Shown: piece after piece, positions 1 to 64,000 of the stretch
How the letters are laid out: each line of letters begins with the position of its first letter
Position numbering within the stretch: the stretch's first letter is position 1
Source: a virus
Virus record (IMG/VR): IMGVR_UViG_3300028549_000092
Location: 1 to 64,000 of that record
Direction: 5' to 3' (one strand)
DNA length: 64,000 nucleotides
Notes under the pieces: generated by a model
Databases searched by the model: none
Told to the model about the DNA's origin: nothing
Seen by the model: only the letters and a program-made list of their open reading frames with translations
Program-made: the position numbers and the translations under genes

Positions 1-2
1 GG

Positions 3-1382
3 GTTAAACTTGGAACTGCTACTAACTTCGTAATGACTGTAAATAATACTTTAAATTGGAATACGCTTAATAAACAGGTACAAACAACTACTCAAGGTTG
101 GGTTCAGTTACATACGACATTTATAGCAGATTATTCTAAAGGTGTTAATATTCATATAGGTAGAAACTATGAAAGCATAAAACAAAGTACTGGAACTGTT
201 TATTTATACGGGTTACAATTAGAAAACGGTAGTAATGCTACTGATTGGACACCAGCACTAGAAGACATAGATGGTAAGCTTACACAAATTACCGCTAACG
301 GCGTTTATACTGGAACTATTCAAGCTACTAACATTATAGGTGACGTTATTAATGGTAAAACTATTAGTGCTGTCGATGATGTAACTGGTAAAACTGTATT
401 AGAATTACATGGTACCGCTGGTACTCTTACTGGTTATGATTCAACAGGGCTTCTACAATCTCAACTTAGTAGAAATAGTCTATCCTTTTTTGATAATTTG
501 GGTGTACCTAGTGTATTCATTAGAGGTGGTGATATATCGTTATTAGATTGTAAACAAGGTTCTGGTGCTGCTACTTATGCTGTTGGTAATATACCTTTAG
601 GAGAACAACAGGCTTATTCTCCAGCATTTACTATTAGCGATAAGGGTGTATATAAAGGTGTGATACCGATTGTTATTAGTGGTAGTTGTACTATTGATTA
701 TGATCATCATAATGTGAGTGAAGTAGAGTTAGTTATATCGGTATATTGTGATGTCAATTTACAATATCTAAACGGTAGTACTTGGGAAAATTATAAAACT
801 AATGTAACAAGTAGATCTTTTAGTAATTCTTCTAATTATAATATTGTTAATGTAAATGGAGATGTTGATATTCCTATTTCATTTACTGTTGATAAAACCG
901 GTAGTTTTAGATTAAGTTATTCTCACTCACGATCTACTTGGGCTTCTGCTACAGCTAGTAATGGTGATCATGCATCCATTGAGATATTGAGTGAAGGCTC
1001 TAGTGTTAATAACGATGGTCAGGTTACTCTATGGCATATATCTAACGGTACATATATTGGTAGTAATGGATTTATAAGTTATAATAATATCAATGGTGAA
1101 AAATATGTTGTTTTTGATAGAACTGATATGTATCAGTTTAGAACTAAAGCTGAACAATGTTTAACCTCTTCTGATGAATGGACTCAAGTGTATATTACAA
1201 CAGAAGGTGTTAAAATTCGTACAGCTGGTCAAGATAGACTTTTAATATTGAACGATGGTAAGATCAAGTTTATGAACTTTCCAGCGGTCGCGTTGAATAC
1301 AGGTGGTACAGATAGTGCTAGATATAGACTATATGTAGATGGTAATGGTATATTATGTAGAGAAGGTCGTAGTTATTGGTAG
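3..1382 (+). CDS. Tail fibre / receptor-binding-like protein, C-terminal part (5' end outside window)
   Basis: The frame is open from base 3, upstream of the first ATG at 33. Contains VYLYGLQLENGSNATDWTP, a signature common at the end of lectin/jelly-roll domains in phage fibre proteins. The remainder is Gly/Ser/Thr/Asn-rich. Confidence 0.5.
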   Translation, partial: VKLGTATNFVMTVNNTLNWNTLNKQVQTTTQGWVQLHTTFIADYSKGVNIHIGRNYESIKQSTGTVYLYGLQLENGSNATDWTPALEDIDGKLTQITANGVYTGTIQATNIIGDVINGKTISAVDDVTGKTVLELHGTAGTLTGYDSTGLLQSQLSRNSLSFFDNLGVPSVFIRGGDISLLDCKQGSGAATYAVGNIPLGEQQAYSPAFTISDKGVYKGVIPIVISGSCTIDYDHHNVSEVELVISVYCDVNLQYLNGSTWENYKTNVTSRSFSNSSNYNIVNVNGDVDIPISFTVDKTGSFRLSYSHSRSTWASATASNGDHASIEILSEGSSVNNDGQVTLWHISNGTYIGSNGFISYNNINGEKYVVFDRTDMYQFRTKAEQCLTSSDEWTQVYITTEGVKIRTAGQDRLLILNDGKIKFMNFPAVALNTGGTDSARYRLYVDGNGILCREGRSYW

Positions 1383-1431
1383 CATATCGGTAATGGTAGC
1401 CTTATTGTTACCACTACCACTATTAAAATAC

Positions 1432-1469
1432 TTTGCTATATATTCATATTAATACTGATTTTACCTTTG
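1432..1469 (+). promoter_or_regulatory. Candidate Bacteroidota-type promoter (TTTG ... TACCTTTG), spacing longer than consensus
   Basis: cTTTGctatat... shares CTTTGCTATAT with the 45479 candidate. TAccTTTG is at 1462-1469, but the spacer is 26 nt. Confidence 0.25.
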
Positions 1470-1522
1470 GCATTATAGTAATATTCCCCATATTTACATT
1501 ATAAACTTAAATCACTTTAAAG

Positions 1523-2164
1523 ATGAAACCGATGGAGACCGACGAGACAGTTAAAGAAGATGGACAAGAAGTGTCTAATGTAGCATCTGCTACAGAAGAT
1601 AATACTGTTGACGAAAATGCTTTTAAATACCAAGAAGTTTACTCGATTAAACGAGCTATTAGCGAAGTTATTGATGTAGCCAATAATCGTACTAAGATGA
1701 TTATGCTCCAAGTGTTAGATGTTTGTGATAAGAACATCAAGCATTTCGGAACTCTTCAAACTATGACACCTAGTTATACTCAATACCTAGATGAGGTTAA
1801 GGCTATTTACAAACCTTACGTTGAGACTTACGACGGGATTGTTATGTTTTATAACTATAACAATGTCCCTACAGATAGTCCTGAAAACGGTCAACCTCGT
1901 TATACTGTTGAGGTTAGTTCTAAACCTAACTTTGAAACTATCAAAGATATGGTTAAGACTCAACTAGATGAACTAGATGTTAAGTATGCTAGTGACATCG
2001 CTGTTCGTAAAGAAATGTTAGTAGCTTTCAACGAGTTTCTTGGAAGTCCTGCTGAGAATATAGATTTCCCTAAGATTTCTATTGATAACTTACCGGAACT
2101 TACCTATAAGAACTCGGCTATAGATTTTCGAGCTTTGTTAAAGGTTGTTATCAAAACTAACTAA
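1523..2164 (+). CDS. Hypothetical virion-module protein (213 aa)
   Basis: Clean ORF followed by a strong hairpin plus T-run at 2173-2200. No motif recognised. Confidence 0.65.
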   Translation: MKPMETDETVKEDGQEVSNVASATEDNTVDENAFKYQEVYSIKRAISEVIDVANNRTKMIMLQVLDVCDKNIKHFGTLQTMTPSYTQYLDEVKAIYKPYVETYDGIVMFYNYNNVPTDSPENGQPRYTVEVSSKPNFETIKDMVKTQLDELDVKYASDIAVRKEMLVAFNEFLGSPAENIDFPKISIDNLPELTYKNSAIDFRALLKVVIKTN

Positions 2165-2172
2165 ACGTATAT

Positions 2173-2200
2173 AAGAGAGACTATTCCAGTCTCTCTTTTT
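2173..2200 (+). terminator. Rho-independent terminator
   Basis: aagagagact-attcc-agtctctctt followed by ttt. Confidence 0.8.
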
Positions 2201-2218
2201 ACATTTAAAACTACTTGT

Positions 2219-2533
2219 ATGATAGATAATGATAAGTTTGCTACTCTTAAACAAAATGTAGCTTTCGTGTATGCTGTTTATGGTGAGAGATTAGCAGATC
2301 GTTATCTGTTTAATATAAAAACTCAGCATGATAAACTTAACTTCATATTTCTAACTAGAAGTGTTAAGACTTTAGATTTAGCCAATGTTAGACCTAATGC
2401 TATACAAATTGCAGATGGTTACAAAGACTATGATGAGGTTAGTTTACAAATGGCTATAGATAAGATTAATCTTATAACTAATAGCGGGTTTATTCTACCT
2501 ATTATTAACAACCAAATTTTAGACAATGGCTAG
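2219..2533 (+). CDS. Hypothetical protein (104 aa)
   Basis: ORF in the operon. Its stop overlaps the next start (AATGGCTAG). Confidence 0.6.
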   Translation: MIDNDKFATLKQNVAFVYAVYGERLADRYLFNIKTQHDKLNFIFLTRSVKTLDLANVRPNAIQIADGYKDYDEVSLQMAIDKINLITNSGFILPIINNQILDNG

Positions 2534-3203
2534 TATTAAAGAGATAGCAACTGAGATAATAGAAGCTCTTGGTCAGGTTGATAATACCCCTCTATACAAT
2601 AGAGTTAAACGTTTGATAATAGAAGGTCGTGCTGAACTTATTAGACGTGATGTTAGAAAGACTGGAATTGATGATGATTACATTCAGTATGTTTCAGTCA
2701 ATATGATAAAAGTTCCTTCTATTGATCTACCTAATGTTTCTACAAATGTTTGTGGATCTGTTCTAAGAACTAAAAATAGAATACCTAGTACAGTTAGAGT
2801 TGCTAATAACACTCCTTTTATGTATGTTGGTACTTCTGATAGAGCTTATCCATACGTATATGTTAGTAACGCTACTGGAGTTACCCGTATGCGTAATTCT
2901 AAATATTTTGTTAATGTTATAATGTATTGTTTTGTAAATGGTTATATATACATATATGCTACAGATAATAATATTGCCAATATTACTATTGGACATCCTT
3001 TTATAAACCCACATTTAATTGATGACTCTAATTCTACTTTCAATAAAGAATACGTAGAAGATACTGATGAATTTTTAATTCCTGAAGACATGCTTCGTGA
3101 ACTTAAAGCTATCATCTTTAAAACAGACTTTGCTATTGCTGTTACAGACGATAGGGAAGTTAGTATTGATTCAAATGAAAAACGAACCGAAGATAATAGG
3201 TAA
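2526..3203 (+). CDS. Hypothetical virion-module protein (225 aa)
   Basis: ORF whose start is coupled to the upstream stop. No motif recognised. Confidence 0.65.
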   Translation: MASIKEIATEIIEALGQVDNTPLYNRVKRLIIEGRAELIRRDVRKTGIDDDYIQYVSVNMIKVPSIDLPNVSTNVCGSVLRTKNRIPSTVRVANNTPFMYVGTSDRAYPYVYVSNATGVTRMRNSKYFVNVIMYCFVNGYIYIYATDNNIANITIGHPFINPHLIDDSNSTFNKEYVEDTDEFLIPEDMLRELKAIIFKTDFAIAVTDDREVSIDSNEKRTEDNR

Positions 3204-4077
3204 ACAAGTTCAGTACGATGATTATATTAGTAATCTTAAAGCTAAAATTACTAAATTAGAGAACAAAGTTATTAGGAATGGAGATACTATTGATATTATT
3301 AAAAATCAATTAGTATCTCTTTTTGCTACTGTTAATTGTACCCTTATGTGTAATGGGGATATGATTAGAGGTACTGTAGATCTTTTTAAACTTCTAAACG
3401 CTATTAAACTAGATGATGTTAAAAAGATTGAAATTATATGTAAAAGTTATGAAGATCGTATTAAGATTGAACAGTACTTTACTAATTATGTTGCTATTAA
3501 TATTATAATTAATGTAACTAATATTACAATTGCTGAATTTAAAAGATGTCTAGTTAGTAAGACTGTTTATAATAAACTGTCTGAACAGTATAATAAGCAA
3601 TGTGTACTTAAACTTCTTGATGGTGGTTCTATTAAATTTGCTACTGATTATGGAAGTGTTGTAGTATATGTCAATAAAGTTCGGGCTAATGTTAAACGTC
3701 CTGACTGGAAAAAGTCTAATGCTTATAAAGAGTTTCTAATTAGCAACGGTAGAGTTCCGTATCTAAAAGAAGATGAAGAAAAGGCTATTGCTAAAGGTGA
3801 AACTTACCTTGGTGAAAAATGGCTTATCTACAATACTAACGAAACCTATTTTAATGTGGTTTGGCATAAGGGTGTTAAAACAGATGCTAACGTTTGTTAT
3901 AACTTCAATCCTTGTCGTAAATCTGGAGCTACTTATAATAGAGCTGAACTAGTTAAAGCTCTTACTAATCCACAAGATGTTCAAAAGAGTGGTTTCTCTT
4001 TCATTGAATGTCTTAATGTTTTAAAAGAACTTATCCCTACTTACGAACTTCGATTTTATAATCGTCCAATCTATTAA
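3175..4077 (+). CDS. Hypothetical protein (300 aa from ATG 3175; ORF track starts at 3097)
   Basis: The in-frame ATG at 3175 gives a 29-nt overlap with the upstream gene, against 107 nt from 3097. The start remains uncertain. Confidence 0.55.
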   Translation: MKNEPKIIGKQVQYDDYISNLKAKITKLENKVIRNGDTIDIIKNQLVSLFATVNCTLMCNGDMIRGTVDLFKLLNAIKLDDVKKIEIICKSYEDRIKIEQYFTNYVAINIIINVTNITIAEFKRCLVSKTVYNKLSEQYNKQCVLKLLDGGSIKFATDYGSVVVYVNKVRANVKRPDWKKSNAYKEFLISNGRVPYLKEDEEKAIAKGETYLGEKWLIYNTNETYFNVVWHKGVKTDANVCYNFNPCRKSGATYNRAELVKALTNPQDVQKSGFSFIECLNVLKELIPTYELRFYNRPIY

Positions 4078-4081
4078 GATT

Positions 4082-4870
4082 ATGATATACTCATGGGTTA
4101 CTTTCGATGAAGTTATCACTATTATTGAAAACACTTATCATGTTAAGAGTAGTGATTATATTTACAGACTTCCTCAATGGATTAATGAAGCGCTTAGTGA
4201 ACTAAAGGTTAGGCTACCATATGAACCAGCTGTAAGTAGTATTAAAGTTACTAATAGTAAGTTTCAGTTACCTAAATCTATTAAGAACATTGCACTAGTA
4301 GTTTACAAAGGTTGTATTGTAGATAGACTTAATAGTAATATTCATGTTGGTAATCAGAGTATAAAAGATTATTCAGGTCAACTTTCAGTAATGGCTTATG
4401 ATCAGATTAAAACTGTTGATGCCAATGGTGATATTAAAGTTAGGATCAAAGAGTTTGAACTAGCTATTAACAACGGTAGTAGTAAACATAGTTATTCAAC
4501 TCTTAATAACAAGTTTTGCGAAACTACCGTTCCGGATAACGAACGTGTTGATCTGTATTATACTAGACTTCCTCATAGTTTTGATCCTATTAGTAATCAA
4601 GAAATACCTATGATTCCTGATGGTGAACTTACTAAGCAGTCAATAGTCTGGTATGTGCTTCGCTCTCTTCTCTACGGGGGATACGTCCATCCAACTTTAA
4701 GCCTTGCTAGTGGTACTGAAGAATTGAATCCTGCTAGAATGTTTGAAAGATATGCTGATAGAGCTAGAGGTGAACTATTAGATTTCGATAATGCTACTAG
4801 AGAACGTTTAAAAGATATCAATACTACTTTTATTCATGATATTAGTAGATATTCACGATTTAAAGGTTGA
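4082..4870 (+). CDS. Hypothetical virion-module protein (262 aa)
   Basis: ORF tightly packed between its neighbours. Contains dispersed-motif copy 4662-4684 in antisense. Confidence 0.7.
   Translation: MIYSWVTFDEVITIIENTYHVKSSDYIYRLPQWINEALSELKVRLPYEPAVSSIKVTNSKFQLPKSIKNIALVVYKGCIVDRLNSNIHVGNQSIKDYSGQLSVMAYDQIKTVDANGDIKVRIKEFELAINNGSSKHSYSTLNNKFCETTVPDNERVDLYYTRLPHSFDPISNQEIPMIPDGELTKQSIVWYVLRSLLYGGYVHPTLSLASGTEELNPARMFERYADRARGELLDFDNATRERLKDINTTFIHDISRYSRFKG
4662..4684 (-). repeat. Dispersed motif copy (reverse orientation)
   Basis: Plus strand reads gctctcttctctacgggggatac. Inside the 262-aa ORF, read as LRSLLYGGY. Confidence 0.75.
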
Positions 4871-4873
4871 GTT

Positions 4874-7800
4874 ATGAAAGTTACTAAAGGTGAATGGTTA
4901 GACGGTAATACCGTTAATAAAGATAACGGTAGTTTGGAATATGCTAGAAATCTAGCTGTTAGTGATGATTTTACTAGTAGTCGTAACGCATTTGGCTTCG
5001 ATCCTAAACTGGTTTTGGCTGGTGAGGGTGAGACGCTAGAGTTGGTTGGGAAAGAGGTTACAAATAAGGGGGTTGCCATTTTTGGTAACCTCTATGCAGG
5101 TCAAAGGTATGCGGTGATATATTTGTACGACCCCGAAAAGAACGTTGCTAAAACGGTACTTAAAACGTCGAAATTTAACTGGTCATTAGACAATCCTATT
5201 CGATCTAGCCATACTTTTAACTATAAAGGTGATCTAGTTCTCATTTGGTGTGACGGTACTACTCCAACTAGTAATCGTCCTATGATTCTAAACGTTGAAA
5301 CTCCTGATATAATACTAAATACTAATAAAGAGATTGTAGGAAATGAAGAATGTCTATATCTATTCAATACTGCCAATAGTATTGATTTTAGATATTCTGT
5401 TAGTAAGAATGGAATACTTAAAGGTGGTGCTTATTATATTACAGCTAGTTATGAACTTTCTGATGAAAGTGTTACTAATTGGAGTGTTATACAAGGCCCT
5501 ATATATATTGGTAACCGTACTGATAAAAACAGTAATAGTTCTATAATTTTAAACTTTAAGAATCTTAATACTAATTATAGATATATAAAAATAGGTATAA
5601 TTCTTAAATCTGAAGGTATAACTACTGGTAAGATTTATAAAAAGTTTAGTGTTAGTTCTAATGATTTAACAATAGCTGTCAGTGATAATACTGGTGATGA
5701 AACCGATATTAGAGAGTTTACAGTTCGTAGAGCTGTTTACGATAAAATAAACGATGTTATAATAACTAATAATAAAGCTTATATAGCATCTCCTTTAGAA
5801 TATAACAATAAACTAGATTATCAAAAGTTTGCTAATGATATTAAAGTTGGATATAGATATGTAACTCCTACTCTAACTCCTAACAATCCAGTTGTTACAA
5901 GTCCTACTGGAGGTTTAGATTATAAAGATTTGATACATGGTGGACTAGGTTTAATAGATAACAATACTTCATATCCTGCTGGTAGTGATTCAGATCAGTA
6001 TTACAATGGTAGTAATCAAGGTTTTATGCATGGTGAAGTACATGCTTATTATATATTCTTTGTACTGAAACATTCAGGTCATATAGTTCCTGCTTTTCAT
6101 ATACCAGGTAGAAGTGCTATTGAAAATATTCATCCAAGTGAAGTTGCACATTGTCATAATCCTAGTTTAAATGGGTTTCATACTAACTCTTTTGGTAAGA
6201 CTATTGGTAAGTCTTTTGGATGTGAGCAGATACCTATTATGTATTTTCAAAATGATCTTGCGGTAGCTTCCCCTGTAGTAGGGAAGGTAGAGGTTACTTT
6301 CACTATTGGACTTATTAAGTGTATCATACAATTCAACACTTTTAATGATTTCAATAGTTTTAATCTTGCTAATGCAACTACTGTTAATCAGAATCTTTGG
6401 AATAACTTTAGTATATATATTGAAAATAAGTTTGTCATTATTAAATATACTAATATTAATCAAGTTCAAGAAGTTACTCCAATAACTATTGATATAGTAT
6501 TTAATGTTAATACTCCACAAGCAGTTAATGGAAATAAGTATTTTGTTAAACTGTTTGATAAAAAATGGATGTTGCATGGTGGTGGTTATACTCATAAAGA
6601 ATACCTTTCTTATTGGGAGAACACTAATGAACTTTATCCAGAAGACGATGAAACTTATTTCCCTGTTGGAAATGTTAGACATCATAGATTTCCTCTAATG
6701 GCCAATTCTTATAAAGATGATGTTGTACTAGGTAAAGGTGTTGATCTATTAAAACCTTATTTTGATAATATATATATCCCACAAGAACTTTTAAATGAGA
6801 TTAGTCATATTGGTATTGCACAAGCTAAGCGTACTGCTATAAATCGTACTGTTTGGGGACAGAGTCCGATTCATGATATAACTCTACAAGGGGATGTTGA
6901 AGATAATGGTAATCTAACTACTGATAACATTCAAGTGGCTACTCGTAATTGGGATTATCTATATGGTCAATCTATTATAAATAATAAAAGTTGGTATCCT
7001 AATAAAAAGGATATAGCCAGTATGCTTAGTTATACTGTAGATCTTAAATACATTACTCCTAAGAATGGATTTAATGCTATGTTTAGAGGTCTCTATAAAA
7101 CTAAATTTTTAGATATTATTTACTCTGAGAGTAATATTGCTCTAACACATCTTATACCGGAGTATATAGAATATATTGATTACTGTGCTAACTATGGTCT
7201 TTTAAGTACTAAGTTGAAAGCTATTGTAGGAAGTTTTTCTAAGACTAAACTTGATGCGGGTTTAAAGCCTTATTACAAGAACCCTTATTATAAAGGTGTT
7301 ATAGAAGTACTCATATCTAAATATATACCTAATAACTCCGTTGTCCCTTTAGATTATAAAGATAGCTATATAGCTAACAATACTGGTGATTCTTTTGTAT
7401 ATATAGAGAGTGCTTCTGCTGATAAAACTCCGAATAGTGATAAATCAGGGTGGAGGTCTAATAGTGATAATTTAATGAGTGCTACTTATGAAGATGATTT
7501 TACAATAGACAATGATAAAGGTAGAGTTACTAGAGAATTATATAGGTTCAAACCTGCTAGACTTAGTCCTTATAATAGTTTGGACAGTACTACATTAAGT
7601 AGTACAAAACCTGTTGGTTGTAAAATTGTATTGGCTACTGGTTATAGTAAAAAGGACAATGTTTATTATGATTTTACTAATCAACCTTTAACAGTCATAG
7701 CGATAAAGCCTATAAAGATTGCAGGTTATCATTCAATAGGTAAAGATGAAGATATTATAATAGGTGATACATTTAAAAATGTTAACGATAGTATTACACA

Positions 7801-9295
7801 TAAGCTTACAAGTAATCCCCATGCACTTATTAATGAAGATTACTTTCTAAATCTTACAGCTTTTGCAAAAGATAAGGTATATAAAGATGCTAATATCATG
7901 AGTACTCCTTTCTTTTCAGAAAGTACTGTAGATACTACAAAACTATATGTTGAAAAGGATGAAATACTACAAGTAAACATTAACGATGTTAGTGATAACT
8001 TTAAACGGGATTTCTTTAAAGATTTAAAACCTCTTTATAATCCAGATTATAATTCTCCACAAGATATAGATGTACCTATTATACTTAGTAACTTTAAAAT
8101 AAACAGTTATCTATATAATGCTATTGCTAAAAGTGGAATAATAAACGATGTTAAAACTAATCTAGCAAATCTTAAAAGTTTTAAGGCTAATGATATATAT
8201 TACATGCCTATTGAAAATAATGAAATTGTTAAAATGATAGGTAAAGGTGGTAATATTTATATTCAACAACGAAATGCTCTTAGCCTAGCTATGTTAAAAG
8301 ATCGTATTGAATATAAAGATAATGACGTGTATCTAGGTACTGCTGATTTATTTGATAGAGCACCTTTTGAGATACGAGATGAAGAGGGTGGTAGAATCAG
8401 TTGTGAACATTTTGCACATGTTTGTGATCATAAGTTTGGTATTACCGTTGTAGATACTTTTAAGAAGGCTATATATTTGGTCTCGGGGGATAAGGCTGGT
8501 AATATTAGTAAGGTGAACATGTTTAACTTCTTTACCAATATGTTCGACACAAAGATAAATAGAAGCCTACCTGTTAACCCGTTTACTGGTAATGGTCTAT
8601 TTACCATACTTGATAAAACAGGTTTGCTACATGTCTATAATAAGACATCTTTTAACCATTGCTACTCGATTCACAAACAATGCTGGTTCGGTAGGTATGA
8701 TTGGTTTGCTGATCTTGCTTTTACCTATAGGGATGAGGTCTTTTCGCTTAAATTTGATACATTGCATAAGCATAATGACCGTAGTAAAAAAGGTAAATTT
8801 CATGTTAGTAGTAGAAACGGTTCTCAACCTTACTATCCTACAGTTGTAGATATTATCTTCAATGCTGAAATAGATAAGGATAAAAGATTAGATTCTATTA
8901 TTGTTAATACTACTGCACAGAGTTTCATTGATAATGAGGTTACTAAAAATCTTTACAATGAAACTATTGATAGTGTAATGGTTTATACTGATACACAATG
9001 TAGTGGTATTCTACCTTTTGAACTTGCCAATATAGAATCTAGTGGGTATAGAATGATTCAATCTAAGTATATTTTTAATAACTTTAGAGATGCGGTTATT
9101 AATGATAAACTTCCATTTATTACATCTGATAAACAAGTTATTACTGGTAATGTAGATGCTACTAAAAAAGATTGGTACGAACGTAGTGTTTTTATTAATA
9201 ATTACTTTGTGATTAGAATTGTTATAAACAATCAATATGATTACGATAAGATTATCAATGATGTATCTCTAATGGTTAATAGTGTTAAACGTTAA
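4874..9295 (+). CDS. Large virion structural protein (1473 aa), function unknown
   Basis: 4.4-kb uninterrupted ORF in the virion block. Asn/Tyr/Ile-rich beta-type composition. No catalytic motif recognised. Confidence 0.8.
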   Translation: MKVTKGEWLDGNTVNKDNGSLEYARNLAVSDDFTSSRNAFGFDPKLVLAGEGETLELVGKEVTNKGVAIFGNLYAGQRYAVIYLYDPEKNVAKTVLKTSKFNWSLDNPIRSSHTFNYKGDLVLIWCDGTTPTSNRPMILNVETPDIILNTNKEIVGNEECLYLFNTANSIDFRYSVSKNGILKGGAYYITASYELSDESVTNWSVIQGPIYIGNRTDKNSNSSIILNFKNLNTNYRYIKIGIILKSEGITTGKIYKKFSVSSNDLTIAVSDNTGDETDIREFTVRRAVYDKINDVIITNNKAYIASPLEYNNKLDYQKFANDIKVGYRYVTPTLTPNNPVVTSPTGGLDYKDLIHGGLGLIDNNTSYPAGSDSDQYYNGSNQGFMHGEVHAYYIFFVLKHSGHIVPAFHIPGRSAIENIHPSEVAHCHNPSLNGFHTNSFGKTIGKSFGCEQIPIMYFQNDLAVASPVVGKVEVTFTIGLIKCIIQFNTFNDFNSFNLANATTVNQNLWNNFSIYIENKFVIIKYTNINQVQEVTPITIDIVFNVNTPQAVNGNKYFVKLFDKKWMLHGGGYTHKEYLSYWENTNELYPEDDETYFPVGNVRHHRFPLMANSYKDDVVLGKGVDLLKPYFDNIYIPQELLNEISHIGIAQAKRTAINRTVWGQSPIHDITLQGDVEDNGNLTTDNIQVATRNWDYLYGQSIINNKSWYPNKKDIASMLSYTVDLKYITPKNGFNAMFRGLYKTKFLDIIYSESNIALTHLIPEYIEYIDYCANYGLLSTKLKAIVGSFSKTKLDAGLKPYYKNPYYKGVIEVLISKYIPNNSVVPLDYKDSYIANNTGDSFVYIESASADKTPNSDKSGWRSNSDNLMSATYEDDFTIDNDKGRVTRELYRFKPARLSPYNSLDSTTLSSTKPVGCKIVLATGYSKKDNVYYDFTNQPLTVIAIKPIKIAGYHSIGKDEDIIIGDTFKNVNDSITHKLTSNPHALINEDYFLNLTAFAKDKVYKDANIMSTPFFSESTVDTTKLYVEKDEILQVNINDVSDNFKRDFFKDLKPLYNPDYNSPQDIDVPIILSNFKINSYLYNAIAKSGIINDVKTNLANLKSFKANDIYYMPIENNEIVKMIGKGGNIYIQQRNALSLAMLKDRIEYKDNDVYLGTADLFDRAPFEIRDEEGGRISCEHFAHVCDHKFGITVVDTFKKAIYLVSGDKAGNISKVNMFNFFTNMFDTKINRSLPVNPFTGNGLFTILDKTGLLHVYNKTSFNHCYSIHKQCWFGRYDWFADLAFTYRDEVFSLKFDTLHKHNDRSKKGKFHVSSRNGSQPYYPTVVDIIFNAEIDKDKRLDSIIVNTTAQSFIDNEVTKNLYNETIDSVMVYTDTQCSGILPFELANIESSGYRMIQSKYIFNNFRDAVINDKLPFITSDKQVITGNVDATKKDWYERSVFINNYFVIRIVINNQYDYDKIINDVSLMVNSVKR
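6264..6287 (+). repeat. Dispersed motif copy
   Basis: tagcttcccctgtagtagggaagg. Inside the 1473-aa ORF, read as ASPVVGK. Confidence 0.75.
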
Positions 9296-9307
9296 AACTT
9301 AAAAGAT

Positions 9308-11740
9308 ATGGCTATTCCTTTGTTGGTAGCTGCTGCGGTTACTGCCGCAGCTTCTTACGGTTCTAGTAAAGTGGCTGAAGCAAAAGGTGCCAAAGCTGCT
9401 AGAAAATTAAAGAAGCTTGGTGATATTGAAGATGGTAGAAGCATTGAAGATACTGTAGACACTAATCGACAAATCTCAACAGATGTTTACAATGAGTTGT
9501 ATGGAGATGGAGCGTTGGTTGGTAAGCGAAGTGGTGTTATAGGTGGTAATCTAAAAGCTCCAAAGGGTATCGGTGGTAATGGTAAACTTGATACAGCTGG
9601 TGGTAATGGAGCAAATGGCGCTATGGATGGCATAGGTGCTGGCATAGGGATTGGTAGTTCTGTTGGAGGTATGTTAGCTAGTATAACTAGCGATCCTGCT
9701 AACGATCCTAATTACATTAATGCCGAAAGTAATATTAAAAAAGGTCGTATAGAAAAATACTTAAGTAATATCAATAATGAAAGTTACGGTCTAGGTGATT
9801 TAGTTCCTACTAGTGGAAACACTATGAGTGTTGCTGGTGGTAAACATGGTAGCGGTAACGATACCGATATTGATCGTGCAGACGGTAGTAAATTTAGTAT
9901 TGAAGCTGGAGAAGTTATACAACCTACCGATAAAGGTCTTAGAGTTTTTAGCGATAGGTTCGGTATAAACGGAAATCGTGGTACCACATTTGCTAGAATG
10001 GCTGATAAGATATCTAAACAAAAGGGTGAACTGGAAACTAGTTTTAACAAGACTGTTTCACCTATTGGTAGGAATACTGAACAACGTAGAATAGATGTTA
10101 AAGGTATAGATCTTGATAGACTATTTTCTGCTCAAGAATCTATGAAAGCAGGTGATCAATCTACAGAAACTTTTGGAGATGGTGGTACAGCTAAGACGCA
10201 TTTCAAATATCCCGATACTGCTACTAGTTTTGATACCTTTAAGAAATCTGTTGAGACTGATGGTGACTATAAAGATAAGGCTAGATTGTTTGAGTATAAG
10301 ACTAAACTAGATACTTTATTAAGAGCTTCTGATCCCAATAGTTTCGATAGTTTGGCTAAAGAAAACTACAATAAAGATAATAAAACTAAAGCTGCTAATG
10401 CCGATAAGTATTACACCGAAAAGAAAACCAGTGCTTATGTAAATAAAGATTCTATAAAATCTACTCTCGGTAACGATTATGATGATTATGTCACTTTGAT
10501 GGATAAATATCATAAAGCTGATTTTGGTATTACCGGTAGTAACGAAAGTGGTAAGGACGTTACAAATCTTAATTATGGTTTACGTACTTCCTCTGTTATT
10601 GGTAAACCTTCCATTGGAGTTGGTAATAAAGAAGCTAATTCTAATAAAGTTAAGTCTACTTTTGGTGTAGACGTTCTTTATGATTCTAAAGATAAGAAAT
10701 ACGATTACAAATATCGTGAACCGGTAGAATACGGTAACGGAGGTTTTGAAGATGGTACGCCAGGATTTATTACAAATGATATTTTAGATAAAGCTAAACG
10801 TACTGCCAACGGAGATTTAGATCCTAATTTACTAAATGGATTTGTTGATAACTATAAAGCTAATCCAAACATGAGGGTTGGTAAGTATGAAGATAATAAA
10901 TTCAAACTTGATCCTACTGCTATTATTACAGGTAGAGGTGGTAGTAACCCTCCTGTTAGTTCTGATAAACCTGGAACTATGCTAAGTCGTATTTGGGATA
11001 AAGATCCTATTAAAAATATGAACGTTGTTGCAACAGGTGCTTCTATACTGGATAACATTTATAACAACAATCTTATAAATAAAGATGCCGCTAGACCTGT
11101 TAACTTTAAGTACGCTACTGCTGAGAATTTAGATGCGAAATTTGATACTAGACTTCCTATTAACATGGTTGCTAAAGAAACTCGTAATTACGAAAAGTTT
11201 GTAGAAGATAATCTTACTTCTACTACCCAACGAGTAGCAAATGTTGCTGATTTGAAAACTAGACTTCTCGATAAGGTTAATGATGTTAACGATACGGCTA
11301 ATAAGTTTAATGCCGATATGAAAACTAAGAACAAACTTAATCGTCAAGAAGTTAATATTAACAACGCTAGAACTCATAATCAGGAGGAAATGTTTAACTA
11401 TCAACGTAACATGGATACTACTGCTAAGAAATCTGCTAATATGTCTAATACTATTAGCGATCTACTTAAAGGTGCTGAACGTAGTATGCAAGTTGATTCT
11501 GAAAGAGAACGTTACGGAATACTTTCAAAACAGTTTGATGAAAGTGGAGTAAATGTTAATACTATAATAGGTTTAGCTAATAAGTCTAGTAGAGAAGAAT
11601 ATCTAACTATGTTAGCTTCTACTGGTAGAAGTGGTCATCTTATGACAGCTGGTTTGGAAGCTTGGAATAAACTTAATCCTGATAAAGCTATTACAGAAGC
11701 CGATGTAAATAGTAAACGTTCGGCTGGTAAAAAGAAATAA
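9308..11740 (+). CDS. Putative internal/ejected virion protein (810 aa)
   Basis: Hydrophobic N-terminal helix (IPLLVAAAVTAAASY) followed by Gly-rich hydrophobic stretches (GGNGANGAMDGIGAGIGIGSSVGGMLASI). Terminator at 11751-11786. Confidence 0.75.
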   Translation: MAIPLLVAAAVTAAASYGSSKVAEAKGAKAARKLKKLGDIEDGRSIEDTVDTNRQISTDVYNELYGDGALVGKRSGVIGGNLKAPKGIGGNGKLDTAGGNGANGAMDGIGAGIGIGSSVGGMLASITSDPANDPNYINAESNIKKGRIEKYLSNINNESYGLGDLVPTSGNTMSVAGGKHGSGNDTDIDRADGSKFSIEAGEVIQPTDKGLRVFSDRFGINGNRGTTFARMADKISKQKGELETSFNKTVSPIGRNTEQRRIDVKGIDLDRLFSAQESMKAGDQSTETFGDGGTAKTHFKYPDTATSFDTFKKSVETDGDYKDKARLFEYKTKLDTLLRASDPNSFDSLAKENYNKDNKTKAANADKYYTEKKTSAYVNKDSIKSTLGNDYDDYVTLMDKYHKADFGITGSNESGKDVTNLNYGLRTSSVIGKPSIGVGNKEANSNKVKSTFGVDVLYDSKDKKYDYKYREPVEYGNGGFEDGTPGFITNDILDKAKRTANGDLDPNLLNGFVDNYKANPNMRVGKYEDNKFKLDPTAIITGRGGSNPPVSSDKPGTMLSRIWDKDPIKNMNVVATGASILDNIYNNNLINKDAARPVNFKYATAENLDAKFDTRLPINMVAKETRNYEKFVEDNLTSTTQRVANVADLKTRLLDKVNDVNDTANKFNADMKTKNKLNRQEVNINNARTHNQEEMFNYQRNMDTTAKKSANMSNTISDLLKGAERSMQVDSERERYGILSKQFDESGVNVNTIIGLANKSSREEYLTMLASTGRSGHLMTAGLEAWNKLNPDKAITEADVNSKRSAGKKK

Positions 11741-11750
11741 CAATCTACAT

Positions 11751-11786
11751 ACTACCATTAGTTTTACTAATGGTAGTTTTGTGTTT
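11751..11786 (+). terminator. Rho-independent terminator
   Basis: actaccattagt-ttt-actaatggtagt followed by tttgtgttt. Confidence 0.8.
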
Positions 11787-11798
11787 AAACTTACAACT

Positions 11799-14564
11799 AT
11801 GGCAGAAGCTGCTGGTCTATCTTTTGTAAATAATGGAGACTTCAATTTACCTAATCAGAATCTTGATGCTCTAATGGAACTTAATAAAGTCTATCAAGAA
11901 AGATGGGCTGTTAATAAATCTAACATTCAGCAAACCGATAGCTTTTTAAATAAAGCTAAAGAGATGGATATTAATGGTTCTAATAAAGTTCACCTAGAGA
12001 ATGGTGTAGATAACTTTACTAAATCTATTTCTAACTACGTTGATGAAGGTGATTACGAACATGCTAGCAAAGCTGTTGATGAAGCTAGCCATAATCTTAC
12101 AAATGATAAAGCTTTTAATCAATCTATAACTGATTATAAAACTTATCAAGAATGGGCTACTACTGTTAAAACTTCTCAGCAAGATTTACTGAAAGCTGGT
12201 AAAGGTGCTTGGACAGATCAAGAACAAGCTATGTATCGTAATCACTACCGTCAATCTTATGGTGGTGTTAAAAAGAATGATGATGGTACTATTACCGGAG
12301 GTTTCAGCGGTGGTGACATGGGTGAAAAAATAGATATCGCTGGTACATTTGACGATTGGGTTAAAGACACTCATAAAGAAGTTACATCAAGAGCTATTAC
12401 ATTAGCTAAAACCGGTGTTGATACATTGTATGGTATCGAAACGGTTAAAGCTAATAATATCAAAGCTCTTTATGAGTATGCTATGGAACGGTCTAAAAAT
12501 GATCCTAGAATAGCTAAGTTCTTTGAAACTCAAAGTGTCATTAACAGTCAGAAAGATATTAATACTTTGGCTAATGATGTAATCAAGAGTGGGGGTTCTA
12601 CTATTTACAATGAAATGTATAAGAAAGACCTTAATGAACTTACAGCACTAGCTAAAAAAGATCCTAATGGTATTTATGCTAAACGTTTAGCAGATATGAA
12701 ATCAGGGTTTAACGATGGTGCTGCATATGGACTTGCCAATGCTCTGGAAGATAAACTAGCAGAAGCTGGAATAGATATTAAATTTCCTAATCAAAAGGTG
12801 TTTGCTGCTACCTTTACTACGGCTACTAGACTTCTACAAGAATATCAAGCTGCTGATGATAAAACAGCTTTTGCTAAACTAAATGGTGAAGGTCTTAAAA
12901 CTGCTATGACCATTAAGAATGTTTTGGCAAACCTTGGTGCTAATAACATAATTAGCAATGCTGCTTTAGAAGGTGCTGTTAGACACGGTAAAGGTGAACA
13001 GCTTCTTACTAGTATTACTACTTTTACAGATCATGTTGGTCTTGACGCTAACAGGAAAAAGCTTAAAGAAGAAAGTGATTATTTCGCTGCTGCTATACCT
13101 AGTAAAGTAGACTTACTTAATAACTTTACAGAAGATGGTGCAGGATATAACAATTTTAGTGGAGCTATTGTAAAAGCTACTCAAGGTTATAGAGTTGCTG
13201 AATCAGCTCTCAATAATATTAAACATAACCTACTTAAACAAAACTATACGTTTGATAAAGAGACTGGTAAGATGTTAGGTAGAACTGATGGCAAACCTGT
13301 TTCAGATTATGACAGAGATAGTTATAATGCTCTAAGAGCTTCTTACAATAAGTCTAAAGAAAGTTATAAGTATTGGGATCGTATTAAGAATGATTTCAAG
13401 TATAAATTGGATAATAGTATAACCCCTGAAGATAATAAAAAATACGAAGCTTACAAAGTTACTGCTTTTCAAAATATACTTAGTAACGATGGTGTTGTTA
13501 TAACGGCTATAAAAAACATACTAAAACCAACAGGTTTGGTTAGTGACAATGGACGTGTTCCAATTAAAGATGCGTTTATTAATCATATACCTAGTTTTAG
13601 TAATAAAGCCAAACCTAGTGATCTGATAGCTTTGCATTCTGAACTTAACAATGAAGTTAAAAGTGGTAAAATTACTCCGGAATCAGCGGTTGCTATTATG
13701 AATAGTACTTGGAAGAAATTAGGTAATACTAAAGACCTAATTCCTACTAATACTTTCATACCTAAAACTGATTATTTTAGTAAAAACGCTAAAGATGCTT
13801 ATGCTAAATATTCTAAGAATAACTTTTTAAAGTCTTTTAGTAGTGATGAGATTATGTTTAACTTTGCTGCTTCTAAAGAAGGTAGTGAAAATAATCCTGA
13901 CTTTGCCGTTATCAATGGTATAAATAGATTTATGAATATACATGATCTAAACTCTTCTACTATAGTTAGTCAGAATAATGGTCAAACTTATACCGGTAAG
14001 AGTGGTAAGAATGGTATTCAAAGTGAACTAAATGCTGACTATGACAGACTGCAAGCTGTTGGATATGGATACGATCCTATCAAACATCAAAACTACGCTG
14101 TAGTACAAGCTTTAGATAAAGATGGTAAAGTTATTGCATCTAGTAGTACTAGTTCTAAACCTTTACTCGGAACTAATACTATTATACCTGCTAAGTTTAG
14201 AGTTTATGATAGCTCTTTGAATGAACATTTTGAAAAACTAGATGATGTTCTACTACATTCTAAAAGTCCTCGTAATAACAGTTTCGCAAAGATTACTAAG
14301 ATGTCAAAAGCACTGTCTCAAGTGGTAGACCTTAGCGCTATTAGCGATGCATATACCGGTTATAATCGTAGAGCTATTTTAGATCATAATGGTAATACAG
14401 TTTGTTATGTTAACAAAGCTAATTCAACTCTAGGTGGTGACAATCCTGCTGAAAATGGGATGTATATGCAACTAGAAGATGCTAATGGTAAAGTAATAGT
14501 TACTGCTTCTGACAATGGGGGTCTTATAGAAGAACTTCATACTAGACTAATCAATCGTAAATAA
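11799..14564 (+). CDS. Large virion protein (921 aa from ATG 11799)
   Basis: The ORF track starts at GTG 11781, which lies inside the T-tail of the upstream terminator. The first ATG is at 11799. Helical, Lys/Asn/Ala-rich. Confidence 0.75.
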   Translation: MAEAAGLSFVNNGDFNLPNQNLDALMELNKVYQERWAVNKSNIQQTDSFLNKAKEMDINGSNKVHLENGVDNFTKSISNYVDEGDYEHASKAVDEASHNLTNDKAFNQSITDYKTYQEWATTVKTSQQDLLKAGKGAWTDQEQAMYRNHYRQSYGGVKKNDDGTITGGFSGGDMGEKIDIAGTFDDWVKDTHKEVTSRAITLAKTGVDTLYGIETVKANNIKALYEYAMERSKNDPRIAKFFETQSVINSQKDINTLANDVIKSGGSTIYNEMYKKDLNELTALAKKDPNGIYAKRLADMKSGFNDGAAYGLANALEDKLAEAGIDIKFPNQKVFAATFTTATRLLQEYQAADDKTAFAKLNGEGLKTAMTIKNVLANLGANNIISNAALEGAVRHGKGEQLLTSITTFTDHVGLDANRKKLKEESDYFAAAIPSKVDLLNNFTEDGAGYNNFSGAIVKATQGYRVAESALNNIKHNLLKQNYTFDKETGKMLGRTDGKPVSDYDRDSYNALRASYNKSKESYKYWDRIKNDFKYKLDNSITPEDNKKYEAYKVTAFQNILSNDGVVITAIKNILKPTGLVSDNGRVPIKDAFINHIPSFSNKAKPSDLIALHSELNNEVKSGKITPESAVAIMNSTWKKLGNTKDLIPTNTFIPKTDYFSKNAKDAYAKYSKNNFLKSFSSDEIMFNFAASKEGSENNPDFAVINGINRFMNIHDLNSSTIVSQNNGQTYTGKSGKNGIQSELNADYDRLQAVGYGYDPIKHQNYAVVQALDKDGKVIASSSTSSKPLLGTNTIIPAKFRVYDSSLNEHFEKLDDVLLHSKSPRNNSFAKITKMSKALSQVVDLSAISDAYTGYNRRAILDHNGNTVCYVNKANSTLGGDNPAENGMYMQLEDANGKVIVTASDNGGLIEELHTRLINRK

Positions 14565-14573
14565 CTTATCAAC

Positions 14574-17500
14574 ATGGAAGATATTAAAGTTCCTGGTAAT
14601 CCTATGGATACTAAACCCGATGGTTTTAACATTGATAATCAAAATAACATACCATCTTCTATTTATATAGAAGGTGGTACTGACTTTATGAGTACTTTGA
14701 TTCCTAAAGAAACTGTTCATTATGGAGATTTAGACATATCTTCTAGGGTTAAAGTTCCTAAGTTAGCAAATGTAGGTTCTATTGCTAAATCTAAAGCTGG
14801 TGATATAGCTCCTTTAAAGGCTGATGGTAAACATAATTCTGTTAATTACAACAACTCTATTAAAGGTAGTGGTATTGGTCAACATGAAATAGATATTTAC
14901 GGTAAATATGTTGGTGGTAAAGTTACAGAAGGTATAGATCTTCAAGAGTTCGCTGGTCAAAAACAGACTGGTTGGGAAACTTGGGCTAGAGGTCTTGGCA
15001 AATTTGCTATTAGTGCTAGTCAAGCTTTTACTGAACCTTTTGTAGATATGCTTTATGGTGCACCTGCTGCTATAGTTTGTGCTGATAAAGAACTATTTTA
15101 TGATAATGGTGTTACTAACTGGATGGATAAAGTTGCTGCTGATTTCAGTAAGAACAATCCTATATTCCAAACTAATGCTGAAAAGGATGCTAACCTAATG
15201 TCTATGGAGACACTCGGTTCAGATGCTTTTTGGTCAGATCAAGCTCTAGGTTCTTTTGGGTTTACAGTAGGTACTATTCTAAATGGTATGGTTACTGGAG
15301 GTCTACTTACTGCTGCTGGTAAAGCTACTCAAGCTGGAAAAGCTGCTAGTATGTTTGAACGTTTTATGGCTTCTTATACTGCCGAAGGTGCTACTCTAAG
15401 TGGTAAAGCTAAAACGTTAGATACCATTATAGCTGGTATGAATACTGCTAGAACTAAAACGGCTATTGCTCGTACAGGTCTTAGTATGTTTTCTGCATTT
15501 GGTGAAGCAGGTCTTGAAGCTAGACAAATTAATAATACTTTAAAACCTAAACTTGATGCACTAGTTGCTAATGGTGACATAAGTGCTAAAGATGCTGAGG
15601 AGACTCTAACTTCTGCAAAGAATATGGTCTTTGGTATGAATACTCTTACAGTAGGTGCTTCGCAGTATGTTCAATTTGGTAAACTATTTACTAGAGGTTA
15701 TACTGCTGAAAGAGCTGCTATTGGTAAGATTGGATTTAATGCTGAATCTAAGACTTTTGAAAATCTTGGTGGTAAGTACAATTGGATGTATAATACTGCT
15801 AAACGTGCAGTTACCGAAGGTAATGAAGAAATGCTTCAAACCATGTATCAACATATTGCTGAAAATCAATATAGTGGTAAAAAGAATGGTAAGACGTTTG
15901 TACGTAATGGTGTTGGAGCATCTATTGAAGCTATATCTAAAGGTCTTAGTCCTGCATTTAGCAATGCTTGGAATAGTAAAGACGGTCAGACTAGTATTTT
16001 CCTAGGAGCTGTAATGGGTGTTCTAGGTGGAGCACACGAGATTGTTAAAGAACAATCTAATATGAACAAAGGTACTCAACTTGCAGTTAATACTTTAAAT
16101 GATTACACCACTGGTAAAGATAATGCTATATATTCTTATATTAAGCATATTGGAGATCAGGCTGCCATAGGTCAAGCTTTAGAGAAAGCTGCTAATAAGA
16201 AAGATAAGTTTACTTATAAGAACTATGAAGATCAATCTTTGATTAAACTTGTAGGTGCTTTACAAGCTACTAATTCATTTGGAGTATTTGAGAACTATCT
16301 TAACGATGTTCTATCTATGAATGTAGATGAATATAAGAAACTTAATACTGGTACTACAGATGATCATTATGTTGTAGCCAATAAAGACGCTCTAGCTGTA
16401 GATATTCTTAGTAACGCTAAAATATATAAGAATCTTTACGATACTATTCAAAATAACTTTAGCGATCGTACCGGTGAACATAGAGAAGTTCTTTATGAAC
16501 TTAAAGCTGCTACTCACGGTTTAGATGTTAGAAAAGCTAAGATCATAGCAAGTCTTAAAGAAAAGACTGGTATTGATTACGAAGATACATATAAGATTGC
16601 TCAAACAGAACTTATATCTAAGTATAAAAAAGAGTATAACGCTACACTTGGAGAAGGTAAGATAAACGATCCTATTGAGGAAGGGGCTTTTATCAGAAAC
16701 AAACTGAACGAATCTGATATTCTAAATCATGCTGCTAGTATATACAATACTCAAACTTCTAAAGCCGGTAATGATGAAGAAGGTAACGATGAAATAAAAG
16801 ATCTTGAAAAGATTAATACTGCTCAAGCTAATTTAGTTGAGTACTTTAAAGAACTTAGTTCTAAAGAAGGTTTTGTAAATAGCAATACTAACGCTATAAA
16901 GACTAATGTTAATACAGCTGTTGCTGACATTAAGAAAGGTCATAAAGATAGTTTCAAGACTAGTGAAAAGAGTTATGACGAAGCTTTTAAAAAGAAGGCT
17001 AGTGTTGAAACTGTAGATAAAGCTACAACAGATGTTACACAAACTAACGATAGTCTTAAAACGGCTTTAAACGAACTAGATAAAGAACATCCTAGTTATG
17101 CTAGTAAAGCTGCTGTATATTCAAGATTGATTTCAGATAATGATAATAGACTTAAAAGTCTTGAAGCTAAAAAGATTGATCTTGAAAGTAAAGTTACTAA
17201 AGTAGGTAACGAAGTTAAACCTGAAACACCTGTTGAAAAACCAATTGCTGCTAAAGAAGAACCTAAACCTAACGATGCTAAGGTTGCACTAGATAAACTT
17301 ATGAATAGAGCTGATACTGCTATTCGTAAAGCTTCTGAAGCTATTAGATCTGCTATAGTTGTTCTAAATTCTAAACCTGTTATTCAAAAAATAGATGACG
17401 TTACTTTTGACACTTATGTTGATAGACTCAATGCTTTCAAAAGTGAACTTCTAGCTAAACGTTCTCTAGTTAACAAGAGTGATATTTACAATGAAATTGT

Positions 17501-20500
17501 AGATGAAATCTCAAATATAAATACTAATGTTGTTACTCTAGTTGGAGAACTTCATAAAATTAGTAAAACTACAACTAAAAAAACAGATACTGACAATACT
17601 AAACCTGTTAGTCAAACTTCCGATGAAAACTTAGTTAAACTTTTAGATGCAGCTTTTGAAGCTGATCCTAAAGGTACTGTGATAGCTATGTTTAACAGAC
17701 TTAGTAGTAATAACGATAAAGATGAAACTACTACTACAGAAACTATCGACACTGTATCAGAAATATCTAATACAGCTAGAACTACAAATCTCGACGATGC
17801 TATGGACGGAGCTAGTCGTGCTCGTATTACTGAACTGTTATTTAATAATGAAGCTGGTAATGGGTATTTAGCTAAATTAATGACTAATGATGTAAAGGAC
17901 TTTACAAATCCTATAGACGTTATCGGTTATCTTGAAACTATCCTAAACAATGGAGAGAAACTTGATAAGCAACAATTTGCTGAACTTTTTACACCTTACT
18001 ACCAATACGTTTTTAATAACTTTGATAATAAGGTTGCTAATGATCTTTTCGATAATCAACTTACTTTCCCTAACTACGAATCTAATGAAGTTCTTTATCA
18101 AGATTATCTTAACCCTTTCATTGTCGACAGTCTTGATAATGCTCCTGACGAAATCATAGTTTTAGATAAAGCTGATCAAGTTAAACAAAAGACGCCTTGG
18201 GCTAAAGTAACTACTAATTACACAGAAGCTAACGGTGCTATATTAAGTGTTACAGGTGCAACTATGAACAACATCAATACGGTATATTCTGGAGATACTG
18301 TTAATAGTGGAGCTGTTCTAGTCATGACCATTGACAACGAGAAACCCAATTTTGCTATAACTAAACAACTTGATCTAAACAGTAGAAATATTACTACTAC
18401 TGTAATTAGTAATGAAGATGTGTTAGCTAAAGTACGAGCTAATGATTGGGAGAACATTACAGAAGAGGAAATAGTTAACATGCCTATTAAGGTTAGTGAT
18501 AGTGGTGGTAATGAACTTGGTCACCTTCACAATCCTGCTTGGTTGGATGAAAATAGATCTACTTTTGATAGTTCTGTCAATACTAATGAAGGTATGGCTA
18601 AAGCTAAACGTAATCTATTTGAATATAAACTTGCGGTTGTTATACACGCTGCTAATCACAATGGTGCTCCCATTCGAACTAAAGTAGAATTTAGTAATTC
18701 AGGTTTTATAACTAAGAACTCTAAGACCAAAAGAGTATATAAGTTAGCTAAACATACCATTAGAAACGATAAGACTGTATTTGCTGTTGCTAAGACTAGT
18801 AGTAAAGGAGTGTCGCTGTTTACCAGTAAAGGATCGGAATTTAATAGCGAAAACCTGCTAAATAAGAACACCAATTTTATTAAAGGTATTACTTATGCCG
18901 TTAGCCCCGTTGATGCCACCAGCATAGATGGCAAGGTAACCTATAAGTATATAGCCCTACCTTGTAAAAGCCTACGGTTCGGACAATCTAACCTTGCTAC
19001 GAATGGGAAAACTGGTATCGGAACGCTACTTGCTGACACCATTACAAAGGCTCTCACGTTAAGCATCCGCTTACGTAGTGGCATCAAATTGAGTGAGGTA
19101 GACAAATCTATAACCGATCAATTTGAGGCTCTAGGATTCGACCTATCGAACGAAAAGCAGGTTTCGGACTACGTTAGTGGGCTAACTTTCGCAAGGTCTG
19201 ATTCTCGTGATCTGTTTAAGACTATTAGAGATATATATCTAAGTCCTAATCATAGTAGACATGATGAGGTTTCTAATGGTCTTACGATGATTAATGTTAC
19301 ACCTAAAACTGTTCAATTTGCTCAAACTGGTAAGTTTGGATTTAAGATTACTACTATTACTATGTATGCCGAAGGTGCTAAGTTCTATACTAGAACTTAT
19401 GGCATAAGCGATCTTAAAGAAACTACTACTGAAAAGGAACATAAAGAACATAGTATAGGTATGAAAGATTCTAATTGGGAATCTGAACTACGTAATGTTA
19501 TAATGGATTCTTATATTAGAACCAATGGTAAACTTCTAAATACTAGTGGTACATTTTCTACCCCTCTTGTAGAACTTGATGAAAATGGTGCCATAACAGG
19601 TGTCAAACTTAGTAAAGACTATGATACTTACAATGATTTTCTTAAAGAGAATCTTGCAACAGACTTTACTGATGTAGCAGATGCTACCGGTAAATTTCAT
19701 AGTACCGCTTTTAGAGCTATTATCATTAGTGAAGAAGTTCTTAAAAAGAACTTTGCTAAACAGAATAAGAAAACTAATCTTTCTGAGATTGCAGATACCA
19801 TTATACAACATAATTCTGCTAGGACTATGGTAAAGGTTACTAGAGCTGGTAAATCTTTCCAACTTGGCTACTTTTGTTCGGTTGATGCCGAAGAAGGTCT
19901 ATTCAGTAACTTTGATACTAGTAGTTTTAAAGACAATGATACTTTTAAAATTGCTCACGATAGAGCTTTTGAAGTTATATCTATTGTCAATAGTAATGTT
20001 AAACAATACAATGCTAAAAACAATGGTGATCTTAAACTTGTTAACATTCAAGGTAATATACTGATCTATAAGTCTGGTGATAAGACTTTCTCTGTAGATT
20101 TAAACCTTGTTCACAATCCTAACAACTCGTTTAATGATACTCTTGCTAAAGAAGTTTTACAAGGTGTTGCTAAACTTAAAACTACAGATAATGTACAAGT
20201 CATACTTACAGATGGTTATGTTCAATTTATGGATAAACCTCTTATTGAAGATGAGAAGCAACTAATACTTGAGGTAGATTCCCCTGTAGAAAAGAGGGAA
20301 GAGCCTACTGTAAACACCGTTGTCAGCGATGACATTACTCTTGACGAAGATACTCTAAATCTATTTGCAGATCTTAAATCTATAGTTGATAATAACTTTG
20401 GAGATAGTTCTGAATTTAGTAATACTAGTGTAAAAGAGAGTGTAGAGATTCTTGCTAAAGAGCAACTTCTAAACGTTGTTGACGATGAATCTAAACCTGT

Positions 20501-23500
20501 AGTATATGAATCTCGTAATGAGGTTGATGCTGCTAAACGTAGGGTGCTTAGACAACTAGACACTAAAGATTTCAATGTTATAATAGAAAACAGCGAAGTC
20601 TTAGGTAACATTGTTTACAATCTTAAGATCATAGCTAACGATAAAAAGTCTAATTTTGTTATTGACGAACATACTTTAGCACTTGTTGAAAATGCTCTTC
20701 AAACTAATGGTATATTGAAAGACGTTAGAAGTGTTACTCAAAGCGATCTTGTAAATTGGCTAAGTAACGTTGCATACGATAAACTTGCAGGAGATATCCA
20801 CGGTAGGTTTACTATCAATGAAATACTTAGTGATCCAAAAGCTTTAATCACTACCAGACTTGCTGAATTTAAAGCTAAGATTTCTAAGTTTGACAGTGTC
20901 ATAGCTTCCATAGAAGCTGATGTTAAACGTAAAGTTGCTACTAGCATTGTTGATCCTGTACAACGTAAAGCTGTTATAGATGCTAATGTAAATTTTGTGT
21001 TAGCTACTAACAATCTTACTGATGGTCTAAATACTAGAAATAGACTTAATGTTATTTCTAAAGAGATGCAATTGTCTCTTGATAACTTTGATGTTATAGC
21101 TAAACTTGTAGAACGAGATTTGGCTAGTATGGGTATGATCGATGTTAATCAAATTAAACGCGAGCAGGATCTTCCCTCTTTACTACAGGGGAATCTAGCA
21201 GAAGCATCCAATAGCAATATTGATACCAGTATAGAGGAAGATGCAGAAACAGAGGTTAAAGAAGATACGTCTCACTATAATTATGATACAAATCTTTCTA
21301 TTAATCACAAGACTACTGCTAGTAAAGAACTTAAAAGGTTTTTTAAAGGTATTGTAAAACTTAATGCTAACGGTAGTATTGCTAAGAACATCTTTGGTGA
21401 AAATTCATACGTTAATTATAATGACGTAATGGAAGATTTGTTTAGTATTCTCGCTGGTACTCCTAGAACATTTGAACAAATGCTCGGTATCATTAGAAAG
21501 AATATTGACAATAAACCATATCTAAAGAATGTTTATGATAAACTTATGGAAGAGTATGAGGATGATTACTCTACTATTCCTGCTAAGTTTACAAAGACTA
21601 TGCAAAAGCATGAAGTTGTTATGGACTCTCTGTTAGTTAAACGTACTAAGAAAGGTTTGTTTTCTACTAGTATAAAGTCTAATAAAAGTAGTACTATTAG
21701 TAACATTATGAATCTATGGCAGAATGGGTTTATCAATACTAATTTTGTTATGCCAGTTGTTTCGGATAGTTCTGAACTATTTCTTAATGACAATTTACTA
21801 AGAGATTACGTTGAAAAATATGCTAGTTTAAATACTAGTAATGTACTTAGTGAAGTTAATTATTCTGACAAGAATGCTTACGTGTTTGTTACCAAGCTTA
21901 TTAAGAGTGGTAATAATATACTTTACACTCTGTTTGGTTTAGATAGTATAAGTGATTACAATTCTATCATGGAAGCTAAAGAGACTATTACAGAAAGTGA
22001 TCTTAAAATCTTAATTAAGAAACAAGGTATTAGTTTAGAAACTTATAATAATATAGTTGCTATTGCTACCGATCCTATTAAACTTGCAAATATTAAACGT
22101 ATTTATGCTGGTACTTTCCTAGAGGAACTCGGTATCAGTGTTAATCAAAATGCATTGGTTAGTTATCTTAAAGATACAAATGTTAAGAGTCTATTGGATG
22201 ATTTTAGAACTAAACATCTTAAAGCTTTAATAGATAACAATAAAAGTATAGATCTTACTGATGTTAATGTGTTTGCTCCTATTTATACTATACTAAAGAA
22301 TATTGCTAAACATGAAGAACGTTATGCTATAGTTCAAAAAGAAAGTTCGTATCGTGATCAAGCTGGTAAACTAGTTCAAACGTATGCTCAGTTTAAGTAT
22401 ATGTTTGAGAGACTTAGTGCTATTAAAGAAAATGATACTTACCGTGAAGCTCTTATCAATACAACTATGAATAAGGTTCATCCTTTTATGAGAACTTTGT
22501 CTAGTAAGATTGGTAATTTAGAACTTACTTATGCAGACTCTTTTGTAAATAAGTATATTAGTAATACGGAGACTAAGAAACTAGCAGAAGCTAATCCTTC
22601 TGAACTAGAACTTTTTAAACTGTATGACTATATGAACGGTGGTTCTGATTTTGGTAACTTTCTTTATCCTACTCTTTCGGATGGTAAGGTTATTATGAAA
22701 CTAAACTACGAACGTAGAGTTTATGGTATAAATCGTAAAGATGGTAAATTCACTAACGATCTAGTTAAAGATTATTTTGAATCTACCATACTTCCTGAAC
22801 TTACTCGTATAGAAGAGTTCATTAGAAAAAACCCTAATATAAATGTTAAAGGTTTTGATAAAGGTGCTACTAGACTAGTTCTAAGTCCTACTATGGATGC
22901 TTATATCAATACTGGTGAAAACAGTTTAGTTAATCAATTCAAAAACGATCCTAGTAAAACTCATATTATAACTTTGACTGAAGAGGTTAAAGATATACTT
23001 ATGAAAGAGGTTAACGAAGAAGTTACCGATAAGATTAAGAATCTTGCGGACTTAGGTATATTTACTAAAGTTCCTCTAAGTAGTGTTGTTGAAAAGGATG
23101 GTGAGACTACTGAAGTTAAAACTAAAGTAGATAATGGAGATGTTATTATAGATGGATTCGTTTATAAGTATGACATATCTACAATAGATACTAAGTTTCA
23201 TGCTATGTTAGAAGCTAAAGGTGCTAATAACGTTATCGGTTTAGTTACCAATTATGTTGTTAGTTACAGAATGGCACATAGTAATAATGTTGCACTGTTT
23301 CTTGGTGATCCTGCAACGTTTTGGAAAAAGGATCATAATAATACTAACGATAACATTAGTAAACGTCTAGCTGGTGATAGAGGTCCTGGTGAACTTACTA
23401 TGGATCATGCTGATCCTAAAGCTATCTATAATCAATTTACCATTGCGGATGTTGAGAAAGGTGTTGTTTCTGTAGCTAAGACTTTTATAGATTCTGTAGA

Positions 23501-26500
23501 TCCTAATTATGATTATTCGGATTACAACGCTGCCGATGCTCAAGAAATGACTTCGATGTATGAAGATTTAAAGGTTAGAATGAATACTGGAACTATTAGT
23601 AGAGGTCTATTCGAAGCTCTATATGATACTGAAGATGGTATAATATTCAATTTCCTTGATAAACATATTAGTTTTGAAAATGGTAATATTGTTTATGATG
23701 GGGATGCTTTAGACTATGAAGATTTAATACTTAGTAGTTTAAAATATACCGATAAGACATTGTATAACGAATACGTAGCTCTTGTTAATCAACCTGTCAA
23801 GCCTATGTATAGTAACAATGAGATTGTTTCTGATAAAGATTTCTCTGCTGATAGTAGACTTTATGTCAAGTCTTCGTCATACGCTTTACGTCCTAATCTT
23901 ACTAAAGATTTCCAAATAGACGATCTTCGTAAGGCTATGGATATTAGCACAGCTGTATATCTAAAACTTTTACAAACTCAAGGTGGGATTGAACAAGATT
24001 TAGACTTAGATACTATTAGAACTATGCTGACTACTAGTGGTCGTATAGATAGAGTGGCATTTGAAAGTGCTGTTAAGGTTGGTGCTCCAAGTGGAGTTCT
24101 ACCAAATGTGTTTGCAGAAGGTATGTCTGTTAATTCTATAATGGCTAGTTTAAAACCTGCTTCAAAGGTTTTGAATAGGTCTGGATTTAGACTTCAACAA
24201 GAACTTCCATATAGTGAAACTAAGACTGCTATTAAAAAAGGTTCGCAAGAGAGTAAACTTCTATTTAACAACCTACTAGAACTAGATGGATTATCAGACC
24301 TTAAAGAAAAGTATGATAGTCTTTATCATAGTCTATATAAATATCAAGCTGACGAACTTGTTAAATCTGTATCTCCTGATGGTGAAATAGACTACAAGAA
24401 ACTAAAGGCTATGTTGGATAAAGAAGCTCTATCTAACAACTATAACAACAATGACTTTAAAGGTCTTGATTTAAACGATGCTGGAACAGAGTTTCTAACT
24501 CCATTATTTTATCATAGTCGTAATAGATCTATAGAGAATCTATTTACAGCTATTATCAATAATAACGTTTTAAAGATTAAGATTCCTGGTCGTAGTTATG
24601 TTCTAGCTAGTGAAGTTGGTTATAAACGTGTGGTTACTGAAGTTACCAACGATACTAGAAGTAAAATAATTACTACTTCTAAGTTTGATGGTGAACTTAA
24701 AGCTCATGGATTTAGAGCTAAAGAAGATTTTGCTGATTACAAAGTTGGTGATTATGTTAAAATAGATGATATTGAAGGTAACAAAGATAAGGTTTATTTT
24801 CAACCTGACCAAGTTATTCTACCTAGTTACTTTAGAATTGACGGAAAGCTTGTTAATCTTGAGGCTAAAGAGAATGGTAGTTATGTTTATTTAAAAAATG
24901 ATGCTAACGGTAATCTCGTTATAAACGAGGATATGTTTGACGCAGATGTTTTAAAACTGTTCGGCTTTCGTATTCCAACGCAAGGTCATAGTTCTATGGC
25001 ATCTATTGAAGTTGTAGGTTTTACTCGTAAGTCTGCTGGTGAGTTTATAATAGCACCTAAAGATTTTGTTAAACGTATGGGTTCTGACTTTGACGTAGAT
25101 AAACTTTATACCTATATGTACAATATTAAATTTGATAATAACAAGTTTAGTAAAGATGTTGAAGGTAAAAAGGATATTCTAAATAAGATTGTAGATACTC
25201 ATCATGAAGTATTTGCTAATCCTAATAAAGCTATTCAGCAAATGATTCTAGCTCCTCTTTCTTACGGTATGTTTATGAATGAAGATGGTAATCATTTTCA
25301 GTCTAAGTCTACTGTTGTTAATGAGGCTATGAAAGCTGAGTTTGGAGATAATACTCCTGACATATCTAACTTTATTGATGGTATAAGATCTAAAGCTATT
25401 ACTAGAAGTTTTCTTTCTGATAAATATCAGCATGACTTTTATAAAAAGGGTCTTTCTGGTAAAGATGGTATTGCTGTATTTAGTGTTAACTCTGTATTCA
25501 ATGCTGTTGCTCAAAGTAAGAAACTTGAGTTTGGTCATACTACTAAGGAAGGTTTTGAAAGTATAGATGTTGTAATAGGTAATTCTATTGCTAAAGGTTC
25601 AGAGTTTTATAAACCTATTGGCGTTAGTAACAAATACAAGTCTTTAGTCATATCTTGGTATCAGTCTATATCTGTAGACAATGCTAAACTTAATCGTATG
25701 AATAAGGTTAACATTAATAGTAACACTTTTAATGTTATAAACTTTCTTAATCAAATGGGTTTTGATGAGGAAGTTGTTTGGCTTATCAATCAACCTATTG
25801 TAGTTAAATATCTACAAGCTGTTGATGACGCAAGTTCTAATCTTAAATCTACGTTTGTTAACAAGGTCAGTATTCAAAATCAGATTCGTAAAGAGTTTGG
25901 TATAGATAAATTTAAAACTGATTATGGAGATAGAGCTACTCCTAGAGGTATAAGTCAATTTGGTGATGACACATTTACTATAGAGAATATGTATAAAGCT
26001 ATTAAAGATCAAGGTCTTTATAGTACAACTAATTCTAATGTAGAAAGTAGTGACAGAGATGATTACAACTATCGACAACTTGCAATACTTAGCGCATTCC
26101 TTCAATACGATAAAGATGGAATGGCTATGAGTGAGATTCAACAAGCGATTAATGTAGACTCTAAAGATGTTGGTGCTGGTTTTACAGATGTTATTGTTAA
26201 ACTAAACAAACAAGATAAAGTCGTTACTACTCTTAGCGGTCAATTTAAAAATGCTGAAAAGCTTATTGGTAACGGTAGTGATAAACTAGATGTTACTAGT
26301 TCTGCAATTCAGTATGGTACTAAACTTACTAAAGAACTTTTCTCTAGTATGTTTATTCAATTTTCTAATGTTTTCGAAAATGCCTATAACGATCTTATTG
26401 GTAATGCTGGATTAGATGCTAGTTCGAGTAACATTGAAAAAGCTATAAACGGTCTTACTGACGATATTCGTCGTATGGCACATGTGTTTTCTATTGCCAA

Positions 26501-28748
26501 TAGTCTTACTGATGAACTTGGTGGTAAAGATGTGAGTGTTGTTCAAGCTATTAGATATTCACTTCTATCTGAAAACTATAAATTTAGAGGTCAATCCGAA
26601 GATGAGAAATTGAATAAAGTTTCTAATTACAACGATCGTGTTAACCTTAGAACTAGTTTACCTACGCTACTTCTTAAAATTCAAGATACTCCTTATGGTA
26701 AAACTAACAGGTTTATTATGAATATGATGGCTAAGGTTTCTAAGACTAATCACGAACTGAGTAAGATTACATACAATAACACTAGAGATAACTCTATTTC
26801 AGATGGTGCTATCTATGCTGATTTATTAGATCTTCTTTATACTAATCCTACTTTCAATTTCGACGGTAAGCTTTACAGTGGTAGACAGCTGTTTTCAGAT
26901 CTACTTATCTATTCTAAAGTTACTGGTGGTATTCAAAGGTTTAGTGACTTTGTTAAATTCATACCAGTAGAAGTTGAACGTGCTATGGGTATTTCAGATA
27001 GTTTAAAAGAGTTCGATACTCTACTTCCTGATCTACTTACAGACTTTACTTATACAGAGTTTTATCGTCAGTTTGTTCAGCATCATCCTGAATGGGCTCA
27101 TCAAATTAAACTTACTTCGTATAAGTCTGCTAACGATAGTAGTAGTACCGCATATACCATGTACGATATCGATACTAAAGCTACTGTAGATGTTAGTAAA
27201 GCTGCTGCTATTAACATTAAAGCTGATTGTACATCGGCTGTTACTAGTAAAACTTTAGTTAAAAGTAAAGATGGTAAACTAGAGGCTCCTTACAGGTTTC
27301 TAACTCATAAAACCAAAGATGGTAATTACATACTTTACGAACAAAGTGGTTTAAATGACGAAGCTAAAGAAGTTACCTATACTAGAATAGATTCTCTAGG
27401 AACTCATGGTTCTATTGAATATGATCCTTATTTCATAAAGGATGTTACTAGTACTAAAGAACCTGTTAAATCTAGTGTATTTGGTGATACTAAACGTCTA
27501 CTAGAAGCTAAGATTGATAAAGTCGTTCCTGATGAACTTCTAACAAAAGCTCAAAGAGTGTTTGGTTATAAGCTTAACAATATTAAAGAAGCTATCCATA
27601 ACATTGCTAATGTCCATCCGGATCGTTTTGTTTCTTACTTTGCTAGACATTTCTTACGTAACATTAATGCTAGTAAAGTTAAACTTCCAATTCTAATCTC
27701 TAATAAAGAGGTTGATAAGGTTTTTCTAAGTGACTCTGATAACGCTAAAGCTGTTGCTAGAAATGTTACTGGAATGGTTAATATTAAAACTACTTATCAA
27801 AATCAAGAGGTTAGTTACATTGTTTATAATGAAGATTGGATTGAACGTGACGATGTTACAGTTGCTGAGATTCAAAAGGAGATTATACATGAGATTGGAC
27901 ATACCGTATTAAATGACACTTATATCAAAGGTGTTATGGGATTAGTGGCCAAAGGTATCTATGATGTCGATAGTAACGATAGTCTTAATAAGGATACTCG
28001 AAAAGTGGCATATGAGATTTCTAACGGTAGTTTGAAATACACTCTAAACAAAAGTTTGTACAACTCGTTTAATATGAGTAAACTTACTACCGAGGAAATG
28101 TTTGTACTCAACATGGCTACTTGTTTAGATAACGCTAGAGAGTTTAACGATAACAACGGAACAGCCAAACTAGACGAACTGATAAGTAGTTATGATAGTG
28201 GCGTAATGTCTGCCGAGAATAAGGTGCTGCAAGGTTTGGTCAATCCTTTAGAGTTTATTGCCGAACTTACCAGCAATAGCGACTTCGTAAAGTACTTAGA
28301 TAAAGTTACCTATGGTAATACAAGTAACGTTGCTAAGGCACATACCAGCGTGTTTGGTGTTATAAAAACTATGATAGTTGACATTCTAAATAAGATATTC
28401 GGGTTTAAACTTAAACACAATAACGTTGCCGAAGTTGCTATTAGTAATGTCATGCTAGCTATGGAAAAGAACAATCCTACTTCTTTCACTAAGAATAAAG
28501 ATACTTCTATTCCTGGTGTAGTTTCTCAACAGTATTTGGATAACATTGCTAAAGAACAAGCTGCTAGGATTAAGGAAGCTGAATTACTATTTCCTCAACC
28601 TAGTATGCTTGAGAATGCAAATATTCTTGACGATCTAAGTATGCTAAGTGGTACAGCTATTAGGAATTTAGTAAATAATGTAGATACTGAAATTCTTCTT
28701 AATCGTCTTGTAAAAGAAGGACAAATAAACATTGCTTGCAAACTTTAA
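14574..28748 (+). CDS. Giant virion protein (4724 aa) with two-barrel RNA polymerase module and HExxH metallopeptidase motif
   Basis: 14.2-kb ORF with no stop. RIPTQGHSSM then GSDFDVDK about 38 aa later, compared with bacterial beta-prime NRAPTLH...NADFDGD. HEIGH lies about 285 aa from the C-terminus. The N-terminus has Gly/Ala-rich hydrophobic segments. Confidence 0.9.
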   Translation: MEDIKVPGNPMDTKPDGFNIDNQNNIPSSIYIEGGTDFMSTLIPKETVHYGDLDISSRVKVPKLANVGSIAKSKAGDIAPLKADGKHNSVNYNNSIKGSGIGQHEIDIYGKYVGGKVTEGIDLQEFAGQKQTGWETWARGLGKFAISASQAFTEPFVDMLYGAPAAIVCADKELFYDNGVTNWMDKVAADFSKNNPIFQTNAEKDANLMSMETLGSDAFWSDQALGSFGFTVGTILNGMVTGGLLTAAGKATQAGKAASMFERFMASYTAEGATLSGKAKTLDTIIAGMNTARTKTAIARTGLSMFSAFGEAGLEARQINNTLKPKLDALVANGDISAKDAEETLTSAKNMVFGMNTLTVGASQYVQFGKLFTRGYTAERAAIGKIGFNAESKTFENLGGKYNWMYNTAKRAVTEGNEEMLQTMYQHIAENQYSGKKNGKTFVRNGVGASIEAISKGLSPAFSNAWNSKDGQTSIFLGAVMGVLGGAHEIVKEQSNMNKGTQLAVNTLNDYTTGKDNAIYSYIKHIGDQAAIGQALEKAANKKDKFTYKNYEDQSLIKLVGALQATNSFGVFENYLNDVLSMNVDEYKKLNTGTTDDHYVVANKDALAVDILSNAKIYKNLYDTIQNNFSDRTGEHREVLYELKAATHGLDVRKAKIIASLKEKTGIDYEDTYKIAQTELISKYKKEYNATLGEGKINDPIEEGAFIRNKLNESDILNHAASIYNTQTSKAGNDEEGNDEIKDLEKINTAQANLVEYFKELSSKEGFVNSNTNAIKTNVNTAVADIKKGHKDSFKTSEKSYDEAFKKKASVETVDKATTDVTQTNDSLKTALNELDKEHPSYASKAAVYSRLISDNDNRLKSLEAKKIDLESKVTKVGNEVKPETPVEKPIAAKEEPKPNDAKVALDKLMNRADTAIRKASEAIRSAIVVLNSKPVIQKIDDVTFDTYVDRLNAFKSELLAKRSLVNKSDIYNEIVDEISNINTNVVTLVGELHKISKTTTKKTDTDNTKPVSQTSDENLVKLLDAAFEADPKGTVIAMFNRLSSNNDKDETTTTETIDTVSEISNTARTTNLDDAMDGASRARITELLFNNEAGNGYLAKLMTNDVKDFTNPIDVIGYLETILNNGEKLDKQQFAELFTPYYQYVFNNFDNKVANDLFDNQLTFPNYESNEVLYQDYLNPFIVDSLDNAPDEIIVLDKADQVKQKTPWAKVTTNYTEANGAILSVTGATMNNINTVYSGDTVNSGAVLVMTIDNEKPNFAITKQLDLNSRNITTTVISNEDVLAKVRANDWENITEEEIVNMPIKVSDSGGNELGHLHNPAWLDENRSTFDSSVNTNEGMAKAKRNLFEYKLAVVIHAANHNGAPIRTKVEFSNSGFITKNSKTKRVYKLAKHTIRNDKTVFAVAKTSSKGVSLFTSKGSEFNSENLLNKNTNFIKGITYAVSPVDATSIDGKVTYKYIALPCKSLRFGQSNLATNGKTGIGTLLADTITKALTLSIRLRSGIKLSEVDKSITDQFEALGFDLSNEKQVSDYVSGLTFARSDSRDLFKTIRDIYLSPNHSRHDEVSNGLTMINVTPKTVQFAQTGKFGFKITTITMYAEGAKFYTRTYGISDLKETTTEKEHKEHSIGMKDSNWESELRNVIMDSYIRTNGKLLNTSGTFSTPLVELDENGAITGVKLSKDYDTYNDFLKENLATDFTDVADATGKFHSTAFRAIIISEEVLKKNFAKQNKKTNLSEIADTIIQHNSARTMVKVTRAGKSFQLGYFCSVDAEEGLFSNFDTSSFKDNDTFKIAHDRAFEVISIVNSNVKQYNAKNNGDLKLVNIQGNILIYKSGDKTFSVDLNLVHNPNNSFNDTLAKEVLQGVAKLKTTDNVQVILTDGYVQFMDKPLIEDEKQLILEVDSPVEKREEPTVNTVVSDDITLDEDTLNLFADLKSIVDNNFGDSSEFSNTSVKESVEILAKEQLLNVVDDESKPVVYESRNEVDAAKRRVLRQLDTKDFNVIIENSEVLGNIVYNLKIIANDKKSNFVIDEHTLALVENALQTNGILKDVRSVTQSDLVNWLSNVAYDKLAGDIHGRFTINEILSDPKALITTRLAEFKAKISKFDSVIASIEADVKRKVATSIVDPVQRKAVIDANVNFVLATNNLTDGLNTRNRLNVISKEMQLSLDNFDVIAKLVERDLASMGMIDVNQIKREQDLPSLLQGNLAEASNSNIDTSIEEDAETEVKEDTSHYNYDTNLSINHKTTASKELKRFFKGIVKLNANGSIAKNIFGENSYVNYNDVMEDLFSILAGTPRTFEQMLGIIRKNIDNKPYLKNVYDKLMEEYEDDYSTIPAKFTKTMQKHEVVMDSLLVKRTKKGLFSTSIKSNKSSTISNIMNLWQNGFINTNFVMPVVSDSSELFLNDNLLRDYVEKYASLNTSNVLSEVNYSDKNAYVFVTKLIKSGNNILYTLFGLDSISDYNSIMEAKETITESDLKILIKKQGISLETYNNIVAIATDPIKLANIKRIYAGTFLEELGISVNQNALVSYLKDTNVKSLLDDFRTKHLKALIDNNKSIDLTDVNVFAPIYTILKNIAKHEERYAIVQKESSYRDQAGKLVQTYAQFKYMFERLSAIKENDTYREALINTTMNKVHPFMRTLSSKIGNLELTYADSFVNKYISNTETKKLAEANPSELELFKLYDYMNGGSDFGNFLYPTLSDGKVIMKLNYERRVYGINRKDGKFTNDLVKDYFESTILPELTRIEEFIRKNPNINVKGFDKGATRLVLSPTMDAYINTGENSLVNQFKNDPSKTHIITLTEEVKDILMKEVNEEVTDKIKNLADLGIFTKVPLSSVVEKDGETTEVKTKVDNGDVIIDGFVYKYDISTIDTKFHAMLEAKGANNVIGLVTNYVVSYRMAHSNNVALFLGDPATFWKKDHNNTNDNISKRLAGDRGPGELTMDHADPKAIYNQFTIADVEKGVVSVAKTFIDSVDPNYDYSDYNAADAQEMTSMYEDLKVRMNTGTISRGLFEALYDTEDGIIFNFLDKHISFENGNIVYDGDALDYEDLILSSLKYTDKTLYNEYVALVNQPVKPMYSNNEIVSDKDFSADSRLYVKSSSYALRPNLTKDFQIDDLRKAMDISTAVYLKLLQTQGGIEQDLDLDTIRTMLTTSGRIDRVAFESAVKVGAPSGVLPNVFAEGMSVNSIMASLKPASKVLNRSGFRLQQELPYSETKTAIKKGSQESKLLFNNLLELDGLSDLKEKYDSLYHSLYKYQADELVKSVSPDGEIDYKKLKAMLDKEALSNNYNNNDFKGLDLNDAGTEFLTPLFYHSRNRSIENLFTAIINNNVLKIKIPGRSYVLASEVGYKRVVTEVTNDTRSKIITTSKFDGELKAHGFRAKEDFADYKVGDYVKIDDIEGNKDKVYFQPDQVILPSYFRIDGKLVNLEAKENGSYVYLKNDANGNLVINEDMFDADVLKLFGFRIPTQGHSSMASIEVVGFTRKSAGEFIIAPKDFVKRMGSDFDVDKLYTYMYNIKFDNNKFSKDVEGKKDILNKIVDTHHEVFANPNKAIQQMILAPLSYGMFMNEDGNHFQSKSTVVNEAMKAEFGDNTPDISNFIDGIRSKAITRSFLSDKYQHDFYKKGLSGKDGIAVFSVNSVFNAVAQSKKLEFGHTTKEGFESIDVVIGNSIAKGSEFYKPIGVSNKYKSLVISWYQSISVDNAKLNRMNKVNINSNTFNVINFLNQMGFDEEVVWLINQPIVVKYLQAVDDASSNLKSTFVNKVSIQNQIRKEFGIDKFKTDYGDRATPRGISQFGDDTFTIENMYKAIKDQGLYSTTNSNVESSDRDDYNYRQLAILSAFLQYDKDGMAMSEIQQAINVDSKDVGAGFTDVIVKLNKQDKVVTTLSGQFKNAEKLIGNGSDKLDVTSSAIQYGTKLTKELFSSMFIQFSNVFENAYNDLIGNAGLDASSSNIEKAINGLTDDIRRMAHVFSIANSLTDELGGKDVSVVQAIRYSLLSENYKFRGQSEDEKLNKVSNYNDRVNLRTSLPTLLLKIQDTPYGKTNRFIMNMMAKVSKTNHELSKITYNNTRDNSISDGAIYADLLDLLYTNPTFNFDGKLYSGRQLFSDLLIYSKVTGGIQRFSDFVKFIPVEVERAMGISDSLKEFDTLLPDLLTDFTYTEFYRQFVQHHPEWAHQIKLTSYKSANDSSSTAYTMYDIDTKATVDVSKAAAINIKADCTSAVTSKTLVKSKDGKLEAPYRFLTHKTKDGNYILYEQSGLNDEAKEVTYTRIDSLGTHGSIEYDPYFIKDVTSTKEPVKSSVFGDTKRLLEAKIDKVVPDELLTKAQRVFGYKLNNIKEAIHNIANVHPDRFVSYFARHFLRNINASKVKLPILISNKEVDKVFLSDSDNAKAVARNVTGMVNIKTTYQNQEVSYIVYNEDWIERDDVTVAEIQKEIIHEIGHTVLNDTYIKGVMGLVAKGIYDVDSNDSLNKDTRKVAYEISNGSLKYTLNKSLYNSFNMSKLTTEEMFVLNMATCLDNAREFNDNNGTAKLDELISSYDSGVMSAENKVLQGLVNPLEFIAELTSNSDFVKYLDKVTYGNTSNVAKAHTSVFGVIKTMIVDILNKIFGFKLKHNNVAEVAISNVMLAMEKNNPTSFTKNKDTSIPGVVSQQYLDNIAKEQAARIKEAELLFPQPSMLENANILDDLSMLSGTAIRNLVNNVDTEILLNRLVKEGQINIACKL
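20275..20299 (+). repeat. Dispersed motif copy
   Basis: tagattcccctgtagaaaagaggga. Inside the giant ORF, read as DSPVEKRE. Confidence 0.9.
21173..21197 (-). repeat. Dispersed motif copy (reverse orientation)
   Basis: Plus strand reads tccctctttactacaggggaatcta. Inside the giant ORF, read as PSLLQGNL. Confidence 0.9.
24969..25100 (+). other. Beta-prime-like DPBB catalytic segment (R-x-P-T-x-x-H ... D-F-D-V-D) within the giant ORF
   Basis: In-frame codons cgt att cca acg caa ggt cat at 24969 and gac ttt gac gta gat at 25086-25100. Confidence 0.7.
27888..27902 (+). other. HExxH (HEIGH) zincin motif within the giant ORF
   Basis: cat gag att gga cat, in frame. Context is EIIHEIGHTVLND. Confidence 0.5.
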
Positions 28749-28760
28749 AATATTAAGACT

Positions 28761-31700
28761 ATGGCTTATTGTTCAAATGGTATTTCAAGAGCTGGGGTCT
28801 CCGCTAAAAACGGAGAGCCTAGTGCTCTTTATCAAAGTCTACTTAAGTATTGTAGTAATGATAAAGACGCAGCTGTTGCTATATATGTATATGCACACAG
28901 TGCTGATTTCAAGTCTAAATTTGGTGATTGGGAAACAACCCCTGTAGAAAAGAGGGTAGATGCCAATGGAGAACCTTTAATAAAAGAAGTTATAGATGTT
29001 CTAAGAGCTAACTATGTCAAACAAGTTACTGATGAGTTTAGTAGTACTACTGCTAAAGAAGCTGATGACTTTTTTGACGACGGTCTTAAAATGTTTCAAG
29101 ATTCTACTCCACAAGAAGGTATTGCCAATGATAGTGTCGATACTTTTAACGATGATTTGTTAGGTATGTTTGGAGGTAATTCTGATACAGAAGTGCCACT
29201 TCACCAGACTATCAATGATTTCGCTGATGACGACATTGACGACAGTACTCTAAAAGCTAAAGCTAAACTTAATATGTTAACCCCTCAACAAACTGATGAT
29301 TTGCTTAGAGGTGGTAAGTATAGAAGTAATATTCGTATGTCTATTAAACGTATTGAAAGTACTCTTACAGCTTTAAAATATATAAATAATAATGACGATC
29401 TTGAACTAGTAAATAGATTAACTCTCAGTCTTAATAAAATGCGGACTGAGGAAAAGATTGCTAGTAGTAATTCTTTGATGAGTATTAAAACTCTTGAAAC
29501 AAAGGCTTTACAAATGATCAAACGTGCAGAGAATCTTATAAAGAGTCAAGATGTTACTCTTAAAGATTTCGTAGAAGTTAGAGATAGTTTGGAAGCTTAT
29601 GTTGACATATCCAAGTACTTTTTAAGTCCTACGGAAAAACTTGAGGGAGCTTTTATGCAAGCTAATCCAGATGAAGGTACTATAGGCTTTTCTGTAATAG
29701 AAGCTAGAGCTAAGAACTGTAGATCTGAAATGCTGGATATGTCTATGGAAGCTATGAATGATAAAATAAATAATAATAAAATTGAAGGTGGTATGACTTA
29801 TGTTTACAATATTAAACATGACGTCGACACTCTTAAAGACAGTAATATTGTTTGGGCACATGGTTTTAACATTGGTCGTACTGATTTCAAACTTCTACAA
29901 TATGTAGAAAAGGATTATCATAAACATATCAATAGTATGAATCGTCGTACTGATGATATAAATAAGCAAATAGATGAACTTAGTAAAGATATAAAATTTG
30001 ATGAATTTAGGGAATCTTATGTAGATGGCGGTAATACTGGAAACATTGTTCACCAGTATAGTCCTGAATATAGAGATGAATATGCTATGATTCGTAGAAA
30101 ACTTAGAGGTATCTATAAAGATCAAGTTAGCTTTTCCCATAAGTTTGGAGAATGGTTTAAAGATAACCATATCATACTTGATCCTAGAATCCTATTTACA
30201 AACAAAGTAAATGTATTTGATAAAGATGCCATAGGTCTTACTGACGAAGAAATAGATGCTGCTAAAGATGCTTTGATTCTAAAAGTTACAGAACTAGTTG
30301 GAGCTGAAGTTTGTGCTACTATGATTAAAAAAGTAGAAGATCAAATTGATCTATACATGGATCGTAGAGATAGTAAAGTTTTGGAACTTACATCTTTACT
30401 TAATGGTAATAAGATTAGTAAAGATACTTATGTTCTAAAACTTAAAACGTTTGATGCTCATAACTCTCCTTATTTACTAGCTGATAATGTTATTACTGGT
30501 AGACCTACAATAGCTGGAGATGTATCTCTTTTCAGTAACTTTGAAAAAGACCTTACAGCTATACCTCGTAAATACCTACTTGATAAAGGTGGTAACGATA
30601 CTAAATTTGAGACTGGTTGGTATAATAACCAATATGATAAATTAATGAGTAATCCTAAGAACAAAGCTTTCTATGATTTCTATATTGATTTAATGGAAGA
30701 ACTTAATAGTATCGTTCCTACTCACAACGGTAATACTTTAGATTCTAATTATGTTATGTTTGTTAAGAAAACTTTCATAGATATAGTTAAAGAAAATGGG
30801 TTTAAATCTACTGTTGTTACAGATAAACTTAAAGAGTTTTATAGTAAAAGTGATGGTGCTGTAGGTAAGATTAATCCTGTTACTGGTAAGATTACTAGAG
30901 AACTAGGTGTAGCATCTATTGATGCTCATATGGCAGCTATTAAACTTAAACTAGATATTAGAAAAGAAGAATTTCTTGCCGAATATGGTATCGAACCTAG
31001 TGCTGAAGATATTCAACAATTCATTAGAGAATCTAAGATTGAACTTGCTCAAGAAGCATCTTTTGATCTAGCTTCTATACTTAAAACTCATAATTACATT
31101 GCCAACTATTATATTCAAAAGGCGGTAATAGATGATGAAGTTAGAGCTGTAGATCAAATAATAAATAGTTTAAAAGAGCCTATTATACGTAAAGATGGTA
31201 GTACAGGTTTCTATAAACATGAGGTTGATAGTTTTAAGAACATGAAGATGCAATGGAACTATTGGCAAGATCAGTTTTACGGAACTCATAATAAAGATTC
31301 TGTTACAGATAAGAAAGTATATACTAAATCAGAACAAGAAATTGTTGATAGGCTTAATAAGATTTTAGAAGGTTATGATAGTGACTACTTCAATGGTAAG
31401 TTAGATGTTTTAGATTATGAAACTAAGAAAGATCGTATCAATACTCTTAAACAACGTTTAGGTACTAATCAGTCTTATGATCAGATGGGTAGAACTCTAC
31501 TACAAATTACTCAGTTTAAAGGTATGGGTTTCAATGCTATTTCTGCTGTAGCAAATGATACCTTTGGTTATATCAGTAATGTTATAGAAGCTAATGATGG
31601 TCGTATCTTTAATAAGAAAGAATTAATGATGGGCTATAAGATTACCGCAGGTAATATAGTTAGATTTTGGAGTAATAGGAAAATAAGTCCTAATGCTTCT

Positions 31701-32813
31701 GAAACTCTTACTAATATTATTAGTAGGTATGACATGCTTACTAAAAACTCAGAAGAGCTTACTTTTGCTAAGAGTTTTGAAAAGAAGAATATTATTAAAG
31801 ATGTATATCGTTTTCAAAATAGTTCTGAGTATGTTAACCAAGCACCTTTAGTAGCAGCTCTATTGTATAGACAAAAGGTTACTATCATAGAAGATGGAGT
31901 AGAAAGAGAGATTCCTATATTTGAAGCATTTGCAAAAGATGGTAACTTTAGAAAAGATATTACCATTAAGAATATTGAAGAGTGGGAAGGTGATGATAAG
32001 TTTCTAGGAGATAAGTTTTCTAATCTTATCTATAAGATTCAGAATACTATTAACGTTGTTCATGGTAACTATAATCGTTACATGGGAGTTAAGATGAGCG
32101 AGACCTTTTGGAAAGCAAGTATAAAACAGTTCCGAACATGGATGTTTGAAACCTTTGCACAGAGATTCGAGAAAGAGAAGTATCAAGAGTCATTAGGTAT
32201 GATTCGTAAAGGTAGATATAGAAGTGGTTTTATGCTAGCTGCTTATGCTACTCCTAAAGATATTGCTAAAGAGAATGTAACTCTAATGGATCATTTTAAT
32301 AGCAGTGCTTTTACTATACTTCAAACTGGTAGAAAATTAATATATCTTGATACTAAGTTTGACGATAGATTTGAAGAAGCTGATGCCGCTAATCTAAGAA
32401 AGAACATTTCAGAGTTTATTATTAAACTTAAAGTTATGGGAGTACTACTTCTACTAGCTGCTATGAAAGGTGCTGGCGACGATGATAAGAAAAAGAAACT
32501 TAGAAATCTTTATCTAGGTAATTATCTTATCAATACTGTTAGTAGAGTTCAATCAGATATTAGTATGTATTACAATCCTACCGCTTTCAATAGTATAATT
32601 AAACAACCTATTCCTTTTGTAAAAACGATTCTCGATGCTCAAGTTCTAGGTGCTGCGTGTTTTAATTATATACTTGGTGATGATGAGATTCATGCAGGTC
32701 TTTACAATCATCAAAGTAAACTTAAAAGAGCAGCATTTAAAATTCTACCTCCTCTTAATAGAGTTACTGGTTTAGAATCTATGTACAAACAGGAATACAC
32801 TAATAACAATTAA
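28761..32813 (+). CDS. Large virion protein (1350 aa), possible ejection/membrane-interacting protein
   Basis: Last gene of the plus-strand block. Hydrophobic helix VMGVLLLLAAMKGAG followed by DDDKKKK near the C-terminus. Confidence 0.8.
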   Translation: MAYCSNGISRAGVSAKNGEPSALYQSLLKYCSNDKDAAVAIYVYAHSADFKSKFGDWETTPVEKRVDANGEPLIKEVIDVLRANYVKQVTDEFSSTTAKEADDFFDDGLKMFQDSTPQEGIANDSVDTFNDDLLGMFGGNSDTEVPLHQTINDFADDDIDDSTLKAKAKLNMLTPQQTDDLLRGGKYRSNIRMSIKRIESTLTALKYINNNDDLELVNRLTLSLNKMRTEEKIASSNSLMSIKTLETKALQMIKRAENLIKSQDVTLKDFVEVRDSLEAYVDISKYFLSPTEKLEGAFMQANPDEGTIGFSVIEARAKNCRSEMLDMSMEAMNDKINNNKIEGGMTYVYNIKHDVDTLKDSNIVWAHGFNIGRTDFKLLQYVEKDYHKHINSMNRRTDDINKQIDELSKDIKFDEFRESYVDGGNTGNIVHQYSPEYRDEYAMIRRKLRGIYKDQVSFSHKFGEWFKDNHIILDPRILFTNKVNVFDKDAIGLTDEEIDAAKDALILKVTELVGAEVCATMIKKVEDQIDLYMDRRDSKVLELTSLLNGNKISKDTYVLKLKTFDAHNSPYLLADNVITGRPTIAGDVSLFSNFEKDLTAIPRKYLLDKGGNDTKFETGWYNNQYDKLMSNPKNKAFYDFYIDLMEELNSIVPTHNGNTLDSNYVMFVKKTFIDIVKENGFKSTVVTDKLKEFYSKSDGAVGKINPVTGKITRELGVASIDAHMAAIKLKLDIRKEEFLAEYGIEPSAEDIQQFIRESKIELAQEASFDLASILKTHNYIANYYIQKAVIDDEVRAVDQIINSLKEPIIRKDGSTGFYKHEVDSFKNMKMQWNYWQDQFYGTHNKDSVTDKKVYTKSEQEIVDRLNKILEGYDSDYFNGKLDVLDYETKKDRINTLKQRLGTNQSYDQMGRTLLQITQFKGMGFNAISAVANDTFGYISNVIEANDGRIFNKKELMMGYKITAGNIVRFWSNRKISPNASETLTNIISRYDMLTKNSEELTFAKSFEKKNIIKDVYRFQNSSEYVNQAPLVAALLYRQKVTIIEDGVEREIPIFEAFAKDGNFRKDITIKNIEEWEGDDKFLGDKFSNLIYKIQNTINVVHGNYNRYMGVKMSETFWKASIKQFRTWMFETFAQRFEKEKYQESLGMIRKGRYRSGFMLAAYATPKDIAKENVTLMDHFNSSAFTILQTGRKLIYLDTKFDDRFEEADAANLRKNISEFIIKLKVMGVLLLLAAMKGAGDDDKKKKLRNLYLGNYLINTVSRVQSDISMYYNPTAFNSIIKQPIPFVKTILDAQVLGAACFNYILGDDEIHAGLYNHQSKLKRAAFKILPPLNRVTGLESMYKQEYTNNN
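28936..28958 (+). repeat. Dispersed motif copy
   Basis: caacccctgtagaaaagagggta. Inside the 1350-aa ORF, read as TTPVEKRV. Confidence 0.8.
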
Positions 32814-32841
32814 GCACTTCGTAATATAGGTGCACAGCTTT

Positions 32842-32880
32842 AAAAAAAGGGTTAGTACTAATGATAGTACTAACCCTTTT
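32842..32880. terminator. Bidirectional terminator at the convergence of the two gene blocks
   Basis: Perfect 15-bp stem aaagggttagtacta-atga-tagtactaacccttt, flanked by an A-run and a T-run. Confidence 0.9.
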
Positions 32881-32884
32881 ATAG

Positions 32885-33487
32885 TTACGATAGTTGCTTA
32901 TTCAAGAGCTCGGTAAACTCTACATAATAGTCGGTTTTGTCGTCTATATGATCTTCAAGTAAATCTTCAAAATCTTCTAAGATACATGCTTGAAGATTCT
33001 CTGATCCGTAAACAGTCTTATAATCAGATGGCTTGGAATCATTAAAATGTATCTCTCCACAAGTCTTACAGACTTCACTAGTCTTATAGTGATATTGATA
33101 AACATCTCCATCGAGATGGAAATTCCATTCTACTAACAATTCTTCTGCGGCAGTTAAAGCCTCTTCTTGTGAATCGTAATAGAACTTATCAACTACTACA
33201 AACCCTCCAAAAGTATCGTCAAGTCCTATAGGTTGGTCAAACCCTTCTTTGGTATAAAGACGTAACTTAATTCCTGAATGAATATGTGCTACTACAGGAA
33301 AGAGATAAAAATCTTTAGCGTCGTCTAATGAGAATTGACCAAGCCAATGAGCGAAATCATGATTGGCATATTCAACTTTTAGTTGTTCATGATCAAACGC
33401 TAATCCCACAGCTTCATAATAAGGTCGTACATACCAATTTTTAACTTTCAACTGATACTGTTTAAAATCGAGTACAAAATCTTTCAT
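32885..33487 (-). CDS. Hypothetical acidic protein (200 aa)
   Basis: Last gene of the minus-strand block. Acidic C-terminus (EDFEDLLEDHIDDKTD) and a CKTCGE motif. Confidence 0.7.
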   Translation of the reverse strand: MKDFVLDFKQYQLKVKNWYVRPYYEAVGLAFDHEQLKVEYANHDFAHWLGQFSLDDAKDFYLFPVVAHIHSGIKLRLYTKEGFDQPIGLDDTFGGFVVVDKFYYDSQEEALTAAEELLVEWNFHLDGDVYQYHYKTSEVCKTCGEIHFNDSKPSDYKTVYGSENLQACILEDFEDLLEDHIDDKTDYYVEFTELLNKQLS

Positions 33488-33520
33488 AGATTAAAGTTTT
33501 AATTGTTGATAATGTTAATG

Positions 33521-33558
33521 AAAAAGAATCCCCCACTATTATCACAACAGTAGGGGAT
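33521..33558 (-). terminator. Terminator-like hairpin + T-run about 35 nt upstream of the 200-aa gene start
   Basis: The minus strand reads atcccctact...agtgggggat followed by tcttttt. This implies a minus-strand transcript ends inside the ORF-poor region. Confidence 0.55.
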
Positions 33559-33569
33559 CGAACTCTAAA

Positions 33570-33588
33570 TACTAAACTTTCTTTATCT
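33570..33588 (+). repeat. Box TACTAAACTTTYTTWATCT, copy 1
   Basis: tactaaactttctttatct. Copy 2 lies exactly 120 nt downstream. Confidence 0.6.
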
Positions 33589-33610
33589 ATCAATCTTAGA
33601 AATTGAAAGA

Positions 33611-33640
33611 GGATTGGCATTCCGATAACCAACCCTTTTT
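33611..33640 (+). other. Hairpin + T-run readable as a weak plus-strand terminator inside the ORF-poor region
   Basis: ggattgg-cattccgataa-ccaaccc followed by tttttcttt. The stem has one mismatch. Confidence 0.3.
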
Positions 33641-33689
33641 CTTTGCATAACAAGACACCTAATTAAGACAGATTCGATATATCTTTAAG

Positions 33690-33708
33690 TACTAAACTTT
33701 TTAATCTT
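33690..33708 (+). repeat. Box TACTAAACTTTYTTWATCT, copy 2
   Basis: tactaaactttttaatctt. Confidence 0.6.
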
Positions 33709-33719
33709 CTTGGTAATCA

Positions 33720-33747
33720 AAGGGGAGCTATTGTAGTAACTCCCCTT
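33720..33747. other. Hairpin (8-bp stem AAGGGGAG/CTCCCCTT, 12-nt loop)
   Basis: aaggggagctattgtagtaactcccctt. Confidence 0.6.
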
Positions 33748-33788
33748 ATCATAACTTTAACTTATTATAACGACATTATGCAAAATGT

Positions 33789-33805
33789 TTCTAATTAAAT
33801 AACCC
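33789..33805 (+). repeat. Box TTCTAATTAAATAACCC, copy 1 (runs into hairpin 33801-33825)
   Basis: Identical 17-mer at 33909-33925, 120 nt downstream. Confidence 0.7.
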
Positions 33806-33825
33806 GACCTCCTAGAGATCGGGTT
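33801..33825. other. Hairpin (7-bp stem AACCCGA/TCGGGTT, 11-nt loop)
   Basis: aacccgacctcctagagatcgggtt. Confidence 0.6.
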
Positions 33826-33899
33826 AAGCGTTAATCCAATGAGGGTAGTATTAACGATGCTCTATGAAGAGACTTAAATAAAACCAGAAGTATTGTAGA

Positions 33900-33925
33900 T
33901 ACTAAACCTTCTAATTAAATAACCC
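33900..33925 (+). repeat. Composite box TACTAAACC + TTCTAATTAAATAACCC (runs into hairpin 33919-33963)
   Basis: tactaaaccttctaattaaataaccc. Confidence 0.7.
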
Positions 33926-33963
33926 AATCTAATAATACTAGTAATACTACTAGACTGGGTTAT
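33919..33963. other. Long hairpin (13-bp stem with 1 mismatch)
   Basis: ataacccaatcta...tagactgggttat. Confidence 0.6.
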
Positions 33964-34134
33964 CACTCTTCCAATCACCTCTCTATAAATGATTGTAATC
34001 AAAGTGGAAATTGAGTATCACTTTATCTTAATAACAATAACAAATGGGTTACTGTTTATAATAGACTTATTAAATTTACAACTCGACCGCAACTAGTAAT
34101 TCCAAAAGATAAAGTTGTTCTTAAAGATAAAAAA

Positions 34135-34190
34135 GCTGTTGGCTGTTGGGCTGTTGGCTGTTTTGCTTTGGCTGTTGGTGTTGTTTGGAT
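34135..34190 (+). repeat. Tandem GCTGTTGG-type array (about 5 units, some degenerate)
   Basis: gctgttggctgttgggctgttggctgttttgctttggctgttggtgttgtttgg. Confidence 0.8.
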
Positions 34191-34220
34191 TCGGGAGCGT
34201 TTCTTTGAAACGTTCTCGAA
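34190..34220 (+). other. 15-bp stem / 3-nt loop hairpin (two G-T pairs on + strand)
   Basis: ttcgggagcgtttc-ttt-gaaacgttctcgaa. The two non-Watson-Crick positions are G-T on the plus strand and would be C-A on the minus strand. Confidence 0.6.
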
Positions 34221-34513
34221 TGGATGTTTCTTGGCTTCGTTCCCACAGCAAAAATAGGATTTTAAACGGACTTTTGCAACATTTACGAGAATTTGCACAC
34301 GATTTAACCTTCATTAAGGAATAACTGGTTGATTTATAGACACTTATAGACGTATCTTTGTACCGGAGGTGTAAACAGGCTTAACCTGCTTAGAATGGGA
34401 TTAATCAGACAATTGTACAGTCGATTTTCAAATATTCGATTCTAACGAGGTTGGTTATGTTAAGTAGGGTTCGACCAAGCCCCACACACCAATAGGCAAC
34501 GTTAAACGATTAC

Positions 34514-34560
34514 CATTAAAAAGAAACCCCTTACTAGTATTACTACTAGCAAGGGGTTTC
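34514..34560 (-). terminator. Terminator after the dUTPase gene
   Basis: gaaaccccttactagta...tactagcaaggggtttc, followed on the minus strand by ttttt. Confidence 0.85.
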
Positions 34561-34638
34561 TCATTTAAAAACATACCTAATCATATTATTTAAAATAGTA
34601 ATACAGGTATTTCTATGAACACATAGACATCTTCAATC

Positions 34639-35877
34639 TTACTTCTTAACTTTGTCAGCAAGACTTTTGGCAACGTCTAAAGGATTGCCAATTATTTTAC
34701 TAGTCATAGTTTTAGCACCACCATTAAAAACACCTTGAATCGAACCTGTAGTAACACCATCTCCACAAAGTTTCTCATCCGTTTCATCAACCTGAATGGT
34801 CTCTAAGACACCTCCAACAGTTGTAATAGTAGTAGGGAGCACTCCCCTCCTTTCTACGGGGGAAATCAGATGTTGCAGAAGAAGTTTACCACTAATACTA
34901 ACGTTATTGTAAACAAATACGGAATCAGGATTAGCGCGAAGTGTATCTTTAATCAGTTCTTCACCCATAACAGATATCATTTCACAGATATCAAATCTAG
35001 GATCAAATTGAATATGGATACGAGTATCGGCTTCTCCCATTTTAGTAATATCACCATCAATACCGCTACTACCAAAACCCTTAGCTCCACGATCTTTAAT
35101 AATTTGAGCTAGTTCGAAGGTATCGTTGTTAACAGGTTGAACAGATACTCTAATAGGTATCACGTATTGAAAAACGACTTGAGCAATAGATTGCTTATCT
35201 TTAATAACAATGTTACTACGACCACAGTTTTTAACGATAATGCTAGCATCACCAGTATATCCGTTGTCAATAGTTCCGGGAGCATTTGTTAATTCAAGTT
35301 CAGTTTTGAGACTAATACCAGACTTAGGTCTAACACTAGCTTCAATAGCATATGGTAGAAGATAATGAACTCCTGTAGGAATCTTTAATTTAACTCCAGG
35401 CCCTATTGTTATAAACAGACCTTCTTGACCTGTAGCAATGGTAACACCTTTAGGTAATTCATATACACCGGTCTTAACCATCAAGTTTAATAGTTCAAGA
35501 TTACAATACATATCCCACCCACTATCATTAGGATTAGCTCTAGTAGGAATTATACCCGGACAAGTAGGGTTTAAATAAAACCTAACAGCTTCTTGATTGA
35601 AAGCCGGAAGATATTTAAGATGATTAGTAATTCGAATACGTTGCTGTCTAATATCTTCTTTAAGATATCGAAGTGTTAAATCAATATCTAAATGAGTAGA
35701 CAAAGCTTTATAGACATCTTTAATGTCTCTACCAATGAACTCATAATGAGATGTCAACTCTTCTTTAGTGTCTTGTTTAAATTTATCAAACAGACCGCTA
35801 AGTTTAGTAAACTTAGTCTTAATGAATACCATGTACACTATCGTTACGAGTAGCGCAATTCCTAACAAAATTTCCAT
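34639..35877 (-). CDS. dut: dUTPase fusion protein (N-terminal TM helix + dUTPase core + about 130-aa C-terminal extension)
   Basis: dUTPase motifs SGWDMY, RPKSG, GTIDNGYTGD, IAQVVF and RGAKGFGSSG. The N-terminus is ILLGIALLVTIVYMVFI. Confidence 0.85.
   Translation of the reverse strand: MEILLGIALLVTIVYMVFIKTKFTKLSGLFDKFKQDTKEELTSHYEFIGRDIKDVYKALSTHLDIDLTLRYLKEDIRQQRIRITNHLKYLPAFNQEAVRFYLNPTCPGIIPTRANPNDSGWDMYCNLELLNLMVKTGVYELPKGVTIATGQEGLFITIGPGVKLKIPTGVHYLLPYAIEASVRPKSGISLKTELELTNAPGTIDNGYTGDASIIVKNCGRSNIVIKDKQSIAQVVFQYVIPIRVSVQPVNNDTFELAQIIKDRGAKGFGSSGIDGDITKMGEADTRIHIQFDPRFDICEMISVMGEELIKDTLRANPDSVFVYNNVSISGKLLLQHLISPVERRGVLPTTITTVGGVLETIQVDETDEKLCGDGVTTGSIQGVFNGGAKTMTSKIIGNPLDVAKSLADKVKK
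34844..34869 (-). repeat. Dispersed motif copy (reverse orientation)
   Basis: Plus strand reads cccctcctttctacgggggaaatcag. Sense to the dUTPase gene, read as ISPVERRG. Confidence 0.85.
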
Positions 35878-35896
35878 TGTAATAACGATTAAGGGT

Positions 35897-37006
35897 TTAA
35901 ACTAATGTACCTGTTGAAAGTTCACCTTTAATAGCAGGATGCGAAACATAGTCAATAAGTTGGAACGTATTAGGATTAACATGCGCCATAAAATCATTAA
36001 CAGTAGTCTTCATCCAAGGTTCTCTATTTAGAAGAACATCTATAATGGGTGTAACAGGTTTATCTTCAAGTTGCATACCTAATATAGGCAGAGGCTTAAC
36101 TTCACGAGTAGCTTGCATCTTAGCAAGATCAATATGATTTTCATACAGATGGACATCCAGTCCATTCCATACCATACGTAGGGGAAGGGTATTAGTTAAA
36201 AGACCTATGATGTTAGCCAATGCTGCATATGAACTAAGGTTAAAAGGAACACCTAGAAAATAATCAGCAGATCGTTGAACAACATCGATAGTTATCCCAT
36301 TCTTAGGAATATCGTTAATATCCAAAAGTTCTTTAAGATGTTTAGGACTTAGTACATCTAAAGTTTTAGTACCCAATTTACGTTTAAGTAAATCTTCTCT
36401 CGAACTAGTAGATAAAGTCCTGACGTGAACTTGAAAATAGATATGACAGTTAGGTTGAGCAGAAAGATCTTTGTTAGTAAGTTGAGGAGACCAACTTAAA
36501 ACATTGTGATAACGAGAAGTAGGATTACTTTGGATGTTATCTATAAGATTCTGGAATTGATCCATTCCAAAACCTTTACGCCAAAAGTGTCCATAAACCA
36601 TACCTAGATCACCAACTGCATAATCTAGCATAGCTTTGTTGGCAAGGTCTGCGTAAGTAAGATTTTTAACAGCCGTTATAAAATCTTCTTTAGTCATAGC
36701 TATTTGGTTATTAACACTACATTGATATATATACCAACCGTAAGCGTTATTATTCCAAATATTACAACCATTGTCTAGGAGATACTTAATGTTCGTATCA
36801 CCTCTTAGAAACCATAAGAGTTCTGTAATGATAGCCTTCCATTCCATCTTTTTTGTAGTAAGAATTGGAAACCGATCAATCAGAGATAGTTTAATCTGAA
36901 CACCTGGCATGACAATAGTCTTTGGCATTCCTTTTCTAGCAGCAGCTACAGAATAACCTCTTTCAATAAGAAGTTCGACATGTGTTAGATATGCTTTCAT
37001 AAGCAA
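35897..37006 (-). CDS. Thymidylate synthase (ThyA) family enzyme with internal insertion
   Basis: Motifs DLGMVYGHFWR, PNCH (nucleophile Cys), QRSADYFLGVPFNLSSYA and DVHLYENH. About 40 extra residues lie between the Cys motif and QRS. Confidence 0.8.
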   Translation of the reverse strand: MLMKAYLTHVELLIERGYSVAAARKGMPKTIVMPGVQIKLSLIDRFPILTTKKMEWKAIITELLWFLRGDTNIKYLLDNGCNIWNNNAYGWYIYQCSVNNQIAMTKEDFITAVKNLTYADLANKAMLDYAVGDLGMVYGHFWRKGFGMDQFQNLIDNIQSNPTSRYHNVLSWSPQLTNKDLSAQPNCHIYFQVHVRTLSTSSREDLLKRKLGTKTLDVLSPKHLKELLDINDIPKNGITIDVVQRSADYFLGVPFNLSSYAALANIIGLLTNTLPLRMVWNGLDVHLYENHIDLAKMQATREVKPLPILGMQLEDKPVTPIIDVLLNREPWMKTTVNDFMAHVNPNTFQLIDYVSHPAIKGELSTGTLV

Positions 37007-37058
37007 ATTTATTGGTGGTTTGAATTACAAAGAAAAGTAAACTTTATAAGTTAAGCAA

Positions 37059-37090
37059 AGGTGACAACAGTTTTAACATTGCCGTCACCT
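37059..37090 (-). terminator. Hairpin after the DUF932 gene
   Basis: aggtgac-18 nt-gtcacct, followed on the minus strand by ttgctt. Confidence 0.5.
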
Positions 37091-37097
37091 CTATGAG

Positions 37098-38180
37098 TTA
37101 TACAGACATCAGTTGCTTTGCTATCTGTAAAGACTTATCGTTAATCTTGAAATGATTACCGTAATACATACTCTTAATCTTATCGTCAGGAGTAGTGTAT
37201 CTAGCAATGTTTTGGAAGTAACCGGTAATAGCATTGTAACCAGCCCATAGTGTACCTTTGACTTCAGGTAAATCTTGACCTGCACCATCAAAGTAATAAC
37301 TTTCTACACTATCCAGTATGTTATACTTTCTAGTAGAAACAGCTTCGATCAGCGGCATACCTCCGTTAATCTTATAAATCTCATCACTGGTCATAAATAC
37401 ACTACGAATATAATCCATAGCTTCATGATCAGTCAGTTTGGTTTTAGCCATAGCTCTGTAAACTTCCTCAACACTTTTAGAGTTGACATGTTCAATCCTT
37501 AGAATGTTAGCGGCATTATCCAATCGGTTCTTTGCGTTAACGGTGTGCATAACTCTATATTTAGAAGTAGCACTATTCATAGCAGCCATTAGCGTATTAT
37601 TGCAAACAACTCTAATATTAGTAAACATAACTTCAATAGAACTAAGACCGTTGTGAGAATTTGTTAAAAGTAGATATTTATCTACAATGTCGTCACCTAC
37701 TACTCTAATCGTATCCGGCAGTTTAGCAGTAATAAAAACTCTTTCTCCTCTACCAATAACTCCAGCAGTTTCAAAGATAGCTTTCTTTTCTCTAACGATG
37801 TCGTCAAAGAATTGGAAAGCATCAACATTTTGATAAACCTCGTAATCAGTACCGACGTTACCAAGAATCTGACGAGTGTCAGTACGATATGTACTAAAAC
37901 TGGCAGGATTGACAACAAGTCTTTCTTTAGGAATCTTAATAAACGGATCGACAAGTAGAGGTATGTCTAGTAAATCTTTACGACGTTCATCAACGACTTC
38001 GTCATAGTAGATGTCTGTAAAGTTAGGAGCTTTAATAACAGTGTAATCAAGACGAGCTGTACGAATAGCTTCTTCAGAAGTAAGAGCGTTTTCAACTATA
38101 GTACCTAGACCATGCCAAGGTTTTTCCTTAACAACGAAAAGAGATGTTTTATTATCTCTAATTTCTAATTTATGAGCCAT
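37098..38180 (-). CDS. DUF932 / phage-plasmid-like protein
   Basis: The N-terminus KEKPWHGLGTIVENALTSEEAIRTARLDYTV matches the characteristic DUF932 opening. Confidence 0.7.
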   Translation of the reverse strand: MAHKLEIRDNKTSLFVVKEKPWHGLGTIVENALTSEEAIRTARLDYTVIKAPNFTDIYYDEVVDERRKDLLDIPLLVDPFIKIPKERLVVNPASFSTYRTDTRQILGNVGTDYEVYQNVDAFQFFDDIVREKKAIFETAGVIGRGERVFITAKLPDTIRVVGDDIVDKYLLLTNSHNGLSSIEVMFTNIRVVCNNTLMAAMNSATSKYRVMHTVNAKNRLDNAANILRIEHVNSKSVEEVYRAMAKTKLTDHEAMDYIRSVFMTSDEIYKINGGMPLIEAVSTRKYNILDSVESYYFDGAGQDLPEVKGTLWAGYNAITGYFQNIARYTTPDDKIKSMYYGNHFKINDKSLQIAKQLMSV

Positions 38181-38193
38181 AATAGTTTCCTTT

Positions 38194-38218
38194 TAGATTC
38201 CCCCGTAGTGAAGAGGGT
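38194..38218 (+). repeat. Dispersed motif copy (intergenic)
   Basis: tagattcccccgtagtgaagagggt. Lies between the DUF932 start and the Gp157-like stop. Its 3' end forms one arm of hairpin 38213-38240. Confidence 0.9.
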
Positions 38219-38240
38219 AACGATCATTACCGCTACCCTC
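38213..38240 (-). terminator. Hairpin after the Gp157-like gene (shares an arm with a dispersed-motif copy)
   Basis: gagggta...taccctc. Confidence 0.5.
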
Positions 38241-38252
38241 CTGCTATCAAGT

Positions 38253-39014
38253 TTATCGAATTATTAAACTTTCAGTACGACGAAGTTGAACAATACTAAG
38301 CATTTCACCTCCCTTAAGTCTCTCAGTAAGACTCTTCTTGCGGAACTTAACATCCTTAACAGTAAAGTCTTTATCGAGAACAAAGCCAGCAGCTTCTAAA
38401 ACGTTAACCATTTTGTTCAGCTGATGGATATTAGTAGAAGCTTCGATATTAAATGTTAGAGCAGAACCTAATTCGTTCTCAATGGTATTAGCTCTTTCAA
38501 GCTTAGCCATTTCAAGAGTAACCTCACCTTCTTTGATCTGTTCAGCAGGTGCAAAAGGATCGACATCGGTACTAGTGGCCATCTTTAAGATTTCAGTACA
38601 AAGATCCTTTTCAACCTCATCGGCGTTTTTATCCAAAGTAGGTACAAAAGCTGCATTCTCAGCGTTGTTTTTAATAAACACTGTATGAAGCGTAGTCTTA
38701 TATGTACGGATACCTCTTATAGTAAAAGCGTTTTCAATACTATCTTTAAGACGTTTTTCAATACCTTTGTACATGGTGATTCTACCGCTTAGACGATCTA
38801 TTTCGTCATTAACCATAGCCTGTTCACCTTTGTACTTTTGAACGAGATACGCGTATGCACTTACTTTCTTATCAAATTCAGCAACGCTAATCGCTAGTCT
38901 AGCTTCTAAACTTTCATCTAGTACACCTTCTGCGGTTTCGATGTCTGACATTAACTCTAAGTAGTCTTGCTCTATTGAGAAAAGACTTCTTTGTTGTGGT
39001 TTACTCTCTGCCAT
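38253..39014 (-). CDS. Gp157-like protein (siphovirus Gp157 family pattern)
   Basis: N-terminal LFSIEQDYLELMSDIE...DESLEARLA...FDKKVSAYAYLVQKY coiled-coil pattern, typical of the Gp157 family. Confidence 0.5.
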   Translation of the reverse strand: MAESKPQQRSLFSIEQDYLELMSDIETAEGVLDESLEARLAISVAEFDKKVSAYAYLVQKYKGEQAMVNDEIDRLSGRITMYKGIEKRLKDSIENAFTIRGIRTYKTTLHTVFIKNNAENAAFVPTLDKNADEVEKDLCTEILKMATSTDVDPFAPAEQIKEGEVTLEMAKLERANTIENELGSALTFNIEASTNIHQLNKMVNVLEAAGFVLDKDFTVKDVKFRKKSLTERLKGGEMLSIVQLRRTESLIIR

Positions 39015-39015
39015 T

Positions 39016-39603
39016 TTAAATAACTTTATTGGTTGTTAGAATGTCACTAATAGCACTGATAAACTCTCTAGTTCCAATTTTACCAGTGTCTAGTACGTAT
39101 TTAAACGGGTAACTATCTAGTTCACATTCACTAGCATGGTCGTTACCAATTTCCGTTTCGATATTGCCGGGATTACCGTTAAGTCTAATCAAAATACCAC
39201 CGTGCTTAATGATAAAGTCGGCTTCGTTTTTGAATCGAACGTCGTCAACGATAACATTCTTAACAAGTTTACCTTTATCGTCCAAGATGTGATTAGCCAA
39301 GTACTTAACCCAAATGTTAGGATCGATACTACGAGTTACATCTGTACCAAGTTTTTGCATAAACTCTCTACGAGTAATGTTTAAACCTTTGGCGAGTTCA
39401 TACTTTTTAGTCTCACTGTTGTAATTAGTAACATCGTCACTTGTGAGATACCCGCAAATGTCTTTAACAGGTGTTGCGAAAGAACGTTGATCCCACTTTG
39501 AATATCGAATAGGATTAACGTTACCAGTAACTCGCATGATAATGTTTGCAACACTGGTCTTACCAGTATGCTTTTTACCGGATATTCCAATTAGAATAGG
39601 CAT
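39016..39603 (-). CDS. P-loop kinase, dNMP-kinase-like
   Basis: Walker A GISGKKHTGKTS at the N-terminus. The size (about 195 aa) and position beside dUTPase and ThyA fit this call. Confidence 0.55.
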   Translation of the reverse strand: MPILIGISGKKHTGKTSVANIIMRVTGNVNPIRYSKWDQRSFATPVKDICGYLTSDDVTNYNSETKKYELAKGLNITRREFMQKLGTDVTRSIDPNIWVKYLANHILDDKGKLVKNVIVDDVRFKNEADFIIKHGGILIRLNGNPGNIETEIGNDHASECELDSYPFKYVLDTGKIGTREFISAISDILTTNKVI

Positions 39604-39615
39604 AACAATCTTATT

Positions 39616-39759
39616 TTAAGGTTCAGGGTACATCATACCCAAAATTAGTAGTACAATACAAATAACAATAAACAGAATCTTAGCACCACTAATAGGAGGT
39701 TGATTATCCTTAACACCTCTGCCATATATTCGGTCATACTCTTCATCGTCCATTCTCAT
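39616..39759 (-). CDS. Small membrane protein (47 aa), not in ORF track
   Basis: Hand translation: MRMDDEEYDRIYGRGVKDNQPPISGAKILFIVICIVLLILGMMYPEP. It fills the gap between neighbouring genes. Confidence 0.4.
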   Translation of the reverse strand: MRMDDEEYDRIYGRGVKDNQPPISGAKILFIVICIVLLILGMMYPEP

Positions 39760-39765
39760 AATAAC

Positions 39766-40062
39766 TTAAATTTGAAAACTAATACTCATATTAGCTCTAA
39801 TGTTAGTAACCATTTCGTCTACAGTACTATATTGAAATCTATGTTCACACACACCGAGATCATTTTCGTAAGTAACGATTAACATAGCCAGTTTAAAAGG
39901 GCTAGATTGATCGCTAATAGTCTGTACAACTCCATACTCAACTTTAAGTAAATCTTCACCATAAAGTTTTTGTAGTTCTATGACTATTTTGATAAGACTA
40001 GCTTCACTTTCTACCCAACTCCTACGAGAAGCAATAGCATTTAGATCAGTTCCTTTTTTCAT
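39766..40062 (-). CDS. Hypothetical protein (98 aa)
   Basis: ORF in the operon. No motif recognised. Confidence 0.6.
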   Translation of the reverse strand: MKKGTDLNAIASRRSWVESEASLIKIVIELQKLYGEDLLKVEYGVVQTISDQSSPFKLAMLIVTYENDLGVCEHRFQYSTVDEMVTNIRANMSISFQI

Positions 40063-40579
40063 AAGCGGTTGTATTAAGATTAAGGGTTATTGAAGATACT
40101 TTAGTAGTCTTACCAAGTTTATCATTGTAAGCTTTACCATACATACCGAGTTTATTTGCATATTGTTTAGAAAGTCTACCTTTTGGCCCACCGTTCCAAA
40201 CTTTACCAACTTCTCTAATAGATAGGTTTTTAACATAAGCTTTAATGTACGCCGAAAACAGAGTAAATGCAACATTAGAATCATTGGCATCGTTATGCTT
40301 GTAACGAGTACCATAAATTCTATTAATATCTTTGACGGCAATAGCTCTTATTTGAACAATACCTTTTGCGTTTTCTTTTACATTATGAGCATTTGCATTA
40401 CCATTACTTTCAATAGTAGAAATGATATGAAATAGATCAAGAATTAGAAAGTTAGAACTAGTAATAGATTTAAACATATTACTAGGTCTAGCCATACCTA
40501 TGCGAATAGACAATGTAGAAAGTATCACCAATACTATTAATATTAATGATACTTTCACTATGCTAAAACGGGAAATCAT
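40046..40579 (-). CDS. SLT-domain lytic transglycosylase with N-terminal signal-anchor
   Basis: STIESNGNANAH...AKGIVQI matches the E-S ... G-x-x-Q-I SLT pattern. The N-terminus VSLILIVLVILSTL is hydrophobic. Confidence 0.6.
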   Translation of the reverse strand: MISRFSIVKVSLILIVLVILSTLSIRIGMARPSNMFKSITSSNFLILDLFHIISTIESNGNANAHNVKENAKGIVQIRAIAVKDINRIYGTRYKHNDANDSNVAFTLFSAYIKAYVKNLSIREVGKVWNGGPKGRLSKQYANKLGMYGKAYNDKLGKTTKVSSITLNLNTTAYEKRN

Positions 40580-41072
40580 CTTCTACGGTTCCATTAGCAA
40601 TATCGTCACTAGTATAACGACCAGCCGGAGTAGGAATTTGAGAAGTTTTGTTTTCAACAACTTCATCTACAAACTCTACATACTCTACATCTGTAACATT
40701 AAGATGTTGGTTGTCATCTTCAACTGTTTTCCTAATAGACTCCGCAAGATGGTCATAAGTTTCTTTTAGAACGCTAGTCTTGATATTAAACTTTGCATCT
40801 CTATTGACACGATAAAGAGTTTTGTAATGTCTAATAGTTTCACAAGCAGCTCTGTCAATTTCAATAGGATTACTGAAATACCAATCACCAGTAATACTGC
40901 TCATAAAAGCAGATTCAATCTTACCGCTGTTAAGATAAACCTTGAACCTAGGAGTTTTACCAGTATTGATAGATCTATCGATACTACCTGTAAACAGTAT
41001 GTCTTTACCAAAATCAATACGAAGAGCATCTTGCATTCTCTTCATTATACTATCTAAAGTCTTAGCTTTCAT
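40563..41072 (-). CDS. Protein with SSB-type acidic C-terminal tip (putative ssDNA-binding / SSB-interactome protein)
   Basis: Ends ...TVEDDFPF, compared with the bacterial SSB tip DDDIPF. The tip is preceded by a Pro/Thr/Ser linker. 169 aa. Confidence 0.45.
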   Translation of the reverse strand: MKAKTLDSIMKRMQDALRIDFGKDILFTGSIDRSINTGKTPRFKVYLNSGKIESAFMSSITGDWYFSNPIEIDRAACETIRHYKTLYRVNRDAKFNIKTSVLKETYDHLAESIRKTVEDDNQHLNVTDVEYVEFVDEVVENKTSQIPTPAGRYTSDDIANGTVEDDFPF

Positions 41073-41084
41073 AGCTTTTAAATT

Positions 41085-41393
41085 TTAATTAATTTCAAAT
41101 CGCAAACCTTTTTTGACAATAGCCTTATAAACTCTTTTTAAAGATTCATTAGCTTTATTCCTAGTAGTAAGTCTGAAAACACGATATTGATTATCACACT
41201 CAGCATTCTCATTGTAAACTCCTAAATCACTAATAGTATTTAAGATATCTTCATTAGACTTAGTAGCTGGTGAATACATAAAGAAACTATTACGAGTAAG
41301 CTTAGGAATACTCCAAAGTTTCATGTATCGTTGAACTATAAGTAACTTTACGTTATCTATGGTCATACTCACGGCAATAGAATAGTTCTCCAT
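41085..41393 (-). CDS. Hypothetical protein (102 aa)
   Basis: ORF in the operon. Confidence 0.6.
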   Translation of the reverse strand: MENYSIAVSMTIDNVKLLIVQRYMKLWSIPKLTRNSFFMYSPATKSNEDILNTISDLGVYNENAECDNQYRVFRLTTRNKANESLKRVYKAIVKKGLRFEIN

Positions 41394-41396
41394 GGC

Positions 41397-41666
41397 TTAG
41401 GGATTATCAGGTAAACGTTTATACATAACGGATTTACCGTCAGGTCTACTGTACGTTTTACCATCAATAGTAGACAACATAGGATCAGACATACATCGAT
41501 ACTTAATGTACCAATCGTTATTGGCAGTTTGACAAATAGGTCTAGCGTCACAAGATGCACAAATATTAGGAGTTCTAGCATAAGCTTTAAGCGTAGCGTA
41601 AAATCCATCGGGCGCATTGTTTATGTTAACACCATCCTTGTCGTACTTAGGAAGTCTATTATCCAT
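41397..41666 (-). CDS. Hypothetical Cys-rich protein (89 aa)
   Basis: Contains CASCDARPICQ...YRC. Confidence 0.55.
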   Translation of the reverse strand: MDNRLPKYDKDGVNINNAPDGFYATLKAYARTPNICASCDARPICQTANNDWYIKYRCMSDPMLSTIDGKTYSRPDGKSVMYKRLPDNP

Positions 41667-41678
41667 AGCGATCAGAAT

Positions 41679-42857
41679 TTATTCATAGTCACGAATGACA
41701 ATGACGTTAGCATGAAATGGAACATTTTTAACACCACTACGTTCAAAGAACTTAACAGTAGCGAACTTACCTATAAGGTTTTCCTTATCATCTAGGTATC
41801 GTTTACGAAGTTCGTAACTACCAACAGGATTGCATTCAAACACTTCTTCGTTAATATCGTTCTTTAGAACGAATATGGCAGTTTCAGGTTCTTTAGGCTT
41901 AGGGATAACATCTAAGATTTTACATTCAGTATCAAGATTAAACTTGAGTTTTTGAATAGTATCAGGTCTTTGACCAAAACTATATTCACTGTGGTATGTT
42001 CTAAAGATAGCACCTTCATAACCATTAGACACGTGATGTTGAGCATATGCGACACATTCACTTTTAACCATAGGTCTATAATCAACGAGTACAATGGGTT
42101 TACCACCATAATACTGTAGTACATGATGGTTTTGACTACTAAACGAAATCACATTTTGATGACTACCACATATACGATAAAGATCTTGTAGTCTATCTAA
42201 TTGTCCAACATTTTCAATAGCCAAATCAAACATCCAAAATTGAACTTCCAAAGGATTACCAGTAACTTTACTTAATGTACCTTTGAAATTAACCATTGGT
42301 ACACTAGCTTTAATCTCGTTAAGTTTCTTACCGGGAATATAAAATTCTCCATCGTAAACTTCATCGTTACTAAACATATCTTTGGTAAAACAATTGGTAA
42401 TGTGTGGAATCACATACTCGTTACCTTTTTTAGATAGAGCTATAGCTCGTTCTTCAACCTTTGCGAAAACACCTTCTCCAACAACTCTTACTGACCATAG
42501 AATATAGGCACGAATGCCATTTATCTTAGGTTGATCAATAAGGTTATTATCGAGTTTGTGATGATTATCTCGATAAGGTTGACATTTCATAGGAATGATA
42601 AACCCTTCAGCAGTAACGTTACCATGCTTTAAAATAGCTTCAACGTTATTGAATTGAGGAGTCTCTATATATCCTACTTTGAGCTTCTCTCTAACCATAG
42701 AGTTAAACTGATTTTTAGAAATAACCGTAATAACTTTAGAATTAGCGAAGGGATTCTCTATAGAACCCCATCGCGTAACTATTGTTTTACCATCTATTTC
42801 TATACTCCAACATTTAACACCTTGGTTAATGTCACGAGCAGAAAAGTTTCTAGTCAT
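41679..42857 (-). CDS. ATP-dependent DNA ligase (392 aa from ATG 42857)
   Basis: Motif I PKINGIRA, motif III VYDGEFY, motif IV EGAIFR, motif V QKLKF. The start ATGACTAG overlaps the upstream stop. Confidence 0.85.
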   Translation of the reverse strand: MTRNFSARDINQGVKCWSIEIDGKTIVTRWGSIENPFANSKVITVISKNQFNSMVREKLKVGYIETPQFNNVEAILKHGNVTAEGFIIPMKCQPYRDNHHKLDNNLIDQPKINGIRAYILWSVRVVGEGVFAKVEERAIALSKKGNEYVIPHITNCFTKDMFSNDEVYDGEFYIPGKKLNEIKASVPMVNFKGTLSKVTGNPLEVQFWMFDLAIENVGQLDRLQDLYRICGSHQNVISFSSQNHHVLQYYGGKPIVLVDYRPMVKSECVAYAQHHVSNGYEGAIFRTYHSEYSFGQRPDTIQKLKFNLDTECKILDVIPKPKEPETAIFVLKNDINEEVFECNPVGSYELRKRYLDDKENLIGKFATVKFFERSGVKNVPFHANVIVIRDYE

Positions 42858-43320
42858 TAGCAGATTGATATTGATTAATAAAACTTTGATAAAGTTCACT
42901 ATTCTTAAGTCGATCGGCATCAATTGTAAAGACAATAGCCAGTTTAGGATTACCAATCAGAGATATGTGATACTTGAAATACTTTTCATGTGTACCTGTA
43001 ACCTGTTTAACAATCTTACCTATAGAGGTATTATACAAAGGTGCCGACCTAGTCTCAAAATCAAAATTTGCAGGCATACGAGTGTTATCGTCAACTACAA
43101 TCTTTTTAATCAGAGCTAAATCAATTTCGCTAGTATCACCAGCAGCAATTATTTGATACTTTGCAATACTAATATCACAAAGCTTTAGTTTTCCTGTTTC
43201 TAATAGACCGAAATCTTTTTCGTCTATAGGCATACAAACTATAAGACATGTTCCACTTTTACTAATAACAGTAAAAGGTACTTGCTTATACATGTAAGCA
43301 CCATCTGTACCATCGATCAT
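42850..43320 (-). CDS. Hypothetical protein (156 aa)
   Basis: ORF coupled to the ligase start. Confidence 0.6.
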   Translation of the reverse strand: MIDGTDGAYMYKQVPFTVISKSGTCLIVCMPIDEKDFGLLETGKLKLCDISIAKYQIIAAGDTSEIDLALIKKIVVDDNTRMPANFDFETRSAPLYNTSIGKIVKQVTGTHEKYFKYHISLIGNPKLAIVFTIDADRLKNSELYQSFINQYQSAND

Positions 43321-44462
43321 TGTAATATTGTTAGTAAGGTTTCTATAAAATACATTACATTATCATTCATAGTATCTTTACCTAGAATGACAACGTTATC
43401 AGTAAAATCTTTAGCGGGAAACGAGTTCTTAGTATTACGTTTACCATTAGTAAACATTAAACGAGGAACTTTAAAATCACGCTTAAGTCTTCCTGATCCA
43501 GTCAAACCTGCTCTATCGAAGTCAAACAGACTAAAAATAGCAGGTGTCCCATCTTCAAATTTCAGTTTAGTTCTACTAGCAAACCAATCATACATTTCTT
43601 TAGTAAAAATATGATTTTCAGCCGGAGGTGCAATCACTTCGATCTTAATGTAATCAGGCAGAAAAGACTTAATAGATAAAACATCTTTATAAGACTTTGT
43701 AATAAGCAATACATCCCAATCATCCTCTATTAAAGAATAGTTTTGAAAAGCATTACAGTTAGTCATGAACCTAGGTTTAGGAAAAGTCCTTCTAGGAAAA
43801 TAGATTTTATGATTATCTATGTTCAGATCATCTTTACCAAAATAGTAATCATACGCAGGATCTTGTTGAGTATAGGTGTATCTAGGTTCAGGTTGAGAAC
43901 CTCTATCTATCCAAAGATGTTGAATAGGATACGTCATATTATCTGTCAAATACTCGGTAACATCATAAGCATTGATTATCTTACCCCAATAAGCGATATC
44001 ACTACCGTTCCAATCTCTAAAACAAACTTCAAAAACATGTTTACGACTAATTAATTCTTTAATGCTAGTAATGTTAATTCGAGGCATAATGGTTTTACCA
44101 ATAGCGTCTCGAACTCCAAATCTAGCAGCAATATCTTTTAGGATCAAACAAAAATGTTCTTTATTTCTAACATTCAATCTAAGTTGAAATGCTACAGCGT
44201 CAAAACAATCACCCCAAAAGTATCCACTAAAATCTCTACCTTTAAGTTTACCGTTAGGATTATATTTAAAACCCATAGACGGAATATTGTCATCATATCT
44301 AAAAGGACTCTCGATTAAAAGGTTTTTATTTATGGCATTACGAATATCGCAGATGTCAATGTCCAAATACTTGCTAAAAATATTAATTTCATCAACTCTG
44401 GAAAGAATAAAATCTTTAGTTAGATTTCTATTAATATTCATATCGCTGAGGTTATTAAACAA
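43317..44462 (-). CDS. DnaG-like (Toprim) DNA primase
   Basis: Toprim-like DVLLITKSYKDVLSI and SLFDFDRAGL. The position in the replication cluster fits. Confidence 0.55.
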   Translation of the reverse strand: MFNNLSDMNINRNLTKDFILSRVDEINIFSKYLDIDICDIRNAINKNLLIESPFRYDDNIPSMGFKYNPNGKLKGRDFSGYFWGDCFDAVAFQLRLNVRNKEHFCLILKDIAARFGVRDAIGKTIMPRINITSIKELISRKHVFEVCFRDWNGSDIAYWGKIINAYDVTEYLTDNMTYPIQHLWIDRGSQPEPRYTYTQQDPAYDYYFGKDDLNIDNHKIYFPRRTFPKPRFMTNCNAFQNYSLIEDDWDVLLITKSYKDVLSIKSFLPDYIKIEVIAPPAENHIFTKEMYDWFASRTKLKFEDGTPAIFSLFDFDRAGLTGSGRLKRDFKVPRLMFTNGKRNTKNSFPAKDFTDNVVILGKDTMNDNVMYFIETLLTILQ

Positions 44463-44496
44463 AATAAGGGTTACTCAATTAAGAATAACCCTTATT
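44455..44496 (-). terminator. Terminator after the 288-aa gene
   Basis: aataagggtta...taacccttatt, then on the minus strand tttgttt. Confidence 0.75.
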
Positions 44497-44516
44497 TCAA
44501 AGATGATCAGAATACG

Positions 44517-45383
44517 TTAATGTTTAAGAAAGTCCGGTGTACCACCTACATTTGGATTAGCACCCTTCGAAGCTGGAGGAACGTTACTAGGGCCAGAACT
44601 TGGGCCAGCAACAGTTTCTCTAGGTTTAATGCTCTCACCTTTAGCAATGTTAACCTTTATGGTTGGTTCAATACCGGGACGATAAACTTCAATCACACCA
44701 TCTCCAGGGAAGATAGGCATACCAAAGTTACCTTGATTAACGGTTCTACTACCTACGTATAGAAGTAGTTTGATCCAAACTGGAATAGGATCACCGAGCG
44801 GATCGAGAGTTATAACCGGTAAAGTATGAACGGTTTCGCCAATAGTAACCTCTCCACCATTGAACACTTTAGCAAGGTTCTTGAAGAAAGTATCGTAGAG
44901 ACCTAGCAGTACGTCGACATCGGTAACGCCGTCAATAGGTAGCGCCAACATATGTTCGTAAGCATCCCATGCTTTATCGGCAACTTCCATAGGTAGTTCA
45001 TTAACGAACACATCCATGAAACTCTTACCGTAACCGGAAATTTGATCGTATTTCCATTTATCTTGTTTAAGAGGTACGGCATTGAAACTTTGAATGTAGA
45101 TACCACCTTCACCTTTATCGTCAGGGACACCTTGGAAAACAAATGAAATACGAGGAATAGCTTTACCTTTGAAAGACTTATAGCCGTCAGCATCAGCCTT
45201 TTCCCAAACCGAAGTAGTAGCTTCAACCTTAACAAGGTAGCCGATACATAGGTCAAAATCTTTACCAATAACAGGTTCAAGTTTTCTAGTAGCAGCACCT
45301 TTCGTAGCTCTGCTAATACCAGCACCAGTAACAATAGGTGCAATGATTGGAGCTTCATCTACTCCTTCTTTTTTAGTACCCAT
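44517..45383 (-). CDS. Hypothetical abundant-type protein (288 aa from ATG 45383)
   Basis: Locally GC-richer codons. Pro/Gly/Ser-rich tail ending TPDFLKH. A Bacteroidota-type promoter candidate and terminators flank it. Confidence 0.65.
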   Translation of the reverse strand: MGTKKEGVDEAPIIAPIVTGAGISRATKGAATRKLEPVIGKDFDLCIGYLVKVEATTSVWEKADADGYKSFKGKAIPRISFVFQGVPDDKGEGGIYIQSFNAVPLKQDKWKYDQISGYGKSFMDVFVNELPMEVADKAWDAYEHMLALPIDGVTDVDVLLGLYDTFFKNLAKVFNGGEVTIGETVHTLPVITLDPLGDPIPVWIKLLLYVGSRTVNQGNFGMPIFPGDGVIEVYRPGIEPTIKVNIAKGESIKPRETVAGPSSGPSNVPPASKGANPNVGGTPDFLKH

Positions 45384-45448
45384 AACTTTAATCTTTTTAA
45401 CGTTAAACGATTGCGATGTTATTGTTGTACGACCAATAACCAAGAGGT

Positions 45449-45479
45449 TAAAGGTAGCGTTTTATTTGCATATAGCAAA
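45449..45479 (-). promoter_or_regulatory. Candidate Bacteroidota-type promoter (-33 TTTG, 19 nt, -7 TACCTTTA)
   Basis: The minus strand reads TTTG-ctatatgcaaataaaacgc-TACCTTTA. The known Bacteroides consensus is TTTG / TAnnTTTG. It lies just after a terminator and before ATG 45383. Confidence 0.4.
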
Positions 45480-45510
45480 GAAAGCCCGACTAGAATAATC
45501 TAGTCGGGCT
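45472..45510 (-). terminator. Terminator after the 245-aa gene
   Basis: agcccgactaga-ataa-tctagtcgggct, then on the minus strand ttctttg. Confidence 0.85.
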
Positions 45511-45543
45511 AATTGGAAGTAAAACTAATGCTTTAGCAGGGGT

Positions 45544-46281
45544 TTACTTAACAAACGAATCGTTAGTTACAGCGTCACCGTTGCCAACTTCGTTTTCATC
45601 TTCGATAGCTTCACCTTCGGCAGCTTCACTCTTGTTACGAAGAATCTTATCTTCGTAACGATCGAAGGTCATAGGGTAACAAGGTACGTTAAGACCTTCA
45701 ACTTCCATGTCGAATTTACCCTCAACGTCAAGTTCCCAAATAGCGGTACGCTCTGCATTACCTTTGAGAGGAATGTAGTTAAGAGCATCCGAACCTTCAA
45801 CGATCTGACCTGGATCAGTAGAACCGTTAGTACTGGCAACTTTGAAACCTTTGTACATAACCTCGATAGGACGACCATTCTCGTCAACATCACCAATGTA
45901 AGTCTTGTCGGCAAGAGCAACTTCTTCGGCTTTGGTTAGACGCTTAGGTCCAAATTGGATATTACCTTTCTTAAGAGCAGGAACACCCTTGGCAATAGCG
46001 AACACGATGTTAGCTTCAACATCTTCCTCGTTAAGTTCACCATCAATAACAGCCATGCGAACAGCAGCTTCGTTAGAGATGAACATAAGACGATCACCAC
46101 TCACGATGTTAAGAATACGGGCAGCGGCCTGATTGATACGGAACTTGTCTTTTGTAACAGTAACGTGTAATTCAGGAGTTCCAGTCTTAGCTGGTCTAGC
46201 GTTGGTAGAAGCAACTGCGAATCCAAATTTCTTAACCTTAGCACCTTCAGCATTAGCTGAACTTTTAGTAAAATCTTCCAT
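45544..46281 (-). CDS. Hypothetical abundant-type protein with acidic tail (245 aa)
   Basis: GC-richer codons. Acidic C-terminus AEGEAIEDENEVGNGDAVTNDSFVK. Has its own terminator at 45472-45510. Confidence 0.7.
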   Translation of the reverse strand: MEDFTKSSANAEGAKVKKFGFAVASTNARPAKTGTPELHVTVTKDKFRINQAAARILNIVSGDRLMFISNEAAVRMAVIDGELNEEDVEANIVFAIAKGVPALKKGNIQFGPKRLTKAEEVALADKTYIGDVDENGRPIEVMYKGFKVASTNGSTDPGQIVEGSDALNYIPLKGNAERTAIWELDVEGKFDMEVEGLNVPCYPMTFDRYEDKILRNKSEAAEGEAIEDENEVGNGDAVTNDSFVK

Positions 46282-46339
46282 GTTGATTGAATTAAAAAAA
46301 TGAACAATATTGTTATTTACACCTTAGATAGTGTCATTG

Positions 46340-46388
46340 TTAAAAAGATTGAGGCTAGCTACTAGATAACCAGCATTGCCAGCCTCAA
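46340..46388 (-). terminator. Terminator after the RecT-like gene
   Basis: ttgaggctagc...gccagcctcaa (1 mismatch), then on the minus strand tcttttt. Confidence 0.7.
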
Positions 46389-46401
46389 CCTAAACTCGGG
46401 A

Positions 46402-47421
46402 TTAATCCCCATTCGGAGCGGGAGTTCCGTCTGTACTTGTTGTACTATTGACGATAACCGCTTCTTGAATCGGTTCGACATCGTTAGCCGAACCAATATC
46501 TTCACTTACGTCTTCATGTTTAACGTCTTGGATAACTACATTACCTTCGGGATCAACATCGTAATCAGTTCCAGTAATATCACAAATTTCAGCAGTTGTG
46601 TACATGCCATTAAGCAGGTCATCTGCAATTTGTCTAGCACCAAACGTAAACGCTCTAACGTCTAGTTGATTCTTTAGATATTTAACCCATGCAGAATCCG
46701 GTTTGCTAATATCGAAAAGACCAGCTGAAACTGCATCTTGATAAGTAAACCGTTGTCTAACTTCACGGATCTTAATCTCATTAGTTAAAGGAATCTTAAC
46801 AGGTCTAGTGAAAAGGTATTCTGTAACATAATCACTAGGAGTTAAAGTACCAGTAGTAGTTGAAAGTAGATGAGTAGCTTTGTTGATCTTAGCTTTTTCT
46901 GCATCTTCAGCGCTCCAAACAAAAGCAGCTTTATTATACAGACCACAATATTCATCATTAAGCCACTCAAGAAACTTACGAGGAGTGAGACAACTAGTCC
47001 ATTGTTCAACACTATCCGTGTAAGTATATTCAGGTACATAATCAAGAACTTTCTCCCAATAAACACCTGAACCAGGTCTAAGAAGAATAGCTCTAACAAG
47101 ATGGATATCTATTCCTACTTTACCTTTAACCACTTGAATGTGATTACTAGCAGTAACGAAAGGAAGACCCATTTCTTGACATTGAAGATAAACTCCAAGA
47201 GCTTCTGTAGCATCCTCTACTCCAATGTTCTTACCACCTATGAGTTTATTAAAAAACTCTATTGCCCGTTCAGTATCCCTATACACATCTATGTTCAGTG
47301 TCCTAGGTGTACCAATACCTTTTAAATGACCTCTTCCAACTTTAGCTACCTTATTAGGTTTATCACCTTTTTTAGTACCATCGTCAATAGGAGTAAGATC
47401 GTTGCCTTTTGTTTCCGACAT
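46402..47421 (-). CDS. RecT-like single-strand annealing protein (339 aa from ATG 47421)
   Basis: Central QCQEMGLPF...HIQVVKGKVG and C-terminal WVKYLKNQLDVRAFTFGARQ resemble the RecT family pattern. Moderate confidence only. Confidence 0.45.
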   Translation of the reverse strand: MSETKGNDLTPIDDGTKKGDKPNKVAKVGRGHLKGIGTPRTLNIDVYRDTERAIEFFNKLIGGKNIGVEDATEALGVYLQCQEMGLPFVTASNHIQVVKGKVGIDIHLVRAILLRPGSGVYWEKVLDYVPEYTYTDSVEQWTSCLTPRKFLEWLNDEYCGLYNKAAFVWSAEDAEKAKINKATHLLSTTTGTLTPSDYVTEYLFTRPVKIPLTNEIKIREVRQRFTYQDAVSAGLFDISKPDSAWVKYLKNQLDVRAFTFGARQIADDLLNGMYTTAEICDITGTDYDVDPEGNVVIQDVKHEDVSEDIGSANDVEPIQEAVIVNSTTSTDGTPAPNGD

Positions 47422-47493
47422 AAATATAAACCTTTTTGTAGTTAATACAAACAATACTAGTAAAAACTTTACCAATAGTAACGAAATATTTTG

Positions 47494-48747
47494 TTAAATC
47501 GTCACTTCGGGTATGGATAGAAAAGTATGCGCCGAAATGGAGAACTTCTTTTGTAGCGTAGTTACAGATTCCTGTTCTTTTGTTCCTAGCATCACCACGT
47601 TTAGAATGGAGGGGTATTTTTTAAACGTTAGCCCTGCGATCCTTGACTTTAGTTCGTGGTAAGCAAGAGTTTTATAACTGGTAATGATAAGTACATCTAC
47701 ATCTATTATAGATACCTTTTTGTCGATACTACCAGTAATGCACAGCCAATTGAAGGCTTTAGCGTTAAACTTATCTACCATTAGCCTAGTCAGTACGGTT
47801 TCACCGAACATCTTAGGTTGACCTTTATTGTTGCCGGACTTGCACAGAATGTAGCCACCTTTGCTCTCGTCGAACAAAGGTATAGATTTCATCGAAGCGT
47901 GAATATTATGCGATAATTCGCCCCGTTTTAGCCTTAATTCGTCTAACTGTTCCCCAAAAGTCCCATTCTTACTAAGAATAAGAACTTGTCTACCAACGAG
48001 ATAACTTATAAGTCCATTAACAGTATCTACTTTAGACTTGTTAACAGACAGAAGTCGTTCTCTATCGGCAATAAGGGTTTGATAATGAGTAGCCCGTTCA
48101 AATAGAGCAGTAGGATTGTAATACTTATCAATCTCAGCAAACATATGAATCTCTGTATCAAGATCTGGTTCCCAACCTCTCGATCTAGCAAACTCTTCTC
48201 TAAAGTCATAAGGACTCATATTAGGAACCGTAGTACCTTGAATACAAGCTATGAGATTATCATAGTTATTATCAAAGATTCCAATGGTCTCAGTCATAGC
48301 TTCGTTAATGTTATCGAATCTAGTCTGATCTTCTGCATTAAATACTACTCCAAAGTTGTTTTCACAATAAGTATTAGTACCTAAATCTGTAACCAATGGA
48401 ATAAGGTCTCTAAGTCTAATAGGCACTTCGGCTTTAGTAAAACCTAGAATGTATTTAGACTTGCAACGTTCAACACTAGCAACATAGAATGCATGAATAA
48501 ACTCCAAACTTGTAAAAACACTACAAAAAGCAACAGTTTTGTCACCGTGCATCTCTGTATATTTAATAACATTGTTAGGTAGAAGTTTAACCAAAGCATC
48601 ATACTTATAACCAATAGCATAAACGTTCACTTGTTTACCTTCTAAATGACCAACTAACTTTTGAATAGCGTTAATCTCATCTTCCATGCTAACTTTAAAA
48701 GAACATCTACCGTTGTGTTCTTTCCAAACTTTGAGAATATCAACCAT
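47494..48747 (-). CDS. Helicase-C-like (SF2-type RecA2 domain) protein, no clear Walker A seen
   Basis: VLILSKNGTFGEQLDEL...ITGSIDKKVSIIDVDVLIITSY...LKSRIAG resembles the helicase C-terminal domain. I could not find a GxGKT motif. Confidence 0.35.
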   Translation of the reverse strand: MVDILKVWKEHNGRCSFKVSMEDEINAIQKLVGHLEGKQVNVYAIGYKYDALVKLLPNNVIKYTEMHGDKTVAFCSVFTSLEFIHAFYVASVERCKSKYILGFTKAEVPIRLRDLIPLVTDLGTNTYCENNFGVVFNAEDQTRFDNINEAMTETIGIFDNNYDNLIACIQGTTVPNMSPYDFREEFARSRGWEPDLDTEIHMFAEIDKYYNPTALFERATHYQTLIADRERLLSVNKSKVDTVNGLISYLVGRQVLILSKNGTFGEQLDELRLKRGELSHNIHASMKSIPLFDESKGGYILCKSGNNKGQPKMFGETVLTRLMVDKFNAKAFNWLCITGSIDKKVSIIDVDVLIITSYKTLAYHELKSRIAGLTFKKYPSILNVVMLGTKEQESVTTLQKKFSISAHTFLSIPEVTI

Positions 48748-48777
48748 AGTAATATGATTAGCGTTAGTAAACTCTAT

Positions 48778-48802
48778 CCCTCCTTACTAAAGGGGGAGGT
48801 TC
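48778..48802 (-). repeat. Dispersed motif copy (reverse orientation, intergenic, more diverged)
   Basis: Plus strand reads ccctccttactaaagggggaggttc. About 30 nt upstream of the 417-aa gene ATG and co-oriented with it. Confidence 0.65.
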
Positions 48803-48820
48803 TTCATTACTGGCAATCTG

Positions 48821-50959
48821 TTAATCAAACAGACCACCAGTATGAAACATGTCCTGCCTAGCTCTCTTATCTTTAGCTGTGTTTTTAGTCTTACCGGTAA
48901 CAATACCGTAAGCCAGTTTTTCAGCAAGCTTAATATAGAAAGGATAGTTAATGTTGTAATTACTAAGATCTTCATAATGAATATAGTTGTTGAATATAGT
49001 AACTCCTGTACCAACTTGAAGATTAGACTTCTTTGAAACATTAGTAAACTTAGGATCTTCAACTTTGAAGAGAATAGTATTATCTTTAGAGCAATAAAAT
49101 CTAACTTGTCGCTGAATAGCGGTCATTATAGATTCCCCTGTAGAAGAGACGGAGTTGATCATTGGCACAAACTTACGATCCATATTCTGCGTAGTACAGA
49201 AAAGATATATGTCACGTTCATTCTTTATAGTATCTGATATCGGTACACCATGAATTAGGTATTCTTCTACAGATTTAGCCACGATTGGCATACTAAAGCC
49301 CTTCTTTAAATCTTCCGTATGAAGATACTGGTTAAGGTCTCCTTTACGTTTAATATCAAGAAACCCGTCCTTTTTACGCTTAACAGTAATGTAATTATTA
49401 ACATCACGTCTAGCGTAAGTAATGTAATCAGTATACTCAAGATCAAGGTTGACATCCTTTTCCCATTGTTTACAAGTTTTATAATAAATATCTTCTTTAT
49501 CTTTAGGTATAATACAAACAATACCATCTGTATTAGCAGACACGTTTTGAATACCTACTAGATATAGTCTTTCGATAAGCATGATTAGGCTAAGTTGACC
49601 ATTAAGAGTAATAATGAAAATACACATAAGGTCGTATAGAAAACTATACTCGAAGCCGAACTTACCGAACATACCAACGTTAATAGTGATCTTAAGACTG
49701 TCAGCTTTAGTTTTATCACCAGCTTCTTTAGCTTCAATACGTTCATCTTTCATAACGCTAGTAATAACTAAGAAAGCTTCTCCGTCTAAATGGGCAGGAG
49801 CAACCTTATTGTTAATACATAAACTAGGATAATAACTAGCAACGTCAGCATCTCTAACACTACCTTCAGCACCTTCTTTAAATATTCTAGCATCATCTTT
49901 TGAATGTAGACCTCCAGACCCAAACTTATACGTTATGTTGTTAAACTTAAAAGATATTTCAATGTCCTTTGTAGTAGTAACACTCATGTTCTTGAACTTA
50001 TCAAGTAGACCTTGACATTCAGGAGTAACAAACGTAATGTTAGGATTAAGCATAGGCCCAACCTTCATGCTTTTACGATAAGTTCTCAGATTCTTATATT
50101 CATGATAAGGTATACCAGTGTATTCACTGTAATACTTACTAATGAACAGATCTGCAATCTTACTGTCAGATGCACAAAGAGTATTTAGACCAAACTTCTC
50201 GTTAATATCAAAACGAAGTTGAATCTTTTCAATAAGAACTCTAAATAGATCACAACAACCATATACATCGTTAGCATTGTAAACTCTAATTTCAGACACG
50301 TAATCTTTAATCACAATTCTATCCCAATCTTCTATTAAAAGTAGATTGCGATCATCTAAATTGGGATTGTAGAAAAACCTATCAAGTTTACTTATAGGAG
50401 GCATCTTATATTCAAGAATCTTATACCAACAAATATTAATAAGTGTTTGTTTAAGACTCTTATGAACCTTATCAAGAGCAGGAATCTTTTGTAGATCAAT
50501 GCTATAAAAGTTCATGTGAAAGTTATTATAAACTTTATATTGCCAATCTTCATAAAGCTGGTAACGTTCACTATTAACGATCAGTTTAGAAAGATCGTAA
50601 AGTTTACGATTTAGTTTATCAAGTTTAATATTATTCATAACTTCAACACCTATACATTTAAGCATAAGGTTGTCATAACCAAGAATATTAAAACCTGATA
50701 GGTAGTCACCATCTGAAACATATTCAAGTAGAGCATACGTATCGTCTACAATATAACCTCCAACAGAACTTATTTCAAATACTCTTTTAGGAACAGCTTC
50801 GATAGTCTTAATCTTAACCAGTTCACTAACTAGAAGCTTTCCCTTTTTATCGTATAGCGGCATAATAGCCGAAAGATAATCTGCAACGTCTACAAAAGTA
50901 AGCACAGCATAATTAGGGAAAGTTTCAATATCGTACATCTTAACTAAATTCATCTTCAA
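48821..50959 (-). CDS. Family B DNA polymerase
   Basis: ExoI YDIETFPN, motif A DADVASYYPSL, motif B KITINVGMFGKFG, motif C SANTDGIVC. Confidence 0.9.
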   Translation of the reverse strand: MKMNLVKMYDIETFPNYAVLTFVDVADYLSAIMPLYDKKGKLLVSELVKIKTIEAVPKRVFEISSVGGYIVDDTYALLEYVSDGDYLSGFNILGYDNLMLKCIGVEVMNNIKLDKLNRKLYDLSKLIVNSERYQLYEDWQYKVYNNFHMNFYSIDLQKIPALDKVHKSLKQTLINICWYKILEYKMPPISKLDRFFYNPNLDDRNLLLIEDWDRIVIKDYVSEIRVYNANDVYGCCDLFRVLIEKIQLRFDINEKFGLNTLCASDSKIADLFISKYYSEYTGIPYHEYKNLRTYRKSMKVGPMLNPNITFVTPECQGLLDKFKNMSVTTTKDIEISFKFNNITYKFGSGGLHSKDDARIFKEGAEGSVRDADVASYYPSLCINNKVAPAHLDGEAFLVITSVMKDERIEAKEAGDKTKADSLKITINVGMFGKFGFEYSFLYDLMCIFIITLNGQLSLIMLIERLYLVGIQNVSANTDGIVCIIPKDKEDIYYKTCKQWEKDVNLDLEYTDYITYARRDVNNYITVKRKKDGFLDIKRKGDLNQYLHTEDLKKGFSMPIVAKSVEEYLIHGVPISDTIKNERDIYLFCTTQNMDRKFVPMINSVSSTGESIMTAIQRQVRFYCSKDNTILFKVEDPKFTNVSKKSNLQVGTGVTIFNNYIHYEDLSNYNINYPFYIKLAEKLAYGIVTGKTKNTAKDKRARQDMFHTGGLFD
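49129..49153 (+). repeat. Dispersed motif copy
   Basis: tagattcccctgtagaagagacgga. Antisense inside PolB, read as SSTGES. Confidence 0.85.
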
Positions 50960-51278
50960 TCAGTTTTAGATCAATTCTAAAATTAGCAGGAATATCATCT
51001 GCATCCATCATACTGTTACATACTTTGGCGTTCATCAGATAAGAAGCTTTAACATTCCAATTTAGAATATGGGTAGCTTCTTCTATTCTACAACAAAGAG
51101 GTCTAGTGTCGTAAACGGAGCACTTATTATCAACAGTAAGTTTTTCACATACACCGTTATCATCACAAGTATAAGGAAATCTTAATAGATTATGAACATT
51201 ATCATTGTTCACACCATTGATAATACTTCTAACTCTTTTACAACAAGCCCCACAACTAGTACAAGGAAATTTAAACAT
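50940..51278 (-). CDS. YkgJ-like CxxCxxCC Zn/Fe-chelating domain protein
   Basis: FPCTSCGACCKR and NKCSVYDTRPLCCR match the YkgJ/UPF0153 pattern. Its end overlaps the PolB start by 20 nt. Confidence 0.6.
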   Translation of the reverse strand: MFKFPCTSCGACCKRVRSIINGVNNDNVHNLLRFPYTCDDNGVCEKLTVDNKCSVYDTRPLCCRIEEATHILNWNVKASYLMNAKVCNSMMDADDIPANFRIDLKLIEDEFS

Positions 51279-51669
51279 TATCTAAATAAACTAGATTACG
51301 ATGAAAGTCTTCTCCACTAAAAGGAATCTTCAAATCTGAGTAAGATTTAACATCTCTATCTTCGAGTGGATCATTATCACAATAAATCAAATAGGGATAT
51401 ATAATAGCCCCATCCCAAATAACAACAATATGAAAATTACTCCAACCCATACGTATCATGAGATAAGCATCACCAGCTATCACCATTGGATCAGTATGTG
51501 TAGCGTGAGTAATTTCAAACTCATCTTTAAGAACAAAGGTATCAATGGTAAAAGGTAGTGCTACACCAAAGTCATCACAAAAGTCTTTAACAACATGAGC
51601 AATGCTCATTGGACAACTTCTATCTTCACGATTCTTAACTCTATTCATATCCTTAATCACAAATTCCAT
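51271..51669 (-). CDS. Hypothetical protein (132 aa)
   Basis: ORF in the operon. Confidence 0.6.
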   Translation of the reverse strand: MEFVIKDMNRVKNREDRSCPMSIAHVVKDFCDDFGVALPFTIDTFVLKDEFEITHATHTDPMVIAGDAYLMIRMGWSNFHIVVIWDGAIIYPYLIYCDNDPLEDRDVKSYSDLKIPFSGEDFHRNLVYLDNV

Positions 51670-51681
51670 GACAATCTTAGT

Positions 51682-52215
51682 TTAAAGTTTAACTTTATGA
51701 ATCGGACTTATGTTACGTCGATATGATTTAGCTAATTCAACTATATCAGACCTATCGACTTTAAAATTAGGATGGTAAATAGGATGAATGATCCTATTAC
51801 CAACAGTATAATCGTTATTAACAACTTTTGCAAAATTAACTTGTTGACCAAATAGATAATTAGTAACAAATGCTCCAAGAGGAACTATAAGTTTCATCTT
51901 ATCTGTAATTTCATTGTTTAGATTAAGCTTTGAACACTTATGAAAATCCAACTCAAGTTCTTTATAATCTTCTATTTCATTACGTTTAGGTTTACACTTT
52001 AAAACGTGAGTAAAATATACATTATTAGAAGTTAGATTTTGTTCTTTAAGTACAAGCAGAAACTCTTTAAAACTATTGCTAGTATATCCAATACCTGTTT
52101 TATCTTCCATGTATCGAGGATAATCAGATATTATAACAATATTGGCATTAATATTACCAATAGGCATTACCATATTCTTACGAGTAATGCATAGATCACA
52201 ACCTAAACATTCCAT
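51682..52215 (-). CDS. Uracil-DNA glycosylase superfamily protein (family-4-like, divergent motif A)
   Basis: N-terminal CLGCDLC, LKCKP and HPIYHP. The position of the usual GEAPG motif reads SDYPR. Confidence 0.6.
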   Translation of the reverse strand: MECLGCDLCITRKNMVMPIGNINANIVIISDYPRYMEDKTGIGYTSNSFKEFLLVLKEQNLTSNNVYFTHVLKCKPKRNEIEDYKELELDFHKCSKLNLNNEITDKMKLIVPLGAFVTNYLFGQQVNFAKVVNNDYTVGNRIIHPIYHPNFKVDRSDIVELAKSYRRNISPIHKVKL

Positions 52216-52427
52216 TCTAAGAACTGTTGTATTAGTTGATCTACTATCATTTTAATGTCTATAGGTTTAACATCTATAATGTGTAGTTTATACTTTAAAT
52301 CTTCTATCTTATTTCTATTACCTTTAATAGTTGTTTTAATAAACCCGTTACTATAGAAAATAATATTAGCAACGTTCTTATTAACTATGACAATATTGAC
52401 AGATTCGTTATTGGGTAAACTCAGCAT
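52203..52427 (-). CDS. Hypothetical protein (74 aa from ATG 52427)
   Basis: The ORF-track start at 52472 lies inside terminator hairpin 52445-52470, so the internal ATG is preferred. Confidence 0.5.
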   Translation of the reverse strand: MLSLPNNESVNIVIVNKNVANIIFYSNGFIKTTIKGNRNKIEDLKYKLHIIDVKPIDIKMIVDQLIQQFLEWNV

Positions 52428-52436
52428 TTTAATTAG

Positions 52437-52470
52437 ATTTAAAAGAAGGCTAGGAACCACCCTAGCCTTC
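52437..52470 (-). terminator. Terminator downstream of the 188-aa gene
   Basis: gaaggctagg-aaccac-cctagccttc, then on the minus strand ttttaaa. Confidence 0.7.
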
Positions 52471-52580
52471 AAGCAATGATTATTAGTTAAACTGATAGCG
52501 TCATGTACTTAATGATTAAGCATACCAGTATTACGAATTTATAGTTCGGTACTAGTCGCGTAGTCGCCACGTTTAATAGG

Positions 52581-53147
52581 CTACCAAGCCCCGTTAAGTT
52601 TCTTGTTTTTAACACGTCCTTTAGTCTTTTGTTCAAGTTTCCGTTTCCCATTACGATTCTTACCGCTTTTAGCAATAGAAGCGTTAAACGGTTTAGATAG
52701 AGCACTTTGGATAAGGATGCTAGGTATCCCATGTCTTTGTAATGAAGTAGTGTGAATAACAGTACGATCTTTACTAATGAAAGCCACCTCATGGTGTTTA
52801 ACCGTAGCTGTAACACTAGTTTCATATTCTGAAATATCTTCAAATACAATAACACTTAAAGCTACATCTTTAGTACGCAAAGTACTAGCATATGCTTGTG
52901 CTTGAGCAACTAGATTAGAAGCAATCTCTAACTTACCACAGCCAATAACGGCTATAAAAGGTTTTGTAAGAGTTTGTTCAGTAGCTTCGATAAGAGGAAT
53001 CTTCTCACTTAAATCTTGAAGCTTACCAAAGTTAACAATGTTAACCTGTTCAACAGGATTTATAGGATCTTTTTTAACATTTCGTTTAGGTGCAGTAGAT
53101 CCTTTTTTAGGTATAGGCTCTGTTGCAACATCATCTACATTAGCCAT
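52581..53147 (-). CDS. Hypothetical protein (188 aa), basic C-terminal tail
   Basis: ORF with a KKGSTAPKRNVKK N-terminus and a KNRNGKRKLEQKTKGRVKNKK C-terminus. The central part, PFIAVIGCGKLE..., is possibly Rossmann-like. Confidence 0.65.
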   Translation of the reverse strand: MANVDDVATEPIPKKGSTAPKRNVKKDPINPVEQVNIVNFGKLQDLSEKIPLIEATEQTLTKPFIAVIGCGKLEIASNLVAQAQAYASTLRTKDVALSVIVFEDISEYETSVTATVKHHEVAFISKDRTVIHTTSLQRHGIPSILIQSALSKPFNASIAKSGKNRNGKRKLEQKTKGRVKNKKLNGAW

Positions 53148-53174
53148 AAAGTTAAGGGTTTTGAGTGTAACGTT

Positions 53175-53507
53175 TTAATCAAGATTATCTTCACGAGCGA
53201 TATAATGATACAGATGTTGACCAGCTTCAAGTTTATCATCAAACGGTGTAATCATATCAGTCATATCCGAGAATTTAATAACGTAAGTATCTTTTGGAGC
53301 TTTTCTATCACTAGCTAATGTAGCAGGTTTAAGAATAGTAGTAGCGTACTCATACGCGTCATCCTTGTTAGCCTCAGTCACAATGATAAATTCATATTCA
53401 ATGTGACCCTTTGGCTTAGCTAAACTTGGATTAAGATGTTTGGAATAAACAAAGTTACCTTTGAAATCTTCAAGTCTAAATCCTAAATCTTTATCTGTAA
53501 GTTTCAT
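53175..53507 (-). CDS. Hypothetical protein (110 aa from ATG 53507)
   Basis: The upstream part of the track ORF overlaps the helicase gene in another frame. ATG 53507 lies 8 nt after the helicase stop. Confidence 0.55.
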   Translation of the reverse strand: MKLTDKDLGFRLEDFKGNFVYSKHLNPSLAKPKGHIEYEFIIVTEANKDDAYEYATTILKPATLASDRKAPKDTYVIKFSDMTDMITPFDDKLEAGQHLYHYIAREDNLD

Positions 53508-53514
53508 AAGCAGG

Positions 53515-55035
53515 TTATTTGTAATAAATGAAAAGACAATACTCGGTTCTACTAGCACCAACATATAGAAGCCTATTGACAAGTTCAATGTCAGAACTAG
53601 GAATACTCCCACCTCTATAAATAATATCGGTAAGATTAACAAACACGTGTGTGTATGTACTACCTTGACTTTTGTGAATGGTAAGACCATACCCATAATC
53701 AAGATCTTTACTAATAACCTTTTTCTCTTTGTAACCAGTATCTTTCATTATGTCTACCATAATAAGATTCTCATTCTTAAATTCAAAGAAGTCTTTCCAT
53801 CGCTTAGAACGTTCACTACCATAAGTAGCACTTTCAGCATAAGAAATCTTTTGAAGAGCTATAGATTTAAACCTAGCAAAAGAATTAAAATCAGTATGAT
53901 CGACAACAAATAGATTAGGTGTAACTTTACCAGTAGCAACCTCTACAAGTTGTAGAAGAAAACCTTTAATAGCCCACTTGTTTTCATAGCGGGTCATACG
54001 TTGAATGATATAATCTTCGGAGTTAGTAATCTTAGCATCCATAAATTCATCAACAACAGTAGAGTAAGAAGTGATTAAGTCATCACTAATAACAGGAGAT
54101 TCATCATGACCAGGAAATATACAATCTCTGATGTGCTTATTCCAATCTAGGATGTTATCGTTAGTAAAAGCTAGGTATTTAACCCAATCTACATTACTCT
54201 CAATATTAGGTTGAAGAAAAGCTCTATTAACAGTAGCGGTAAATTCATCAATGTCATTCATTAACCAATAACCTTTACCATTAACAAATTTCCTAGGATG
54301 TTTAAGCAGGTGTGTAAGATACTTGTAATTCTTACGTTTAATACTATCTCGAATCATTACGAGAATATCTGAAACAGGATTGTCATCACCTTGTCTAACA
54401 ACTTCTGTTAGTTCAACACAATGATCATCTGGAACATCAAACGCTGTAGAACTACGTTCATTAACAGGAGGTAGCTGATAAGGATCACCAATTATAAGTA
54501 GTTTAACTTTGTGAGTCTTACAAAGATTCTCAATGAAAACCACAAATTTAGCCACAAGCATAGAAGCTTCATCAACTATTAAAACTTTCTCGTTTTCAAT
54601 ACTAGGTTTACCTAGAGGATCAAACTGAACGTTAACAGGATCGAAAGTATCTAAATTAAAGTTAGGTCTAAATCCACAAATCTTATGGATAGTCTTAGCT
54701 GTTAAATTAGCACTTTTAGATGCCACTCTACATGCTTTATGAGTAGGAGCTGTAATACATATACCACTACGAAAAGGTAGACGTTTAATAATCTCTTTCA
54801 TAATGGTAGTCTTACCAGTACCAGCAGGCCCTTTGATAACAAACCTATTGTAATCTTCAGGATCATAAGCCCAATCAATAGTAGCGTTTACTGCAAATCT
54901 CTGACCATCATTGTAAAATGCTGGAAGATCACTAGAATCTCTAACAGCAAATGTATCAGAACGAGTAATTCCTTTTTCGTTTCTAGCATCAACAACAGAC
55001 TTGTCGAGATCATCTATAATATCATCAATATTCAT
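53515..55035 (-). CDS. SF1 (Dda/RecD-like) DNA helicase
   Basis: Motifs GPAGTGKTT, LIVDEASM, GDPYQLPPV, TIHKSQGST and YVGASR. Confidence 0.85.
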   Translation of the reverse strand: MNIDDIIDDLDKSVVDARNEKGITRSDTFAVRDSSDLPAFYNDGQRFAVNATIDWAYDPEDYNRFVIKGPAGTGKTTIMKEIIKRLPFRSGICITAPTHKACRVASKSANLTAKTIHKICGFRPNFNLDTFDPVNVQFDPLGKPSIENEKVLIVDEASMLVAKFVVFIENLCKTHKVKLLIIGDPYQLPPVNERSSTAFDVPDDHCVELTEVVRQGDDNPVSDILVMIRDSIKRKNYKYLTHLLKHPRKFVNGKGYWLMNDIDEFTATVNRAFLQPNIESNVDWVKYLAFTNDNILDWNKHIRDCIFPGHDESPVISDDLITSYSTVVDEFMDAKITNSEDYIIQRMTRYENKWAIKGFLLQLVEVATGKVTPNLFVVDHTDFNSFARFKSIALQKISYAESATYGSERSKRWKDFFEFKNENLIMVDIMKDTGYKEKKVISKDLDYGYGLTIHKSQGSTYTHVFVNLTDIIYRGGSIPSSDIELVNRLLYVGASRTEYCLFIYYK

Positions 55036-55064
55036 CGGATTAGGTTTAACTTTAGTAAGCTCGA

Positions 55065-55088
55065 TCCTCCTTTCTACAGGGGAATCTA
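55065..55088 (-). repeat. Dispersed motif copy (reverse orientation, intergenic)
   Basis: Plus strand reads tcctcctttctacaggggaatcta. About 30 nt upstream of the helicase ATG and co-oriented with it. Confidence 0.9.
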
Positions 55089-55451
55089 AAAGGGAACTTC
55101 AATAACTATAAGATACATACAGATGACATCTTCATAAACATGTAGAATGTCTCGATTACCTTGTATTACCATAGTTCTTTTCTTAATATCACCTCTAGCA
55201 TATGGAGAATCTATACCTTGAATAGCTACATCATCTAACCACATTACCTTTGTATCATAGTTGATAATAAGATTTGCATCATACAACCAATTAAGATAAA
55301 AGCCTAGTTGAATCTCAAAATGAAGAGTAAAGAAGTTACCTAGATTAATACCAGTAACATCTTTATTGTTTTCAGTAAACCATTGAGCAAATAGTTTAAT
55401 ACCAACAGATCTATTGCTAAACCATTCAGTCGTTAATAATCTTGGTAACAT
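55086..55451 (-). CDS. Hypothetical protein (about 121 aa; start uncertain)
   Basis: The ORF overlaps the upstream ORF in another frame. Candidate ATGs are at 55529, 55472 and 55451. Confidence 0.45.
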   Translation of the reverse strand: MLPRLLTTEWFSNRSVGIKLFAQWFTENNKDVTGINLGNFFTLHFEIQLGFYLNWLYDANLIINYDTKVMWLDDVAIQGIDSPYARGDIKKRTMVIQGNRDILHVYEDVICMYLIVIEVPF

Positions 55452-55770
55452 AAAAATAATTGTTACGAACATAACCTCTGACCTTAGTAAGTCTCTTATA
55501 CTTAAACATACTCTTGTTAATATCGTCAAGCTTAAGTTTAAAAGGAGAACTATGTACTACAATACGATCTAAATTATCAAGTGTAAAGTACTTACGTTTA
55601 CCTTTTAGAGAGTGATCTTCGCTAGATAGTTCAAATTGACCACCTTGAATAAGATTAGCTACCATTCTAAATTCAACATAATCAATAACAGCGTCTGTTA
55701 AATGAATAGTAGGAACAGTCTTTGTTTTAGTTACGGTTTTAGTAACGATTCCAAACTTAAATTCGATCAT
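55426..55770 (-). CDS. Hypothetical protein (114 aa)
   Basis: ORF in the operon. Confidence 0.55.
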   Translation of the reverse strand: MIEFKFGIVTKTVTKTKTVPTIHLTDAVIDYVEFRMVANLIQGGQFELSSEDHSLKGKRKYFTLDNLDRIVVHSSPFKLKLDDINKSMFKYKRLTKVRGYVRNNYFYVTKIIND

Positions 55771-55848
55771 AGTTTGTGAACATTTTGTTAGTATTAGACG
55801 GCTTAAAGATAGTAAAAGTTTAGATAGTAAAGCTAGGTCTAAATAAAT

Positions 55849-55897
55849 AATCGGTTGAATTACGAAACCCGAATGAGTGTGCGTAGTTCAACCGATT
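55849..55897 (-). terminator. Long hairpin after gene 55972..56283
   Basis: aatcggttgaa...ttcaaccgatt with an inner tacg/cgta extension. Followed on the minus strand by atttattt. Confidence 0.55.
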
Positions 55898-55971
55898 ACT
55901 AGGATCAACCCTTAACCCTACTTATTCTTGTTATTCCAACCTTGCCCCGTTTCCGGTAGATTGTGCCGATT

Positions 55972-56283
55972 TTACATTACCATTAGACCTCTGCTTTTTT
56001 CATGCTTGCACACGTTCGCGTAGTAGCTTTCTGCTTCTACGAGTTGGATTGAGAAGCTTAGTTTCAGTAGTAAAACCTTCTCTTCCTCCGTTAACCTTGC
56101 CACTACCATCGGTATAGACTTAGTTCCATAGACTAGAATCACCATTCTACTACCTTTAAGACTATCTGCCAAAGCTTGCATTGTATTAGCAAGGTATTTA
56201 GCATAGAATAGTATTGAATCACCAAGATTTTTAAGATTGACATTGTTATCGATCTTATTTCTTATAATATAAACTTTATACAT
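55972..56283 (-). CDS. Hypothetical protein (103 aa)
   Basis: ORF whose 3' third is noticeably GC-richer. Followed by a long hairpin at 55849-55897. Confidence 0.5.
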   Translation of the reverse strand: MYKVYIIRNKIDNNVNLKNLGDSILFYAKYLANTMQALADSLKGSRMVILVYGTKSIPMVVARLTEEEKVLLLKLSFSIQLVEAESYYANVCKHEKSRGLMVM

Positions 56284-56375
56284 GTCAGTTTGTTTTAGAG
56301 TAACTTACCTACTAGCATTACTAGTTTCGCCTATACCTCATCAGGGTAATTTATGGCTAATAGCCAAATGTATAG

Positions 56376-56408
56376 GATTAAAAGAAATACCCGCTTTAAT
56401 ACGGGTAT
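56376..56408 (-). terminator. Terminator after gene 56413..56763
   Basis: atacccg-ctttaat-cgggtat, then on the minus strand ttctttt. Confidence 0.65.
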
Positions 56409-56412
56409 CTTA

Positions 56413-56763
56413 TTAAGAATCTTTAGAAATGTTACGAGCATATTCACCTTTGGGTTTATCGCAAGTATCTTTAAATTTACATTTAAGACATTTAGCGATA
56501 GCTTCATCAGAGAACTTATAATCTTTTTCATCTAAACTAGTTAGAGAGTTTAAGATTAACTCTAATAGACTACGTCTCATTTTAGTAAACACGGCAATAG
56601 TTTCTCGATTTATAACAACACTTTCACCTAGTATTCCAGCAGGTGTATCAACTTTATGTGTAACGATTATACCTAGAATATCATTGTCTACAAATTCGAC
56701 TTCAATGATTCTATTTTCATCTATTATACATATACCGTTTTCAGTCTTAGCGATTGTAGTCAT
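56413..56763 (-). CDS. Hypothetical protein (116 aa)
   Basis: ORF with a C-terminal CLKCKFKDTCDKPKG. Terminator at 56376-56408. Confidence 0.6.
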   Translation of the reverse strand: MTTIAKTENGICIIDENRIIEVEFVDNDILGIIVTHKVDTPAGILGESVVINRETIAVFTKMRRSLLELILNSLTSLDEKDYKFSDEAIAKCLKCKFKDTCDKPKGEYARNISKDS

Positions 56764-56769
56764 AGTCTT

Positions 56770-56985
56770 TTATTTTTGAGTAAGTCTCGAATAGACTTTA
56801 TGAACTATTATAGACACTACGATAGCTACAACAAAAAGATAAAAGGTATTGGCTGTAGTATGATTACCTCTAACAGTTAAGTCTTCTGAAAAGTCTGTGT
56901 ATAACATGAACGATAATATGGTTAGAATTAAACCCATTATTATCATTAACATTGTAAATACTATTGTACATATATTCTTTAACAT
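56770..56985 (-). CDS. Small membrane protein (71 aa, two predicted TM helices)
   Basis: Contains IVFTMLMIIMGLILTILSFML and FYLFVVAIVVSIIV. Confidence 0.55.
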   Translation of the reverse strand: MLKNICTIVFTMLMIIMGLILTILSFMLYTDFSEDLTVRGNHTTANTFYLFVVAIVVSIIVHKVYSRLTQK

Positions 56986-57014
56986 GATTAAGTTGTTGAT
57001 TGGGTTTATAAGTA

Positions 57015-57095
57015 GTCAAAAACGTAGTATTACCTAACCGTCTGAGTTAAGGTCGGTCATTAGGGTTGCTACGTTTTCGACAAGTATTTTTTAAA
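57015..57095. terminator. Long imperfect hairpin whose T-run is on the + strand side
   Basis: gtcaaaaacgtag...ctacgttttcgac followed on the plus strand by aagtatttttt. On the minus strand only an A-tract precedes it. Confidence 0.4.
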
Positions 57096-57097
57096 GG

Positions 57098-57403
57098 TTA
57101 TATACCTAAGATTACACCAGTGGCAACATCTTTAAGATAGTATATACCATTAGGGTCTTTTAGCCTTCGTTCTGCTAGAACTTCTTTAGCCTTATATAGA
57201 GTAGCTCTAATAGAACTATCGAATTTACCTTGTTCACAAATAACATCGCATGTGGATTTAGTAGGACTATCTACATCTAGTACTCTAGTACCCTTTTCAA
57301 TCGAATCATTCATAGAATCAATGTGTTTAATATGGTTAAAACTAAGCCGATAGAATATGGTATTATCATGTGCATCTAGGGTTTTAGAATCATGAGTTGC
57401 CAT
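57098..57403 (-). CDS. Hypothetical protein (101 aa)
   Basis: ORF in the small-gene array. Confidence 0.6.
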   Translation of the reverse strand: MATHDSKTLDAHDNTIFYRLSFNHIKHIDSMNDSIEKGTRVLDVDSPTKSTCDVICEQGKFDSSIRATLYKAKEVLAERRLKDPNGIYYLKDVATGVILGI

Positions 57404-57421
57404 AGTTCTATCGGTTGTATC

Positions 57422-57724
57422 TTAATACTTGTTGAGATTTTGTTCTTTCATATTAATAAACTTAACCACTATATCAGTGCCATTAAGTTTAACAATATAA
57501 ATGTAACGAGATGTTTGCTCAGTAATGATAAGACATGTAGCAGACAGACGTTTACTCCTACCATATAGATAATCAGTAATGCCTAATTTGTCATTTACAA
57601 TACTACAATAAATAAGAGCTTCTACGATTTTAGTTCTATTGTAAATAAACTTATCGTTTTCATCCCAAGCATTAATATCGTTATGCTCTAAAGGGAATAT
57701 AAATTTCTGAATATTGTTGTCCAT
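57422..57724 (-). CDS. Hypothetical protein (100 aa)
   Basis: ORF in the small-gene array. Confidence 0.6.
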   Translation of the reverse strand: MDNNIQKFIFPLEHNDINAWDENDKFIYNRTKIVEALIYCSIVNDKLGITDYLYGRSKRLSATCLIITEQTSRYIYIVKLNGTDIVVKFINMKEQNLNKY

Positions 57725-57736
57725 AATTGTAGTAGT

Positions 57737-58087
57737 TTAAATAGCCTTCCAATAATTGTTATCTTTAGGCGCATTACGATTGTAAAGATTACTCCATTCT
57801 TTAGAAATATCTTTATCAAACGTAATCAGATTGTAACAAACATACAGATCAGGTTCAATGTTATCAGTACTTCTACTAACAGCAATGTTATGCATGAGTA
57901 GGTGAGTTTGGAAAACTCTTTCATCATGAATGAACATGAAATTACCATTGCCACCTACAGCTATAATGTTAGCGGTTCCAACAATAGGTTCAATATGAAA
58001 TACAGATCTAGCTACTTCATCTATGTAAAGATTGTTACCATGTACACTAGTAGTAGTGAAATGATCTTTCTTTGGTTTATCGTTCAT
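57737..58087 (-). CDS. Hypothetical protein (116 aa)
   Basis: ORF in the small-gene array. Confidence 0.6.
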   Translation of the reverse strand: MNDKPKKDHFTTTSVHGNNLYIDEVARSVFHIEPIVGTANIIAVGGNGNFMFIHDERVFQTHLLMHNIAVSRSTDNIEPDLYVCYNLITFDKDISKEWSNLYNRNAPKDNNYWKAI

Positions 58088-58099
58088 GGTTAGTTTAGT

Positions 58100-58504
58100 T
58101 TAATGAGGCATTATACAAAATGTGTCTGGATCAAATCCATCAGGATGATCTAAATGATAGTTAAGATCACTATAGAAATCAATCTCAACTTGTTCATTAG
58201 CATCTCTACGTTCTCTATCAGTGAGTGTAGGACTATTATCGGGTATGTCAGGTAGAACGCATCCATCTTTAAATTGAATATTAGTACCTCTAATCTTCAT
58301 ACTAGTATAATCAAGAAATGCGGGTCTAGCTTTACCAGAATTAATAATTACATTAACTCTACCATGTTCACAGTAAGATGTAATTATTTCACTAGCGATA
58401 CCTTTATTAATATTGTCAATTACAAATTGTATATCATATACTCTTTGATATTCTTCAATACGAAGTAGTTGCTTAAGTGTAGCAGGTTCATCTTTCCAAT
58501 CCAT
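58100..58504 (-). CDS. Hypothetical protein (134 aa)
   Basis: ORF in the small-gene array. Confidence 0.6.
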   Translation of the reverse strand: MDWKDEPATLKQLLRIEEYQRVYDIQFVIDNINKGIASEIITSYCEHGRVNVIINSGKARPAFLDYTSMKIRGTNIQFKDGCVLPDIPDNSPTLTDRERRDANEQVEIDFYSDLNYHLDHPDGFDPDTFCIMPH

Positions 58505-58519
58505 AATAGTAATTGTTAG

Positions 58520-58621
58520 TTAAGGTTGAGCTGCATCATGTATTTCAACATGAGCACTAGCCCTTCTATTCTTCTTAGTTTTAATTCCCGAACGTTTAAG
58601 GAGTATAGGATCGGCTACCAT
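58520..58621 (-). CDS. Possible small basic peptide (33 aa), not in ORF track
   Basis: Hand translation: MVADPILLKRSGIKTKKNRRASAHVEIHDAAQP. The ATG lies in one arm of a 10-bp inverted repeat (ATCGGCTACC / GGTAGCCGAT). Confidence 0.25.
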   Translation of the reverse strand: MVADPILLKRSGIKTKKNRRASAHVEIHDAAQP

Positions 58622-58711
58622 ATTAAAGGTATCTTGATTACATTCTAGTTTTCCGGTTAGAGTATAATCAACAGTAATAGGTAGCCGATTAATTAGTATA
58701 GCGATAAGAGT

Positions 58712-59017
58712 TTAAAATTTAACATCGTTAGCTAGAACAGGATAAACACTACTAATCATCTTACAATTGTAACCTTTAACATCAGCTTCAAAATAGAAAC
58801 CTACATTAATAGTTTCATTAGTAATGACATCTTGTACCATTACGGTAAACACAGATAATAGTCTATTGTTAATCTTGTTAACTCTAGTCGGATGAAATGG
58901 TATCCAAGCATTGCTTAAACATTTGTAACGTCTAGCATCTATAATAGGATAGAACTTAGCAATCAAATCTTGAGTAATACTATCGTGTTCTTTAATGTCC
59001 AGTTTGAAAAATTCCAT
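58712..59017 (-). CDS. Hypothetical protein (101 aa)
   Basis: ORF in the small-gene array. Confidence 0.6.
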   Translation of the reverse strand: MEFFKLDIKEHDSITQDLIAKFYPIIDARRYKCLSNAWIPFHPTRVNKINNRLLSVFTVMVQDVITNETINVGFYFEADVKGYNCKMISSVYPVLANDVKF

Positions 59018-59095
59018 TATGGTATTAGTTTAAAGTTTAGTAAAGTAATTTCCCACGTCGTCACGACATTGAACATTATTAAATCAAGTAACACA

Positions 59096-59275
59096 TCAAT
59101 TCAAAATTAGACTATCACTATCATCTACGCCACCGGTAAATCTATTGGCTTTAAGGAAATAATTAACAGACATTCGCTCAGACAAAATATTAGTTTGATT
59201 AACTGTAGATTGAATATCAGTAAGGTCAATATCATCTCGACAATAGCCTTACTTACAATCAGTAAAATTAACCAT
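59096..59275 (-). pseudogene. Possible disrupted member of the small paralog family (in-frame TAA at codon 9)
   Basis: Hand translation: MVNFTDCK*GYCRDDIDLTDIQSTVNQTNILSERMSVNYFLKANRFTGGVDDSDSLILN. DLTDIQ resembles the family motif (L/F)(T/S)DxQ(I/V). Confidence 0.3.
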
Positions 59276-59281
59276 GCTTCT

Positions 59282-59521
59282 TTAACCTTCGATAAGCTCT
59301 TCGGGAAGATTTTCAATAAAATCACTTCTGGTACTTTCAATACGCTTAGTTGTTATCATTCTTGCTAAATGAGCTGGAATAGCTTTTAGAATCATAGTTT
59401 TACCATTATTAATAGTTTCAACAAATGGTGTACTAAGAAGTATTATGCCCATATCAACATTACCTTTAAGATCAGCAATTTGATCTTCTGTAAATTCAAT
59501 ACTGACAATCATTTTAATCAT
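59282..59521 (-). CDS. Small paralog-family protein (79 aa)
   Basis: The N-terminus MIKMIVSIEFTEDQIADL carries the family motif. Confidence 0.6.
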   Translation of the reverse strand: MIKMIVSIEFTEDQIADLKGNVDMGIILLSTPFVETINNGKTMILKAIPAHLARMITTKRIESTRSDFIENLPEELIEG

Positions 59522-59539
59522 ATCAATTGGATTAAGGGT

Positions 59540-59941
59540 TTACAGATTAGTAGGATCAGAAGATTGAAGATCATCTTCAGCAAGATTACTAGTGCGTTTA
59601 AGCATTTCATTCATCATATGTAATTTTTCTACAGGATCGGGATGTTGAAGAGAATCTTCGAGGTGTTTAAGTTTAAAATCCATTTGATCTTTAGACTCAT
59701 GAAACCTTCTAGCAGCTGCTTCACCAAGAGTATCTTCAAATCTCTTAGGGATTCTAGGTTCTAATTCAGAAGGTGCAGTAACACTATTATCTTTGAAGTT
59801 TTTAAGTTCTTCCATAAGATCATCATCGAGAACCTTTAAGATTGCTTCTTCAAGTTCATCATTAGATTCATTAATGCTAATAGCTTTTAAGATTTTATCT
59901 TCAAGTTTTTTATCAACAACAACTTCTTTAGCTTTAACCAT
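59540..59941 (-). CDS. Hypothetical acidic helical protein (133 aa)
   Basis: ORF rich in Glu, Asp, Lys and Leu. Confidence 0.6.
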   Translation of the reverse strand: MVKAKEVVVDKKLEDKILKAISINESNDELEEAILKVLDDDLMEELKNFKDNSVTAPSELEPRIPKRFEDTLGEAAARRFHESKDQMDFKLKHLEDSLQHPDPVEKLHMMNEMLKRTSNLAEDDLQSSDPTNL

Positions 59942-60028
59942 ATCTGCAAATAGATTTAGAAGTTTATCTTCAATACTTTATCTGGAGTATAGTTAGGAGG
60001 TGTTACTGGAACAAGTTGAAAATCGTTA

Positions 60029-60184
60029 TCAATATTGACCTTTGTAAAAAGCATTGGATTTACCATTAGCTGTAATATTACTAGCTATAGTTACACTATT
60101 AATGATAATATTACTATTGACGTTACTGTTTATAAGCTTAATCTGTTCATCAGTAAGATTTAGTTTTAATATAATACTGGTCAT
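60029..60184 (-). CDS. Small paralog-family protein (51 aa), not in ORF track
   Basis: Hand translation: MTSIILKLNLTDEQIKLINSNVNSNIIINSVTIASNITANGKSNAFYKGQY. Confidence 0.45.
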   Translation of the reverse strand: MTSIILKLNLTDEQIKLINSNVNSNIIINSVTIASNITANGKSNAFYKGQY

Positions 60185-60196
60185 AGTCGTAAGAGT

Positions 60197-60571
60197 TTAA
60201 AGTTTAATACCTAAATGTTTAGCAAACCAAGCCTTGTATCTATTACTATCAACATCAGCTTCTGATCCTGGTTCAGGTTCATCTGAATTACCGCTATAAC
60301 CGGTTTGAATAAGACAACCACTAACTTTATCTGTAATAATCTTGCGATGTTTACTATTGTAATCAGCAAAAGCTTTTCTAAATTCAGTATGTTCAGGCTC
60401 TGGAAGCTTATCATTAATAGGTATAACCTCCACATTAATTGTAGATCTATACTTATTATTAATAGCCTTTTTTAGAAACTCACCTTCAATAATAACTTTA
60501 CATGTGGAATTATTGTTTAAAAGTTCAATTTGCCAATCAGCAAGTTCAATATTAAGTTTAAGAGTAGTCAT
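60197..60571 (-). CDS. Small paralog-family protein (124 aa)
   Basis: N-terminus MTTLKLNIELADWQIELL. A conserved 44-nt leader lies upstream. Confidence 0.65.
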   Translation of the reverse strand: MTTLKLNIELADWQIELLNNNSTCKVIIEGEFLKKAINNKYRSTINVEVIPINDKLPEPEHTEFRKAFADYNSKHRKIITDKVSGCLIQTGYSGNSDEPEPGSEADVDSNRYKAWFAKHLGIKL

Positions 60572-60615
60572 GATAACAAGTGTTAGATTGTTGGTAACAT
60601 TGAGATTAAGAGTTT
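60572..60615 (-). promoter_or_regulatory. Conserved about 44-nt leader upstream of paralog gene 60197..60571
   Basis: Plus strand gataacaagtgttagattgttggtaacattgagattaagagttt. Near-identical to 60971-61013. Confidence 0.6.
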
Positions 60616-60970
60616 AAGTGTTTGGATCAGGTTTAGTAAACTTACCTGAACTATCTTTAGCTTTATTGATTATGACATTGCCGTGTTTATCTTTAAAAAC
60701 CTTTGCAGTACTAACTGTCGGATAAAGACTTTTCATTTGTTCTATAACCGTCGCCATATCAAGGTTAGCAACGATATTTATGCGTTTATCTTCAACCGGA
60801 TTAGTTTTATCAACAACATCTATATTTCTACCAATGTCTGTAACTAAATCAGGTCTAAGTAAAGACAATCTAATTACATTAGCATCAATAGTAATTACAT
60901 TATTGTCTGTCTTTGTCAAAAGTTCAACTTGTGCATCACTAAGTTGAAACATTATAGAAACATTTCTCAT
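60614..60970 (-). CDS. Small paralog-family protein (118 aa)
   Basis: N-terminus MRNVSIMFQLSDAQVELL. A conserved 44-nt leader lies upstream. Confidence 0.65.
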   Translation of the reverse strand: MRNVSIMFQLSDAQVELLTKTDNNVITIDANVIRLSLLRPDLVTDIGRNIDVVDKTNPVEDKRINIVANLDMATVIEQMKSLYPTVSTAKVFKDKHGNVIINKAKDSSGKFTKPDPNT

Positions 60971-61013
60971 AATTATAAGAGTTAGATTGTTATTAACATT
61001 GAGATTAAGGTTT
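60971..61013 (-). promoter_or_regulatory. Conserved about 44-nt leader upstream of paralog gene 60614..60970
   Basis: Plus strand aattataagagttagattgttattaacattgagattaaggttt. Confidence 0.6.
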
Positions 61014-61381
61014 CAATGATCTTATTAGTAATAGGCTTAGATAGAGCTTTAGTAATAGATCTAGCAAGACTAATAATAACAAGGTGGCAAAGATCAACCT
61101 AATCTCTTACTAAAAGTTGGACTTTTTATACCCCTACTCGATCTCAAATTGTAGGTAAACCTATAGCCAATAAAGATTTTTAGGGGGTTTTAGAACAGTA
61201 AGAGGAACAAGTTTCATAGATTTTCACGGCAAAGATATAGATTGTTCAGGGGAATTGCAAGAAGTGGATGAATAATTGCTATAATAGGAAGAGAAGTATG
61301 AGATGGAAGGAGAAGAGGATGAGTAGTCGGAAGTGGGATGTTCCTACCTGCAACTCTACACCTCTTCTCATTCTCAATTTC

Positions 61382-61693
61382 TTAACCAATAGCTTCACAA
61401 TCAGTCTTTATTTCACCTCTAGCGGTCACTAAAACTTGCACTTTACTAGAAGTTCTATTAACCCCGTTAATCATAGTTACCACACTAATAGTCTTATTAA
61501 TAGTAACCTCTATAACCTTACCTTTGAAGATCATAGTGTTAACTTTATTCAGATGTAGCTGTGTGTCACTAGTTTGAATCTCCAATTCATCATCAACTTT
61601 AAGATCTAAAGCGTCTGGATCGTCAATCATATGAGCAGTCTTTATGTCATCAGAGCCATAAAGTAGGTAATTTACCATAACAATCTTATTCAT
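61382..61693 (-). CDS. Hypothetical protein (103 aa)
   Basis: ORF in the small-gene array. Confidence 0.6.
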   Translation of the reverse strand: MNKIVMVNYLLYGSDDIKTAHMIDDPDALDLKVDDELEIQTSDTQLHLNKVNTMIFKGKVIEVTINKTISVVTMINGVNRTSSKVQVLVTARGEIKTDCEAIG

Positions 61694-61705
61694 AACTCTA
61701 CTTGT

Positions 61706-61984
61706 TTAAAGATTAACGAAATGACCATGACTAAGAATGCTCTTATAAACACTAGTATGATGTCCAAAGTTAGTTTTAACTTCATCTACAACCTTTTCAA
61801 CACTAGTAACATGACCTTTATACTCAAAGCCTGCAATAGTGTTGTCTTTAGACCTAGTCTGCGTAATATAGACTGGATCACCATTTTCAATAGGTTTAGT
61901 CCAATCACTAGTAACACTGTCAATTGTAATATCAACGTCTACATGAGCGTTAGTATCACCAATAAGTTTAAACTTTAAAATCAT
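61706..61984 (-). CDS. Hypothetical protein (92 aa)
   Basis: ORF in the small-gene array. Confidence 0.6.
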   Translation of the reverse strand: MILKFKLIGDTNAHVDVDITIDSVTSDWTKPIENGDPVYITQTRSKDNTIAGFEYKGHVTSVEKVVDEVKTNFGHHTSVYKSILSHGHFVNL

Positions 61985-61995
61985 AACTGTAAGAG

Positions 61996-62259
61996 TTAAA
62001 TGTTGAGTGTATTTGTCACAGGTTTTTCATAGTTCTTTACTAAGAGTTTGAAGATTACTGCAACTGATACAAGCATCATTATAAAAGCTACTTGGAGTAG
62101 ACTCTTGTTGATTAAAGCTTGTAGTTCTTCATTGAATGCTATTAATGACAACATCAGTAATATTGTAATTGCTAATGTGTTTAGTAGCCTTGATTGTACC
62201 TTAGACTTGCGCTGAATGGTCATTGGTGGAAAGTATTGTGTAATATAGATTTGTATCAA
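61996..62259 (-). CDS. Small membrane protein (87 aa; alternative ATG at 62223)
   Basis: Two hydrophobic helices, LNTLAITILLMLSLIAF and VAFIMMLVSVAVIFKLLV. Confidence 0.55.
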   Translation of the reverse strand: MIQIYITQYFPPMTIQRKSKVQSRLLNTLAITILLMLSLIAFNEELQALINKSLLQVAFIMMLVSVAVIFKLLVKNYEKPVTNTLNI

Positions 62260-62286
62260 TTAAAGGATGAGCCTTTCGGCTATTCC

Positions 62287-62493
62287 TTATTGACATTTGT
62301 TTTCGATCTTGATTGTTATCCATACCCAAGAGGCTGCGAGTAACTCAACAACACCTACTAGATAGATTGCAACATCTTTACCAACTAAGGTCTTTAGTTC
62401 GCTAAAGTTTAATAACATTAGTATCATTATTACTAATAATACTAGTAACACAGGAAAACCTAACCTTTTATTTTCAAACATGATTGACAACAT
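62287..62493 (-). CDS. Small membrane protein (68 aa from ATG 62493)
   Basis: The track start at 62517 lies in hairpin 62504-62522. Helices are GFPVLLVLLVIMILMLL and AIYLVGVVELLAASWVWI. Confidence 0.5.
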   Translation of the reverse strand: MLSIMFENKRLGFPVLLVLLVIMILMLLNFSELKTLVGKDVAIYLVGVVELLAASWVWITIKIENKCQ

Positions 62494-62503
62494 CAACAGG
62501 TTA

Positions 62504-62522
62504 AAGGGGAATTTCACCCCTT
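62504..62522 (-). terminator. Small hairpin after gene 62549..
   Basis: aagggg-aatttca-cccctt. The T-tail is weak. Confidence 0.35.
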
Positions 62523-62548
62523 CAATTCTTATCTACAATAAGGGCAAG

Positions 62549-63208
62549 TTAGTTAGCAGGTTCGTAGCCAACTGGAAGTTCAAAGGCTTTAGCAAAACCA
62601 GTTTCAGTTTTATATAGCTCACCTTCAATGAGCAAAGCACGAGCCGTAGCCATTGGCATAAAATCGGCGCTAGTAGCAACGATCTTAATAACACCTTCAC
62701 TTGGATCGATAAACCTTGCGCCAGTCATTCCAGGGACATAATCCATAAGATAAGAATGGCTAACAGGCACAAAATTAGCTAGGTTAACCATAACAATAGA
62801 CCCAATTTCTTTGTCTGTTTGGCTAACAAGTCTAGCAGTTCTTAACTGTTTCATTTCCTCACCAAGCGCATTAATAGTCTTAACACGATACTGAAGTTTA
62901 ACCTTAAAGGTACTTTCCGAACCAGTGTAAGCATTACCTTTGGTTTCTCTACTTTCAAGAACAACAGCAACCATGTCAGTCTTTAGAACTTTAACACCTT
63001 TGGTTATAGCATTAAAGTATGCACGAGTACCAATTTCCAAACCTGTAACATCGTTAACAATTGGATCATTAGATGCTGCTGGTGTTGGATCAACATCGTT
63101 AACAATTGGATCAACATTGTTTACACCTGTTACAGTCTCAACATTACCAGTTAAACCGTTTTCAATAACATCTCCAACTTGTGGAGCGTTTGCGCCTTCT
63201 TTAGCCAT
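62549..63208 (-). CDS. Hypothetical protein (219 aa from ATG 63208; track ORF extends to 63484)
   Basis: MAKEGANAPQVGD... contains an internal repeat DPIVNDV x2. The upstream extension is low-complexity AT-rich sequence. Confidence 0.6.
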   Translation of the reverse strand: MAKEGANAPQVGDVIENGLTGNVETVTGVNNVDPIVNDVDPTPAASNDPIVNDVTGLEIGTRAYFNAITKGVKVLKTDMVAVVLESRETKGNAYTGSESTFKVKLQYRVKTINALGEEMKQLRTARLVSQTDKEIGSIVMVNLANFVPVSHSYLMDYVPGMTGARFIDPSEGVIKIVATSADFMPMATARALLIEGELYKTETGFAKAFELPVGYEPAN

Positions 63209-63551
63209 TTCTTTTGTTTTTAGAGTTCGATTAATTCTAAGTTGAATATCCAAATTAAATGTAATGGGGGTATTCAATCTATCAACATAAGGTAGGGGGT
63301 TATGGTCAGCTGGTTCACGATCACCTTTACCGACTATTAAAATTTTTATTATTTTAATTTTCATCTTAACTTTGATCATCAATACTTCTAAACCATCATT
63401 CTCCAAGATCATTACAATCTCATCCATCTTCACAACATCTATATTAATCATTACAATCATTACAAAATCACCTTTGCTGAACATCTATATTAGATATTTA
63501 ATCATTGATAATAGCATTATGATTAACAGTTATCTATATTTCACCAGTGGT

Positions 63552-63689
63552 TTAAAGATCATCTTCAACTCTATAATCATCTACATTAGAAGCTTTAACA
63601 GTCTTATGATAATCAGTAAAATCATTAGTTAGCAAATTAACAGTAATTAGAGGTTTATCTATTAGATAATTAGCGCTAACAAGTTCCAT
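63552..63689 (-). CDS. Possible small protein (45 aa), not in ORF track
   Basis: Hand translation: MELVSANYLIDKPLITVNLLTNDFTDYHKTVKASNVDDYRVEDDL. Starts 12 nt after the upstream stop. Confidence 0.35.
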   Translation of the reverse strand: MELVSANYLIDKPLITVNLLTNDFTDYHKTVKASNVDDYRVEDDL

Positions 63690-63700
63690 TATATAATTAG

Positions 63701-63994
63701 CTAAATTGAGCACATTGGCATTATTATAAACAGAGTGTTAAGATCAAGATGGAAAAGTATAGGCATAACAATGCTAGATCGTATATAATAAACTCTATTA
63801 AGTCTATCTACGATTGTTGGTAAATGAAGCACATAATGCTTATTGGCAGATTCCCCCGTAGTAAGGAGGAATGAAGCTAGTTGATGTTTACTATCATTAG
63901 CAACATTATTGATAACTTTAGGAGTATCTTTAATGACAATAGAAGCATCGGCAATCATCTCCCTCTTCACTACGGGGGAATCAAGGATTGACAT
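63701..63994 (-). CDS. Hypothetical ORF (97 aa or longer; frame open to window edge) containing an inverted pair of the dispersed motif
   Basis: The frame has no stop between 63994 and base 64000, so the start may lie outside the window. Confidence 0.4.
   Translation of the reverse strand: MSILDSPVVKREMIADASIVIKDTPKVINNVANDSKHQLASFLLTTGESANKHYVLHLPTIVDRLNRVYYIRSSIVMPILFHLDLNTLFIIMPMCSI
63847..63870 (+). repeat. Dispersed motif copy (left member of tight inverted pair)
   Basis: cagattcccccgtagtaaggagga. Confidence 0.9.
63960..63984 (-). repeat. Dispersed motif copy (right member of tight inverted pair)
   Basis: Plus strand reads tccctcttcactacgggggaatcaa. Confidence 0.9.
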
Positions 63995-64000
63995 TAGCAG

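What the first reader, a model, noticed from the sequence alone, without database searches (positions are those of the whole stretch)
4662..63984. Dispersed 22-25 nt motif TAGATTCCCCYGTAGWRAAGRGGG, at least 12 copies on both strands, imposed on unrelated ORFs
By eye I find 12 strong copies.
- Written orientation: 6264, 20275, 28936, 38194, 49129, 63847.
- Reverse orientation: 4662, 21173, 34844, 48778, 55065, 63960.

Three copies are intergenic and nine lie inside ORFs. The ORFs include the giant RNAP protein (two copies), two other large virion proteins, PolB and the dUTPase.

The five copies in sense orientation are all read in one frame, as ASPVVGK, DSPVEKR, TTPVEKR, ISPVERR and DSPVVKR. 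A second sense frame contains TAG. The four antisense copies use three different frames: LLYGGY, SLLQGN, and STGES twice.

Conservation of the same nucleotides in intergenic DNA, in antisense and across frames shows that the selected unit is DNA or RNA, not a peptide. Orientation is not tied to gene direction: 7 copies are co-directional and 5 are anti-directional. Orientation nearly alternates along the window (- + + - + - + - + - + -).

I cannot match this to a known element class. Candidates are:
- a promoter, pause or terminator signal for the phage's own RNA polymerase;
- a binding site for a phage DNA-binding protein;
- site-specific nick or recombination sites;
- remnants of a tiny in-frame-inserting palindromic element, analogous to Rickettsia palindromic elements.
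Basis: seen in the sequence. Interest (0 to 1): 0.85.

Follow-up and report, generated by a model that had tools for sequence, protein, structure and literature searches.

The report
Conserved 22-nt signal written into phage genes
A crAss-like phage carries 13 copies of one 22-letter DNA word on both strands, mostly written into unrelated genes with rare codons and kept unchanged in a sister phage, so it is a selected nucleotide signal whose reader and function are unknown.

Summary
All 12 reported copies exist, and a profile scan finds them and nothing weaker. A 13th copy lies outside the window, in an assembled genome of about 88 kb.

The conserved unit is about 22 nt: GATTCCCCYGTAGWRARGAGGG.

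It is a nucleotide signal, not a peptide. Copies use very rare codons (TCC 2%, GGG 5%, CTC 4%). Among 20,000 synonymous recodings per coding copy, none reached the observed match for six of seven copies, and 2 did for the seventh.

It is not an inserted mini-element:
- In PolB and in tail ring protein 1 the copy sits in place with no extra codons. In the ring protein it overlies the most conserved peptide.
- There are no target-site duplications and no decayed copies.

A sister lineage (about 83% DNA identity) has a copy at all 10 testable orthologous sites. Core divergence is 8% against 21% in the flanks (P = 4e-7). The invariant positions changed 0 times in 100.

All four window copies with C at position 4 have T in the sister lineage.

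Two copies form the outer stem of a 140-nt hairpin in a 1.2-kb non-coding region between the early and late gene blocks.

Relatives at about 50% protein identity, GTDB genomes, JGI metagenomes and GenBank phages lack the motif.

Best reading: dispersed recognition sites for one lineage-specific trans-acting reader. The function remains unknown.

The parts
4663..4684 (-). Copy 1. Antisense inside tail ring protein 1 (ORF 4082-4870), read as SLLYGGY.
   Evidence: Matrix score 36 bits. nhmmer E = 5e-5. It lies on the family's most conserved peptide, with G200 invariant and no insertion. It uses the rare codons CGC, CTC, GGG and GTC. 0 of 20,000 synonymous recodings reach its score.
6266..6287 (+). 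Copy 2. Sense inside the 1473-aa virion protein ORF 4874-9295 (ASPVVGK).
   Evidence: 49 bits. 0 of 20,000 recodings reach its score. It uses the rare codons TCC and GGG.
20277..20298 (+). Copy 3. Sense inside the 4724-aa giant virion protein (residues 1901-1912, DSPVEKR). This is the best copy.
   Evidence: 58 bits. It lies in a region with no detectable homologues. It is conserved in the sister lineage at L061 1514-1549, where the window holding it is 92% identical and the two neighbouring windows are 69% and 67%.
21174..21195 (-). Copy 4. Antisense inside the giant protein (residues 2197-2208, SLLQGNL), 910 nt from copy 3 and inverted relative to it.
   Evidence: 52 bits. It is the paralogue most similar to copy 3, at 33 of 38 positions. 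It is conserved in the sister lineage at L061 2404-2438. The two arms diverged independently in that lineage.
28935..28956 (+). Copy 5. Sense in the N-terminus of the 1350-aa ORF 28761-32813 (TTPVEKR).
   Evidence: 41 bits. Its orthologue in the sister lineage reads TTCCCC where the window reads AACCCC.
34845..34866 (-). Copy 6. Sense in the C-terminal extension of the dUTPase ORF 34639-35877 (ISPVERR).
   Evidence: 45 bits. The codons TCC, GTA, GAA, AGG and AGG are kept in the sister lineage, although the surrounding protein is only 65% identical and the flanks are 39% diverged.
38196..38217 (+). Copy 7. Non-coding, in the 72-nt spacer between the Gam-like/Gp157 gene and the DUF932 gene. It is oriented against transcription.
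   Evidence: 46 bits. It is conserved in five contigs of the sister lineage.
48778..48799 (-). Copy 8. Non-coding, in the 73-nt spacer after PolB and before the 417-aa ORF. It is co-directional with the genes.
   Evidence: nhmmer E = 2.5e-6. It is conserved in L054 and L059.
49131..49152 (+). Copy 9. Antisense inside PolB (residues about 603-611, SSTGESI).
   Evidence: 41.5 bits. Twelve homologues have the same length there, bar 1 residue. It is conserved in L059 with G at position 15, matching the consensus.
55065..55086 (-). Copy 10. Non-coding, in the 50-nt spacer before the Dda-like helicase gene. The TAG just 5' of the 22-nt core (55086-55088) is the stop codon of ORF 55086-55529.
   Evidence: 48 bits. 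It is conserved in L058 6900-6924. Distant relatives have almost no spacer at this junction: the two genes overlap by 1 nt in one and are 2 nt apart in the other.
63849..63870 (+). Copy 11. Non-coding. It forms one arm of the 140-nt hairpin.
   Evidence: 43 bits. It is conserved in L064, L065 and L066.
63961..63982 (-). Copy 12. Non-coding. It forms the other arm of the hairpin.
   Evidence: 44 bits. It is conserved in L064, L065 and L066.
63846..63984 (.). A 140-nt imperfect palindrome whose outer stem (about 25 bp) is made of copies 11 and 12. It sits in a conserved island of about 260 nt (63758 to about 64018) within a 1.2-kb non-coding region at the divergent early/late switch.
   Evidence: RNA fold -53.7 kcal/mol, z = -6.2. 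Inverted repeat of 21 nt at 90% complementarity. Only this island aligns with the sister lineage, at 84%. Stem changes from the window to the sister lineage are C-G to U-A, G.U to G-C, and one added pair. No ORF longer than 53 aa lies within the sister lineage's version of the region.

Best explanation
The motif is a recognition sequence of about 22 nt, asymmetric, for one lineage-specific trans-acting reader.

The sequence has been fitted in place at 13 positions of the roughly 88-kb genome, on both strands. Where non-coding DNA exists it sits there (5 copies). Two of these form an inverted pair in the control region between the early and late gene blocks. The other 8 copies are accommodated inside genes through rare codons and tolerated amino-acid changes.

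In kind it works like the dispersed operator or centromere-like sites of other mobile genomes: many copies of one site, read by one factor, for a genome-wide task such as control of replication, transcription or DNA handling.

What is shown:
- the copies are real;
- the constraint is at nucleotide level;
- the copies arose in place;
- the core has been under purifying selection since the split from a sister lineage;
- one position changed in parallel across copies.

For: 1. Family size. The family is discrete: 13 copies and no intermediates.

2. Nucleotide-level constraint.
- Codons used at 1-9% frequency are kept at the copies.
- No synonymous recoding out of 20,000 reaches the observed score for 6 of 7 coding copies, and 2 of 20,000 do for the seventh.

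3. In place, not inserted.
- The PolB copy adds at most 1 residue relative to 12 homologues.
- The ring-protein copy overlies WYVLRSLLYGGYVHP, which matches WFVLRNLLYGGYSHP in a homologue of 29% identity.
- The best matches sit where the protein is unconstrained or the DNA is non-coding. The weakest sit in conserved proteins.

4. Selection.
- The sister lineage, at about 83% nucleotide identity, keeps a copy at 10 of 10 testable sites, with none extra and none lost.
- Core differences are 16 of 200 against 594 of 2810 in the flanks (P = 4e-7).
- Positions CCCC, GTAG, G13 and A14 changed 0 times in 100.

5. One common reader. Every window copy with C at position 4 has T in the sister lineage, which has T at 10 of 10 copies. 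Position -5 changed A to T in three copies.

6. DNA rather than RNA.
- The strand split is 6 + and 7 -.
- Coding copies are 4 sense and 4 antisense, and non-coding copies occur in both orientations.
- The weak internal hairpin shows no covariation and no significant stability.

7. Non-coding enrichment. 4-5 of 13 copies lie in the roughly 6% of the genome that is non-coding (P about 0.005 when 4 are counted).
Against: - No candidate reader gene was found. About 60 ORFs were scanned with Pfam or PHROGs, and they show only standard replication and virion functions plus many unknowns.
- Each site carries far more information than is needed to specify a site in 88 kb. About 18 bits would suffice, and the matrix scores are 36-58 bits. 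That is more typical of phage-polymerase promoters or of base-pairing recognition than of ordinary operators.
- The site is not dyad-symmetric, unlike most parS or operator sites.
- The parallel change at position 4 could also arise from gene conversion or from C-to-T mutation pressure at a free position.
- Relatives at about 50% protein identity show neither this motif nor an obvious substitute, so nothing is known about how general the system is.
Confidence: 0.4

Rival explanations
1. The motif is a promoter, or a sequence-specific pause or termination signal, for the phage's own virion RNA polymerase. It would be analogous to the 23-bp promoters of T7-like phages, which are long, near-identical, often lie inside upstream genes, and co-evolve with their polymerase.
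For: - The information content is high and the length is about 22 nt.
- Copies changed in parallel between lineages, as with T7 versus T3 promoters (own knowledge).
- The 3' half is purine-rich (GAGGGAAGAG), resembling the initially transcribed GGGAGA or GAAGAG of T7 and SP6 promoters (own knowledge).
- Two copies sit 30-35 nt upstream of start codons, and a face-to-face pair lies in the early/late control region.
- The phage encodes a giant protein with a DFDVD motif.
Against: - Half of the copies point against the genes. Of the three spacer copies directly upstream of genes, two are in one orientation and one is in the other.
- In the model crAss-like phage phi14:2 the early transcripts made by the virion polymerase had no detectable common upstream motif, and middle and late genes use the host polymerase (bioRxiv 10.1101/2020.03.07.982082).
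- There is no T-run or stable hairpin for termination.
Confidence: 0.2
2. Recognition is by base-pairing. The conserved hairpin at 63846-63984 is a master locus whose transcript contains the motif in both senses. The dispersed copies are its pairing partners, in mRNA or in DNA. This would explain the length, the orientation independence and the lineage-wide co-variation.
For: - The hairpin lies in the only conserved island of a 1.2-kb non-coding region.
- Its two arms changed together from the window to the sister lineage, C-G to U-A.
- In the sister lineage, where the 3' arm carries A opposite position 4, all 10 copies have T. In the window it carries G, and the copies have C or T.
- Most variation inside the core is by transitions.
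- phi14:2 makes abundant early non-coding RNAs from long intergenic regions.
Against: - Testing whether sense copies resemble one arm and antisense copies the other gives p = 0.10.
- Position 9 varies between A and T, which wobble pairing cannot absorb.
- Two antisense copies (21191 and 49135) would give C.A mismatches.
- No bacterial or phage system of this kind is known.
- There is no Rfam match.
- The co-variation of the arms also follows simply from both being motif copies.
Confidence: 0.12
3. The copies are sites of localized single-strand interruptions (nicks) in virion DNA, made by a phage nickase, as in T5, phiKMV-like phages and phage tf.
For: - Those systems use dispersed consensus sequences of 9-20 nt lying inside genes, with co-evolution of nickase and sites, and their function is still unknown (PMC3517423).
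- The phage encodes an ATP-dependent DNA ligase.
Against: In T5, phiKMV-like phages and tf, all sites lie on one strand only. Here the split is 6 + and 7 -. No nickase candidate was found.
Confidence: 0.1
4. The copies are a selfish mobile mini-element (MITE-, RPE- or REP-like) that inserted into genes in frame.
For: - The motif is lineage-specific.
- Three gene spacers are 50-73 nt long and largely filled by the motif, whereas distant relatives have almost no spacer before the helicase gene: a 1-nt overlap in one and 2 nt in the other.
- The 140-nt palindrome with motif ends looks MITE-like.
Against: - There is no insertion in PolB or the ring protein.
- There are no target-site duplications.
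- There are no decayed copies.
- 10 of 10 sites are stable between lineages, with purifying selection on the core.
- No transposase was found.
Confidence: 0.03
5. The copies are target sites of a site-specific recombinase (shufflon or invertase type). The near-alternating orientation would arise because only inversions are tolerated.
For: - 10 of 12 neighbouring copies are inverted relative to each other.
- Short arms (TTCCC and GGGAA) flank an asymmetric centre.
Against: - The window and the sister lineage are collinear across all sites.
- Inverting 20281-21191 would destroy the giant ORF, because the longest antisense ORF there is only 129 aa.
- No recombinase was found.
- The arm symmetry is only 5 nt.
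Confidence: 0.03

Closest known systems
Stoperators of Cluster A mycobacteriophages (L5, Bxb1)
   Same: Tens of copies of one asymmetric site are spread over a whole phage genome and read by one phage protein. The sites co-evolve with their reader between related phages (own knowledge).
   Different: Stoperators are 13 bp, lie mostly between genes, and are oriented with transcription. Here the site is about 22 nt, 8 of 13 copies are inside ORFs, and orientation is independent of transcription.
KorB operators of plasmid RK2 and dispersed sopC centromere sites of phage N15
   Same: About 12 sites (RK2) or 4 sites (N15) are scattered over a 46-60-kb genome, some far from promoters or inside genes, and serve a global regulator or partition protein (own knowledge). 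The number and spacing here are comparable: 13 sites in 88 kb.
   Different: Those sites are short palindromes bound by ParB-family dimers. This motif is asymmetric, and no ParB-like gene was detected.
T7-group phage RNA polymerase promoters
   Same: They are about 23 bp and highly conserved, with 17 copies in 40 kb. Some are embedded in coding sequence, and they co-vary with polymerase specificity. They have a purine-rich start region (own knowledge).
   Different: All T7 promoters point with the genes. Here half point against them. The crAss-type polymerase is unrelated, and no promoter motif is known for it.
Localized nick sites of T5, phiKMV-like phages and tf
   Same: Dispersed consensus sequences lie inside genes, are phage-specific, and have an unknown function.
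   Different: Those sites are confined to one strand. Here both strands carry copies about equally.
DNA uptake sequences (USS and DUS) of Haemophilus and Neisseria
   Same: A nucleotide motif is imposed on many unrelated ORFs in both orientations, in favoured frames and at tolerant peptides, without insertion (own knowledge).
   Different: Those are bacterial, 9-12 nt in the core, present in hundreds to thousands of copies, with a continuum of imperfect copies. Here there are 13 copies and no imperfect ones.
Rickettsia palindromic elements, MITEs and REPINs
   Same: These are short repeats found inside ORFs in frame. The 63846-63984 pair resembles a REPIN-like doublet.
   Different: They are inserted sequences that add residues and show presence/absence polymorphism. 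These copies add none in the two testable proteins and are fixed at 10 of 10 sites.

Membership tests
RPE / MITE (in-frame inserting palindromic element) | A copy adds extra residues relative to orthologues lacking it. | tested here: not met
   PolB gains 1 residue relative to 12 homologues. Ring protein 1 gains 0 residues, and the copy lies on a conserved peptide.
RPE / MITE (in-frame inserting palindromic element) | Target-site duplication and/or terminal inverted repeats. | tested here: not met
   There is no consistent flanking direct repeat. Single copies have only a 5-nt internal dyad.
RPE / MITE (in-frame inserting palindromic element) | Presence/absence polymorphism between close relatives, and decayed copies. 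| tested here: not met
   10 of 10 orthologous sites are occupied in the sister lineage, with none extra. There are no sub-threshold copies.
REP / REPIN with RAYT transposase | A stable imperfect palindrome preceded by GTAG, extragenic, with a RAYT gene in the genome. | tested here: not met
   GTAG lies in the centre, not at the 5' end. The fold is -0.2 to -7 kcal/mol with non-significant z. 8 of 13 copies are intragenic. No HUH or Y1 transposase appeared in the Pfam or PHROGs scans.
CRISPR repeat mimic (solitary repeat unit / RNA anti-CRISPR) | Sequence identity to the repeat of a host CRISPR array. | tested here: not met
   The exact-pattern scan of 185,579 GTDB species genomes gave only 13 single hits in unrelated taxa and no arrays. 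The JGI metagenome scan gave 28 single hits.
Localized nick sites (T5, phiKMV, tf type) | All sites lie on one DNA strand. | tested here: not met
   The split is 6 + and 7 -. The one-strand rule is taken from PMC3517423.
Localized nick sites (T5, phiKMV, tf type) | A physical nick in virion DNA at the consensus. | not testable with these tools
   This needs virion DNA.
Stoperator-type repressor sites | Orientation is coupled to the direction of transcription, and sites are mostly intergenic. | tested here: not met
   Coding copies are 4 sense and 4 antisense, and spacer copies occur in both orientations.
Phage-polymerase promoter (T7-like logic) | Copies are co-directional with downstream genes, and transcripts start at the motif. 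| tested here: inconclusive
   Orientation is mixed. Transcript ends cannot be tested here. No motif is known for crAss-type virion polymerase.
Intrinsic terminator / structured RNA element | A stable hairpin with covariation, and a T-run for terminators. | tested here: not met
   79.8% of cells are paired against 79.5% in shuffles, so there is no excess covariation. The z-scores of single copies are not significant. No Rfam family matches.
Site-specific inversion system (shufflon) | Segments between inverted sites are found in both orientations, and a recombinase gene is present. | tested here: not met
   The window is collinear with the sister lineage across all sites. No recombinase was found.
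Dispersed operator / centromere-like sites (KorB OB, N15 sopC) | A palindromic site bound by a ParB-family protein encoded in the same genome. | tested here: not met
   The motif is asymmetric. No ParB-like domain was found in the scanned ORFs. The resemblance is in logic only.
Peptide motif (protein-level repeat) | Conservation is explained by the amino-acid sequence, with synonymous sites free. | tested here: not met
   Synonymous recoding: 0 of 20,000 reach the observed score for 6 of 7 copies. Three antisense frames and non-coding copies also exist.

The most novel reading that the evidence does not exclude
The 140-nt hairpin in the early/late control region is a master locus. Its transcript, or its extruded DNA, carries the 22-nt word in both senses and recognises the 11 dispersed copies by base-pairing. 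The phage would then run a self-directed, nucleic-acid-guided network over its own genome or transcriptome. The lineage-wide switch of position 4 (C or T in the window, T only in the sister lineage) would be co-evolution of guide and targets.
Probability: 0.12. Interest if true: 0.9.

Novelty: new variant of a known kind. Interest (0 to 1): 0.72.

Why it matters
crAss-like phages are among the most abundant viruses known, and how they control replication and transcription is largely unknown. No promoter is known for their virion RNA polymerase, and no origin or global regulator has been defined.

This finding provides a cis-element that is sharply defined, under demonstrable selection and easy to mutate. 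It has 13 copies in one genome, a conserved paired copy in the control region, and a sister lineage that already supplies a natural specificity variant (position 4).

It is also a clean example of a long nucleotide signal overriding codon usage inside essential genes of a virus, including a conserved structural peptide. This is relevant to gene annotation and to recoding or synthetic-phage design.

Tried and rejected
1. Hairpin or terminator idea. Single copies fold weakly, and there is no covariation.

2. CRISPR-repeat mimic or host REP element. Scans of GTDB genomes, JGI metagenomes and IMG/VR gave only chance single hits plus the phage's own contig. GenBank phages gave chance hits only.

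3. Rfam and tRNA searches found nothing.

4. Homologues of the giant-protein region holding copies 3 and 4: none found, so insertion could not be tested there.

5. Distant relatives with 50-52% PolB identity (L003, L005) have no motif and no obvious substitute repeat. My de novo k-mer searches for lineage-specific motifs in relatives were underpowered, because even the positive control failed.

6. Non-uniform distribution. The 20-kb motif-free late block lost significance once the 13th copy was found. A gap that long is expected about half the time.

7. Strict alternation of orientation weakened from 10 of 11 to 10 of 12 (p about 0.02).

8. 'Sense copies match one hairpin arm, antisense copies the other': p = 0.10.

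9. Long-range pairing of copies 3 and 4. The arms diverged independently in the sister lineage.

10. IS200 or RAYT idea, from GTAG plus a downstream TTAC. The tail is unconstrained, and no HUH gene was found.

11. Literature searches for a described equivalent in crAss-like phages, or for the sequence itself, found nothing relevant.

Orthologues of copies 1, 2 and 13 could therefore not be fetched.

Full report
**What the window is.** The window is most of a crAss-like phage genome.
- ORF 2526-3203 matches CrAss_Ring_2 and ORF 4082-4870 matches CrAss_Ring_1.
- The - strand block from 32.9 to 64.3 kb holds thymidylate synthase, dNMP kinase, dUTPase, a Gam/Gp157-like protein, ligase, primase, a RecT-like protein, family B DNA polymerase, UDG and a Dda-like helicase.
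- The 4724-aa ORF has a single DFDVD motif at residue 3505. It has no Pfam or PDB sequence match, so its identification as the virion RNA polymerase is inferred only.
- The window overlaps IMG/VR contig IMGVR_UViG_3300033562_000275. Joining the two gives 88,240 nt. A public contig of 88,598 nt carries the same proteins.
- GenBank phages have no near match.

- The written consensus with up to 3 mismatches gives 7 hits against 0.00 expected.
- A loose regex finds exactly the 12 reported loci.
- A position matrix built from the copies scores 11 of them at 36-58 bits. Nothing else exceeds 8 bits, and the best of 50 shuffles is 16.
- A gapped profile search over 83.5 kb returns the 12 at E <= 5e-5, and the next hit is at E = 7.
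- Extending to 88,240 nt adds one copy at about 84,084 on the - strand, antisense in a late ORF.
- The family is therefore discrete: 13 copies, 6 on + and 7 on -, with no degenerate members.
- With the 13th copy, neighbouring copies alternate in orientation 10 times out of 12 (p about 0.02). I treat this as suggestive only.

**Nucleic acid, not peptide.**
- The genome has strong codon bias. The copies are built from its rarest codons: TCC is 2% of Ser codons, GGG 5% of Gly, CTC 4% of Leu, CGC 1% and AGG 9% of Arg, and CCC 6% of Pro.
- I re-drew codons for the same peptides from the genome's own codon usage. This reached the observed matrix score in 0 of 20,000 trials for six coding copies and in 2 of 20,000 for the seventh.

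**Not an insertion.** Two coding copies lie in proteins with alignable homologues.
- In PolB, the copy (read as PMINSVSSTGESI) aligns with a segment of the same length, bar one residue, in 12 homologues of 37-52% identity. The conserved glycine is kept.
- In tail ring protein 1, the copy is the antisense of WYVLRSLLYGGYVHP. This is the most conserved stretch of the family: a homologue of 29% identity reads WFVLRNLLYGGYSHP, and G200 is invariant in 15 sequences.
- No length is added in the ring protein. The match to the motif is achieved through codon choice (CGC TCT CTT CTC TAC GGG GGA TAC GTC).
- No flanking direct repeats exist.
- The best copies sit where constraint is lowest. These are the part of the giant protein that has no detectable homologues and the gene spacers. 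The weakest copies sit in conserved proteins.

**Not a structure.**
- The TTCCCC...GGGAA hairpin of single copies folds at -0.2 to -7 kcal/mol, with non-significant z-scores.
- It shows no covariation: 79.8% of cells are paired against 79.5% after shuffling.
- Rfam and tRNA searches are empty.

**Where else does it occur?**
- An exact-pattern scan of IMG/VR found only the phage's own contig.
- The scan of 185,579 GTDB genomes found 13 single hits in unrelated taxa.
- The scan of JGI metagenomes found 28 single hits.
- GenBank phages gave chance hits only.
- The motif is therefore not a host CRISPR repeat or a host repeat element.
- Relatives with 50-52% PolB identity lack it across 22 kb of the replication block. 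They show no comparable dispersed repeat.
- One relative, at 47% identity in a late protein, has two antisense copies of a shorter version, TTCCCCTGTAGGGAAGA. Both are at non-orthologous places. This is a weak hint that the left half of the motif is older.

**The sister lineage.** Cluster look-ups led to contigs from SRR28248374, SRR28248375 and SRR28248376. These are syntenic with the window and about 83% identical in DNA.
- They cover 10 of the 13 sites, and every one carries a copy. None is extra and none is missing.
- Over positions -2 to +17 (numbered from the first C of CCCC) the two lineages differ at 16 of 200 positions. The 150-nt flanks differ at 594 of 2810 positions (P = 4e-7).
- At CCCC, GTAG, G13 and A14 there are 0 changes in 100 positions. 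At the flank rate the chance of this is about 5e-11.
- Positions +18 to +30 differ at 27%, so they are unconstrained. The functional unit is thus about 22 nt: GATTCCCCYGTAGWRARGAGGG.
- Rare codons are kept. In motif-core codons with a conserved residue, 15 of 17 are identical, against a genome-wide 71%.
- In the divergent C-terminus of the dUTPase ORF, and to a lesser extent in the giant protein, the copy is a local peak of conservation.
- The family is therefore older than the split of the two lineages, positionally stable, and under purifying selection.

**Parallel change.**
- All four window copies with C at position 4 (34862, 38200, 63853 and 63978) have T in the sister lineage, which has T at 10 of 10 copies.
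- Position -5 changed A to T in three copies.
- Coordinated change at the same motif position in dispersed copies points to a single common reader, or to gene conversion among copies. C-to-T mutation pressure at a free position cannot be excluded.

**The paired copy.**
- Copies 63853(+) and 63978(-) are the outer 25 bp of a 140-nt imperfect palindrome. Folded as RNA it gives -53.7 kcal/mol with z = -6.2.
- The 103-aa ORF called over it is not conserved. In the sister lineage the 1.2-kb region between the first leftward gene and the first rightward gene has no called gene and no ORF above 53 aa.
- Only about 260 nt around the palindrome align between the lineages, at 84%.
- The stem changed by C-G to U-A, G.U to G-C, and one added pair. 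The inner part diverged.
- So 5 of 13 copies are non-coding, in a genome that is about 94% coding (P about 0.005 when counting only 4).
- The most prominent site is a face-to-face pair in the control region between the early and late blocks.

**Interpretation.** The data show a selected nucleotide signal, fitted in place, and read in a way that does not depend on the direction of transcription.
- I favour dispersed recognition sites for one lineage-specific trans-acting factor acting on DNA (confidence 0.4). In logic it resembles stoperators, the KorB operators of RK2, or the dispersed centromere sites of N15.
- It fails the defining features of each of these: size, symmetry, orientation coupling and a ParB-type reader.
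- No reader gene could be identified.
- The very high information per site is the main weakness. It fits a phage-polymerase promoter or pause signal better (0.2). That reading is weakened by the mixed orientation, and by the reported absence of a common motif upstream of early transcripts in phi14:2.
- It also fits base-pairing with a hairpin-derived nucleic acid (0.12). My test of arm-specific similarity gave only p = 0.10.
- Nick sites (0.1) conflict with the one-strand rule of all known systems.
- A mobile element (0.03) is contradicted by the in-place copies, the missing duplications, and the stable, selected sites.
- Inversion sites (0.03) are contradicted by collinearity with the sister lineage.

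**Verdict.** It is conserved, selected, and overrides codon usage in essential genes. The function remains open, but it is now directly testable.

Noticed in passing
window 63490-64000, continuing to about 64595 (L047 2200-3304): A region of about 1.2 kb between the divergent early (-) and late (+) blocks has no conserved ORF. Only a 260-nt island around the 140-nt palindrome is conserved with the sister lineage. It may be an origin, a switch region or an early non-coding RNA gene, like the highly transcribed long intergenic regions reported for phi14:2.
   Followed up: partly
window 14574-28748: The ORF is 4724 aa, and 4943 aa in the sister lineage. It has one DFDVD motif at residue 3505 and no Pfam or PDB sequence match. 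Residues 1600-2500 found no homologue at all, not even the protein itself, in the word-indexed protein search.
   Followed up: partly
L052 6190-6209 and 11282-11305 (IMGVR_UViG_3300042991_000055): A relative with 47% identity in a late protein has two antisense in-ORF copies of a shortened motif, CCCCTGTAGGG(T)AAGA(A)TATATAG. They are read as SLQGN and TLQGD, the same frame as copy 21191. The left half, TTCCCCTGTAG, may be older than this lineage.
   Followed up: partly
window 63047-63113 (L047 1756-1822): There is a perfect 22-nt direct repeat, AACATCGTTAACAATTGGATCA, occurring twice 45 nt apart inside ORF 62549-63484. A third copy at 73% identity lies 1.1 kb away.
   Followed up: no
window 48821-50959 compared with P0002-P0006: PolB of the 50%-identity relatives carries a C-terminal extension of about 100 aa, acidic and ending in DDLPF, followed by an LPD11-domain gene. 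Both are absent from this phage.
   Followed up: no
L003 3147-4609: The relative's early region encodes several small proteins made of 9-nt-period TGT-NNN-NNN repeats (Cys-x-x arrays).
   Followed up: no
L003 161-3369: A separate intergenic motif, AATAATAGTCAAATGGG, occurs 4 times directly at start codons in this relative.
   Followed up: no
window 34639-35877: The dUTPase ORF is 412 aa here and 441 aa in the sister lineage, and only 65% identical. Its C-terminal extension has diverged strongly, apart from the codons carrying the motif.
   Followed up: partly
window 48821-50959 (P0001 compared with P0271): Two public assemblies of this phage, of 61,672 and 88,598 nt, differ by one PolB residue (F663L). 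At least two near-identical strains have therefore been sampled.
   Followed up: no
window 38218-38245: Next to copy 38200, the motif's GAGGGTA pairs with a downstream TACCCTC to form a 7-bp hairpin (-6.3 kcal/mol as DNA, z = -2.2) in the spacer between the Gam-like gene and the DUF932 gene.
   Followed up: no

What the first reader, a model, noticed from the sequence alone, without database searches (positions are those of the whole stretch)
33488..34638. 1.15-kb ORF-poor, hairpin-dense region inside an otherwise tightly packed gene block
Elsewhere in the window, intergenic spacers are mostly under 120 nt. Here 1.15 kb separates the dUTPase terminator (34514-34560) from the start of the last minus-strand gene (33487), and only short, implausible ORFs are present.

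The region contains at least six hairpins, two families of short direct repeats with 120-nt spacing, a tandem GCTGTTGG array and a GC-richer island.

A hairpin with a T-run at 33521-33558 on the minus strand looks like a terminator just before the next gene. That implies a separate non-coding transcription unit ends there.

Candidates are a replication origin, a cluster of small structured RNAs, or a regulatory switch region. The small RNAs could include solitary CRISPR-repeat-like anti-defence RNAs.
Basis: partly seen in the sequence, partly recalled or inferred. Interest (0 to 1): 0.65.

Follow-up and report, generated by a model that had tools for sequence, protein, structure and literature searches.

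The report
Conserved non-coding hairpin region, crAss-like phage
A 1.15-kb stretch between two genes of a previously unknown crAss-like phage has no convincing protein gene but changes far more slowly than silent sites, and it looks like terminator hairpins, two promoters and short non-coding transcripts, not a replication origin.

Summary
Window 33488-34638 is the longest stretch without a convincing gene in this part of a new crAss-like phage genome. It has at least nine hairpins, three short repeat families, a GCTGTTG tandem array and a GC-richer island.

The gap is kept at the same place in the only relatives found (three haplotypes). It diverges 12% against 30% at four-fold degenerate sites of neighbouring genes, so it is under purifying selection.

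Seven of eight strong hairpins are more stable as minus-strand RNA, and most carry T-rich tails. Some keep pairing through compensatory changes. This points to RNA-level elements.

Two back-to-back Bacteroidota-type promoter matches sit in the central island.

No tRNA, Rfam family, CRISPR-like handle or homologous protein was found.

The gap lies 0.7 kb from the convergent strand switch, at the cumulative GC-skew maximum. That argues against an origin.

One plus-strand 69-aa hydrophobic ORF is conserved, with a small excess of synonymous changes. It cannot be excluded.

Best reading: a lineage-specific terminator, small-RNA and control region. Its function is inferred, not shown.

The parts
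34572..34612 (-). H0: hairpin in the 3' UTR just after the dUTPase stop; nearly invariant in relatives
   Evidence: dG -8.6 as minus RNA, -6.4 as plus RNA. The block 34607-34508 is 98% identical to L003.
34522..34561 (-). T1: 18-bp terminator hairpin of the dUTPase operon, followed by UUUUUAAUGG. It is near-palindromic, so it could also end a plus-strand RNA.
   Evidence: I3, 94% complementary. (-30.8 as minus RNA, -24.1 as plus RNA). Only one one-sided pair change between window and L003 in the whole 34625-34515 block that contains it; unchanged in all four aligned sequences.
34329..34360 (+). P(+): Bacteroidota-type promoter match, TTG (34329-34331), 21-nt spacer, TATCTTTG (34353-34360), firing toward T1
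   Evidence: conserved in L003; only 5 such full matches lie in the intergenic DNA of the window.
34366..34565 (+). Candidate ~200-nt plus-strand non-coding RNA running from P(+) to T1
   Evidence: MFE -62.1, z = -5.0. The ends are inferred and the structure is only partly kept in L003.
34249..34279 (-). P(-): Bacteroidota-type promoter match, TTG (34279-34277), 20-nt spacer, TATTTTTG (34256-34249), back-to-back with P(+)
   Evidence: It lies in the most conserved stretch of the gap: 34307-34208 is 97% identical to L003, and the 100 aligned columns just downstream, 34236-34137, show 1 mismatch.
34112..34243 (-). Candidate minus-strand RNA from P(-): 5' hairpin, then a C/A-rich repeat tract (CCAACAG)n, then a U-run at 34130-34120
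   Evidence: The ends are inferred and the fold z-score is only -1.8.
34189..34221 (+). Hc: 15-bp hairpin, the only one clearly more stable as plus-strand RNA; invariant in all haplotypes
   Evidence: plus-strand terminator-like site. (-20.0 as plus RNA, -11.2 as minus RNA)..
34135..34183 (+). Tandem GCTGTTG(G) array (7 copies of period 7, or 3 of period 15). Relatives carry 21 extra nt.
   Evidence: searches (TRF; D3), (21-nt indel).
34115..34324 (+). plus69: conserved TTG-initiated ORF of 69 aa (76 aa in relatives) with a hydrophobic N-terminal segment and a basic tail. Coding status is unresolved.
   Evidence: 9 synonymous to 8 non-synonymous codon changes, against 2:12 to 6:11 in the other frames. 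Against: coding score -0.064/nt; 0 homologues in 1.84 billion representatives.
34308..34319 (-). Small 4-bp hairpin kept through two double-sided (compensatory) changes
   Evidence: CG to AT and TA to CG.
33992..34028 (-). Degenerate copy of the T5 hairpin module (AAAGTG...CACTTTGATTAC)
   Evidence: local alignment z = 4.1; D11.
33920..33962 (-). T3: 20-bp terminator hairpin followed by TTTAATTAGAA; paralogue of T4
   Evidence: (-25.5 as minus RNA, -11.8 as plus RNA; D6).
33896..33910 (-). M1: copy of the 15-nt motif AARGTTTAGTAYYTA
   Evidence: (D2). The three copies with 0-1 mismatch are confined to the gap.
33797..33895 (-). Candidate ~100-nt small RNA body between M1 and the T4 terminator
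   Evidence: z = -2.6. The block 33930-33831 diverges 5%. The ends are inferred.
33800..33826 (-). T4: 12-bp terminator hairpin followed by TTTAATTAGAA
   Evidence: -18.1 as minus RNA, -14.0 as plus RNA.
33720..33747 (-). T5: 11-bp GC-rich hairpin. It lies in the stretch of about 90 nt that the relatives lack.
   Evidence: (I20).
33686..33700 (-). M2: second motif copy, degenerate in relatives
33606..33640 (-). T6: hairpin followed by UUUCAAUUUCU, kept through compensatory changes (TA to CG, TG to AT)
33566..33580 (-). M3: third motif copy. It is invariant in relatives while the sequence upstream of it varies.
33527..33559 (-). T7: 15-bp hairpin followed by CUUUUUCAUU, 40 nt before the orf200 ATG. 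It is either a terminator/attenuator or a 5'-UTR structure.
   Evidence: (-20.6 as minus RNA, -10.4 as plus RNA; pairing kept through GT to GC and TA to GT).

Best explanation
The gap is a lineage-specific, selectively constrained non-coding control region. It lies at the 3' end of the minus-strand replication and nucleotide-metabolism module of a novel crAss-like phage, and it works mainly at the RNA level.

Proposed layout on the minus strand:
1. The dUTPase operon ends at a strong terminator, T1.
2. In the GC-richer central island, two back-to-back host-type (Bacteroidota -33/-7) promoters fire outward. One launches a structured plus-strand RNA of about 200 nt that ends at the near-palindromic T1. 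The other launches a minus-strand RNA with a 5' hairpin and a C/A-rich repeat tract.
3. Downstream comes a series of duplicated intrinsic-terminator modules (T3, T4, T5, T6, T7). They are interleaved with three copies of a 15-nt motif. Together they delimit short non-coding units of about 50-100 nt.
4. These modules also act as serial stops or attenuators. They would gate transcription into the last gene (orf200) and keep minus-strand transcription from running into the convergent late genes.

Shown:
- absence of convincing coding capacity;
- conservation well above the neutral proxy;
- hairpins that favour the minus strand, some with compensatory changes;
- promoter and terminator consensus matches.

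Inferred:
- that the promoters fire;
- where the transcripts start and end;
- what the RNAs do.
For: No coding signal:
- ORFs are 80 aa or shorter.
- All have negative coding scores, while 15 of 16 held-out small genes score positive.
- No six-frame sliding window keeps a sustained coding score.
- No protein family hits.

Conservation:
- The same gap, with the same synteny, is present in the relatives L003 and L013/L014/L022.
- Substitution divergence is 0.121 (127/1053). Four-fold degenerate sites of five neighbouring genes diverge by 0.30 (239/803).
- Individual blocks diverge by only 1-8%.
- The adjacent dUTPase 3' end and orf200 are much more diverged.

Structure:
- z-scores are -3 to -10 in the gap and about 0 in the flanks.
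- 7 of 8 strong hairpins are 2-14 kcal/mol more stable as minus-strand RNA; T1, T3, T4, T6 and T7 carry T-rich tails.
- Four sites pass the terminator scan, against 1.6 expected.
- Pairing is kept through compensatory changes in T6, T7 and the 34308-34319 hairpin.

Promoters:
- TTG-N17-23-TAnnTTTG occurs only 5 times in the 5.9 kb of intergenic DNA, and 2 of these are in the gap.
- The two are back-to-back and conserved in relatives.
- A properly spaced TTG accompanies 5 of 11 intergenic boxes but only 13 of 113 genic boxes.

Host-type inference:
- The phage is crAss-like: CrAss_Ring_1/2 domains and DNA polymerase closest to crAss002.
- Gene starts lack Shine-Dalgarno sequences.

Comparable context: the equivalent end-of-module region in crAss002 also has 6 terminator-like hairpins against 0.7 expected.
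Against: - No transcript data exist.
- Only three haplotypes are available, so covariation support is thin. Larger predicted folds are not clearly conserved.
- The bare -7 box occurs at chance frequency: about 1 per kb per strand, genic or intergenic.
- The 15-nt motif matches no known promoter consensus and occurs nowhere else in the genome, so its role is unknown.
- No RNA target complementarity exceeds shuffled controls.
- A plus-strand 69-aa ORF overlapping the most conserved block shows a mild excess of synonymous changes. Part of the constraint could therefore be protein-coding.
- Genome mosaicism could inflate the apparent conservation if the block was exchanged recently.
Confidence: 0.5

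Rival explanations
1. The central island encodes a real small membrane protein. This is plus69, at 34115-34324 on the plus strand: a TTG start, one hydrophobic helix and a basic tail. The promoter P(-) inside the ORF would make an overlapping antisense RNA. The arrangement would then be a type-I-toxin-antitoxin-like or holin-like peptide regulated by antisense RNA, and the rest of the gap would be its UTRs plus terminators.
For: - The ORF is open with the same TTG start and the same stop in all three haplotypes.
- The 21-nt indel is in frame and adds LSLLLSL.
- The 15-nt repeat period is a multiple of three.
- Its frame has 9 synonymous to 8 non-synonymous codon changes. The other five frames have 2:12 to 6:11.
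- By my reading of the alignments, both L003/L013 differences inside the ORF are synonymous, and a stop arises just upstream of the TTG.
- P(-) lies inside the ORF and points antisense.
- The overlap region is the most conserved part of the gap, as expected under double constraint.
Against: - The coding-model score is negative: -0.064/nt overall and -0.06/nt even for the non-repeat C-terminal part.
- There are 0 homologues among 1.84 billion representative proteins and no Pfam, PHROG or PADLOC hit.
- The start is TTG, without the TTTAAA-type upstream motif that most genes of this phage have.
- All three plus frames across the G/T-rich repeat read as hydrophobic.
- Gene callers chose three different ORFs, or none, in the four assemblies.
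- A 15-bp terminator-like hairpin sits inside the ORF.
- The last six codons change in a way that preserves a hairpin.
- The synonymous excess is not significant after correcting for six frames.
Confidence: 0.2
2. The gap is a DNA-level cis element. It could be a replication origin with GCTGTTG iterons and an AT-rich unwinding region at 34020-34110. It could instead be a replication terminus, a multimer-resolution site or a packaging site.
For: - A tandem heptamer array whose copy number varies between relatives.
- An adjacent AT-rich stretch of 28-30% GC.
- Direct repeats and inverted repeats.
- A position next to the replication gene module.
- Strong nucleotide-level conservation.
Against: - The gap lies at the cumulative GC-skew maximum, beside the convergent strand switch. 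In the prototypic crAssphage, origins were predicted at the start of the forward strand, which I read as the divergent switch. The divergent switch here lies just beyond the window end.
- Hairpins are strongly asymmetric between strands because of G-U pairs. That fits RNA, not cruciform or double-stranded DNA recognition.
- The heptamer spacing of 7-8 nt does not place repeats on one face of the helix.
- No initiator gene flanks the gap.
- None of the contigs that cover this part of the genome ends inside the gap; the ends I placed lie near ThyA, near 61.3 kb and just before the window start.
Confidence: 0.12
3. The hairpins are anti-defence decoy RNAs. They could be solitary CRISPR-repeat-like RNAs or other small RNAs that titrate host immune or RNA-binding proteins.
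For: - Several short, stable, conserved hairpin units have their own terminators.
- They sit beside a fast-evolving orphan gene: orf200 is 39% aa identical, where neighbouring genes are 76-91%. Such fast evolution is typical of counter-defence loci.
- Modules duplicate and are lost between relatives.
Against: - No Cas12a-type handle lies in the gap.
- No Rfam match.
- No match to any sequence in 185,579 species genomes for two conserved 20-23-mers.
- The hairpins look like ordinary terminators of this phage. A similar stem plus ATTTATTTAG occurs at 55839-55853.
Confidence: 0.05
4. The gap is a non-functional spacer or decayed genes, and the hairpins are incidental.
For: - The region is lineage-specific. 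A profile of the gap finds nothing in more distant crAss-like loci.
- crAss002 has small ORFs at the equivalent place.
Against: - Divergence is 2.5-fold below four-fold degenerate sites, about 12 standard deviations by my binomial estimate from the counts.
- Some blocks are nearly invariant.
- Structure z-scores lie far below shuffles.
- Hairpins keep pairing through compensatory substitutions.
Confidence: 0.03

Closest known systems
Rho-independent (intrinsic) terminators, and terminator arrays at the ends of convergent phage transcription modules
   Same: GC-containing stem-loops are followed by U-rich tails on the transcribed strand. They sit at the end of an operon, close to the convergent junction. 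The equivalent region of Bacteroides phage crAss002 is also terminator-rich.
   Different: Five to six of them occur in series over 1 kb, and a gene still lies downstream. They are interleaved with a repeated 15-nt motif and with promoter-like sites. The spacers between them are themselves conserved.
Phage-encoded small non-coding RNAs and antisense RNAs (general class; from my own knowledge, not checked here, examples would include lambda OOP and P22 sar)
   Same: Short units with a promoter-like site, a structured body and an intrinsic terminator lie in an intergenic region. A divergent or antisense arrangement occurs in the central island.
   Different: There is no sequence or structure match to any Rfam family. 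No expression data exist and no predicted target exceeds chance.
Type I toxin-antitoxin modules (hok/sok, txpA/ratA and bsrG/SR4 types)
   Same: A small ORF encodes a hydrophobic helix. A predicted antisense promoter lies inside it. Nucleotide conservation is very high in the overlap.
   Different: At 69-76 aa the ORF is longer than most type I toxins. It starts with TTG and has a negative coding score. It matches no Pfam or Rfam toxin or antitoxin family. Translation and toxicity are untested.
Iteron-type replication origins of phages and plasmids
   Same: Tandem short repeats lie next to an AT-rich stretch, with inverted repeats, close to replication genes.
   Different: The GC-skew position is wrong (maximum, convergent switch). 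The 7-8-nt repeat spacing is out of helical phase. The hairpins are strand-asymmetric. No initiator gene lies alongside.

Membership tests
tRNA / tmRNA genes | Cloverleaf detectable by ARAGORN or by the Rfam tRNA model | tested here: not met
   ARAGORN finds 0 genes in the whole window. No tRNA hit appears even at E<=10 in the gap.
Any curated RNA family (Rfam 15) | Covariance-model score at or above the family's gathering threshold | tested here: not met
   0 hits at gathering thresholds. The best sub-threshold hits reach 24-26 bits against thresholds of 43-54 and merely fit terminator hairpins. The relative L013 gives only SprD at 21.6 bits against a threshold of 100.
Intrinsic terminator | Stem of at least 5 bp with G-C pairs and a short loop, followed by a T-rich tail on the transcribed strand | tested here: met
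   The scan finds 33962-33920, 33826-33800 and 33559-33527 on the minus strand, and 34189-34221 on the plus strand. That is 4 sites against 1.6 expected. T1 and T6 show the same layout by direct reading. Termination activity itself was not tested.
Bacteroidota sigma-A promoter | -33 TTG and -7 TAnnTTTG separated by about 19-21 nt | tested here: met
   P(-) is TTG-N20-TATTTTTG and P(+) is TTG-N21-TATCTTTG. Both are conserved in relatives. Full matches are about 4-fold enriched in intergenic DNA. The consensus is taken from my own knowledge of Bacteroides promoters. Promoter activity was not tested.
Iteron-type replication origin | Location at the GC-skew minimum or divergent point, beside an initiator gene | tested here: not met
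   The gap is at the cumulative GC-skew maximum, 0.7 kb from the convergent switch. The flanking genes are a dUTPase and an orphan.
Iteron-type replication origin | Direct repeats (iterons) plus an AT-rich unwinding element | tested here: inconclusive
   A heptamer array and an adjacent stretch of 28-30% GC exist. The 7-8-nt spacing is atypical and no binding protein is known.
CRISPR-repeat-like anti-CRISPR RNA (Racr) | Sequence and structure similarity to a CRISPR repeat of the host | not testable with these tools
   The host is unknown. As a partial test, the Cas12a handle pattern TCTAC-N3-6-GTAGA has no match in the gap. Two conserved gap 20-23-mers have no match in 185,579 species genomes.
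Type I toxin-antitoxin | Small hydrophobic toxin ORF | tested here: inconclusive
   plus69 has a hydrophobic segment of about 20 aa and is conserved. Its coding score is negative and it has no homologues.
Type I toxin-antitoxin | Homology to a known toxin (Pfam) or antitoxin RNA (Rfam) family | tested here: not met
   No Pfam hit at E<=1 and no Rfam hit.
Crassvirales (context of the window) | crAss-specific structural proteins and the module synteny | tested here: met
   CrAss_Ring_1 and CrAss_Ring_2 domains lie on window ORFs 4082-4870 and 2526-3203. The DNA polymerase is 37% identical to cr107_1 and 36% to crAss002. The gene order is the same as in crAss002, down to the convergent giant protein.

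The most novel reading that the evidence does not exclude
The central island may be an antisense-controlled small membrane peptide. A 69-76-aa single-helix protein would be read on the late (plus) strand. An RNA from an internal minus-strand promoter would cover its start codon. That is a type-I-toxin-like or holin-timer-like switch, not described so far in crAss-like phages.

Under this reading, the highly conserved 5' part of the minus-strand RNA might also help RNA polymerase read through the five terminators that follow, into orf200. That would resemble processive antitermination of the put-RNA kind.
Probability: 0.15. Interest if true: 0.65.

Novelty: new member of a known kind. Interest (0 to 1): 0.42.

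Why it matters
I know of no experimentally described non-coding RNAs or regulatory regions in crAss-like phages, one of the most abundant phage groups (own knowledge; two paper searches here, surfaced none, and neither was a dedicated search for such RNAs).

This stretch is 1.1 kb with no match to any of the 4227 curated Rfam families. It is under clear purifying selection and has strand-specific RNA structures, two promoter-like sites and duplicating hairpin modules. That makes it a concrete, testable candidate for phage-encoded regulatory RNAs or transcription gating in this group.

It is also a caution for annotation. Gene callers placed three different spurious or uncertain ORFs here in different assemblies.

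The practical value is moderate. The element is restricted to one rare, uncultured lineage from environmental metagenomes, and its function is inferred only.

Tried and rejected
- tRNA or tmRNA genes: none found.
- Rfam families: none at gathering or permissive thresholds, in the window or in the relative.
- Similar DNA in 50,697 phage records: none.
- Relatives through dUTPase or orf200 in IMG/VR: none. orf200 has no homologue at all.
- Exact 20-23-mer scans of viral, metagenome and genome collections gave nothing real. The hits L006-L008 are chance matches inside unrelated coding sequence.
- Distant crAss-like loci found through the 1350-aa protein and DUF932 have no comparable gap and no nhmmer match to a profile of the gap.
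- A 120-nt tandem duplication of the whole region is not supported. Only short modules are shared.
- The 15-nt motif as a general phage promoter: rejected, because it occurs only in the gap.
- The motif or candidate RNAs as anti-RBS seeds: no duplex with any translation-initiation region is better than shuffled controls.
- GCTGTTGG as a Chi-like site spread over the genome: only 2 copies lie outside the array.
- Sigma-70 promoter scan: no enrichment (9 found, 11.7 expected).
- Cas12a-like handle: absent from the gap.
- Structure prediction of orf200: pLDDT 34, unusable, so no fold search was run.
- Group I or II intron: only a gpI hit at E=2.2, and no interrupted gene.
Full report
**Context**

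The window is 33% GC. Genes run on the plus strand up to 32813, including ORFs of 1473, 810, 927, 4724 and 1350 aa. From 32885 onward they run on the minus strand.

The minus-strand module encodes:
- a Dda-like helicase, a DNA polymerase and a ligase;
- a dNMP kinase, a Gam-like protein and a DUF932 protein;
- thymidylate synthase and a 412-aa dUTPase.

Two plus-strand ORFs carry the CrAss_Ring_1 and CrAss_Ring_2 domains. The DNA polymerase is closest to cr107_1 and crAss002, at 36-37% identity. Gene order matches crAss002 down to the dUTPase, a few small ORFs and a convergent giant protein. The window is therefore a divergent crAss-like phage.

The genome is about 88.6 kb. The divergent strand switch lies just beyond the right end of the window. 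Gene starts lack Shine-Dalgarno sequences and instead carry a TTTAAA-like motif 8-20 nt upstream. By inference this fits a Bacteroidota host.

**The observation**

The 1151 nt between the dUTPase stop and the ATG of the last minus-strand gene (orf200, an orphan) contain no ORF longer than 80 aa.

I trained a 3-periodic Markov model on the phage's long genes.
- Real genes score +0.04 to +0.11 per nt.
- 15 of 16 held-out small genes score positive.
- Every ORF in the gap scores negative.
- No six-frame sliding window sustains a coding score.
- None of the ORFs hits Pfam, PHROGs or PADLOC.

- hairpins (at least nine);
- two repeat pairs at exactly 120-nt spacing;
- a GCTGTTG tandem array, with the 8-mer far above chance;
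- a 42-48% GC island at 34100-34250;
- a minus-strand hairpin with a T-run at 33559-33527.

Folding z-scores are -3 to -10 across the gap and near zero in the flanking genes.

**Relatives and selection**

The phage is rare. Identical copies occur in two other assemblies.

One relative lineage was found through the dUTPase and then through 90%-identity protein clusters. It gives two further haplotypes: L003, and L013 = L014 = L022. All have the same synteny, with a gap of 1079-1082 nt.

| Measure (window vs L013) | Value |
|---|---|
| Divergence at four-fold degenerate sites, five neighbouring genes | 0.30 (239/803) |
| Divergence across the gap, aligned columns | 0.121 (127/1053) |
| Block 34236-34137 | 1% |
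| Block 33930-33831 | 5% |
| Block 34638-34437 | 6-8% |

Meanwhile the 3' end of the dUTPase and orf200 are far more diverged; orf200 is only 39% aa identical.

The gap is thus under purifying selection at the nucleotide level. That rules out junk or decayed genes, unless the block was exchanged very recently between the lineages.

Between the lineages:
- the window has an extra stretch of about 90 nt that carries hairpin T5, and its second motif copy is intact where the relatives' copy is degenerate;
- the relatives have 21 extra nt in the repeat array.

More distant crAss-like loci have nothing similar.

**RNA level or DNA level**

Seven of the eight strong hairpins are 2-14 kcal/mol more stable as minus-strand RNA than as plus-strand RNA, because of G-U pairs. 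These are H0, T1, T3, T4, T5, T6 and T7. T1, T3, T4, T6 and T7 are followed by T-rich tails on the minus strand; T5 has only a weak one and H0 runs into the T1 stem.

Three of them pass a generic terminator scan, which together with Hc gives 4 sites against 1.6 expected.

T6, T7 and the small 34308-34319 hairpin keep pairing through double-sided substitutions.

Only Hc (34189-34221) is clearly better as plus-strand RNA, at -20.0 against -11.2 kcal/mol.

Strand asymmetry of this kind argues for transcripts, not for cruciform or double-stranded DNA sites.

T3 and T4 are paralogues: TAACCC...GGGTTATTTAATTAGAA. T5 has a degenerate copy at 33992-34028. A 15-nt motif, AARGTTTAGTAYYTA, occurs three times and only here. 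The region therefore evolves by duplication and loss of small modules.

**Promoters**

Generic sigma-70 matches are not enriched.

With the Bacteroidota consensus (TTG, 17-23 nt, TAnnTTTG), the window has only five full matches in intergenic DNA. Two of them lie back-to-back in the centre of the gap and are conserved in the relatives:
- P(-), with its -7 box at 34256-34249;
- P(+), with its -7 box at 34353-34360.

P(+) would give a plus-strand RNA of about 200 nt ending at the near-palindromic T1 (z = -5.0).

P(-) would give a minus-strand RNA with a 5' hairpin and a C/A-rich repeat tract. It would then meet T3-T7.

The bare -7 box occurs at chance frequency. These are therefore candidates, not demonstrated promoters.

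**A possible small protein**

A plus-strand ORF at 34115-34324 is open with the same TTG start and the same stop in all haplotypes. It reads MFLKIKKLLAVGLLAVLLWLLVLFGFGSVSLKRSR... and is 69 aa, or 76 aa in the relatives.

For coding:
- the 21-nt indel is in frame;
- its frame has 9 synonymous to 8 non-synonymous codon changes, against 2:12 to 6:11 in the other frames.

Against coding:
- a negative coding score;
- no homologue among 1.84 billion representative proteins;
- no typical upstream motif;
- a 15-bp hairpin inside the ORF;
- hairpin-preserving changes in its last codons;
- hydrophobic reading in all three frames of the G/T-rich repeat.

I put its being translated at about 0.2-0.3. Even if it is real, more than 80% of the gap remains non-coding. 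With P(-) inside it, the arrangement would resemble a type I toxin-antitoxin or an antisense-timed membrane peptide.

**Origin and anti-defence readings**

The gap lies at the cumulative GC-skew maximum, 0.7 kb from the convergent switch. In the prototypic crAssphage, origins were predicted at the start of the forward strand, which I read as the divergent switch (PMC10983915). Skew here mainly follows gene orientation, so this is weak evidence. Combined with the strand-asymmetric hairpins, the absence of an initiator gene and the out-of-phase repeats, I rate a DNA-level cis element at about 0.12.

For CRISPR-like decoys:
- there is no Cas12a-type handle in the gap;
- there is no Rfam hit;
- there is no match in 185,579 species genomes;
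- the host is unknown, so its repeats cannot be compared.

**Verdict**

The finding is real. It is a conserved, lineage-specific, non-coding, RNA-structured region. The best reading is a terminator array with embedded short non-coding transcription units and a divergent promoter pair. It would gate expression of the last gene and insulate the convergent modules.

The mechanism is inferred from consensus matches and from three haplotypes only. Transcript mapping would settle it.

Noticed in passing
window 14574-28748 (+): A 4724-aa ORF (4943 aa in the relative L013) has no Pfam or PHROG hit at all. It occupies the position of the 4245-aa 'putative RNAP catalytic subunit' gp33 of crAss002. The neighbouring 1473-aa and 1350-aa ORFs are also without family hits.
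   Followed up: partly
window, 8-20 nt upstream of most ATG starts (e.g. 33500-33495, 51690-51680, 59040-59030): Genes lack Shine-Dalgarno sequences. Instead they carry a recurrent (A)ACTTTAAA(C)/TTAAAAC motif upstream of the start codon. This looks like a non-SD translation-initiation signal of the kind I would expect for a Bacteroidota host (own knowledge, not tested here).
   Followed up: partly
window 32885-33487 (-): orf200 is an orphan: its only hit among 5.8 billion protein clusters is itself. It evolves very fast, at 39% aa identity to the relative where neighbouring genes are 76-91% identical. The AlphaFold model was unusable (pLDDT 34).
   Followed up: partly
window 34639-35877 (-): The dUTPase is 412 aa, but the dUTPase domain covers only about residues 107-282. 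The 3' end of the gene is only 27-54% nt identical to the relative, as if it had been replaced, while the sequence straight after the stop codon is 98% identical.
   Followed up: no
window 32847-32878: A palindrome (AAGGGTTAGTACTAA on one strand, AAGGGTTAGTACTAT on the other) sits in the 71-nt convergent junction between the 1350-aa gene and orf200. It is probably a bidirectional terminator.
   Followed up: no
window 60971-61381 and 61985-62548: Further ORF-poor stretches of 0.4-0.56 kb lie in the early region. One carries a full Bacteroidota-type promoter match at about 61233 (-). The JGI assembly of the same phage breaks at about 61286-61426.
   Followed up: no
L003, L014, L002 and L015 contig ends near window 35900-37200: Four independent assemblies of this phage or its relative break in, or just upstream of, the thymidylate synthase gene. 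This suggests strain variation or cross-assembly with host thyA-like sequence.
   Followed up: no
L012 (crAss002) 8981-11137: The equivalent end-of-module region of Bacteroides phage crAss002 also has 6 terminator-like hairpins against 0.7 expected, and unannotated gaps of 325-454 nt between small hypothetical ORFs.
   Followed up: partly
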